Positions 1 to 64,000 of a stretch of 64,000 nucleotides of DNA are shown in pieces. The position numbers and the translations under genes were made by a program. Numbering within the stretch: the first letter of the stretch is position 1; the number at the start of each line of letters is the position of its first letter. The notes under the pieces are model-generated. The model did not search any database and had not been told where the DNA came from. It saw nothing but the letters and a program-made list of their open reading frames with translations. The DNA lies in contig OZ004612.1 of assembly GCA_963924565.1 (NCBI GenBank), positions 744,001 through 808,000 on the forward strand, given 5' to 3'. The stretch is from Ascidiella aspersa (lineage: Eukaryota).

Positions 1-3000
1 TTGCATAACTCCTGGAATATTGGTTGTACAGAGCTGAAATTTGTACATTTTGCTGGCATTTACAGTAGAAAATAGTGTGATGGTAGAAAGTTTATATTGC
101 TACGTATACTGTGTTATTTTAAGTTCTACAGCACTTTCAGTTCAAGGGATATATAACTACTTGGGTTGTTGTTTTATTTTTGATACGGTGGGCAAACTCT
201 GAAATGTTCAGTGTTGAAACTCTCGTTACAAACTAAAAAGGGTTTAATTTGTCAACAACCAATGTTACTCTGAGTAAAGTGTATACTTTTGAGCTCTGTA
301 GTGTTTATATTTTCGGAGATATTCAACCACTACAGATTTCATATTTGTATCTTGTCTCTGGTTGGCAGTGTCTAGCTATTTTCCTGGATAGCCCACTCTT
401 AGCGAAGTATGTTATCTCGTGTCTTATCTGCCCCGTCTTGGATGCCATCTTTCCAGTTTAAATGTCGTTTCTCTTGCTTGTGTGCGTTGGATCATATTAC
501 AACGGCTTGACTGTAGCGGACTGCTCAGTTGTATGATTTGCCCCAGAGACAGACAACGACCAGTCAATTCTCTTAGGATGTGGTTTAAAATGAATGCTTT
601 AAAGGTGTCTGAGGTTGGCGTGTAGCAGACGTTAGGTTTTGAGCGGTGCTGTAGGGTTGACCGAAGTAATATTGACTTAAAACTCTTCTTATACTTGGTA
701 TAAGTGTAGATTCGAGGACATCACTTTATTTTACTGGATTTCAAGTAGTTTTGGAATAAGTTTGCTTTGGTGTATTTTATTTATCAAACGAGTGAACGTT
801 TTTTGCGCGTGTGAAGTATTTTGCCATAGATCAATAAATAGGACTTTTCGACAATTAATTAATCTTTGTAACTTTGTTAAGCGAGATAAAAGCTCGAAAT
901 CCTAATCTAGAAACGTTACTAGAATGTAAAAAATCTTTTTTTAGGTGGTTTGCATGAAGTTTAACTTTTGTGTTTTGCTAAACGGTTAGTCACGTGTACT
1001 CAAATGTAAAGTCGTTTTCGTTTAATAAATTTATTTTGCAATCTTAGCAGATCTATTTAATTTTTTTGGAAAATGTTTTCTAGTTTCCTATTCCGATCCT
1101 TGTGTTACCGCAAGTAAGCTATATTAAGCGGGGAATGCGTGGAGCGTCACTTGCGTTTCAATACTTGTGTTTGCGTTGTGCGTTTCACAACTTGGCGCGA
1201 AGTTCTTGAGTAAACCACGAACCATTTGAGAAAGTAACAAACCCGGGCGCGGATCGGGTAATTTTACCATTAAATTCGCATTCCACTTCAAGTAAACTTA
1301 TTATAGAAATTTGTATTAAATTACTATAACAGACTTGCTGTGTCAAAATTGAGACGTGGTCTTGATGATTTATATGATTTTACTTGTAAATAAAAGATTT
1401 TTGAATTATAAAAGGTTTTCTTACCGCAGAAATGCTACTTTAAAGGGTCGTTCTGCTGTATGCAAATACGTAGCTTAACTGAAGTGTCGATTTAATGGCA
1501 AATGGCTTTTCGATCATTGGCGCAAATACAAAACACGCAATCCAAGAACAGAACAAATGTTACTTAGCATTAAAAACATCCCTGTAACTAGACGTATTCG
1601 GCTTTCTGCGATAATTGTATGAACTGTTATTTCGGAATATGTTGTTGTCATGCACAGTTTGTGATTTCGATTTTCACTCATTCTAATACAAAGCATGCAA
1701 CCCAAGGTCGGTGACCTGCCTAACAACTTAAGTAACAAGTCATGTGTAGCACACTTCAGGTAGATTATGTTTGCTGATTCGTGTCAACGTTGTTTGGCTA
1801 CAAATGTACGTTACCTGTTGTGGCGTTGCTACTTTACCTATACTCGGTGTCATCGTGTTTGAAGACGACCTGTAAAAGTATTATTTCATCAATTTACCGC
1901 CGCACTTAATCATCGTCGATCGTCAACTGGTTTAGTAAACAAGATCTCGGCATTGTTGAAATATTATGCAAACAGAAAGCAGAAGTGAGACAACGTTCTA
2001 GGTTGTTTTATTAAGTTAGAGTTGTAGCACATCACAAAAAAACACTCCAACGATTTTTGCGGGTCGATCAAAAAGCAGTGGCATTTCCCTGTTATGGAAG
2101 TGATCAATAGAAACGGTATAAAATGTAGGATCTTTAAGAACTGGTTTACGATACTTTACAAAATTCAATATTTCTTTGCAAGATTTAATAAACCCAGTAA
2201 TGTAATTTAAATATTGAAGAACATTATGTAACAGAAAAGACCTAAAGTACGGCTGGCGTGTACACAAGAAAAAAAAACGAAGGAAAAAAATTAAAGCCCG
2301 TAGGCAGCCTTACGAAAACACTGGAATTTATTGTAATAATTTACAGGCTGTTTTATGTATAAATCGTTATATAATGGCATTGTTTTATGGCATCCTCAAA
2401 AATGGACCTAATTCCGCTTGTGGAAACTTCCTAGTAAGAATATTAAAGTCCAAACGATGGAAATACCATTTTAAACGTTTCTAATAAATCTTAAGATAAT
2501 GGCTGGAGCTTTTAGGTAGATGTAGAATGAATATCAAGGCCCAGGCTTTTGAACGTTTCGAATATCTCTTTATTGAATTTTAACCTGAAAAAACTTGTTA
2601 TTTCTGTAAGGATAATATTTTGTGATTTAAAAAATATATTTGTTGAATTTGAAAGTTAAATCATTTTACAAACTTATATTGGCTTCTAATAATGTTTATT
2701 GCGCAAACAGTTACAGGAAGTTCAATTTTCACGCTTTGCATTCTTCTTCCCTCAGTAGAAATCCAATTACCTCAAGCAGAAGCCTTGGGCGATCTCTAGC
2801 CACAGTTTATAAGCGACCTAATTGCACAGATAGGTCAGGCGCCAATAAAACGAGCTCGTTAGCTTGTTGTGCAGCTGTAGACACCCATACAAAAGTAGGT
2901 TGATTTAAGTTGTTTGTCACTTTCCATCACCCTGATAATGCATAAACGCAGCTGCTTCTAAGGTCGATAAAATCACACTTTAGGAGAAATTGGTATTGGC

Positions 3001-3733
3001 TTGGTTTAAAAGTGAAACAAAGGCTTTTAGTGCATCTGCGTATTTACGAAAATCAAAATTCCTTTCACAGTTTTTAAGTTCAGTTTTGTTTTGTTGCTAA
3101 TCGTACGTTGTAATCACGAAAAATAGACGATTTTCTAAATACTGATTTTCTCTACATAAGTTTAGTTCAAGTTAATACAAAAATGGGTAATTTTAGTTTT
3201 TGGTCTTACTGAATTTTGTCTTTAATTCGATGTTTATTTATTTTAGATATTGACTTAACGATCAATTTGTAGTTCAAAATAAATTTGTTGATGTGGATTT
3301 AAAAAATGTGAAATGTACCTTTGAAAAGCGAATTTGAGTTTTTAAGCCCTGTGGCGAGTGTGTCTTATCAGCGCATTACAGCTTCTTATCGATGCCAGTT
3401 TTTATATCGTTCTTGCCTTCACTTAACGTTACTACGCTTTATATATTTAAAATAAACAATATTTATACCAAATCATTATTTGCAGCGATAAAAATTGAGG
3501 TTGAACAAATAACGAAACAAGGACTAACGTCCTTAATGTTTTTAAGGGAACGATTTATTACTTATTGTTAAAAAAGGTTTAAACTAGCAGCTTGCTTCTA
3601 CTTCTGGCAGTAATTTTGTGCTGATAAATCAGAGGTGTTGTTATTTTTTAAACGATTTAGTGACCGATAAGAATGTGTGGCACATATACCATGTATAGGA
3701 ACTTATATTTTACTCATTATTTGTTTGTTGTAG

Positions 3734-30681
<26,948 letters not shown>

Positions 30682-32697
30682 CCTCACAACGACCCACGCT
30701 GCAATGCGCTAACACCAAATGCAGGCCGGCTCCAACCGTTGTGTGCTTTTTTCTTCACTCATTTAGCGTTTTTTTTAGTTTTTTTAAAGGTTTTATTCGA
30801 TTTTAAGACTTGTTTGTTGCGCTTTGCGCGATAATGAAATGTGTGTTCGCAATATTTTTCTAAGGTACAAATTTTACGTAACGCGGATGTATTAAAAAAC
30901 GCCCAATTGGACCAATTATCAATCTAGGTGTTTTCGGTTAGAAGATTTTTACCAGAAATGGTGTTACTTTTGATATTTTATCATTTTTATCTTTTCCCAG
31001 AGTACGTGATGTTAACTAACGCCAGCATAAACGTAAAACCGTTGCAATTTGAATATTCTACAATCATCGAATTTCTTTTCGTGTTTCGCCAGCTATCTTT
31101 GTCAATAAATTACGTTTTTTGAAACCTGCTTGCTTTTATACACAGACAATTTATCAAACATCACTTCGTTAAAAAGTTGCACTAAACGACAACAACTGCT
31201 GACTTGCGTAAAGTTATTTTCGCCGAACCTCGTCTAGAAATACAACCGTTCTCTTGTCAGCTATTTTACATTATAAGCCAATATAGATACGAATTTGAGT
31301 CTTTAAAAAATGTCCATGCTTGTACAAATCAAAACGTTATGTGCTAGTATCCTATCAGTCCCCACCAAGATCCAATAATATATCTATCGAACTAATATCC
31401 TCTTTTAGTCACGACCAGACAATTAAAGTGCTGGGAGACTTTTGGTGCTCGTTTGTTGTTTAGTTACGCGCCAAACTCTAGGAAAAAAGCACCCGGCGTT
31501 CATCAAAATTTACATCAGCCGTAAGAAAACCTATAAGTTGCCCCTTTCTTTGTCTGGTGATATCATTTGCTAGACTTTACGAGCAGTCATGTATTTAAAA
31601 TGAACCTCATTTTGTAATTTGTTATTCCGATATAACGAATGATTAGATGCATTTAAATTGAAATTCTTCGTAGACAATTTTGTTCTTGTGTTAGAAGGCT
31701 AATATTGCGCATCTATATGAGTTTAAAGGCTGTATTAAACCTATTTTGTGTTTCAGTGAAAAACTTTGAACATCAAAGTCAAAAACAAAATTGTTTTAAT
31801 TCGAAATGGTTTTACTTTTAAAAAAGGCTTTAAATTGAAACATTATGTAATTGAGGTTCCAAATAATTCAAATTATACGACAAAAACAATTGAGTTATTG
31901 GTTTTAAAATATATTCAGCTATTAAACTATGAAATTTATGCCTGAAGATTTATTTATAACTTTCTTAACAGTTAAAAAATATTGTAAGTTATTTGTGGGG
32001 ATTAACTCACGGCAAGAAATGGCGTGTAGTTGCAGCAATTGCAAAAATCAACTTGATTAGAGCAATGCCAATTCAGAAAATTGACATTTTAGCAAAATAT
32101 ATTACGATTTTGTCATAATTATAGTTATTTTATCTTGCAAAATCAACATTTTTCTCTAGGTGTTTAGAGCACTGCTTATTTACTTGGCCAGGTCACTTGA
32201 GAAAACTTAGGCAGCAGTTTTATTGTTTTTATTTGATCATTGCCTCGATTGTAGTCGGCGTTACGTAACAATGTTGAGCGCTGTGCTGTATTGTGACGCG
32301 TGTTGCCAAACAATGCCTCAGGTATAGAACATAACGTCATCGCTAAGCGCAATTAACTCTGGTTTGCTTGAAATCGCTTGATATTTAACTTGTATGCGGA
32401 AATAGGCGACTGCTGCTCTACCAACTGAAATATCGACAAAGTGAACAAAAATATGTTTTATTAAAAATGAAAGAAAGTTTAATTTTTTCGATTTTAATTA
32501 AATAATATGTCAGGAACATCACAGATCTTCTTAACTTTATTAATAACATCCTAAAATCATATTGACGCTGTAAATCATTGTTAAAAGGCACTGGGGGTCG
32601 AAACAAACGATCGAAAAATAGTTTTTGATTTATACGCGACAAATTAAAAAGGGCAATAAACAGGAATACTTAAGTCAATTGGCGGACACCAGTTCAT

Positions 32698-34165
32698 TCA
32701 AAGAAGCTCAATAATTAAACATAAGTTTATTTTTTTGTGATTAAAAGCTCGGCAAGTTTTATATTGCCAAAACGTGATTGCTGTGTTAAAACTCTCGACT
32801 GCTTTTTTATGTAGTTTCATGTGCCAATAACATTCACTGATTCCCAAGTGACAACCTGCAATATGCATCGCTGCTTCTTTATCAGGATCCGACGTCGAAT
32901 GAAGTTCGATTTCTTGTACAAAGCATTTCACCGCATTTTCAAACTTGCCTAGTTGTTGATACGAACAACCGACATAACAAATAGGATATATAAGCTATAG
33001 GATATGTATATTCTTCTGGTGACGCTATTTTTATGTATACTTGCTGTTTTTCGAAATAAGCAACAACTTGCTCAGGTTTGTTAAATTCAAAGCTACAAAT
33101 AATGAGTGCCCCATAACATTTTCCAATCATGGCATCTCTCTCTGCAGTTTTATGAAATCCCAAAAACATTCTTAGAGAAGTTTCCAGTGTGTCACAAGCT
33201 TCCTCGTATCGATCAAGTTGGTTAAGACAAACTCCAGCGTTTAATTGCGCATTTGCAACTAACCGCATAAAGTCATGTCCCTGGTGTCCTTCACATGTGG
33301 AGTTTATTTCTTTGAACTGATCTAAAGCTAATTTGTAGTTTTTTGGGTTTTTATTATAATGTATTCCAATACACTCATACATTTAAGCTCTGACAAAAAC
33401 TTTGCTAAGACGAAAATTTTTACTTGAGGGATAGGGCTCATAAGCCTCGTTATACAAATGGCTTGCTCGCAGAAAGTTTTTCTTATTTACGTGAATTTTA
33501 GCACGGAACGCTTTGCATTCAGCAGGAAGGTGACATTTGTGGTTTGGAACGTAATGCTTACTCTTAGAAATATTTTCCGTCGCGTTTTCAGCTTCTGTGT
33601 AGTTTTCCATCTTGATGTGAGTTTGAGCAAGTTCTAGCAACGCAACTGCTGTGTCGTGATCTGAAGTTTCATCGAAGACCTTTTCACGACATTGAAGTAG
33701 ATATTTCTCGCCGTATTCAATGCTTTCTTTGTATTTACCAATTCCACGGTAATACCGAGCAATATAAAGTTGTGCACATTCCCAAACACTGTCGTTTAGA
33801 ACAATGTTGATTATATCGCCAGCCTTCTTCAACATATTCGTATCAACATACAACCCGAACAACTGGCATTGGACTTCTCGGATCTCCATATCTGTGGTGC
33901 TAAAATGCAAAGCTTGTTCGTAACAATTAATCGCATCCAAGTTCATTCCAAAATCATTGTGACATCTTCCCATCATATCCAAGGTAAAAGCCCGACTTGG
34001 ATCGCGGTCCTCCATAAAATCTAAAGCATGTTGAAAGCACTTTAAAGCGGTTTCGAGCTGATTAACTCTACAGTTACAAAAACCTTCAAAAATGCAACTC
34101 AGTTGTTTTGCTTCTTTCAATTCAAATACATTTTTGCTTCTGCATATAAAACCGCTAAAGTGCAA
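32698..34165 (-). pseudogene. 5'-truncated TPR-only paralog of the NTase-TPR gene
   Basis: ORFs 33383-34165, 32939-33382 and 32698-32931 align co-linearly with the C-terminal TPR part of 60181-63190 (CRSKNVFELKEAK versus CKSKNIFELKKAK; LVANAQLNAGVCLNQL is shared). There is an in-frame TAA at 33383-33385, a frameshift near 32935, and no NTase-domain sequence upstream. Confidence 0.8.
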
Positions 34166-35329
34166 TGTGCGGTTTGGTCACATGACTTGGGTTGAAATGA
34201 ATTGTGTTTATTCAACATTTTACTCTAAAATATAGTTATTTACTTAATTTTTTGCGCCTAAAACGATTATCATATATGTTGGGTATTTCTTATTATTAGT
34301 TGATTTTTTACTGAACTTGGTTTTTTATTTTTTTTACTTCGACTTAAACTTAGCTTAAAGCGCCTATAAACTTCGTTTTTGTAGCCTGATACACTCTAGT
34401 AACCAACGTTTTACTGACAATTAATGTCAAAACTTTCAAATAATACAATAGCATTGACACAAAAGCACATACTGTAACGTAATACCTGTGACAATTTAGC
34501 TTTGTAAAATGTTTAACTAGTTAAAAAAATATGAAGACCAGTGTATTACATCCAACTAAAACCTCCAGCCATAATGATAAAACAACAATAAAATGAGTTC
34601 TGTGTCGTCCTGTAATTTATTTAAACTTGAAAAGAACACGACCTTGGGAGTTGCGTTATACATTAATATGTAAGTTTCTTGCAAGTTACATCAATAAATC
34701 TTCACACACGCCCTTTAAAATGAACAGCAATAAATTAAATTCCTGCAAAATTTACTCGAAACTCACCTCAAGGCAATCAATTAATTGCCAATCTAGCATT
34801 GCGTTCTTGTGGCTTCCAGCATGCTTTGGGCTGCAAAGAAGTCAGTTTGTTGCAACGGTTCAACAAACCTTGTTCATTTAAGCGTTTCTACAGCGGGCCT
34901 TGGTTGAAAAATAAGTTGTTGCAGTAATTTAATTCCAGAAAAACGCTAACTTTTATGTTGACCTTCTGTTAGTATGCATTATATTTTGTTGTTACACTGC
35001 GTAGCTGACGTGTTGTATCAAAGGTTGTACAACTCTAGATGTATCGCCACTTTTTTGTCACCTGATGTTTTCATCTACCAAAATTTTGCTGTTGGTTTTG
35101 CTGTTATGTATAATTTTATGTTAAAAGAATTGGATGTAAAAATATATGGAACTGTATAAAAAAATATAATAAAAAGATGTTGCATGCAGAATATTTTGAA
35201 GTTATTTCAAATATTTGTATTAGAAAAGGTTAAAATCTTATCAAAGACGAATTAAATTATGTGTTTACTTTGTTTTCTGGTTGATTGTACATTATGCCTT
35301 GATCGTAAGATTAAGGTTTTATTGACATA

Positions 35330-35990
35330 TTTTGGGTTGTTAGCTGTTGTCTTTGAATACATTTTTTGCGTCAGTTTTTAATTTTGTTTTTGTCTGTTTT
35401 TGTTTTTTTGTTCGAAGAATTTTTTTGTCCTTTTCGGTTGTTTGAAAGATTTTGTTTTGACAGTTCGTGAAGGATTTTTTTGGTTGTTTGAAAGATTTTG
35501 TTCTTGTCGTTTTGGGTTGTTTGAAAGATTTGTTTTTGTCTACTTTGATTGTTGACCGATTTTATTCGTGTCTTTTTTTTTGTTGTTTGGGAGATTTTTT
35601 TTTTGTCCTTTTGGTTGTTTGAAGGATTTTGTTCTTGTATGTTTTTCTGTTTTATTCGTAGGATGTTGTTCTTGTATTTTTAGTTGTTTGAAAGATTTTT
35701 TTGTCCTTTTGGTTGTTTGAAGGATTTTTCTTTTGTCTGTTTTTTCGAAGGATGTTGTTCTTTAATTTCTAGTTGTTTTTAGGATTTTGTTTTGACATTT
35801 CTTAATGGATTTTGTTTTTTTCGGTTGTTTAAACGATTTTGTTATTGTCTTTGCTGGTTGTTTGTAGGATTTTATTATTAGATTTTATGGTTATTTGTAT
35901 GCGATATTTTGTTTTGAACTTTTTGCATGATGAATGATTTTGTTGCTCTAACTTTTTTGTTGTTTGGCGGATTTTCTTGTTGAATAATAA
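35330..35990. repeat. Degenerate T/G-rich low-complexity tandem repeat (TTTGGTTGTTTGAAAGATTTTGTT-like unit)
   Basis: Recurrent GGTTGTTTGAA(A/G)GATTTT units with strong T skew on the + strand. Confidence 0.75.
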
Positions 35991-37992
35991 GTGTTTTGAC
36001 TATTTGTTTAGACATAATTTTATGTACATCTTATGCTTATTGCGTTTGGTTTTTGCTTGGTGGTTTGTTTTGATTATGTTAAAATTGCTTTTGGCGTTTC
36101 AGAATAATTTTATTGTTATCGTAGTGTGTCATTTCTTTCAATAAATAATTTGGAAGTTTATGGCCTGCGTGTTTATTCCACGAAAACTATGTTGTAGTCG
36201 TACAAGTTGTGCGCGCGACTGAAAAAATATTTGAGATTTGTGGCGTTAAATGTATATAACCTATTATATTAGGCCTTTATTGTTCTATAATCTGCAACAT
36301 GACAACATATACTCACAGAAAGCTCAACAAGCTGTTTTTTCTGCGCAGAACATCAACTTCATACCGAAGACTGCAGCCAACAAGGAAAGAGCAGCAAGTT
36401 TAGCGGAGCACGCAGCAGCTGGTAAGTTTTCCTGCGTGGACCACAACACTTGCTTGTTTCACATTTAACGTTGGTTTCAGATACGCAGATTGAAGCGCCT
36501 CTGATTTGATAAAGATGGAGCAACTATACAACGGAATCATCATAATGTTTCACCATCAAGGTAATGGAAAGTTGGTTGTTTAAATGCTCTAATTACCTCA
36601 GAATAAAACGTGCTATAAAAGGGTCGTACTTTCTGCTTAAGTCACAAATCTTAACAAACTTCTTACCCAAGTAAGCAATAACTGTAAATAATGCGAATCA
36701 AAAATTGTGCCTAATATGCCAGTGCAATTAGATTTGTGACAATCGCTCACTTAAATAACTTGCTGAATAGTGTAGTACAATACACTTAATACATAATTAA
36801 GGTATTTGAGTGCGAAATGTGGTGAAGAGAGTTTTCTTGTATTAGAAACATCATACTGTACTTTAGGTATTTTGTTACACCTTTATGCTTGTTTGAAATT
36901 TGCTTTTTCAACGGAGTTTTTTTGAGACATTTTTACAAAAACTGTTTTTAGAATGAGACCGGAATCCATTCGTTTAATGTTTGTTCGTAAAGGAACATTA
37001 CTCTGTCAAACTTTATCCGTTAACTGTATTGTAAAACGCTATTTGTTGGTAAGTTGGATTGTGCTTGTTTAATTTAATAGTTACGTGTAAGGTTAGCGAT
37101 TTACGCAATAATCGGTCTTTTGCGTTTGACATAATTTGCCAAGTTTTCTCTCTCGCCAGTCTGGTGATTGAGCGTCAAGTCATATTAAACTTAACCATCC
37201 TTATTATTTTGCGAAACTGTTATTGGCGACACTTACCGGATTTAATGATATAATCCTAAACATAATCGAATATAACTATAATAATATCGCCGATGCAAGC
37301 AAGAGAAGACAATCCTCGACTACCGGATATATCCCACAAGAGTCGTGATAAGACATAGTATGAAACGAAAGGACAAGCAGGGTTAGTTCTATACAAAGCA
37401 TGTTTACTTAAACTAAATCCATTAATCCCTAGTGAAGTTTTTTGTGTAAATTTGCAAATTTCTAATTTTTTTATTTTGCAGCAATTGTAAAATTTGATAT
37501 TTTTTCGACTGCCCACACAACAGCAATGTTTTTCAGTCCGAAAATTAAGAATTTTTATCATCCCAAATATTTAAAAATGTAACAACCACAAGAGTGAAAT
37601 CTCAAGTTAACTTAGAACATTGACGTCACACGCCAAACTTTAATTAAATGGCGTTTATGTAGCAGACCCGCATTTCATCTACCACATGCATTAATTATTA
37701 TAGATTGTGGGGCTTGTTGGGAGATTAATTATTCGCAAACTTCGTTTTTCACAGAAATAATCCGGTGTCGAGTTGGAGCTTTAAATGTTATTTGCAACAA
37801 CAAAATTTGAATTTAATTAGCGTTTGTTGTTTTTGTAGTTTGTTCACCACTCTCCTCCAAATTCAACAACAACTTCGTATGACGTCATAAAGCATCGTCT
37901 TTAACCAAGTGACGTAACAATAGTGTATTGGCTGTAGCGCGCGTCAACCTCGCTTGTGGGATTTTATATTTATTTGTTAAAATCTCAAACAT

Positions 37993-38208
37993 CGCGTAAT
38001 CTCGTTCGTATGTTGCGCAATATCGGTTAAGCATTACGCAACACCGGTTCTACAATGCGTCGCATCTGTGCTGCGTAAAATCGGTCATTTTTTGCGTAAT
38101 ATTGGAATAATATTACGCAGTTTCAGTTCCATACTGCGTAAAGTCGGTTCATCATTGCATAATCTCTGTTCTAGGTTGCGTAATTCCGGTTTCGTATTGC
38201 GTAATTTT
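37993..38208. repeat. Degenerate minisatellite with a unit of about 21 bp (TTGCGTAAT-N2-CGGTTC core)
   Basis: About 10 units with recurring T(G/A)CG(T/C)AA at roughly 21-nt spacing. Confidence 0.65.
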
Positions 38209-40866
38209 CTTACCTAAACCCAGTTATTTCAGGTTCAGTTGTATTTTATTCAGATTCTTGAGACAAAGATTTATTCAGAAGGAATATCTTTACTACGCGT
38301 AAAAGATTTCGCAACAAACTAGTTTTTTGTCGTTTTTTTAACAAATTTTGCAAACACCTTAAAACACTATAAACAAATATCATTATCAATATTTTTGTCC
38401 CACAAGTGAAGTTGACATTTGTTGTTATTGATAATAATTTAAAAACTTTTCAAACGAATTCGATGTTAATGATAATAAGTAAGGTACAACCATGGGCGCG
38501 TTACAGCTTTTATTTCTTTTTGCTAATAGCCAAGCATTTAAAGTCACCGGTCATCATACTTTTTATTTTAGATTGTAAATCGCGTCCAGTAAGATAAATT
38601 TCCATTCATCAAATTGTGAGAATTAGCTTTATTAGAATGTCTATATTTTTTTAAATTATAATCGCGGACCAATAATGGCGGTGGATAGCGACAACTTAGG
38701 AACCAGTTGGTTAGAAAGATGTTGCTTGATTAGAAACAACAATGTCCGAAATATTCAAAGTTATGAAGATTTTAGAAGATTACAAAAGAACACGCGCAAA
38801 CAGAATCATAAAATTGCAGGCAGTTTATTTTGTTTCTGTCGATTCAGGATTATCGTAGAAAAGAAAAAAATCACTTTTTAGTAAAAAAAAGGATTTGCTA
38901 GAAGTAAAATTTAGATAAATTCCGCTGAGTCAGCAAGAAAGCACTACCACCGAAGTTGCGGAGTCATATTGAGATCGGGTAAGTTTCGTTTTAACTTTAG
39001 TTGCAAACTGCATCAAATTTCTCGCGTATTTTGTTTGATTTCAGATTCGACATGTTCCTACTGCTGCCACCTACCGGACACACCTGATTCCCAAGAAGGT
39101 AAAAATAAATAACTTTCCTTTAATGAAATAAATCTGTACATGAAGAAACTTCACGATACTAGACCAAATCTACTTTTCAGCTGCATTTCATGTTTATGAC
39201 GCACCCCTCGAATAATTAAGCATAACATATCGAGATTAAATAAAAACAATCCTAAAGAATAACTTTCAATCATTATTATGCTTGCACATGTAAGACATCA
39301 AATGACCTTCACAGTCCGTCAGTAGATTATTTTTCCTATAAGTGTTGAGCGCCAACCCGCACAAGTTAACCTTGGCACTAATTGAATGTAAACGCCAGCA
39401 AAGAACCCTTCCTTGTTCTATTAATGAAAATATATTGCTGACAAATGTTGGATTTCATTAAAATAATTTTTTTTGTTTTTAGCGATTGTGGGTGATGTAG
39501 TTACGGGTAAGTAGGCCCTGGTTCTTAATAGGAGAGCCGACGGCTGCCTCAGTCGCTTGCACGTCATTGAATCTGACCTCAAAGTAGCAGGCTGCTAGAA
39601 TACCTGTCCTTAACCGTTAACTTCTTGTACTGAGACAAAGTCACTTCAATCGGTAGATATTGTCCGTTGAGTATATATTTACAAATCTCAGAAACACACG
39701 ATATAAAGAAGCGATACTTCAGGCCGCCAATCAGTAATACGTATCTCCAGCCGCATGCACACAGTTCGGCGCTAGGTCACGCATTAGTGGAAAACGGTCA
39801 CGTGCATAGTGACGTCAATTAGGCAAAACCTAGTATTTTTGCATGTTAAATGCTACATGTTACTAAAATATTTTACCATGTTATCAATGTCCACTCATTA
39901 GAATACTATTTAGAAAACTTAAATTCTTATATTGTATTTTAAGTCAATTTTCCACGGATTTCAAATCATGTATTTTGCCTTTTAAGTGTTGCTAAACCCA
40001 AGCTCTTTTTATACAAAGAAAGCTGGAATATTTACCCAGTCATGTTTCTTCATTTCATTTCAGAGTTCGACTTCTTCAACTAGAATCCAGCCAACATACC
40101 AAACAAGGCCAAGATTAAGTATCAGGTGATAATTGTCAAGTTTAAAACCAGAATTTATTAAGTTTTGTTTTAAGATTCTTCCCTGGAAAAGTTGGAATCA
40201 ACGCGAGTTCAAGAAGTTAAACTTCTCATCAAGGAAGGAGACAAGGTCATTATAATAAACTTAGCAACATTTTGAAAACATTTTTTCAATTTATTCTGAA
40301 GTTTTTACTTGGACTAACTGATTGTAGCAATAGGAAAGTGTGGAATGAGAGTCTTGTGATTTACTATCATGACAACTTTATGAGCATATGGAAATCAAGT
40401 CCGCTAATCGTGCGACAATTTTGTTTTAAAATTAAATTAAAATTGCAGATCACCAACATGAAGGAATTCAACAATGATCATAAATAAAGACCAAGATTCA
40501 GTATCGGGTAATTATTGTCGGGTTATAGCTTTTTATTTATTTCTACTTTTGTTTAAAGATTCCTGGCGTTTCATGGACAAGATGGAATCCAAGTGACGAC
40601 GAGTTTTATTCATTGGATGGAGACAAGGTGAATACAATGAACGTTTATATACATTTATTGTTATAATCACAACTTGTGGATGTTGTTGTCAGCTTTTTGT
40701 GGCTTAAAGTAGATCAGTTGCTATTGTTGAACGAATTCACGACGGTCAGTTTTATTGTTGACATGTTATCGCTGTTGCCAGGATGATCAGTTTATTGTTA
40801 GCATTTGGTCTCTAGCTTGTGATCATTGTCATGTGCCAAGTATGTTGCCATTTTGTTCTATGCCGT

Positions 40867-41600
40867 GCTGGCAGGTTCTCGGTGTCATGTTTATTTTTAT
40901 GTCCGTGGTCAAGTTGGCAGGTGGTCGTTGGCAGGTTGTCGGTGTCATGTTTTTTTATGTCTGTAGTCAAGTTGGCAGATGGCAGGTGGTGTTGGCAGGT
41001 TGTCGGTGTCATGTTTTTTTATGTCCGTAGTCAAGTTGGCAGGTGGCAGGTTGCCGATGTCATGTTTTTTTATGTCCGTAGTCAAGTTGGCAGGTGGTCG
41101 TTGGCAGGTTGCCGATGTCATGTTTTTTTTATGTCCGTAGTCAAGTTGGCAGGTGGTCGTTGGCAGGTTGCCGATGTCATGTTTTTTTATGTCCGTAGTC
41201 AAGTTGGCAGGTGTTCGTTGGCAGGTTGTCGGTGTCATGTTTTTTTATGTCCGTAGTCAAGTTGGCAGATGGCAGGTGGTGTTGGCAGGTTGCCGATGTC
41301 ATGTTTTTTTATGTCCGTAGTCAAGTTGGCAGATGTCAGGTGGTGTTGGCAGGTTGTCGGTGTCATGTTTTTTTTTATGTCCGTAGTCAAGTTGGCAGAT
41401 GGCAGGTGGTGTAGGCAGGTTGTCGGTGTCATGTTTTTTTTTATGTCTGTAGTCAAGTTGGCAGATGGCAGGTGGTGTTGGCAGGTTGCCGATGTCATGT
41501 TTTTTTATGTCCGTAGTCAAGTTGGCAGATGGCAGGTGGTGTTGGCAGGTTGTCGGTGTCATGTTTTTTTTTTTATGTCCGTAGTCAAGTTGGCAGATGG
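40867..41600. repeat. Compound minisatellite, about 12 units of 51-68 bp (TGGCAGGTTGTCGGTGTCATG-Tn-ATGTCCGTAGTCAAGTTGGCAG...)
   Basis: GTCAAGTTGGCAG occurs 12 times, with a variable internal T-run. Degenerate GGCAGGTGG units continue to about 41860. Confidence 0.95.
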
Positions 41601-43229
41601 CGAGTGTTATGTTGGCAGTTTATGCAGGTGTAGTGTTTTGAGAAATGTTGGGTAGCGTTTGCCAGGTGGCAGTGTATGTTGGCTGGTGGTCGCTGTCATT
41701 ACCAGGTGGCAGGTGGCTAGTGCCATGTTGGCAGTGTTATGTTGTATGTTGGCAGGTGGTCGCTGTCATTACCAGGTGGCCAGTGCCAGTTGACAGTGTT
41801 ATGTTTGCACGTGGCAGGTGGCTGGTGGTCGCTGTCATTACCAGGTGGCAGTGCCATGTTGGCCGATGTTTATTAGCATTGTTGTCAGTGTAATATTGTT
41901 ATTTTTATTTACAGCTTGCCTCTCTACATTGACAATTATATTCAGTCTCTCGTTGATTTAATATTGTTTGTAAAAACTAGGAAGTATTTTAGACAACAGA
42001 GCTGGTCTAGTTACGTCATTATGACGCGTTATCATGTGATGTCACCGCTGCCATAGCAACCATGAGATGACGTCCAAGTTATCAGCAAGTGTCCAATATT
42101 GAGGTAAGCATTTTATAATCACTGTTTCAAGGTGAATCCCTGGAATGCAATAGGTGTTGTGGCTTTGCTAAATTAATTGTTCAACACACCTTACTCATTA
42201 ATGATGAAATGACCATTTTCTGAACATTTTTCTGGCATTACTCACCACTTCATGTTGGTGGCAAACTTTAAAACTTCCCATGATATTTGGAACTTGTTGG
42301 AATTTCATCAAAGACTTTTCATCAGCTGACAGCTTGTTGCCTTTAATTTTTGTAAGTAAAACCAATCATTGTATTTTCTTAATAAGCTTTATTAAAAAAA
42401 TCTAACAATTATGTCGACTAGAGATATTTTGCTTACTTACAGACCAACCGTAGAGCAAAGATAACATGTGGCCCTTTAGTTTTTAATTTTTGCATTTGCT
42501 AGTTTTGAATAATAATAATGATGTAGAGTACTTATTTTCGGACTCTAACCTTTTACGTAGTTCAAGGCTATTTACCTTATTGAACAGGTTTTGACTCCAC
42601 AGTTATTTATAAGATATCCCAGTTTAGACGCTATATTTTATAAAATAAAACATTTTTATGCAATTAGTCTAATATGGCTTTCTGTTAACATTTATATAAA
42701 AGGATTGCTTTGTAGACACATTAGGGGAACTACCCAGGAATTCCTTAAAGGAAATCTAACTGAAGCTTCTAGGGAATTCCCCCATCAAGATAGAATGGAT
42801 TTTTGTTTTTTCAAATTTTTATCAAAATATATCCAGAGAAACAACGCCTTTGTAGATTTTGTGGTTGCTTTAATTTTGTTGATTTAAAAGGCGTTTTATT
42901 ATTTGCACTCAGAACTTCCTGTTGACTTAAAAGTTGTTTCCACAGTTGGTAATGTTAGGAGTTTTATCTGAAGTTTAAAACAGATTTTTATCTTAGAGCT
43001 TGTTATTAGAGAAAAAATGCAAACGTTTTTGAGGTTTGTTTAGAATCTTACCACTTTTTTAACCAGAAACTACACAGCACCAAAGAGTTAGCACGAAAAA
43101 AAAGAAAATTTATATTTATAGGGCCTACCATAATCCTAATGGTCTATATTTTTGGAATATGAAAAAAATATTAAAATTATGAAAAAAATTAATATTCAAT
43201 ATTAATATTCGTCATAAATGACAAAAAAG

Positions 43230-44210
43230 ATAATTTTTAAATGCCTGTAGCATTTACAGTAATGAAACGAGTTCTCTAAATTGAAATTGCAAGTAAGAAA
43301 TAATATGAGAGAGAACACAAAAGTGTGGTAGGATTCTAGACCAGAACCAAAAAGTGTACTTTTGTTATTCCAAATATAAACACACATGTAAACGTAAAAC
43401 ACTTGCAATTGCACATCTATAAAGTTGCGCTAGTAATTCCTAAAGGCTATTTTTGTTATTTTATTGTTCTTTGACACTTGCCACCGTGCTATCTGAACTC
43501 AACTAAATCGAAACTAAAACAAACTGTTATTGCATTTCAAAGTGCATACTGTCAGGTCGCTTATAGATTTATTGTACATTCACATAATTTAGCATAGCTC
43601 GCTTTCAATAAAAGAGCTTACAGCGCAGTAAAAACGGGTCTCGCAAGTAAGGCATGCATCAGTTGACTGTAGTGTTTAATCCAACAGCAGCGTGACACTA
43701 TATAGCACAAGAGCGACTGCGATGGAGATTAGCTGAGTCGAATGTCGGCTAGATTTGCCAGAACGGCCACGAAAGGAAATGAGTATCTAGGTGAAATATT
43801 TAACACTTTACCAGGCGAACACGCTATAATTACAAGCACAAACAGACATGCGTCGTTTCTCTACACACTCTAGTATTTAAACCTTGGTGTAAAGATATCT
43901 ATATTCATACCGATTGCGATAATTTTTAAACGCCTGTAGCATTTACAGTAATGAAACGAGTTCTCTAAATTGAAATTGCAAGAAAGAAATAATATGAGAG
44001 AGCACACGAAAGTGTGGTAGGATTCTAGACCAGAGCCAAAAAGTGTACTTTCGTTATTCCAAATATATTACACTTGTGTTGATTTTAAACACACATGTAA
44101 ACGTAAAACACTTGCAATTGCACTTCTATAAAGTTGTGCTAGTAATTCCTAAAGGCTATTTTTGTTATTTTATTGTTCTTTGACACTCTAGTATTTAAAC
44201 CTCAGTGTAA
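43230..44210. repeat. Direct duplication of about 250 bp immediately upstream of the Kelch gene
   Basis: 43230-43478 and 43920-44187 are near-identical (GCCTGTAGCATTTACAGTAATGAAACGAGTTCTCTAAATTG...). ACACTCTAGTATTTAAACCT occurs at about 43864 and 44183. Confidence 0.85.
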
Positions 44211-44214
44211 AAAA

Positions 44215-44421
44215 ATGGAGACTTTTCCTGAAAAAACAGCTGACAAAGATGAAAGAAAAGAAGATTTAAAAGTGGATGGGTACGCAACAAATTTGTTGCA
44301 AGAACTGAATGAGTGGGTATAATATCATTTGTTTTAGTTATGATTATAAAACGCCAATTTAACTTCTGTTGTGTTTTAAATTAAAGTTTGAATGAAATGC
44401 CATTACAATTAAACTCAATAA

Positions 44422-44459
<38 letters not shown>

Positions 44460-47400
44460 CTTTAAAGAAAATTCAATTCATTTTTGTTTTCAGAAAAAGG
44501 TCTTCTGGCTTTTTGTGCGATGCGGAAATTGTTGTAAATGGCAAAAGTTTTCCAGCTCACAAAATTGTCTTATCAGCCAGCAGCGAATACTTCAGGACCA
44601 TGTTTAGCACTAATGTACGTTTATTTATTTTTTATATTCCAGTATTTTACTATAGCATTAAATACATTTAGAATGTTCAATAAAAACAGGTAATAAATAG
44701 AATTTTTTAAGAATGAACATAAATATAGTTTCCTGAATGATAACAAATGATGTATTTATACAGTGAAATTTTTGTTCACTCTATGCTAAATAGATTCTCC
44801 CAAGATGACTTATTATAAAAAAAAACTAGCAAAAATGTTTTGACCAATTTAATTTGCAAAAAAACATAATTTGCAAATTTAACAAATTAAAACAAACTTT
44901 TTTGATCAACCGACAAAAAATTATAATCATGGTTTTAAGCGCTAACGCAGTGGTTCTCAACGTTTTATGCTTCGTTGCCCCCTGCCTATAAAAATCCTAT
45001 CATTGTGTTTAACTTTTTCGCTTGTTTTACTTGTTTACGTTAATAACAAACACGGCAATTAATCAACGAATAAATGCACTTGCTTTCTAAAAATTTAACA
45101 AATCAGTCCCTTTATATTAATTAACTTACTCAGTCAGTGATCGATTTTCGTTTTATGAATGCGTTACTAATATTTGCACGCCGTGCATAACCGCGCTAAA
45201 TATTGGCTTAAAATTACCCTTTGATTAACCCTGCAGCTTACTTGTGTTATAAGCTACGATGGAATGCTTCTTTTGCAACTTTATGCATGCCCTTTAAGGA
45301 AATTGCAAAATCATGGTTGCTCGCCCAGCAGCATTTCACAGAAATTTATTAATTCGGTGAAGGTTATCGCTAAGTAATTGGCCCCCAAAGAAAGCTGACC
45401 CCGCACTCATTGGCTGCATGTAAAGCAGCACAGTAACCTAATTGTTTCACCACAGCGACAGGCCTTTATCCAACCTTTCCCATCGCATATTCTAAGGCGT
45501 AAATTTCCGCGATACAACGAAAAAAATGATCCAATATTCTACTATAAACATTTTCACTGATGTGTCAAAATAACCTGTTAGAAAAAACATATTTTGCAGT
45601 TAACTAACTAGCAGATTGAAACAAAGTGACAGTTTGGTTTTGCAATCCTACCTAGCTAGAGAGCACGGTTGAGAAACCCTGCACTAGTGGTATAATAATG
45701 TTTAATTGATTCAAAGAAAGAATCTTTTGTTTATCATCTCTAGACGATTCATCATTGACAAAATTGTTTGAGCTATTAAGAGTAAATGTTGAATCTTGGT
45801 TAACTATTAGTGTTTCACTAAAATCACAAAAAACTTGTGTTTTACTAATATCAACACAATTCAGATGAAAGAAAAGTATTCGGGAAAAGTTGAGCTGAAG
45901 CAATTGAATGAAAATGCTGTGAAAGAGGTTCTTGATTACATTTACACTGGAACAACCACAATTAGTGAGAGCAATGCTTCAGACTTACTTCAAGCTGCAT
46001 CTGTAATGCTACTTAAAAGTGAGTTTGTTATGAATTACACGGGGGTGGTCCAAACACTTTATTATATGTTGCCCGCGGAACATTATTTAGTTCAGTAATT
46101 ATAAATTTGCTTACAGTCCACCTTTAGAGCAGTAGTTCTAAACCTCTTTTGTCAATATTGTTACACTTATCATTTAGTCTTGTATGTATTTTATTTATTT
46201 ATTTTACATTAAAGTTTTAAATATTTTTTACTATTTACTTTTATTGGTAAACTGATGATGCCATTTAATTATATGTTGAAAGTATATTTATATTAAAAAT
46301 TTTAGATCTTTCTGACTGATTGTTGTTTGAAGTGATGCGCTTCTCAAGCTAATAACATTACACTTACTTTCTGCATATAAACTGACAAACATTGTTTTTC
46401 ACTATACTTTAAACATTTTATGGCTGCGAAAAATATTTACATTAAATTACTTTTATCAATTAAGGCCAAAAACTGATATAAAATGACTTATTTTTAATGC
46501 CAGTCACAAATTTTAGGTTATGGGTCAATTTATTGTGGCAAAACGAGAATCGTATATCACTAGTGATACAGAAGTTGCGAACCACTTTTGGTGTTTACAT
46601 TTGTAACTTTGTTGAAACAACGTCTTGCTAAAGGCACAAATATGAGCTGCTTGTACAAGCATCATAAGTTAACTGACAAATCATAAGAAATAATAACATT
46701 GTGTTTAACCTTTATTGAAACATTAGAATGTTCAAGTTTCACTTACTCCAGCTATTAGACGCCAAATCTGCCGTTCATTTCAAGTAATTTAAACAAATAT
46801 AACTTGCGCTTAAATGATTTTTGGTATTTCAATTTGTAAAATGTTTAAATTTTTCACTGGTTGTTGACAGTTGCATATAAAACTGTGAAATAAGCTGTTT
46901 ATGTTTTCTTAGCACTCATAAAGCATGCTGTGTGTTACCGCAAACAATTTGTAAACACTATGGTGGCCCTATATGCTGGTAACATTGTATAACCCTGTCA
47001 TAGAGAATGAGATTATTTTCTAAACTAGGATGTTGTAGTGGCAATAATCAAAAAATGTTTCAACCCACAAGCTACTGTGTTCTTAAAAAAATTGAAATTT
47101 TTTTTACAAATTAATCCAGAAATAAGTGCACATGTTTTGATATACATTGTATGTTCATTAATTTTTAAGCAACATGACATTGCATTTGGTTATTATGTGT
47201 TTATCATATTTTGTCATTTATAATAACTATTTATAGTAATGACTCTTTCAAATTGTTTTAGATTTGTTGAAAGAAATCGACAACTTTTTGCTCAAATCTG
47301 TTTGTCCTGAAAATTGTCTGAAATTTAGAAAAATAGGGATTTTGTTTTCATTGGATTCACTTCAGAAGAAAGTTGAAGATTGCATTCTGGAAAACTTTGC

Positions 47401-50400
47401 TGTTGTTAGTGACCAGGAAGAATTCAAACAATTGTCACTTCACGATGTGAAAGTTTATTTTGCCTCCAATGAAATACAGGTTAAGTAATTTTATTTTTAT
47501 TCCGTTCTATCAATAACAAATTTATATTTTTGTCCACAGTGACAGTTGATAAATATTCTAAACTGAAATTTCACATTAAAAGTTAAATTGTTTATTTTTT
47601 ACTGAACTATACATACATACATATAATTATATACATACATATAATTATATACATACATATAATTATATATTTACATGTAAAGCAGGCCTGGTTAAAATTG
47701 TATGAGCGCTGCGACAAAAACTTTTTTGGGGGCCGCCATGTGCGATATAGAGATGTACAGCTAAAAAAGTTAAACATAAAAAACAACTGCCTAAAAAATC
47801 ATCTTTATGGAAACTTAAATCTTTTTGTAAAGTTTAAGCAACACACAAGAAGTCTGCACTTTAAGAATTCCCCCTTTTTTATTTGTGCTATTCGTGCTAC
47901 ATAATCTGTGTCCTATTGTATTTGTGTTTTTTAGGTTGAAACTGAAGATGTTATGTTCAAAGCACTCATGAGTTGGATTTCAAGTGATTTGATGAAAAGG
48001 CAAGAACATTTCAGCAAGCTTTTTCGCTTTATTCGTCTCCAACATGTCACCAAAGATTTTCTGCTCAACACCATCAGGAATGAGGTATTTATCAAAGTCA
48101 CAAAATTGTGGTCATTTTTTAAATACAGAATTATAGGAAGGCTTTTATATTCATAACTATGTCTGGTTCACCGTTTTAATTTGTTTTTATATATATATAT
48201 TCATTATTTTTATGCTTAACTGTTAATTTTATAATTGTTAATATCACTTACATTGCTGGCAAGCATAGATATATTTAGCCATTCCATCTTTTCAAGTTGT
48301 GAACGTTGTCAAAACTGTTAATAATTAACTATTACTTAAACATTATTATATTGAAAATCTTTACTCTGTAGAAACTTGTTAAGGGTGACCATGGCTGTAG
48401 AGATTTGGTAGACGATGCTTTTCACTTTCAATTTCAACCTGATAAATTTGCGAAGCAGAAAAGAAGATGTTTCACTGACAATGGTATGCTACTTTCATAT
48501 TGGCAGCTTATGTAAAATTAGAGTCATTCCTTTTTGAAAATTTGATTTATGTCATGTATATATTTAAACTGTGTTTCATACCAAAAATTTATATAACATT
48601 AATTTTTTTTCGCTTGGAAAATTAGCATTAATTTTTAGATTTTTATAGTAAAGCTAAATTATGATCTATGTAAGAAAAGAAGAAATGTTTATATTAGATC
48701 CAATTCGCATGTGTTTACTGAACGAACAATCAGCAATACAACCTTTGCACTTCAGAGACACTTTGCAAACTGGGGAGGTAAAGTACTACACTACTAGAAT
48801 TTAAAAGTTCTGTACTTCATAGTCCTTAAAAATACCTGCATAGCCCTTTATGAACCCTAAAAAAATACCCTAAAAATCCTAGATTTGTCTGTTAATGCTG
48901 AAACTGAGGAGTACTTTCATTCCTGCAACTAATATGTGACTTATTTATAACAATGGAAGTAACAATAAATTTTCAGCCAATGCAACACAGCCTAAAAATC
49001 TGTTTAACAAGTCTTATGTCACCAATAGTTATCATTTAATTCTGCCGAGCACAAACAGTGAATAAATTTTTTCTTTTAATTTGATTAAATTAAGCTCAAA
49101 TACTACTAATTGGTCTGCTTGTGTAATCAGATATTTGCAATAAGAAAGCCTGATGATTTTTTTAATAACTATAAATTTACCTTTTAGTATTTTAAATGAG
49201 TGTTTCACAGGAAATTATTCCCGAAATGCACATAAGTTACTCAAGTGCGGTTGCTGTTCGAGGAAATGTTGTTTACTTTTGTGGTGGTTTTGTGAAAGAC
49301 AGCAACACACAAGCTTCAAACACCATCATTTCATTTGATGGTCAAACATGGAAAGTCGTTGGTAATATGACGTATGCAAGAGCTAATGCAATGGCTGTGT
49401 TTTATGGAGGTATCTACAAAAATATTCTATTCTATCGTTTTGTTATTAATCTATTTTTTAACTGGGATTTTCACCCATTACTTGTTTTGATCTCTTACTA
49501 ACAATAAAATATCAAATTGGAAACACTGACTCTATGTTTTCTTGAAGTTAACAAAGCGATAATTAATTTCAACAATTGTGACCAAGTACCTTTAGTTGAT
49601 ATTTTGTTTAAATTGCAAAATGTGTTTTTTTGCAAGCTACTTTTCGAAAAGCAATTTGTTGCCAATAACAAACGTAGCCATTTAAATCCGATAATACACT
49701 TTGTAAATACTGTTTTAACTAATTGCTTGCATAATTTGCAGAGAGCCTTTTTATTTTTGGTGGTGAAAACAATGGACAGTTTGTGAACATGACCGAGGAA
49801 TTAAAAAATGGAACTTGTAAAATTCACACAAATGAAAGCTTGGAGTATAACAGAAGATGTGGATCAGCTGTATATTTAAATGGTTGTATAACAGTTTATG
49901 TGGATCAGCTGTATATTTAAATGGTTGTATTATAGTTTATATAATTTATCCAAACTAAATGAAAATATTGAAATTATGTGTTTTTCGTTAGGTATGATTC
50001 ATGTTATTGGAGGATTTTCTACATTGCCAAATCAAAGACAAGGTACAAAGCGTTTTTTTGGTAACCTTAGTTTTTAATTTTGTTTTTTTCTTACACAACC
50101 AATAAATTGGTTTGACCTGTTTAGTTGCCGCTTACAAACACGTAGAGCATATACAGCCAACTGGAGCATATACTGATTGTTATTCCTATCTTACTGAAGC
50201 TAGGGCTAACTTTGGATGTGCTGTAAATGGCACAACAATATTTCTATTTGGTAAGTATAATGTGGCGACCAATAATTCCTTTTTGTGCTTCAGTTTATGA
50301 AAATATTTTTTTTGTAAGACGAATTTAATTGTTTTTTGATTTTTGGACAAAAAATTTAAAAGAATAAGTCAGCACTAAAACCACACTAGTATCTGGCGGG

Positions 50401-51501
50401 TATCAATCCTACTAATGGTTTGTCTATATCAGTTTTATCAATTACTATTTCAGGTGGTGTCGGAAAAAACAACCAGCTATTAAATACAGCCGAGTTCTGT
50501 AAAAATCCTGGTAATAACAGCCGCTACACACGATTGACTTCACCCAGTGTTCAACTTGGAATTACTTCTGCAGAGTTTTACTCAGACAACCAAGTGCTGG
50601 TTCTTGGACGGTGAGTTGTGTTATTTGTGAATACTTCAAACTTGAAACTTGATAATATATTTCCACAATATAAACCCGCATTTGCCTAGAACCTTAAAGA
50701 AATACCTAATATTATGTTATGTGTTGGATAGTTAAAAGCTTATTTTATGCTGTACATGTTTAATTTTGATGTATTTTACATTTGTATATATTCAATACTA
50801 CGTTATGCTTTTGTGTAGATCTGGTAAAGCTCTATGCTTTGATGTCGTGGACCAAAGTTGGAAAGATAATTTTACCAGAAGTTCAACAGGTAACCAGCAT
50901 CTACTGAATCTATGGTGTTTTAAACCAAGTGCGCAATTATTTTAGACAAAGGGTCGCTCTAGGAACAAAACGTCTTGGACCTAATATTAAGTGTGATTTT
51001 GTTAAAAAAATCTGTCAATATCCTAATTTTGACAAGCTGGTAATAGTAGGAATAGGTGAGGATGCCTTGCAAGTGTAACTTATTTACCAACATATTCTAA
51101 AAGATGGAAATAGACTTATTTTTGTGTAAAAAGTTTTATTAAAAACAAGCCAGTCTGATTGAATTGTTTGGGCCACATCTGCCCAGGTCTGTTTACTCAA
51201 TATATCTGGTGTTTTGTGAGTTAGAAAAAATAAACAATGAAGAAGATTATAAAAAAATTAATTATAATAAAGTTATTGTTTGGCTCTCTATAAATTTTAA
51301 TAGGCTGAATTATAGTTCGCTTTTATTAAATCACCTTTATTGAGAGTGGTTAGGAAATGATTTCTAATGTTAATGAAATGTAATCTCCCAAGTAATTTTC
51401 TGTTTCCAGCTGCTCAGCAAAGCGACGATGTTCGTTTATGTTCTTTAACCAACTCTACTGTTGCAAGTGGAAAATTATTTCGGCACCAACAAATTGTGTA
51501 A
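44215..51501 (+). CDS. BTB-BACK-Kelch (kelch-like, KLHL family) protein, 14 exons
   Basis: Exons 44215-44312, 44494-44614, 45865-46018, 47262-47479, 47935-48084, 48372-48483, 48698-48777, 49211-49409, 49742-49882, 49992-50042, 50125-50250, 50454-50610, 50819-50889 and 51410-51501 are phase-consistent. BTB (LCDAEIVVNGKSFPAHKIVLSASSEYFRTMF; VLDYIYTG), BACK (CPENC...ENF...EEFKQLS; EDVMFKALMSW...FIRL) and about 5 divergent kelch blades (YFCGG, FIFGG, HVIGG, FLFGG) are recognisable. Confidence 0.88.
44426..44455. repeat. (TA)15 microsatellite
   Basis: Directly visible in intron 1 of the Kelch gene. Confidence 0.95.
44948..45681. mobile_element. Degenerate hAT/Charlie-like non-autonomous element in a Kelch intron
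   Basis: Ends CAGTGGTTCTCAA and TTGAGAAACCCTG form imperfect TIRs. The TSD is degenerate. Confidence 0.5.
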
Positions 51502-52910
51502 ACAAGGAAATGTTACAAACATTTTCTGGGAAATTTTTCTGTAGTGTTTATACCCATTTTTGTTTTTTCGGTAATTTCTATTATAAATTGGTGTATAACA
51601 TGCAATTGATAAAGATGCTGATCTTGTAATTATTATTTTGGAGATATTTCCGTTAATGTGATATTTTTTAAGCCTTTGAATACTTTGTTATGCTTTAATT
51701 TTTTACAGTGTCAAAAATACAGCATTGTAAATATTGAGAAAGATGCACTTCTTGTTAAACAAGTGTTGTTTGGATATTTTTTAAATCCTTTTTTACGTTT
51801 TTCTATTTCATGCTTTAATTTTGATTAATATGCAAAAAAACAATATTGTATATAATGATTGTTCGTTCCAATCGTTTTTCATCTACAAAGCAATGCGGTA
51901 TTTTTTTTTGTAATAAAATTCAAGCGCTGCGTTTTATCCCAAACGATGTCTTACATTCTTAAATCAATTTGGCATCGAATCGGCACCGATACACTTCACA
52001 CAGAGTCATCATCATAAAAATTGCAGTTTTAGAAAGCAGACTTGAATCCAGTAGGCCTGCAACAAGATTGAGTTTAGAGAGCCCAGCTTGCTTTTTCTAA
52101 TTCTGTTTGCCTAGTTTTCTTTCCACTTTTAGCTACTTAACAATGTAACTGAAAGAAATTAACGGTTTTATTTTTAAACTGAATCTCGCGCGCAACTTAA
52201 TATGTGGTTTAGCGAGAAACAGTTTTCAAACCCAACATGTTTAGTACAATTAGATAAAAAATGGCGTCGCATTTTTACAAGAAATCCCCTTGAAATTTAA
52301 AACCAGTGTGTAGTAATAGTACTGGGTATTCCCCAAATATAGTTCAAAGCTAATAGTGCTTTTAAAAACGTTTGGCGTTTTTCCAAAATATGTTGCAGTT
52401 ATATGAATAACTATGCGGCATGTATTTAATTGAGGTCGGTCCGTTGGAATTGTAAGTTATTAGCGTAGACGGGCGCTTGCTAGAATTCTGCCACTTTTTC
52501 AACAGGAAAGAAGCGAGTTGTCAAAAGTTTAAATTGCAAGAAAGAATGAAATATGGGAGAATAAACGCTAACTAGCACTCTTACCGAAATAATGTTGGCC
52601 AAATATGTGTTGGGATACTAAACCTGCGCCGCGTAAACGCCTAAATAAAAAAAATTGTGAGATCCATATTTTTTGTATACTGAGCTATTGTTTTTGTTTA
52701 CCTGTCAATGTATTTTTATTTTATTAAATATAAACTATTATTAGGTTTTCTGTGGATAACCTACAATAACGACAGAACTACAATATTAAAGAAAATTAAA
52801 AACAACTTCAATTAGGCTATAAAAAGAGCACCATGACACAGTAAATTGTGCTAGCATTAAAATAAGTACATTTTATTAATAACTATTTAATTTTACAACA
52901 CAGACAAAAT

Positions 52911-54480
52911 ATGATTGTAATTATGGAGGTTGATTTTAAAAGTTGTTCGGAATTTAATTTGAAAGAAAAAAGTGTTTTTGTTGAAGATCATTCTTGCGAA
53001 ATTCTTTAGAAACTGAACGAGTAAGTTGATTTAAAATATCTGTAAATTACTATTTAATTGAAACAGGTGTCCTAGTAAATAAATGTTCTAAATTTATATC
53101 ATTTTTTTCGAGTGGTGCTATCATTAAAAGCTTCTATAGGACCATTTAAAAATGCCTAATTTCAATAATTGAAAAAATACAGATTACTTTTAATGACCAT
53201 CTTTTATGCAATGTCTAGTCATGAAATTGAAACGCAACACATTAACGACGACAGATTAATAACTAAAATGTCAAAAAAGTCGGAATAAGTTTTTGGGATT
53301 GGGTTAAGGTGACAGGTTTTATCGGCCTAATTCTGGCCATTTAGGTTCTTGCGTTATGTTGCTCTAATTTCGGTCTTAAGGCTGGAGTCCATAAAAGCCT
53401 GTTAAACTTTCCAAATGTTTTTGTTTTCTCCAAACTTTTGCTTTTCCATAAAAAAATCACAATCTATTGCTTTTGTGTAGTTATACGTTTTATTTCTAAG
53501 ACGTTGTAATTTAAAATAATAGGCAATAAAACGATGCAGGTTTTAAAACAACTAATAACTGTGTCTTCAGCCTAATCACAAAAATATTACAAACCTTTAT
53601 TTGACTCAAATTTTAAGTTTTTTGTTTTAAAGGCAAAGATCGATTGGTTTGTTTTGCGATGTGGAGATCCTTGTCAACAGCAAAATTTTCCTGGTTCATA
53701 GAAATGTTCTTTCTTCAAGTAGCGAATATTTCAACGCAATGTTTTGTTCAAATGTGAGTTGCGATTTTCAACTAAAGTTCTGTCATGGAAGTACAGTAGC
53801 ACAGAAAGGCATGTATTAAAGCCCATATAAGTAGGTAACATTTTAAATATTCCGTATATGTGTTCAAATGCTTTCCACTTTTATATGGGATTTCACATTC
53901 CTACTATGTCTAACTCAAACCATTATTCTCCAAAAAACATATATTCACTTTTGGAATTAAATAATAGAAAAAATTGAGTATTTTGTTTTAGAAAGTTTTC
54001 GATTTTGTATAACATTTTATTTAATGGGCTAAGGTTGTGGTTCTCGAACTTTTTTGCCTACTTAATATTGGAAGGATCCATAATTTTAGAAAAAAACAAA
54101 ACAATATCTTATTAAATCATACAAACTATTTTCTTTACTGTTAAAATATTTATTATCAATAAACTTCAATGATGTGAATTGTGAGCCGGTAAAACTTTCT
54201 TATCACCTGAAGTTTACTTTTTTGTTCATTATTTACGCCTTAACATTTTTCTCCTAGTTTTAATTTAGGAACTCTTATTACTTAAAGTAACTTAAAATCA
54301 TATTCATTAAAACTTTTGTTTTTTCAGATGTTGGAGCAAAATTTCCAGAAAGTCGAACTTAACCAATTGAATGAAGTTGCCGTTGAAAACGTGTTGGAAT
54401 ATATTTACACTGGATGTATTTATTTAACTGAAGCGAACATAACCAACATCTTGCAGACAGCCTCCATAATGTTGATTAAA
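52911..54480 (+). pseudogene. Truncated BTB(-Kelch) paralog, first three exons only
   Basis: Exons 52911-53020 (in-frame TAG near 53007), 53633-53753 (FCDVEILVNSKIFLVHRNVLSSSSEYFNAMF) and 54328-54480 (VLEYIYTG) mirror exons 1-3 of the upstream Kelch gene. No BACK or Kelch exons are seen before the PHLDB duplicate begins. Confidence 0.8.
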
Positions 54481-55653
54481 GTAAGCGCTTGTTTTTAAAA
54501 AATTACCAAATAAAGCTTTTTAAAATGAAACCTTAATAATAATTAATCAATCACTTGTCCCCATTCATAAAAATGCTTCCTATACTGGAGGTTATACCTT
54601 TATATTTGCACTTTATTTTTTGAAATGCAAAACTAGAGATGTTTGATAATATCGGATTGAAGCCAATACCCGGTGCAAGTGGTACAGCCATGGCTCAATA
54701 TGTCCATTTGTTCTTATAAATACCAAAAAGTTTGTGAAAAAAAATAAACAGTTTATTCTTATGAAAACCCTAAGCAGAATGCTGTTCAAAATTTGTAAAA
54801 ACTGTCACATTTGTTAAAAAAATAATTCATTTACTTAATCATAGATTTTGATTTACAATGTTAAATTTTAATTCAAGTTGCTTGTGTGTTACAACTTTGT
54901 TGAAATCTAAAATTACAATTGACCTGCAAACATTTCTTTGTAACTTAAAGTTGTAATACCAATCTAAATATATGAACAAACAAAACAAAAATTATATTTT
55001 TTTGTCTGTGTTTTGTGTATTTTTTAGACAAGGTTTTTGTAAATATTTTTTTTGCAATTTTGATAAACACTAAATTAGACTTTCTGATAAGTTACTCATT
55101 TACTTCGCAGTTTTCAAAAGAATGTATTTGCTCAACTATGGACCTCCAGGTTTTGCAGAGACTTTGTGCTTCATAGAATCTACAGAAACTAAACAGGTAT
55201 TTTTAGGTAATGAAAGCCTAAATGTCAATCAATAAATTAGGCATGCAAGTTTTACAAATAATATGTAAGCTGTTGCCACCAGGCATCATATTATTCCCCC
55301 CCAAACAGTTTTAACCCACAATTTTTAGGCCGTTTTTTAGGAAATACGATTTTATACACTAATTTAATAAAAATTGTAGAAGTATAATTTTTACTTTTTT
55401 GAACTGATTGTTTTGTTGTTGGTAGTGAACCGTACAAACATTAGGACAACCAAATATAGTCCTCAGTTGTTTTACAATCAGCATTTCGAATAATTTGTTA
55501 CAATTTTGTCTTATATATATTTTGTCTCTTTGCCTGATTTTAAATTAAAGTTGTAAACCTACGTTTCCCAACATCTAAATTATTTTTTTAAACTTTAGAT
55601 TTTTGTATTTTACTTCTCAGTATATAAGATGGCTACCGCATTCTGGTGTTACT

Positions 55654-55705
55654 TATTAACCCTGATGAGGTCAGCTGGTATCTGCTGCCGAAACGTCGGT
55701 TTATA
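55654..55705 (+). ncRNA. Minimal type I hammerhead ribozyme
   Basis: UAUUAACC-CUGAUGA-GG(U)CAGC-UGGUAUCU-GCUGCC-GAAA-C-GUC-GGUUUAUA. It shows the full core, stem II, palindromic ACGU stem III, a GUC cleavage triplet (predicted cut after 55697) and stem I AACC/GGUU. Confidence 0.8.
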
Positions 55706-55807
55706 CTTTGTTTACACCAGAAAAAACGATTTCTATATATTTCTATACAATATGTTGCCTGGTGGAACTAACTCTATTATCTTCTCAATGGTAACATTTA
55801 TTTTCAG

Positions 55808-56389
<582 letters not shown>

Positions 56390-58442
56390 TACGAAGCCTG
56401 CAAACAGTACAAATGTTTGAAGTAAACTATGCTTAAAGTAAATATACTAAATATTACCGTACAAACGAAAATAAATTATCGAAACGCTAATTATAAAGAA
56501 ACTCTAATATATGAATACAATGAAAGAAAAGTCCTTTTTTACTACGCTAACCCCCCTTCTTTTCGCAAAGTACGTTTGTTAACTAACGCCAGCATAAACG
56601 TAAAAACGTTGCAATTTGAATATTCTACAATCATCGAATTTCTTTTCGTGTTTCGCCAGCTATCTTTGTCAATAAATTACTTTTTTTGAAACTTGTTTGC
56701 TTTTATAGATTGACAATTCATCTAACATCACTTCGTTAACAAGTCGCACTTACACAACAAATGCTGGCTTGTGTAAAGTTATTTTCGCTGAGCCTGGGCT
56801 AGAATTACAACCGTTCTCTGTTTGTATATACTGCAAAGTATACTCGGTTGAAATACAGTTAAATATAGAACGATATTTTTTTTACTTTTCAAACGCCGGT
56901 TAAAGCTGAAAGTAACCGATTGCCTTCGATTGCAGTTTCTGATTAGGAAAGCCGAAAATACAGCAATACCTTTCAATCACTGTACATCAGCTCGGATAAA
57001 ACAGCATAAATAACCAAAAAAACAGCACAACTCAATTGGCCAACCAAAAAACTAGCCGATTCAACCTATATAGTGCTCTTGTTTAGATATTTTACATTAT
57101 AAGCCAATATAGATACGAACTTGAGTCTTTAAAAACGTCCATGTTTGCAAAAATCAAAACATTATGTGGTAGTATCGGCATCCATCAGTCCCCGGACAAG
57201 ATCCAATAAGATATTTATCGAACTAATATCCTCTTTTAGTCACGACCAGACAATTGAAGTGCTGGGAGACTTTTGTTGCTCGTTAGTTGTTTAGTTTACA
57301 AAACGCGCCAACTCTAGGAAAAAAGTATCCGTCGTTTATCAAAATCGTTTTATCAATCAGCCGTAAGAAAACCTATAAGTTGCCCTTTTCTTTGTCTGGT
57401 GATATCATTTGCTAAACTTTGACAATAGTCATCTATTTAAAATGCACTTTATTTTGTAAACTGTAAATTCGAGATAGCAGATAAAACGATTTTCTGCATT
57501 TAAATCAATATTCTTCGTATTTTGTTACCTTACTAGACTTGTTTTTTTCGCATCTATAATCCATTTTATGTTTCAGTTAAAATCTGTGAACATCAAACAA
57601 TTTTTTTTAAAACAAAATAGTTTTAATTCGTTTAGACTTTCCTTTTAGAAAATATTTTAAGTTGTAATATCTTGTAATTATTGTTCCTAAGTAGATTTTT
57701 CGAATTGTTGGCGAAAGCAATTGAGTTTATTTTTATATTTTTTTTATTCAGGTTTCAAACTGATGCAGAATTATTTACAACTTCCTTAACAAAAATATTG
57801 TAAGTTATTAAAAGCTCTGCACATTTGTGGGATTACCTTTTGGCAATGAATGGCATGTAGTTGCAGCAAAAAATCAACTTTATGAAAGAAATATCAATTA
57901 AGAAAACGGACATTTTAGTTAAAAATGTGTGATTTGTGACAATTAGTTCGTTTCTAGTTAATTTTCTGTTATAAATTTGTCTGCCGGCGGTTTCTGTGTT
58001 TCTTCACATTTTTATCTTGAAAAATCAACAGAAATCCGTTTATGAAAGTTTTAATCTTATGACTTTGCCGGTTTTTGCGGACACTTTCAACGTATAAATA
58101 AACTAGTATACTAGCGGTTACTAAACTTTAGCTGCCAATACAAAATAAATTTTTAAAAATGACCCTTCAGCGGGTATTTTACCATTTTTGTTGGTTTAGG
58201 TGCGTTTAGAGCATTGCGTAGTTACTTGACCAGGTTACTTGAGAAAACTTTGAAAGTTTTGTTGTTTTTATTTAATCACTGCCTCGATTGTAGGAGGTGT
58301 TACATAACAATACCGAGCGCTGCGCTGTATTGTGACGCGTGTTGGCAAACAATGGCTTCAGGTCTAGAATGTGACGTCATCGCTAAGCGCGATAAACTCT
58401 GGTTTTGCTTGAAATCGCTTGATATTTAACTTGTATGCGGAA

Positions 58443-58473
<31 letters not shown>

Positions 58474-58516
58474 CAAAAAAATTATTCTACAGTAAAACTT
58501 GTTCGATAATTACAAC

Positions 58517-58764
58517 TAGGGATGTACGATACTTAGCGTGTGGATCCGATATCGATATCGATATTTTAAACCAAAACTATCGCGATCCGATCCGATACCT
58601 ATGACGTCATTAGTTTTGTTATCAAACAAAAAAAACAATTAAAACGTTAAAAAATAAATTTTCTCATGTTATTGGGCTAAATTACCACCGTGATATCAAA
58701 TGAGCACCGATACTTCCACTTGGTATCAGGTATCGGCCCAGATCCGATATTATCGGACATCCTA
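58517..58764. mobile_element. hAT-superfamily MITE with a perfect 8-bp TSD
   Basis: TIRs TAGGGATGTACGATA and TATCGGACATCCTA. TSD ATTACAAC at 58509-58516 and 58765-58772. Internal CCGATA/TATCGG repeats. Confidence 0.85.
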
Positions 58765-59014
58765 ATTACAACGTTATAAATCATACTAGAACTCAACAAA
58801 ACCAACATGCAATTAAGAATTAATAGCATGGTAATAACCACTGCTCAATCAACTGAACTATCAACAAAGTGAACAAAATATGTTTCATTAAAATTTGAAA
58901 AAAAGTTTAATTTGTTTAGATTTTAAATGAATAACATATTAGGAACAACACACATACATATATATATACCTAGCTTTATATTGAACATTCTAAAATCATA
59001 TTGATGCTGTAAAT

Positions 59015-59753
59015 CAGTGGTCGGCAAACTGTGGTCCGAGCTATTTTTTAATAGTCTGATTTTATCACTATGTAGTTGTGGGCCGCATTAATGCTGTACA
59101 TATATTGTATTGCATTTTTGAAGTTGGTCTGGCTAAGAAATGTTATAATGTCTCAACGTGGTTCAGGTCCGCTTGCCAAAAGTGTACCTGAGGGGTATAT
59201 AATTTTTAAAACTATAATTTTTGCCAACTTTTTTCGCATCTACATTCTTCGTTTTATAGTATGCTTTACACTATGGCTTGGCAGAGTTTTCGGCATGTTG
59301 AGGCGTCGTCTAATATTTCACCATTTCTTGGTGTCCACAGCCTAACGCTGTGTGGACTTGGACCCCTAAAAATATATCTAGTTTATGTTTTTTTTGTGTA
59401 GCATTGTAATATTGCTATTGTATCGTAAGTAATATTTATACAAATTTTACTTCAAGATTAACGTAATGTATGCAATTTTGCGTTTCGTGCGAACGTTTCA
59501 CATATAGTGGTAATTTTGAAAGTATACACGTCTAACGTAAACGATTCGCCAAATGACGTTTAGCTTCATATTTGCGCACGAGTTTGTTCGAGAACATCAA
59601 GTATTTCCAAGAACAATTGTTTTTGACGTAAATTAAAACAAATATTCTAAATCATCCACTGTTTTTCCGGCTGTAGTGGTTTTACATAGTGAGCCTTTAA
59701 TAGCTCGGAAAAAAGTGCTTTGGGCCGCGACAAAAATAGTTTGCCGACCGCCT
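59015..59753. mobile_element. hAT-type non-autonomous element
   Basis: TIRs CAGTGGTCGGCAAACT and AGTTTGCCGACCGCCT. TSD-like CTGTAAAT/ATGTAAAG. The uninterrupted site is visible in the paralogous sequences at about 32568 and 60036. Confidence 0.75.
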
Positions 59754-60180
59754 ATGTAAAGTATCAAAAATTAAAATTTATACATTTTTTGGTTTATACT
59801 TTCTAGAATGTGACGTCATAGCTAAGCTCGATAAACTCTTGTTCGCTTGATATTTAACTTGTATGCTAGAATAGGCGACCACTGCTCTACCAACTAAACT
59901 AACAACAAAGTGAACAAAATATGTTTTAATAAAAATAAAACAAAGTTTAATTTTTTCGAATTTAATTAAATAATATGTCAGGAACATCACAGATCTTCTT
60001 AACTTTGTCAATAACATCCTAAAATCATATTGACGCTGTAAATAATTGTTGAAAGGCACTGGGGGTCGAAACAAACGATCGAAAAATAGTTTTTTGGCAA
60101 TAACAGGAATACTTAAGACAATTGGGGGACATCAACTCATTCAAAGGAGCTCAATAATTAAACTGGAACGAAGTTTATTT

Positions 60181-61121
60181 TCAATGATTAAAAATAAGCT
60201 CGGCAAATTGTATCATTTTGTCACATTCTTTAATTGCCCCACTGGCCAAAGGATGGTTGATATTTCTGCACAACTTGATTGCTGTTTTCGAACTCTGCAT
60301 TGCTTTGTCAGGTAGCTTCATCTGCAAATAACATCCACTGATTCTCAAGTGACAATCTGCAAAACACATTGCTATTTCTTTGTTAGATTCCGATGTCGAA
60401 TGAAGTTTGATTCCTTGTTCGAAGCATTTCATTGCTTTTTCACACTTGTTAAGTTGTTGATAGGAACAACCGACATAATAAAACAAAACAAATTGTTCTT
60501 CTAATGGAACTAGTTTTATATATTCTTGCCATTTTTTAAAACAAAAAACAACTTGCTCAGGTTTGTTAAATTCAAAGCTGCATCCAATGAGTTCCCTACA
60601 ACATTTTCCAATCATGGCATCTCGCACTACAGTTTTATGAAAACCTACAAGCATTCCAAGGGAAGTTTCCAGTGTATTATAAGCTTTATCGTATCGTTTG
60701 AGTTGGTTGAGACAAACTCCAGCGTTTAATTGCGCATTTGCAACTAACATCATGAAGTCATGAAGAGATGTCCATCACATATGGAGATTACTTCTTTAAA
60801 ATAATCTAACTTTAATTTGTTGTTATCATTATTCACTGCAATACACATATACATATCAGCTCTGACAAGAACTTTGCGTCGCTGAAATTGTTTACTTGAT
60901 GGGTACAGCTCATAAGCTTCCTTGTACAAATCACTTGCTCGTAGAAAGTTTTTCTTTATTCGGTGGATTTTAGCCCAGAGCCGTTTACATTCAGCAGAGA
61001 GATAATATTTGTTGTTTGGAACATAATGTTTACTCTTTGAAATATTTTCCGCCATTTTAATTGCATTTTCAGCTTCTGTGCAGTTTTCCATAGCGATGTA
61101 AGTTTCACCAAGATCTACCAA
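60181..61121 (-). pseudogene. Frameshifted C-terminal TPR continuation of the NTase-TPR gene
   Basis: ORFs 60750-61121 and 60181-60753 continue the TPR array. Relative to the 33-kb paralog there is a 22-nt deletion at about 61128 and a 1-nt deletion at about 60764. Confidence 0.75.
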
Positions 61122-63190
61122 CGCAATTGATCGAAGGCCTTTTCACGACATTGAAGTAGATGTTTCTCGCCGTATTTAATGCTTTCTTTGTATTTACCAA
61201 TTCCATTATAGTATCGTGAAACATGTTGTTGTGCACCTTCTGAAACATTGTCATTAAGTACAAGGTTAAGCATGTTACCAGCATGGTCAAATAAACCTCC
61301 ATAAACATACACTCCGAACAAATAACGTTGGACTTTTTGCCTAACCATATCTGTGCTGTCTGAATGCAAAGCTTTTTGGTAACAATTGATTGCATCCAAG
61401 TTCAATTCAAGCTTATCGTAACAACGTCCCATGTCACATAAAATTGCAGCCCGCATTGGATCGTTTTCTTGCATAAAATCTAAAGCATGTTGAAAGCAAA
61501 TTAAGGTGGTTTTATGCTGTTTGAGTTGATTGTAACAAAAGCCTTCCATATACGTTATGTTTGCTTTTGCTTTTTTTAACTCAAATATATTTTTACTTTT
61601 GCATTTTTTTATGACCTTAATTGCTTCGTTATACAAACGTAAAGACATAAGCGAAAATATTCCACGAATCCAAGTTGATTTTTTTGGTTCAGACTGCTTG
61701 TTGGTGAACGTTTGCAAAGTGGAAGCTAAAGAGAAAAATTCAACAATTCTTGATTTTCCAAATACTTCGAGCAACAAATCATGAAAAGGTTCGAATCTTG
61801 CGTCAAGATAATCGCACTGGCCGGAGTATTTGAAGTAAACCCGCAACCTAACTTCGCAGGCGAAAGCAAGTGCGAACATAAAATCATCAGATTGTTGTTG
61901 TGATATTTGGCTTGGAGTCAATTCCCGCAGAATATCGAAAGAAGACGACGATTTGCAATTATGTCGTCTACCAAGTGCTGCTATAAACAAAGTGACGCTT
62001 CGAAATACGACGCTTTTGATGTTTACTGTGTTTTCAATATACATCAAAGTCAAGCATTCATCTATGTTGAATTTGTCAGTATCCTCCTTTAGTTGTTTTT
62101 CTAAATTCTCATCGAAACGAGATTGTTGCAAGATGTCAATTGTTTTTATCTTCATTTGATCGTAGATTGCATCATCGCCACAAACAAAGCATATTTTAGT
62201 TAAAATATCACCCAAGTGGTAACCGTTTTTAAGGTCAATATCCCGTCCAAGATATTCAAGCATTTCAGAAACAGGTTTGATCAGCTCAGTATCCCAGGGT
62301 TTGTTCGGTGTAGCTGACCTACCAAGTGGGAACTTGCAAGCAAAAGTAACCATTCCATCAAACGAAATACCACGAGGTGTGTGCGCATCAAAGAACCAGC
62401 CCTTACCAATATTTTCCTCAGGCTTATTAATGAATGGCAACGAAACGTGAGGTATTAGTGTTTCACCAAAGTTTACAACCACAACTTGAAACATCACAGA
62501 CACCCAACGGAAATATTGAAGTACTTCCTCATAATCTGAACGATTTTGAACACCTTCTTCCAACAAATAGATGTGCTCGAAATCTGAATAAGGAGTGATT
62601 TCATTTCTAGCAAGTGATCCCATTCCAACCAAAGCATATTTACAAGGAGCTGGACCTGTAGCTTCCACACAAAACTCCATTATATCTGCCATGAGCCATT
62701 TGTATTTTTCTGTGATGATTTTTTGTAAACTCTCTATCAGAATAGTTCTACGTTGATCGGTTTCTGCAAGTGAAATTGCTTTTAGCGCAATATCCTTTAT
62801 CCAACACCGAAAGTCCTTCACTTTAGTGACAGATGCTTCAACCAGTTGCTTCAAACTGTCCACACTGGTGTCATGTCTGCCAGCAAGTTGAAGAACACGC
62901 GAACAAAGCTCAACGAGATCTTTCTCAACCTCAGCAACGTTGTCAGGTTTCCTCACAACAGCTGCGTTTAACAACACAGCGCTGCGAATAAGAGATATTT
63001 TCTTGTCTCTGCCCTCGGGTAATACATCAGCTATTTCGTGATATGCCCGGCCGAGTTGATGGATAACTTTGGCGGATTGTCTTACATCACGTTCCTTTCC
63101 GTTTGCGTAACATAATGACTTTAATTCCTCCGCAAGTTCAAAAGTTTTAGCTTTGTAAATACTGGCTTTAGTATCTGAGCACCCTTGCAT
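61115..63190 (-). CDS. Intronless nucleotidyltransferase (DUF294/GlnD-GlnE-like) plus helical domain plus TPR-repeat protein, 691 aa
   Basis: Long intact ORF with the pol-beta-superfamily signature ALVGMGSLARNEITPYSDFEHIYL (G191-S192, D203, E205). It is followed by a helical region (NIKSVVFR...SSFDILREL...ACEVRLRVY) resembling the NTase-associated substrate-binding domain, then TPR-like repeats (CFQHALDF; DAINCYQKAL; GKYKESIKYGEK). The ATG context is AAAACATG, with a splice acceptor 21 nt upstream. Confidence 0.8.
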   Translation of the reverse strand: MQGCSDTKASIYKAKTFELAEELKSLCYANGKERDVRQSAKVIHQLGRAYHEIADVLPEGRDKKISLIRSAVLLNAAVVRKPDNVAEVEKDLVELCSRVLQLAGRHDTSVDSLKQLVEASVTKVKDFRCWIKDIALKAISLAETDQRRTILIESLQKIITEKYKWLMADIMEFCVEATGPAPCKYALVGMGSLARNEITPYSDFEHIYLLEEGVQNRSDYEEVLQYFRWVSVMFQVVVVNFGETLIPHVSLPFINKPEENIGKGWFFDAHTPRGISFDGMVTFACKFPLGRSATPNKPWDTELIKPVSEMLEYLGRDIDLKNGYHLGDILTKICFVCGDDAIYDQMKIKTIDILQQSRFDENLEKQLKEDTDKFNIDECLTLMYIENTVNIKSVVFRSVTLFIAALGRRHNCKSSSSFDILRELTPSQISQQQSDDFMFALAFACEVRLRVYFKYSGQCDYLDARFEPFHDLLLEVFGKSRIVEFFSLASTLQTFTNKQSEPKKSTWIRGIFSLMSLRLYNEAIKVIKKCKSKNIFELKKAKANITYMEGFCYNQLKQHKTTLICFQHALDFMQENDPMRAAILCDMGRCYDKLELNLDAINCYQKALHSDSTDMVRQKVQRYLFGVYVYGGLFDHAGNMLNLVLNDNVSEGAQQHVSRYYNGIGKYKESIKYGEKHLLQCREKAFDQLRW

Positions 63191-64000
63191 GTTTTAACCA
63201 ATAGTAAATTTCTAAAAGAGCAATTGCTGTAAGTAATACAATACAGAGTAAAATTAATGTTATTTACGTGTTTAACGACGTCTGCATTTCAAGCCACCAA
63301 GTACTACTGACTGTAATTCAACATACATTGTAACTACAGCGTAATATTAAATTTTAAACAATACAAGTTGGCCGGCTGTGACGCGAAAATACATAGACAA
63401 TTAGACATAGAGCCATTGTTTGTCGGCGCGAGCAACGAGCAAACATAATCCCGTAATGTTTGTTTCAAACCTTAACGACAATGTTTCAGGGCGAAGTAAC
63501 AATTTGTAGTTTAGATAAATATATTTTGGAATAACTGTTTTTAATTGTTTCTTTCGACTATTAAAACTACGGCAAAATGCACAACTATTTATAAGTTTAA
63601 TAAATAAATATATTCAAATGCGTTTGCGGTGAGTTCCTACAATTGGTAGCCTACTGTTTTGTTGATTAAATTAAGTTTAAAACTAAAATCGCTGCGTTAC
63701 ATCGAAAACAGAAAATCCGATATAAGGTTGGTTGGTTTGGGACCGATACCACCTATATTATCGGACGACAACCGATACTCAACTTGGCATCGCACAAAAG
63801 CTCCGGTTCGATGTTATCCTTCTGTATTACTGACTTGAAAATTTTGATAATTTTTGACTGAAATTACATGCACTAAAATTGATTTTTTGAAGTCCACATT
63901 TGGAACCCAGTTAAAAGGCAAGTCCTGTTGTCATAATTAAATTTACCTGACGACCAAAGTGAACCTTTCAGCTAACTGGAAGCCACAGCAACAACTTCGT

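Follow-up and report, generated by a model that had tools for sequence, protein, structure and literature searches.

Plant NLR clusters are tandem arrays that evolve by birth and death with pseudogenes, in which unequal exchange and gene conversion produce mosaics and the solvent-exposed part of the repeat sensor is under diversifying selection, with a signalling domain that is conserved. The vertebrate IFIT proteins are TPR-only innate-immune RNA sensors of non-self molecules. TPR proteins are built from 34-residue units (helix A, turn, helix B) stacked into a right-handed superhelix, whose concave groove is lined by the A helices. Nucleotidyltransferases of the DUF294/GlnD type, which have the polymerase-beta fold, show a conserved glycine-serine loop and, after it, an acidic D-x-E pair. 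Fungal NOD-like receptors (Podospora and others) carry TPR, ANK, or WD repeat domains (Dyrka et al. 2014, PMC4986451), and peptide-binding TPRs are described from HOP (TPR1/TPR2A) and kinesin light chain, with positions 2, 5, 6, 9, 12, and 13 of TPR helix A lining the concave groove and being the most variable (Magliery and Regan 2005, PMC1261162).

Here, we analyzed 64,000 nt of Ascidiella aspersa DNA (GCA_963924565.1 OZ004612.1:744001-808000; hereafter, the window; coordinates are window positions unless C2, C6, or C9 is given). The window contains two copies (A and B) of a gene family with at least 60 copies, whose single-exon genes encode proteins of ~1010 aa combining a predicted DUF294-type nucleotidyltransferase with TPRs; no publications on this family were found in the literature searched, and a search for RNA runs returned none. 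As far as fungal NLRs are described in Dyrka et al. 2014 (PMC4986451), they resemble this family in hypervariable repeats with a conserved remainder, in recombination or concerted evolution among repeats and loci, and in positively selected TPR sites on the concave side, which in our case are predicted. In the same account, the fungal proteins differ in having a NACHT/NB-ARC NTPase, where this family has a DUF294-type nucleotidyltransferase and no NACHT/NB-ARC by Pfam, and highly conserved 42-residue units instead of degenerate 34–45-residue units with low internal similarity; unlike in the fungal NLRs described there, diversity here lies between paralogs of a tandem array in an animal genome. 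The variable concave positions are shared with the peptide-binding TPRs as these are described; however, HOP and kinesin light chain TPRs belong to single-copy housekeeping adaptors, whereas in this family they differ between dozens of paralogs, with pN/pS >1. Arrays, pseudogenes, mosaics, repeat diversification, and a conserved module are all shared with plant NLR clusters, but those have LRR sensors, an NB-ARC core, and proven immune function, whereas the putative sensors here are TPRs and any such function would be an analogy. Bacterial DUF294/GlnD-type enzymes are alike in matching PF03445 above the cut-off and in the near-invariant glycine-serine and acidic residues (57 sequences), but in this animal genome the module has expanded and is joined to a TPR array. 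IFITs lack an enzyme domain, have another repeat arrangement, and resemble this family only at the level of generic TPR sequence.

Domain architecture of the family

Intact members comprise a conserved N-terminal half with the predicted DUF294-type nucleotidyltransferase, followed by 11 degenerate TPR repeats. Among the 40 fetched loci, 29 contain an open frame of ≥990 aa; 45 family loci were analyzed out of at least 71 matches, so that true nearest relatives or donors may be absent from the sample. In the intact member L013, Pfam identified DUF294 (PF03445; 30.7 bits vs a cut-off of 21, residues 146–218) and TPR_12, TPR_2, and TPR_1 (94.5, 80.5, and 69.8 bits), and TPR profiles score above the gathering cut-off in A, B, and L013. 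Alignment A1 comprises 57 sequences with 28–82% identity to L013; all of them have G189 and G191, and at least 90% retain S192, D203, and E205. The family thus carries both the glycine-serine loop and the D-x-E motif. Based on the Pfam match and these motif residues, the enzyme half is predicted to be a DUF294-type nucleotidyltransferase. Clavelina homologues bear the UniRef name 'Protein-PII uridylyltransferase N-terminal domain' (Pfam PF03445).

A sequence search of solved structures with the N-terminal 520 aa returned no relative. Among solved structures, the family profile scores best by sequence with engineered or consensus TPRs, TONSOKU, and kinesin light chains (E 6e-40 to 1e-16), and IFIT1 chains are among its PDB sequence matches (E 1e-9 to 2e-8); the PADLOC match of the family is weak (E 0.007). 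None of the 18 Pfam matches of L013 (E up to 0.01) is a NACHT or NB-ARC domain; therefore, the family is not an NLR, although it is NLR-like in its evolution.

Structure of the two window copies

Both window copies are dead members of this large, tandemly arrayed family. The features of copy A and its flanks are as follows:

30142–32324, minus strand: further downstream flank of A, colinear (up to 32401) with B 55787–58442 (blastn)
32260–32446, minus strand: conserved non-coding element just past AATAAA (alignment of 40 copies)
32325–32640, minus strand: A tail, 3' UTR-like and of the 'A/C type', containing 32436–32628 (alignments)
32698–34145, minus strand: copy A, TPR-only remnant, pseudogene (ORF list, pairwise alignment, family-frame translation, Pfam)
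34146–35400, minus strand: sequence directly 5' of the A remnant (own-genome search)

Family homology in copy A begins near alignment codon 530, and the N-terminal half, with the whole enzyme domain, is missing. The remnant still matches TPR_12 (59 bits vs a cut-off of 30.1), but contains an in-frame TAA at 33383–33385, a frame change near 32935, and, compared to B, a 50-nt deletion near 32767. The sequence directly upstream has 72–81% matches upstream of family genes (e.g., C6:2234049-2234932, C6:1817520-1818402), and its counterpart in other members sits ~1–2 kb 5' of the ATG. Because such leader-type sequence adjoins the remnant, A is a copy that has lost an internal segment, comprising the 5' intron/leader region and the entire enzyme domain, and not an end-truncated duplication. 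The A tail, with AATAAA at ~32457–32462, shares 94–95% identity with the copy C tail (C6:840130-840369) and 93% with a patch in B. Further downstream, the flank has only seven genome matches, all on C6 and in the 3' direction of places holding family genes, and its divergence from B is patchy (K2P 0.044 to 0.216 per segment).

Copy B is full-length, and its 3' region is composite:

55787–58442, minus strand: B downstream flank, colinear with A 30142–32401 (blastn, per-segment K2P)
58443–58842, minus strand: ~400-nt insertion interrupting the native B tail, partly another repeat (locus layout, genome match)
58843–59019, minus strand: B tail 2, native, colinear with the L011 and L016 tails (blastn, tail tree)
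59020–59799, minus strand: old dispersed repeat (transposable element, TE) between UTR and tail (genome search)
59804–60094, minus strand: B tail 1, ectopic ~291-nt A/C-type patch (alignments, tail tree)
60095–60183, minus strand: native L011-like 3' UTR, first 89 nt after the B stop (alignment)
60181–63190, minus strand: copy B, full-length family gene, pseudogene (ORF list, alignment, family-frame translation)

The enzyme-domain ORF of copy B is intact (691 aa), but the frame is broken in the TPR half by two deletions, one of 22 nt (between 61130 and 61129) and one of 1 nt (between 60767 and 60766). Pfam matches include DUF294 (33.1 bits vs 21, residues 145–225), TPR_12 (34.4 bits vs 30.1), and, in the third ORF, TPR_1 (37.3). 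Copy B is 93.7% identical over 3.2 kb to L011, located 1.44 Mb away. Perfect unitigs of run X1 cover 59720–59876 (157 nt, the 3' junction of patch and TE), 60564–60738, and 61172–61519, and a unitig at 60719–60887 crosses the 1-nt deletion gap-free with one differing letter. Logan unitigs over this locus are short, many show paralog differences, and X1 is possibly the same sample as the assembly, so that its support for the locus is weak.

Divergence of coding and tail sequences between A and B

Over a 126-aa TPR stretch (A 33680–34057, B 61139–61516, minus strand), 75 residues are identical (59.5%), exactly the ~60% originally counted by hand, with 74.9% nucleotide identity over 378 nt. The A tail (32436–32628) and its counterpart in B (59905–60096), which had been put at ~10 differences in 190 nt, differ at 10 of 192 aligned nt with one gap column (K2P 0.054), and a wider tail core (32400–32634 vs 59870–60094) at 14 of 225 nt (K2P 0.065). 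TPR coding DNA (A 32790–34145 vs B 60290–61604), by comparison, differs at 288 of 1305 nt (K2P 0.264). This contrast between coding sequence and tail was confirmed not to be due to chance (14/225 differing tail sites vs ~79/249 synonymous sites; Fisher p = 7e-13).

It is no measure of selection. The original prediction took coding sequence outpacing its flank as a sign of diversifying selection, and named dS at or above dN, and variable sites not enriched on the concave surface, as findings that would speak against it. In the pair, dS exceeds dN both in the TPR region (432 codons; dN 0.238, dS 0.414) and in the 126-aa stretch (dN 0.286, dS 0.49), with dN/dS of 0.57–0.58 over the region, which removes the basis for reading selection from the contrast; enrichment at concave sites, in contrast, was found (see below). 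Synonymous divergence (dS 0.41–0.60) is itself 6–9 times the tail distance (0.054–0.065). The clustering of changes between scaffold residues was borne out: at the concave positions (2, 5, 6, 9, 12, and 13, set by motif position after Magliery and Regan 2005, PMC1261162, and not by coordinates), the A-B pN is 0.393 (pS 0.236), vs 0.165 elsewhere.

Ancestry of the copies and origin of the B patch

In a TPR tree of 44 sequences, the groupings B+L011, A+L052, and A+L052+C each received UFBoot 100, and the smallest clade with both A and B comprises 23 of the 44 tips. By this tree, A and B are not sisters; B pairs with L011, and A with L052 and C. In nine of eleven 50-codon TPR windows, B and L011 are 94–98% identical (91% and 85% in the remaining two), and the nearest copy of A shifts from window to window. 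Maximum likelihood trees were built for four gene segments, and every one of them is incompatible with the remaining three (delta lnL 183–1264; 12/12 AU p ≤ 3.3e-4); nearest relatives thus differ significantly between neighbouring parts of the same locus. Exchange among paralogs is pervasive, so that every member is a mosaic.

The 3' region of B shows such a structure directly. Homology with L011 spans 60095–63267 and 58843–59799, and 59800–60094 is missing in L011. The first 89 nt of the B UTR match L011 at 92% and A at 84%; L011 and L016 pass from the UTR directly into the shared TE, and L016 has the same UTR-TE-tail order as B without the patch. The TE (2461 first-look candidates; ~65–80% matches on many contigs and both strands) is common to B, L011, and L016, and among the 40 loci was present only in the latter two. 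In B, tail 1 stands in place of ~16 nt of native sequence and brings its own copy of the conserved element; it is this patch that was compared with A in the original prediction (59905–60096). The tail tree separates {A, C, B tail 1} from the rest (UFBoot 100) and recovers a clade {B tail 2, L011, L016} (UFBoot 98). Because the branch of B tail 1 is long (0.06), neither A nor C is the direct donor. Tail 1 is absent at the same site from the closest relatives of the recipient, as expected of an ectopic transfer. The insertion interrupting the native tail has an 88% match at C2:35384933-35385181.

Most probably, the contrast reflects mosaic ancestry, with an imported A/C-type tail in B, and the family as a whole is separately subject to diversifying selection on TPR concave positions. 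A and B are ~25% apart in TPR coding DNA and ~5% in the tail because the compared segments differ in ancestry: the gene body, first 89 nt of UTR, TE, and native tail of B come from the L011 lineage, the TPR region of A belongs with L052 and C, both nearby, in one clade, and a ~291-nt piece of A/C-type tail was copied into the B 3' UTR, possibly where short A-rich microhomology allowed templated insertion or gene conversion. The tail comparison thus set the A tail against a recently imported patch; against B tail 2, the identity of the A tail is 78%, on par with the coding sequence. Sequence exchange among many paralogs had been the alternative offered in the original prediction, and the patch absent from the sisters of B, the different clades, and the incompatible segment trees point to it as the source of the contrast.

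The direction of the patch event depends on L011 and L016, both sister-type copies without the patch, and two independent losses would fit as well. Tail 1 could then be ancestral to B, L011, and L016, deleted in the latter two and kept A/C-like in B by later local conversion, a history that we consider unlikely. A 14-nt motif (GTATAAAYCAAAAA-like) does occur at the 5' edge of the A tail and the 3' edge of B tail 1, with a single copy in L011, as a direct-repeat deletion would leave; yet two losses, or one loss and further exchange, are needed, and conversion is still required for 93% identity to A when tail 2 is at 78%. Whether the tail was ancestral or imported, the contrast results from exchange and not from selection. 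A single patch event leaves unexplained the stretches of the farther downstream B flank that are very near to those of A (K2P 0.044 and 0.098).

The family-wide tail and its conserved element

Part of the tail is present 3' of 37 of the 40 fetched loci. The conserved element has two cores: core 1 (~32375–32446) contains a tRNA-like D-arm string, and core 2 (~32260–32341) contains TGACGTCA-like and TTACGTAA palindromes. The median K2P of core 1 (0.116; 27 intact genes) is lower than the synonymous divergence in any coding segment. This conservation past AATAAA in nearly all members, and the partial overlap of the wider tail core (32400–32634) with the element, would fit purifying selection on a functional 3' UTR or regulatory element, instead of exchange, as the reason why the tails are alike. 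This is quite improbable, given that 32436–32628 lies mostly upstream of the element, and that this upstream part is recognizable in only ~10 of 40 other loci at 70–80%, compared to 92–95% among A, C, and the B patch; in the present sample, this part seems to be under no more constraint across the family than neutral DNA. Nor does constraint explain two lineages' tails in one locus, the second being the native B tail at 78%.

A young SINE/MITE-like mobile element, inserted separately next to A, B, and C, is very unlikely. Tail 1 is an insertion in B relative to its sisters, bounded by a short A-rich direct repeat, and the D-arm string is tRNA-like, but within the window neither ARAGORN (tRNA genes) nor Rfam gave a hit, and in A, C, and most members this sequence belongs to the colinear flank of the family. 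Of 41 genome matches of the tail, 40 are on C6 and one on C9, and 39 are on the minus strand, that of most family genes; those matches that were checked against gene positions are immediately 3' of a family gene, on its strand. The tail is thus not a dispersed repeat, and a SINE/MITE-type identity was rejected for want of unlinked dispersed copies and a tRNA-derived head.

It is highly improbable that A and B arose by direct duplication, with one age throughout, and that their TPR coding sequence outran the flank through positive selection: concave pN exceeds pS in the pair, as it does across the family, but the excess of dS over the tail distance, the dN/dS below 1, the separate, fully supported TPR clades, and the absence of B tail 1 from its sisters all argue against it. 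An assembly chimera of collapsed paralogs at locus B is barely conceivable, since, in spite of a highly repetitive family and short unitigs with paralog differences, perfect unitigs from what may be the source sample cover the patch/TE junction, and the 1-nt deletion is spanned without a gap.

Diversification of the predicted concave groove

Mosaic ancestry accounts for the contrast between coding sequence and tail; a second process, independent of exchange, acts in the intact family, with replacements outpacing synonymous changes at concave codons of helix A. The repeat register was fixed by Pfam in 8 of 11 repeats (R2, R5, R10; R1, R6, R7, R8, R11), and those of R3, R4, and R9 were set by eye (R3 and R9 have no Pfam match, R4 only a weak, unrelated one). 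Using a codon model (a custom script in which branch lengths were kept at the values of nucleotide trees), omega was 0.31–0.37 in the enzyme half and 0.65–1.0 in the TPR segments. Sites with omega >1 (posterior ≥0.95) numbered 3/464 in the enzyme half, and 13/129, 9/146, and 7/171 in the three TPR segments. In the eight Pfam-registered repeats, 17 of 59 concave sites were of this class vs 4 of 197 elsewhere (p = 5.6e-9), and in all 11 repeats, 21/81 vs 5/272. The M2a likelihood test was significant in the enzyme half as well (2*delta lnL 43.6, 1.2% of sites), indicating that recombination inflates the test; we therefore put weight on the distribution of sites and on tree-free counts.

These data support diversifying selection at the predicted concave groove of the family TPRs, with a nearly uniform enzyme half. 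Hence, of the original interpretation, exchange stands and selection deduced from the contrast does not, whereas family-wide selection on the groove is upheld by other evidence. The groove is presumably ligand-binding, and a putative repeat sensor under diversifying selection beside a conserved module would be an NLR-like trait; an immune or recognition role may be suggested by analogy, and the earlier phrase 'typical of immune receptors' is likewise an analogy, both window copies being pseudogenes. In tree-free counts over 406 pairs, concave codons showed dN above dS in 262 pairs, and the remaining codons in 4. Among 14 disjoint pairs, pN/pS was 1.54 at concave codons (p = 1.4e-4) vs 0.56 elsewhere, with a pS of 0.135 in both classes.

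The gene family and the state of copies A and B

The family consists of single-exon genes that join a DUF294-type nucleotidyltransferase to TPR repeats. With the 691-aa frame of copy B as query, 71 matches were found in its own genome, mostly on the minus strand of contig C6 (0.7-2.7 Mb), with intron-free frames of ~1010-1040 aa. More distant copies lie on C2, C3, C7, and C9. We retrieved 40 loci and two neighbours; the analysis covered 45 of at least 71 matched places, with no outgroup among them, and the trees are without outgroup rooting. Frames of at least 990 aa are present in 29 of the 40 retrieved loci. The other 11 (L011, L012, L016, L019, L020, L025, L030, L033, L039, L043, and L048) were left out of the codon analyses and used for nearest-neighbour counts and trees only. 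Column identity across the 29 intact genes averages 0.81-0.95 in alignment columns 31-510, 0.50-0.60 at columns 541-690, and 0.60-0.83 past them.

A protein search gave 881 proteins at E <= 0.001; among those with a name, uncharacterised proteins from the ascidian Clavelina lepadiformis come closest (~43% identity). Glycine-serine and acidic residues of the DUF294-type module are kept across 57 aligned sequences. By sequence, the enzyme half has no match to solved structures at E up to 1 and a single weak match in PADLOC, and the TPR half resembles engineered or consensus TPRs, TONSOKU, and kinesin-light-chain TPRs. A full-text literature search (supplementary lists outside it) held no description of an animal nucleotidyltransferase-TPR family, and none of the 12 sequencing runs listed for the stretch is an RNA run.

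Both copies in the window are pseudogenes, with the following lesions (those in B are relative to A and the family):

32698-34145, minus strand: copy A, TPR half only
33383-33385: in-frame TAA in A
near 32935: frame change in A
near 32767: 50-nt deletion in A
60181-63190, minus strand: copy B, full-length
between 61130 and 61129: 22-nt deletion in B
between 60767 and 60766: 1-nt deletion in B

Copy B retains an open frame of 691 aa that includes the first TPRs and matches the DUF294 nucleotidyltransferase profile (33.1 bits against a cut-off of 21); two more frames come after it. In A, family homology begins near codon 530, and the DNA upstream of it (34146-35400) matches, at 72-81%, DNA that other members carry 1-2 kb 5' of their ATG. 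Because far-upstream family DNA adjoins the remnant of A, the leader and enzyme half were lost through an internal deletion of ~2.5 kb or more. The sister of B, locus L011 (C6:2242080-2248143), is a pseudogene too: its TPR half contains a premature stop, and its open frame is 761 aa long. The lesions of B are absent from L011, and the two copies were disabled independently.

Coding and tail divergence between A and B

The window is AT-rich, with few long ORFs and no runs of N. Aligned on the minus strand, A (32325-34145) and B (59804-61604) share 74.6% identity over 1894 columns, and colinear flank segments farther 3' of the two copies reach 74-95% in pairwise alignment. The original prediction had counted ~75 identities in a 126-aa TPR stretch and ~10 differences per ~190 nt of the adjacent non-coding tail, and both counts were reproduced: 75/126 residues are alike (59.5%; nucleotide identity 74.9% of 378 nt), and the tail differs at 10/192 nt (K2P 0.054). 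A wider tail core differs at 14/225 nt (K2P 0.065), and K2P is 0.264 for the TPR coding DNA.

One explanation offered for this contrast was selection that drives coding sequence past its flank, which the synonymous sites contradict. Using Nei-Gojobori counts, dN is 0.238 and dS 0.414 over 432 TPR codons, and 0.286 and 0.49, respectively, in the 126-aa stretch, with dN/dS of 0.57-0.58 throughout. With dS above dN and 6-9x as large as the tail distance (Fisher p = 7e-13), positive selection is ruled out as the source of the A-B contrast. In this pair, pN/pS is 1.66 at concave codons (TPR motif positions presumed to line a ligand groove) versus 0.50 at others. When genes lie in multigene arrays, a little-diverged flank next to strongly diverged coding DNA does not count as evidence of positive selection until synonymous sites and the ancestry of every segment have been checked.

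Origin of the tail patch in B

A tRNA gene or known RNA was rejected as the nature of the tail, since the window yielded no tRNA gene and, at the gathering score, no Rfam match. A dispersed repeat was also ruled out: 40 of 41 tail matches in the genome lie on contig C6 (one on C9), and each match that was compared with gene places sits just 3' of a family gene. The minus strand, that of most family genes, carries 39 of the 41. Only three copies exceed 90% identity over the full tail length, namely those of A, B, and a further family locus, C (C6:840130-840369). The segments 3' of B are arranged as follows:

59804-60094: tail patch compared with the A tail in the original prediction
59020-59799: old transposable element
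58843-59019: native tail of B
58443-58842: second insertion, ~400 nt, which breaks the native tail; an 88% copy lies on contig C2

The closest relative of B is L011 (C6:2244580), 1.44 Mb off, which is 93.7% identical over 60095-63267 and 81% over 58843-59799, and is without a counterpart of 59800-60094. In L011 and L016 the stop codon is followed by a ~89 nt UTR, the transposable element, and the tail. First-look candidates for the element number 2461, spread over both strands of many contigs (~65-80% identity), and among the retrieved loci this insertion is found in B, L011, and L016 only. Copy B keeps the same order, with a native tail 78% identical to the A tail; extra in B is a ~291-nt A/C-type tail between UTR and element, in place of ~16 nt.

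In a tree of 14 tails, A, C, and the B patch stand apart from the rest (UFBoot 100), and the native tail of B groups with L011 and L016 (UFBoot 98). The absence of the patch from L011 and L016, together with this tree, indicates that the A tail had been set against an imported patch; against the native tail of B, non-coding identity is in line with coding identity. Given the long private branch of the patch (0.06), its donor would be a relative of A and C, and neither of these two copies themselves. Loss of the patch from both L011 and L016 would leave the same distribution and is less parsimonious than a gain in B, which we infer as the direction of the event. The gained patch may have arisen by templated insertion or gene conversion at the A-rich microhomology found at both junctions.

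Unitigs of the sequencing run X1 are perfect on 59720-59876, which spans the patch/element junction, and on 60564-60738 and 61172-61519. A further unitig (60719-60887) differs by one letter and is gap-free across the 1-nt deletion, and one lacks a base at 60173. These unitigs lend slight backing to the assembly of locus B, and X1 may be the source sample.

Some portion of the tail is present after 37/40 loci. Following AATAAA, an element at 32260-32446 (minus strand) is conserved downstream of family genes, with equivalents in L012-L052. An alignment of 40 copies revealed a tRNA-like D-arm string, a TGACGTCA palindrome, and a TTACGTAA palindrome; median K2P of core 1 (27 intact genes) is 0.116, under the dS of every coding segment. 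The compared tail shares just its 3' end with this element, which therefore leaves the A-B contrast unexplained. The element may serve in 3' end processing, or as promoter or enhancer of something downstream.

Sequence exchange among paralogs

The other explanation originally proposed, sequence exchange among paralogs, is borne out by the imported patch in B and by segment trees that reject one another. A TPR tree of 44 sequences gives UFBoot 100 to each of B+L011, A+L052, and A+L052+C. The smallest clade with both A and B holds 23 tips, and the two copies are not sisters. The best match of A per 50-codon window shifts among L052, C, L045, L031, L036, and L035, and L016 has the flank type of B and a different TPR clade. 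The flank of B farther out is patchy when compared to A, with K2P of 0.044 and 0.098 next to 0.216.

Maximum likelihood trees were compared for four segments, the enzyme half and three TPR thirds (columns with any gap removed; codons kept 464/480, 129/150, 146/170, and 171/180, respectively). Each segment rejects the trees of the other three (delta lnL 183-1264; AU p <= 3.3e-4 in 12/12). The gene segments vary more than two-fold in synonymous divergence, with a median dS of 0.19 for the enzyme half, 0.44 at columns 541-690, and 0.24 in the remainder, which suggests homogenisation of the enzyme half by conversion and retention of old first-TPR lineages.

Evidence for diversifying selection at presumed TPR groove positions

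Codon models were fitted with a home-made script (GY94 + F3x4), using the branch lengths of each segment nucleotide tree and one scale factor.

Table. Codon models by segment (2*delta lnL, M2a vs M1a)
Segment; M0 omega; M2a share with omega>1; 2*delta lnL; codons with posterior >=0.95
Enzyme half; 0.37; 1.2%; 43.6; 3/464
TPR third 1; 1.00; 31%; 58.2; 13/129
TPR third 2; 0.83; 18%; 64.2; 9/146
TPR third 3; 0.65; 7%; 74.6; 7/171

Even for the enzyme half the M1a/M2a likelihood ratio test reaches significance, and it was therefore taken as inflated by recombination and set aside as proof of selection; we relied on the location of the selected sites. The 34-residue register used Pfam coordinates for 8 of 11 repeats (the other three were placed by eye), and concave positions were defined by TPR motif position in place of 3-D coordinates. 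Passages of Magliery and Regan (2005, PMC1261162) give positions 2, 5, 9, 12, 13, 33, and 34 as the most variable, concave-face TPR positions, and positions 2, 5, 6, 9, 12, and 13 as ligand contacts in HOP.

In the 8 registered repeats, 17/59 concave codons are selected vs 4/197 others (p = 5.6e-9), and the motif-based counts for all 11 repeats are 21/81 and 5/272; three selected sites of the TPR region lie beyond the repeat frames. Column entropy averages 1.5 at concave positions and 0.7 elsewhere. Tree-free counts gave dN > dS in 262/406 gene pairs at 66 concave codons and in 4/406 at 308 other TPR codons; among the 12 closest pairs, concave codons have a ratio of 2.45 and the others one of 0.92. 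Across 14 disjoint gene pairs, pN/pS is 1.54 at concave codons (p = 1.4e-4) and 0.56 elsewhere, with pS of 0.135 in both codon classes alike, so shared history is controlled for. Diversifying selection on the presumed TPR groove is supported for the family by these sequence patterns. The predicted selection on a ligand-binding surface is thus supported family-wide by the concave-position evidence, but not by the flank contrast from which it had been drawn.

Comparison with receptor families

The family behind A and B evolves like an immune-receptor repertoire, with a tandem array, frequent pseudogenes, pervasive mosaicism, a near-uniform enzyme half, and replacements that exceed synonymous changes precisely at the TPR groove positions. 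This evolutionary mode is like that of NLR-type receptor families; in fungal NLRs, according to passages of Dyrka et al. (2014, PMC4986451), TPR repeats recombine and positively selected sites are on the concave side. However, no NACHT or NB-ARC domain was found in the family with Pfam, and it is therefore no NLR; what is conserved here, unlike in NLRs, is a DUF294-type transferase. A part in immunity or recognition may be proposed by analogy only.

It is conceivable, though we think it rather unlikely, that the family is an undescribed animal recognition receptor in which the TPR groove senses ligands and controls the nucleotidyltransferase, diversified by exchange and selection. Such a receptor would sense varied pathogen or allogeneic molecules with its fast-diversifying concave groove, and the DUF294-type nucleotidyltransferase would be the signalling or effector module. 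Its diversity would come from positive selection and patchwork exchange among >60 arrayed copies, for which A, B, and other dead copies could be a reservoir of donor segments. The parallel with NLRs and cGAS/OAS-type sensors would be one of function, with different parts. If it is a true receptor system, the family is a directly testable candidate.

Other features of the window

In 55400-56000, which includes a suspected minimal hammerhead ribozyme (55654-55705) where the duplicated block ends, Rfam yielded no match at E up to 1. Several repeats and compositional features were recorded elsewhere in the window:

8271-8668: 27-nt tandem unit, 14.7 copies with 98% matches, perfect-looking, within a 159-aa minus-strand ORF (8229-8708) with a predicted 9-residue peptide repeat
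35400-35720: low-complexity T-rich sequence; plus-strand short ORFs with internal repeats (the 34-36 kb bin has an AT skew of -0.24)
40869-41861: tandem repeats, G-rich and ~1 kb in all, whose periods of 64-66, 130, and 196 nt are nested; GC skew is strong (+0.29)
43229-43478 and 43918-44187: direct repeat of ~250-270 nt, 89.6% identity, ~690 nt apart

Follow-up and report, generated by a model that had tools for sequence, protein, structure and literature searches.

A degraded member of a large chordate gene family combining a predicted GlnE/DrrA-type adenylyltransferase with TPRs in the tunicate Ascidiella aspersa

The gene described here lies on the reverse strand of a 64-kb window (the whole stretch of Ascidiella aspersa DNA that was analysed, 64,000 nucleotides) and is, on balance, probably a degraded copy of a chordate family of TPR-directed AMPylases that evolves by birth and death and has its ancestry in bacterial symbionts. 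It is a single intronless gene of about 1,005 codons, now spread over three reading frames (window 63190..60181, minus strand), of which the first 691 codons are open and form a 691-aa ORF (61115..63190, minus strand). A sequence-only reading of the same DNA had noted this ORF and estimated about 1000 aa before two frameshifts; the ORF is present and the tblastn map covers about 1,005 codons, in agreement with that estimate.

The map was made with an intact 1009-aa paralogue, L004, as tblastn query on the three frames. Residues 1-686 of the paralogue match 63190..61127 with 82% identity, residues 693-816 match 61130..60768 with 71%, and residues 819-1007 match 60762..60196 with 66%. The broken gene was searched as three separate pieces, with intact paralogues serving to map them, and TPR families of Pfam were matched in all three. 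Residues 1-105 (62876..63190, minus strand) form an N-terminal TPR-like helical cap in the AlphaFold model, and their VIA-align matches are TPR proteins (Z 8-10). Residues 106-500 (61691..62875, minus strand) correspond to a DrrA/GlnE-type adenylyltransferase module according to Pfam, Foldseek, VIA-align and profile searches, and are predicted to consist of a pol-beta NTase core and an inactive HEPN-like helical C-domain. The catalytic motif G191-x11-D203-x-E205 (GSLARNEITPYSDFE; 62576..62620, minus strand) is complete in the alignments, from G191 to D203-x-E205, just as had been noticed from the letters. Residues 501-691 (61115..61690, minus strand; Pfam, tblastn) comprise a variable linker and the first TPRs, with a TPR_12 match at residues 549-608 (Pfam).

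Two frameshift lesions interrupt the TPR half: a 22-bp deletion near 61130 (site 61127..61131, minus strand), located by DNA alignment against six paralogues, and a 1-bp deletion near 60766 (site 60764..60767, minus strand; DNA alignment). The stop codon of the first frame, at 61115-61117, comes shortly after the first deletion. The second TPR piece (60768..61130, minus strand; Pfam, tblastn, DNA alignment) is in the second frame, equals residues 693-816 of the intact paralogue and has an in-frame 9-bp deletion near 60822; the third (60181..60762, minus strand; Pfam, tblastn) is in the third frame, equals residues 819-1007 and terminates at the stop codon of the family, 60181-60183. Both frameshifting deletions lie outside homopolymers, and none of the six paralogues used for comparison has either of them, which implies that these are real lesions and not typical assembly slips. 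The closest paralogue, L002, with 95% DNA identity, has neither of them. This copy thus appears to be a pseudogene or a truncated allele.

Several candidate elements of a eukaryotic gene surround the coding region. The motif TTCGCGTCACA (63377..63387, minus strand), a candidate promoter element 187-197 nt 5' of the ATG, has a single match within the 64-kb window; seven paralogue loci have one or two exact copies of it at the corresponding position, and the family consensus is GTCGCGTCACA. A polypyrimidine tract with AG (63212..63240, minus strand) is a candidate 3' splice or trans-splice acceptor of a 5'-UTR intron; its closing AG is about 20 nt 5' of the ATG, and the TTTTTT-AG-AA element is conserved in 11 paralogues. 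An AATAAA directly 3' of the stop codon (60174..60179, minus strand) is a candidate polyadenylation signal. The G+C content of the gene is 0.36-0.38, and that of the window ranges from about 0.29 to 0.41. Only five ORFs of at least 150 aa are present in the window, and no RNA family was found anywhere in it with Rfam at gathering thresholds. The window also includes a second, 5'-truncated remnant of the family (32719..34141, minus strand), consisting of a TPR array only, without the enzyme module; it corresponds to residues 529-998 of the intact paralogue (tblastn, 67% and 56% identity), and Pfam TPR matches are found on its ORF at 33383..34165.

By fold and motif, the enzyme is predicted to be a GlnE/DrrA-type adenylyltransferase (ATase class). 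The assignment made from the sequence, to the GlnD/GlnE/DUF294 branch and not to the standard animal NTases, was upheld by Pfam, by fold searches and by comparison of a profile with the PDB. PF03445 (DUF294) scored 33.1 bits at residues 145-225 of the window ORF and 30.7 bits on L004, with a gathering cut-off of 21, and PF10335 is recorded for many relatives. The AlphaFold model (pLDDT 85, pTM 0.87) has the pol-beta fold that the sequence-only reading had proposed to look for with PF03445 and Foldseek in the enzyme region; the only Foldseek matches with a probability of 1.0 were GlnE-N, GlnE-C and DrrA (3k7d, 1v4a, 6yx5). With VIA-align, DrrA/SidM of Legionella pneumophila (6yx5, 3nku, 3l0i) was the best structural match, with Z 26.3 over 319 residues, followed by the two domains of E. 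coli GlnE (1v4a, 3k7d) with Z 25.4 and 24.3; these alignments of about 320 residues span model residues 42/109-505, and the next, unrelated matches are near Z 10. When the ORF alone was searched with phmmer against PDB sequences, only designed TPR proteins were matched, and the enzyme match needed the profile of the family module, for which DrrA was the sole match (E 1.8e-9). The profile alignment passes through GSLA[KR]..T.YSD[LF][DE] and the C-terminal helical domain (DrrA residues 189-329), and the G-x11-D-x-[DE] motif aligns column for column with DrrA, GlnE-N, GlnE-C and GlnD. The predicted models show only the cap, the NTase module and TPRs; the full-length model is moderate (pTM 0.55) and does not define the contact of the TPR array with the active site.

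Among characterised proteins DrrA is thus the closest, sharing with the family the extended motif GSLA[KR]x[EQ]xTxYSD[LF][DE] and the inactive HEPN-like helical C-domain, and likewise coming from an intracellular bacterium. Identity between the two is only about 12%, however, and their domain orders differ: in DrrA the enzyme is followed by the Rab1 GEF and PI4P-binding domains, whereas in the chordate family it is preceded by the TPR-like cap and followed by the TPR solenoid. DrrA is a single secreted effector; the chordate proteins form an endogenous animal multigene family whose activity is predicted. GlnE, which AMPylates protein tyrosine, shares the fold in both of its domains and aligns at G-x11-D-x-D, but there is essentially no sequence similarity to the chordate protein beyond the motif, and its two tandem NTase modules have opposing, PII-regulated activities, whereas the chordate protein has one module and no PII context. 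GlnE proper was rejected, there being one NTase module per tunicate protein and no GlnE match in Pfam or NCBIfam. The N-terminal NTase of GlnD belongs to the same clade and gave weak NCBIfam matches at the motif (E 0.001-0.007); GlnD itself was rejected, as these scores are 14.5-17 bits against cut-offs of 631-799 and its HD (uridylyl-removing) and ACT domains are missing from the chordate protein. The database label 'Protein-PII uridylyltransferase N-terminal domain-containing protein' derives from GlnD and is a domain label only. The cGAS/MAB21, OAS and CD-NTase families were also rejected, since none of them turned up with Pfam, PADLOC, Foldseek or VIA-align (PADLOC found nothing on the chordate protein), as was an NLR/STAND-type receptor, with no NACHT or NB-ARC in the window ORF or L004 (Pfam).

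The local expansion suggested by the sequence-only reading is massive. At least 80 loci of the family are present in this genome, most of them in one tandem cluster and together spread over seven chromosome-scale contigs of 26-41 Mb; the genome search returned at least 71 protein matches, and 80 loci score above the PF03445 cut-off. Of the 45 nearest copies, about 30 have open frames of at least 980 aa and count as intact. Intact members, about 1,010 aa long and presumably cytosolic, have the cap, the predicted adenylyltransferase module and, at the C-terminus, a solenoid of about 9-11 TPR-like hairpins; the N-terminal sequence has no evident signal peptide, which would fit a cytosolic protein. 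Seven residues (G191, S192, D203, E205, D268, D278, K286) are invariant in alignments of the tunicate members, and most of them stay invariant when Neochlamydia and related proteins are added; D268 or D278 may be the third catalytic carboxylate.

The family evolves by birth and death, and its two halves differ in rate. Between paralogues the enzyme half is 92-95% identical in DNA and the TPR half 76-90%. Among six copies, at the level of domains, dN/dS is 0.28 for the enzyme and 0.64 for the TPR half, and dN is 0.036 against 0.177, about five times higher in the TPR half. The TPR half diverges fast; purifying selection, probably together with gene conversion, keeps the enzyme half almost the same from copy to copy. 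In these six copies no window of the gene has a robust dN/dS above 1, so that the fast change of the TPRs could be relaxed constraint.

The nearest proteins are those of the tunicate Clavelina, with 43% identity. In amphioxus the family is hugely expanded, with 832 matches at E <=1e-10 and a match list dominated by Branchiostoma paralogues. No cnidarian cluster was seen in the atlas of protein clusters. In databases the chordate family is concealed behind names such as 'TTC28', 'KLC1' and 'PII uridylyltransferase N-terminal domain'. Among 72,556 plasmids, Neochlamydia pS13 was the sole match, at 11 places; chordate and Neochlamydia proteins align collinearly (26% identity, 432 aa, E 1e-29), and from a Neochlamydia query the best named non-chlamydial matches are amphioxus proteins. 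A scan of genome contigs with tunicate-only patterns gave no bacterial relative, and the symbionts were found after Neochlamydia sequences had been added to the alignment. The only bacterial relatives found are intracellular symbionts (Parachlamydiaceae, Rhabdochlamydiaceae, Holosporaceae and Gammaproteobacteria MAGs), with 4-18 family copies in each genome and 26-36% identity to the chordate proteins; amphioxus is about equally distant from tunicates and from bacteria. The presence of the family in three unrelated symbiont lineages suggests that transfer among symbionts is frequent.

The architecture F-box + DUF294 + TPR has been described in Neochlamydia as NEX2 (Domman et al. 2014, PMC4209131). 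The sequence-only reading had placed NTase-TPR fusions in amoeba-associated bacteria and a few marine invertebrates; Neochlamydia NEX2 (PMC4209131) proves the former right, and tunicates and amphioxus the latter. NEX2 and its symbiont relatives are collinear with the chordate proteins (helical cap, enzyme, TPRs), share with them the GSLAR-E-TPYSD-E, N-GETI-P and TPRG-FDG motifs and, like them, are expanded to many copies within each genome. Bacterial members of this type are, however, often far longer (up to about 3,000 aa), and many carry an N-terminal F-box or OTU domain, neither of which is present in the window ORF or L004; their TPRs are canonical TPR_12/TPR_10 repeats that score far above those of the chordates.

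These relationships suggest common ancestry of the chordate genes and the effector-like proteins that obligate intracellular bacteria carry in many copies. In the tree the chordates form a single clade nested among symbiont proteins, separate from and outside the Neochlamydia clade, with support of 100/100 for tunicates, 100/98 for amphioxus, 96/80 for the two together and 100/97 for the chordate clade with one Holosporaceae protein. An early chordate most probably captured the gene once; the captured gene would then have acquired the promoter motif, the 5'-UTR intron and the polyA signal, and separate expansions would have followed in tunicates and in amphioxus. Acquisition from bacteria, as the sequence-only reading had proposed, is compatible with the trees, but the direction of transfer is weakly rooted: the root is either the midpoint or a very distant outgroup of E. 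coli GlnE/GlnD (about 12-14% identical), which places it within the bacterial part of the tree but joins beside long branches with deep support of 33-72, and the nearest bacterial sequence, L058, is a long branch itself.

Alternatively, the family could be old in animals, and intracellular bacteria could have taken the gene from eukaryotic hosts, as with F-box and further domains of eukaryotic type. The joining of the module to eukaryote-type F-box and OTU domains in NEX2 members (PMC4209131), its occurrence in symbionts of three unrelated bacterial lineages and an amphioxus-tunicate distance close to that between amphioxus and bacteria all point in this direction. The DUF294/GlnD/GlnE superfamily is otherwise bacterial, however; the nearest atlas clusters of the amphioxus module are 80-100% bacterial, the bacterial sequences are far more diverse and flank the chordate clade under both midpoint and outgroup rooting, and the coding sequence is intronless within an intron-rich genome, which together make a host-to-symbiont transfer unlikely. 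A bacterial-type domain in a coding sequence without introns might be expected from bacterial contamination or an assembly artefact, but this explanation was rejected and its probability is negligible: the loci, at least 80 in number, are spread over seven chromosome-scale contigs, the G+C content of the gene is close to the window range, the gene has a conserved candidate acceptor, promoter motif and polyA signal, and the Clavelina proteins are nearest (43%), with bacterial relatives only 26-30% identical.

The function of the family is most likely that of a TPR-directed protein AMPylase, by analogy with its relatives. Like GlnE, GlnD and DrrA, the enzyme would move AMP, or another NMP, from an NTP to a hydroxyl side chain of a protein, and the variable TPR array would pick the protein target or an activating partner. 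To our knowledge, every characterised relative (GlnE, GlnD, DrrA) nucleotidylates protein tyrosine. The 'nucleotide signal' that had been offered as another product is therefore unlikely, the closest relative by sequence being the protein AMPylase DrrA. Synthesis of a nucleotide second messenger, as by cGAS, CD-NTases or OAS, draws only on the common pol-beta superfamily and on the general logic of sensor-NTase fusions; with those families unmatched by sequence or fold and the characterised members of the matched clade all modifying proteins, it is highly improbable. We know of no substrate for generic DUF294 proteins, so a non-protein acceptor, such as a small molecule or an RNA 3' end, is conceivable. 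Within the same superfamily, kanamycin nucleotidyltransferase and MNT-type enzymes use non-protein acceptors, and a weak profile match to the former at the catalytic motif (E 0.1) and a VIA-align Z of 7.5 to AAD(9) agree with this possibility; DrrA and GlnE, however, match far better (Z 24-26; E 1.8e-9), and long TPR arrays serve to bind proteins, so that such an acceptor is improbable.

A rather more serious competitor, though still somewhat unlikely, is a sensor-gated immune receptor in which the TPRs bind a non-self ligand and switch the enzyme on, the family being an innate-immune repertoire of sensor-effectors. Tandem expansions that are very large, specific to each lineage and rich in pseudogenes, the sharp boundary between conserved and variable halves with the fivefold dN of the TPRs, kinship to host-manipulating proteins of intracellular bacteria and the apparently cytosolic N-terminus would all suit such a role. 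Against it, NACHT, NB-ARC, TIR and death domains are all absent from the window ORF and L004, PADLOC gives nothing for the chordate protein, dN/dS of the TPRs averages 0.64 and is not above 1, and target-selecting enzymes outside defence would fit expansion and diversification as well. More speculatively, and with rather low probability, invertebrate chordates may have built a hitherto unrecognised immune arsenal from a captured bacterial effector: hundreds of DrrA-type AMPylases with hypervariable TPR arrays, each specific for a different microbial or altered-self protein, that would AMPylate the protein so recognised or, in response to it, a host signalling protein. If true, this would be a third, sensor-coupled class of animal AMPylase, aimed at the kind of intracellular bacteria from which it came.

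According to a review of 2025, the AMPylases of eukaryotes are FICD, with the Fic fold, and SelO, with the kinase fold, and the ATase class consists only of bacterial proteins, GS-ATase (GlnE) and the Legionella effector SidM/DrrA (PMC12409994). FICD/HYPE, an animal protein with TPRs and an AMPylating domain (PMC12409994), is a functional analogy only: it has the unrelated Fic catalytic fold and is single-copy and anchored in the ER membrane, and its few TPRs are N-terminal. A literature search for DUF294-related proteins in tunicates and amphioxus, across about 8.4 million papers and preprints, found no description of the chordate family.

As a TPR-directed AMPylase, the chordate family would be a third class of animal AMPylase, by analogy with its bacterial relatives, and the whole family matters more than the copy at 61115-63190. 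The ATase class appears here as an endogenous animal gene family, with at least 80 loci, an invariant catalytic site and hundreds of amphioxus entries. All bacterial relatives found are proteins that obligate intracellular symbionts carry in many copies, which makes the family a clear-cut example in which to study how a host-manipulating enzyme may pass between bacteria and animals and then diversify. For AMPylation research, it would provide a large natural library in which one enzyme is joined to many TPR specificity modules.

Downstream of the 691-codon ORF in the ORF listing of the window (61115..63190, minus strand), the same strand carries two further ORFs, one of 123 and one of 190 codons, which use the two remaining frames. 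When the intact 1009-aa paralogue of the same genome, L004, was mapped onto this region by tblastn, aa 1-686 matched 63190..61127 (82% identity), aa 693-816 matched 61130..60768 (71%) and aa 819-1007 matched 60762..60196 (66%), all on the minus strand. Since the three pieces are collinear with L004 and do not overlap, they represent one gene of about 1,005 codons with two frameshifts, as had been read from the sequence alone. The broken gene was searched as separate pieces, never joined. DNA alignment with six paralogues defined three deletions on the minus strand: two that break the frame, of 22 bp near 61130 and of 1 bp near 60766, and one in-frame deletion of 9 bp near 60822. None of the three lies in a homopolymer, and no paralogue in this alignment, not even L002 as the nearest copy at 95% DNA identity, shares the frame-breaking ones; these are therefore taken as real lesions. 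From these features we take the window copy to be a pseudogene, or at best the source of a truncated protein containing the enzyme and about three TPRs.

The enzyme module was recognized by Pfam DUF294 (PF03445) at aa 145-225 with 33.1 bits (cut-off 21), and Pfam TPR families were present in all three pieces of the gene; GlnD models of NCBIfam matched faintly at the motif only, far under their cut-off. Residues 1-520 were modelled confidently with AlphaFold2 on the basis of 30 family members (pLDDT 85, pTM 0.87). Foldseek against the PDB returned four matches to three proteins at E < 0.001, all with probability 1.0: the C-terminal domain of E. coli GlnE (3k7d, two chains), the GlnE N-terminal domain (1v4a) and Legionella DrrA (6yx5). 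An independent structural aligner gave Z 26.3 for DrrA (319 residues) and 25.4 and 24.3 for GlnE, with the next unrelated structures near Z 10. Both the domain and the predicted nucleotidyltransferase fold thus agree with the sequence-only reading, and the fold is of the GlnE/DrrA type. Residues 1-105 of the model align to TPR proteins at Z 8-10 and are read as a TPR-like cap.

Profile A4, which covers the enzyme module alone in 26 chordate and bacterial sequences, matched a single family among all PDB sequences, DrrA (E 1.8e-9). The alignment spans the catalytic motif (GSLAReEiTPYSDlE in the family, GSLAKAQATEYSDLD in DrrA) and the C-terminal helical domain, and in E. coli GlnE (both domains) and GlnD the G-x11-D-x-D motif falls in the same columns. 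Residues G191, S192, D203, E205, D268, D278 and K286 are invariant across the tunicate alignments, and most of them remain so once Neochlamydia and related proteins are added; the motif residues G191, D203 and E205, which the first reading had described as intact, are indeed preserved in the window ORF. The helical C-domain is one of the HEPN-like domains without catalytic activity that occur in GlnD/E-type enzymes and DrrA (PMC3710099). Modelled at full length (pLDDT 75.6, pTM 0.55), the intact paralogue shows a confident enzyme module, a poorly predicted stretch at aa 503-645 that is also the most variable part, and then about nine regular helical hairpins up to the C-terminus.

A six-frame search of the genome gave 71 matches. 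Contig C6, on which the window occupies 744001-808000, has most of them: they are 75-93% identical and follow one another head to tail on its minus strand from 0.72 to 2.66 Mb. C2, C3, C7 and C9 carry others, and deeper paralogues show 45-58% identity. The Pfam model detected 80 loci, every one above the cut-off; small clusters at C6:22.15 Mb and C2:9.03 Mb are among them. Uninterrupted frames of at least 980 aa were found in about 30 of the 45 nearest near-full-length copies, so that the supposed local expansion is real and contains intact paralogues. Within the window, a second remnant at 32719-34141 (minus strand) is a TPR array that corresponds, at 67% and 56% identity, to aa 529-998 of the intact paralogue. 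Its frame changes once, near 33000, and an enzyme module is missing upstream, so that it represents either a 5'-truncated pseudogene or a TPR-only gene.

Across six intact copies, dN/dS rises from 0.28 in the enzyme (dN 0.036, dS 0.13) to 0.64 in the TPR half (dN 0.177, dS 0.275), with the step at about codon 500; the enzyme of these copies is under purifying selection. No convincing case of dN/dS above 1 was seen in any 50-codon window of the six. Among twelve copies, DNA identity of the enzyme half is a flat 92-95% between almost any pair, and that of the TPR half is 76-90%, reaching 95% only where L002 is compared with the window copy, its recent sister. Synonymous distance is about halved in the 5' part (L002-L012 and the window copy). 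The flat identity and the lower 5' distance suggest gene conversion or another homogenising process, which may be confined to the enzyme half, in tracts ending near codon 500, while the TPR half diversified or was reshuffled.

The gene looks fully eukaryotic in its flanking signals. An acceptor-like polypyrimidine tract ends in AG 20 nt 5' of the ATG, and AATAAA lies directly 3' of the stop codon. The 11-nt motif GTCGCGTCACA, a candidate family-specific promoter element, has its sole site in the 64-kb window at 63377-63387 (minus strand); it is kept among paralogues, single or doubled, 190-230 nt upstream of the ATG, and seven loci (L003-L008 and L075) carry it in an equivalent position, frequently as two copies 21 nt apart. 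No Rfam family reached its gathering threshold anywhere in the window.

The best database matches to the window ORF reach only 43% identity; Clavelina lepadiformis, a tunicate, is the source of the named ones, and large eukaryotic contigs hold most of the others. In an exhaustive search of 1.84 billion cluster representatives, 1,539 clusters reached E <= 0.001, and 409 of them also passed E <= 1e-30. Among 72,556 plasmids, tblastn with the enzyme module hit a single record, pS13 of Neochlamydia sp. S13, in 11 places, where the annotated proteins combine F-box, DUF294 and TPR, or DUF294 and TPR. These are the NEX2 family (Domman et al. 2014, PMC4209131), and they bear out the first reading that such fusions occur in amoeba-associated bacteria. 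The Neochlamydia and tunicate proteins align collinearly through the helical cap and the whole enzyme (26% over 432 aa, E 1e-29) and share GSLAR-E-TPYSD-E, N-GETI-P and TPRG-FDG, which GlnE and GlnD lack at the aligned catalytic site. In the reverse search from Neochlamydia, the best named non-chlamydial matches were from Branchiostoma (32-38% identity); together with Clavelina, they substantiate the occurrence first proposed for a few marine invertebrates. Amphioxus has its own very large expansion (832 matches at E <= 1e-10), with many matches named 'TTC28', 'KLC1' or 'PII uridylyltransferase N-terminal domain-containing'. Nine Branchiostoma models (P0126, P0127, P0130, P0370-P0375) hold two or three enzyme modules each, those of P0126 (2060 aa) being three with identical scores; many such models are misnamed TTC28 or KLC1, and they are either true multi-module proteins or fused tandem genes.

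A scan of one bacterial genome per species, with patterns from a mixed alignment, gave 15 loci, from a Parachlamydiaceae MAG, Rhabdochlamydiaceae (including, by record title, a Dictyostelium symbiont), the Holosporaceae bacterium 'Namur', two Gammaproteobacteria MAGs and uncultured Chlamydiae. In five of these genomes the copy number is 4-18, with frames of 800-3,000 aa. The named ones fall in lineages, such as Holosporaceae and the chlamydial families, that are known to associate with eukaryotes intracellularly. In one 3-Mb Gammaproteobacteria MAG (OZ257147.1, OZ257148.1), a 697-kb 'chromosome 1' bears 15 of the 18 DUF294 matches (e.g. L019-L023, L029, L034, L039). Their open frames span about 900-3,000 aa, which makes an unusually dense arsenal for one small replicon.

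A quick tree of 114 modules and a careful one of 68 (LG+C20; ultrafast bootstrap/SH-aLRT) were concordant. In the latter, tunicate-type (100/100) and amphioxus (100/98) sequences each form a single clade, and these are sister groups (96/80). A single Holosporaceae protein on a long branch stands closest to them (100/97). Further out come a clade that unites Holosporaceae, Neochlamydia and unnamed sequences (92/78) and, under midpoint rooting, the remaining chlamydial and gammaproteobacterial groups. When E. coli GlnE and GlnD serve as outgroup, the tree roots within the bacterial part and the chordates remain one nested clade (97), which is compatible with the proposed horizontal acquisition; the deep nodes of this tree are weak (33-72) and the outgroup attaches to long branches. 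By BLAST, amphioxus modules are about equally near to Parachlamydiaceae (36%) and tunicates (34-38%), and the atlas clusters nearest to the amphioxus module are bacterial. Tree nesting, BLAST distances and these bacterial neighbours appear to fit best with a single ancient capture, from an intracellular bacterium, that predates the tunicate-amphioxus split and was followed by separate expansions, though the transfer may, with lower probability, have run in the reverse direction, from eukaryote to bacterium.

The family combines a conserved G-x11-D-x-[DE] motif, the DrrA/GlnE fold, a TPR solenoid and purifying selection on the enzyme. By analogy, the enzyme would probably move AMP, or another NMP, onto a protein side chain, and the TPR array would choose the target or the activating partner. 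All three characterised relatives, GlnE, DrrA and GlnD, transfer to protein side chains, and GlnD modifies PII. The target of GlnE is glutamine synthetase and that of DrrA is Rab1 (PMC12409994). A non-protein acceptor is possible with low probability, and a second-messenger synthase would be very surprising. The sensor-gated immune role favoured at first sight is a more specific version of side-chain transfer, and its one argument is the pattern of expansion and diversification; we consider it a tentative option.

Motif and predicted fold place the module in Pfam DUF294 and in the ATase (GlnE/DrrA) class. The protein is not GlnE proper, which has two modules instead of one, nor GlnD, whose HD and ACT domains it lacks; it is neither an NLR nor a cGAS-like enzyme. 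Its DUF294 and TPR core is arranged as in Neochlamydia NEX2, but neither the window ORF nor L004 has an F-box, and the chordate proteins branch apart from Neochlamydia in the tree. A 2025 review gives FICD and SelO as the eukaryotic AMPylases (PMC12409994), and our literature search for DUF294 in tunicates or amphioxus found no paper. The family is thus regarded as a new animal form of a known kind of enzyme; the window copy is a dead member of it, and the interest resides in the family.
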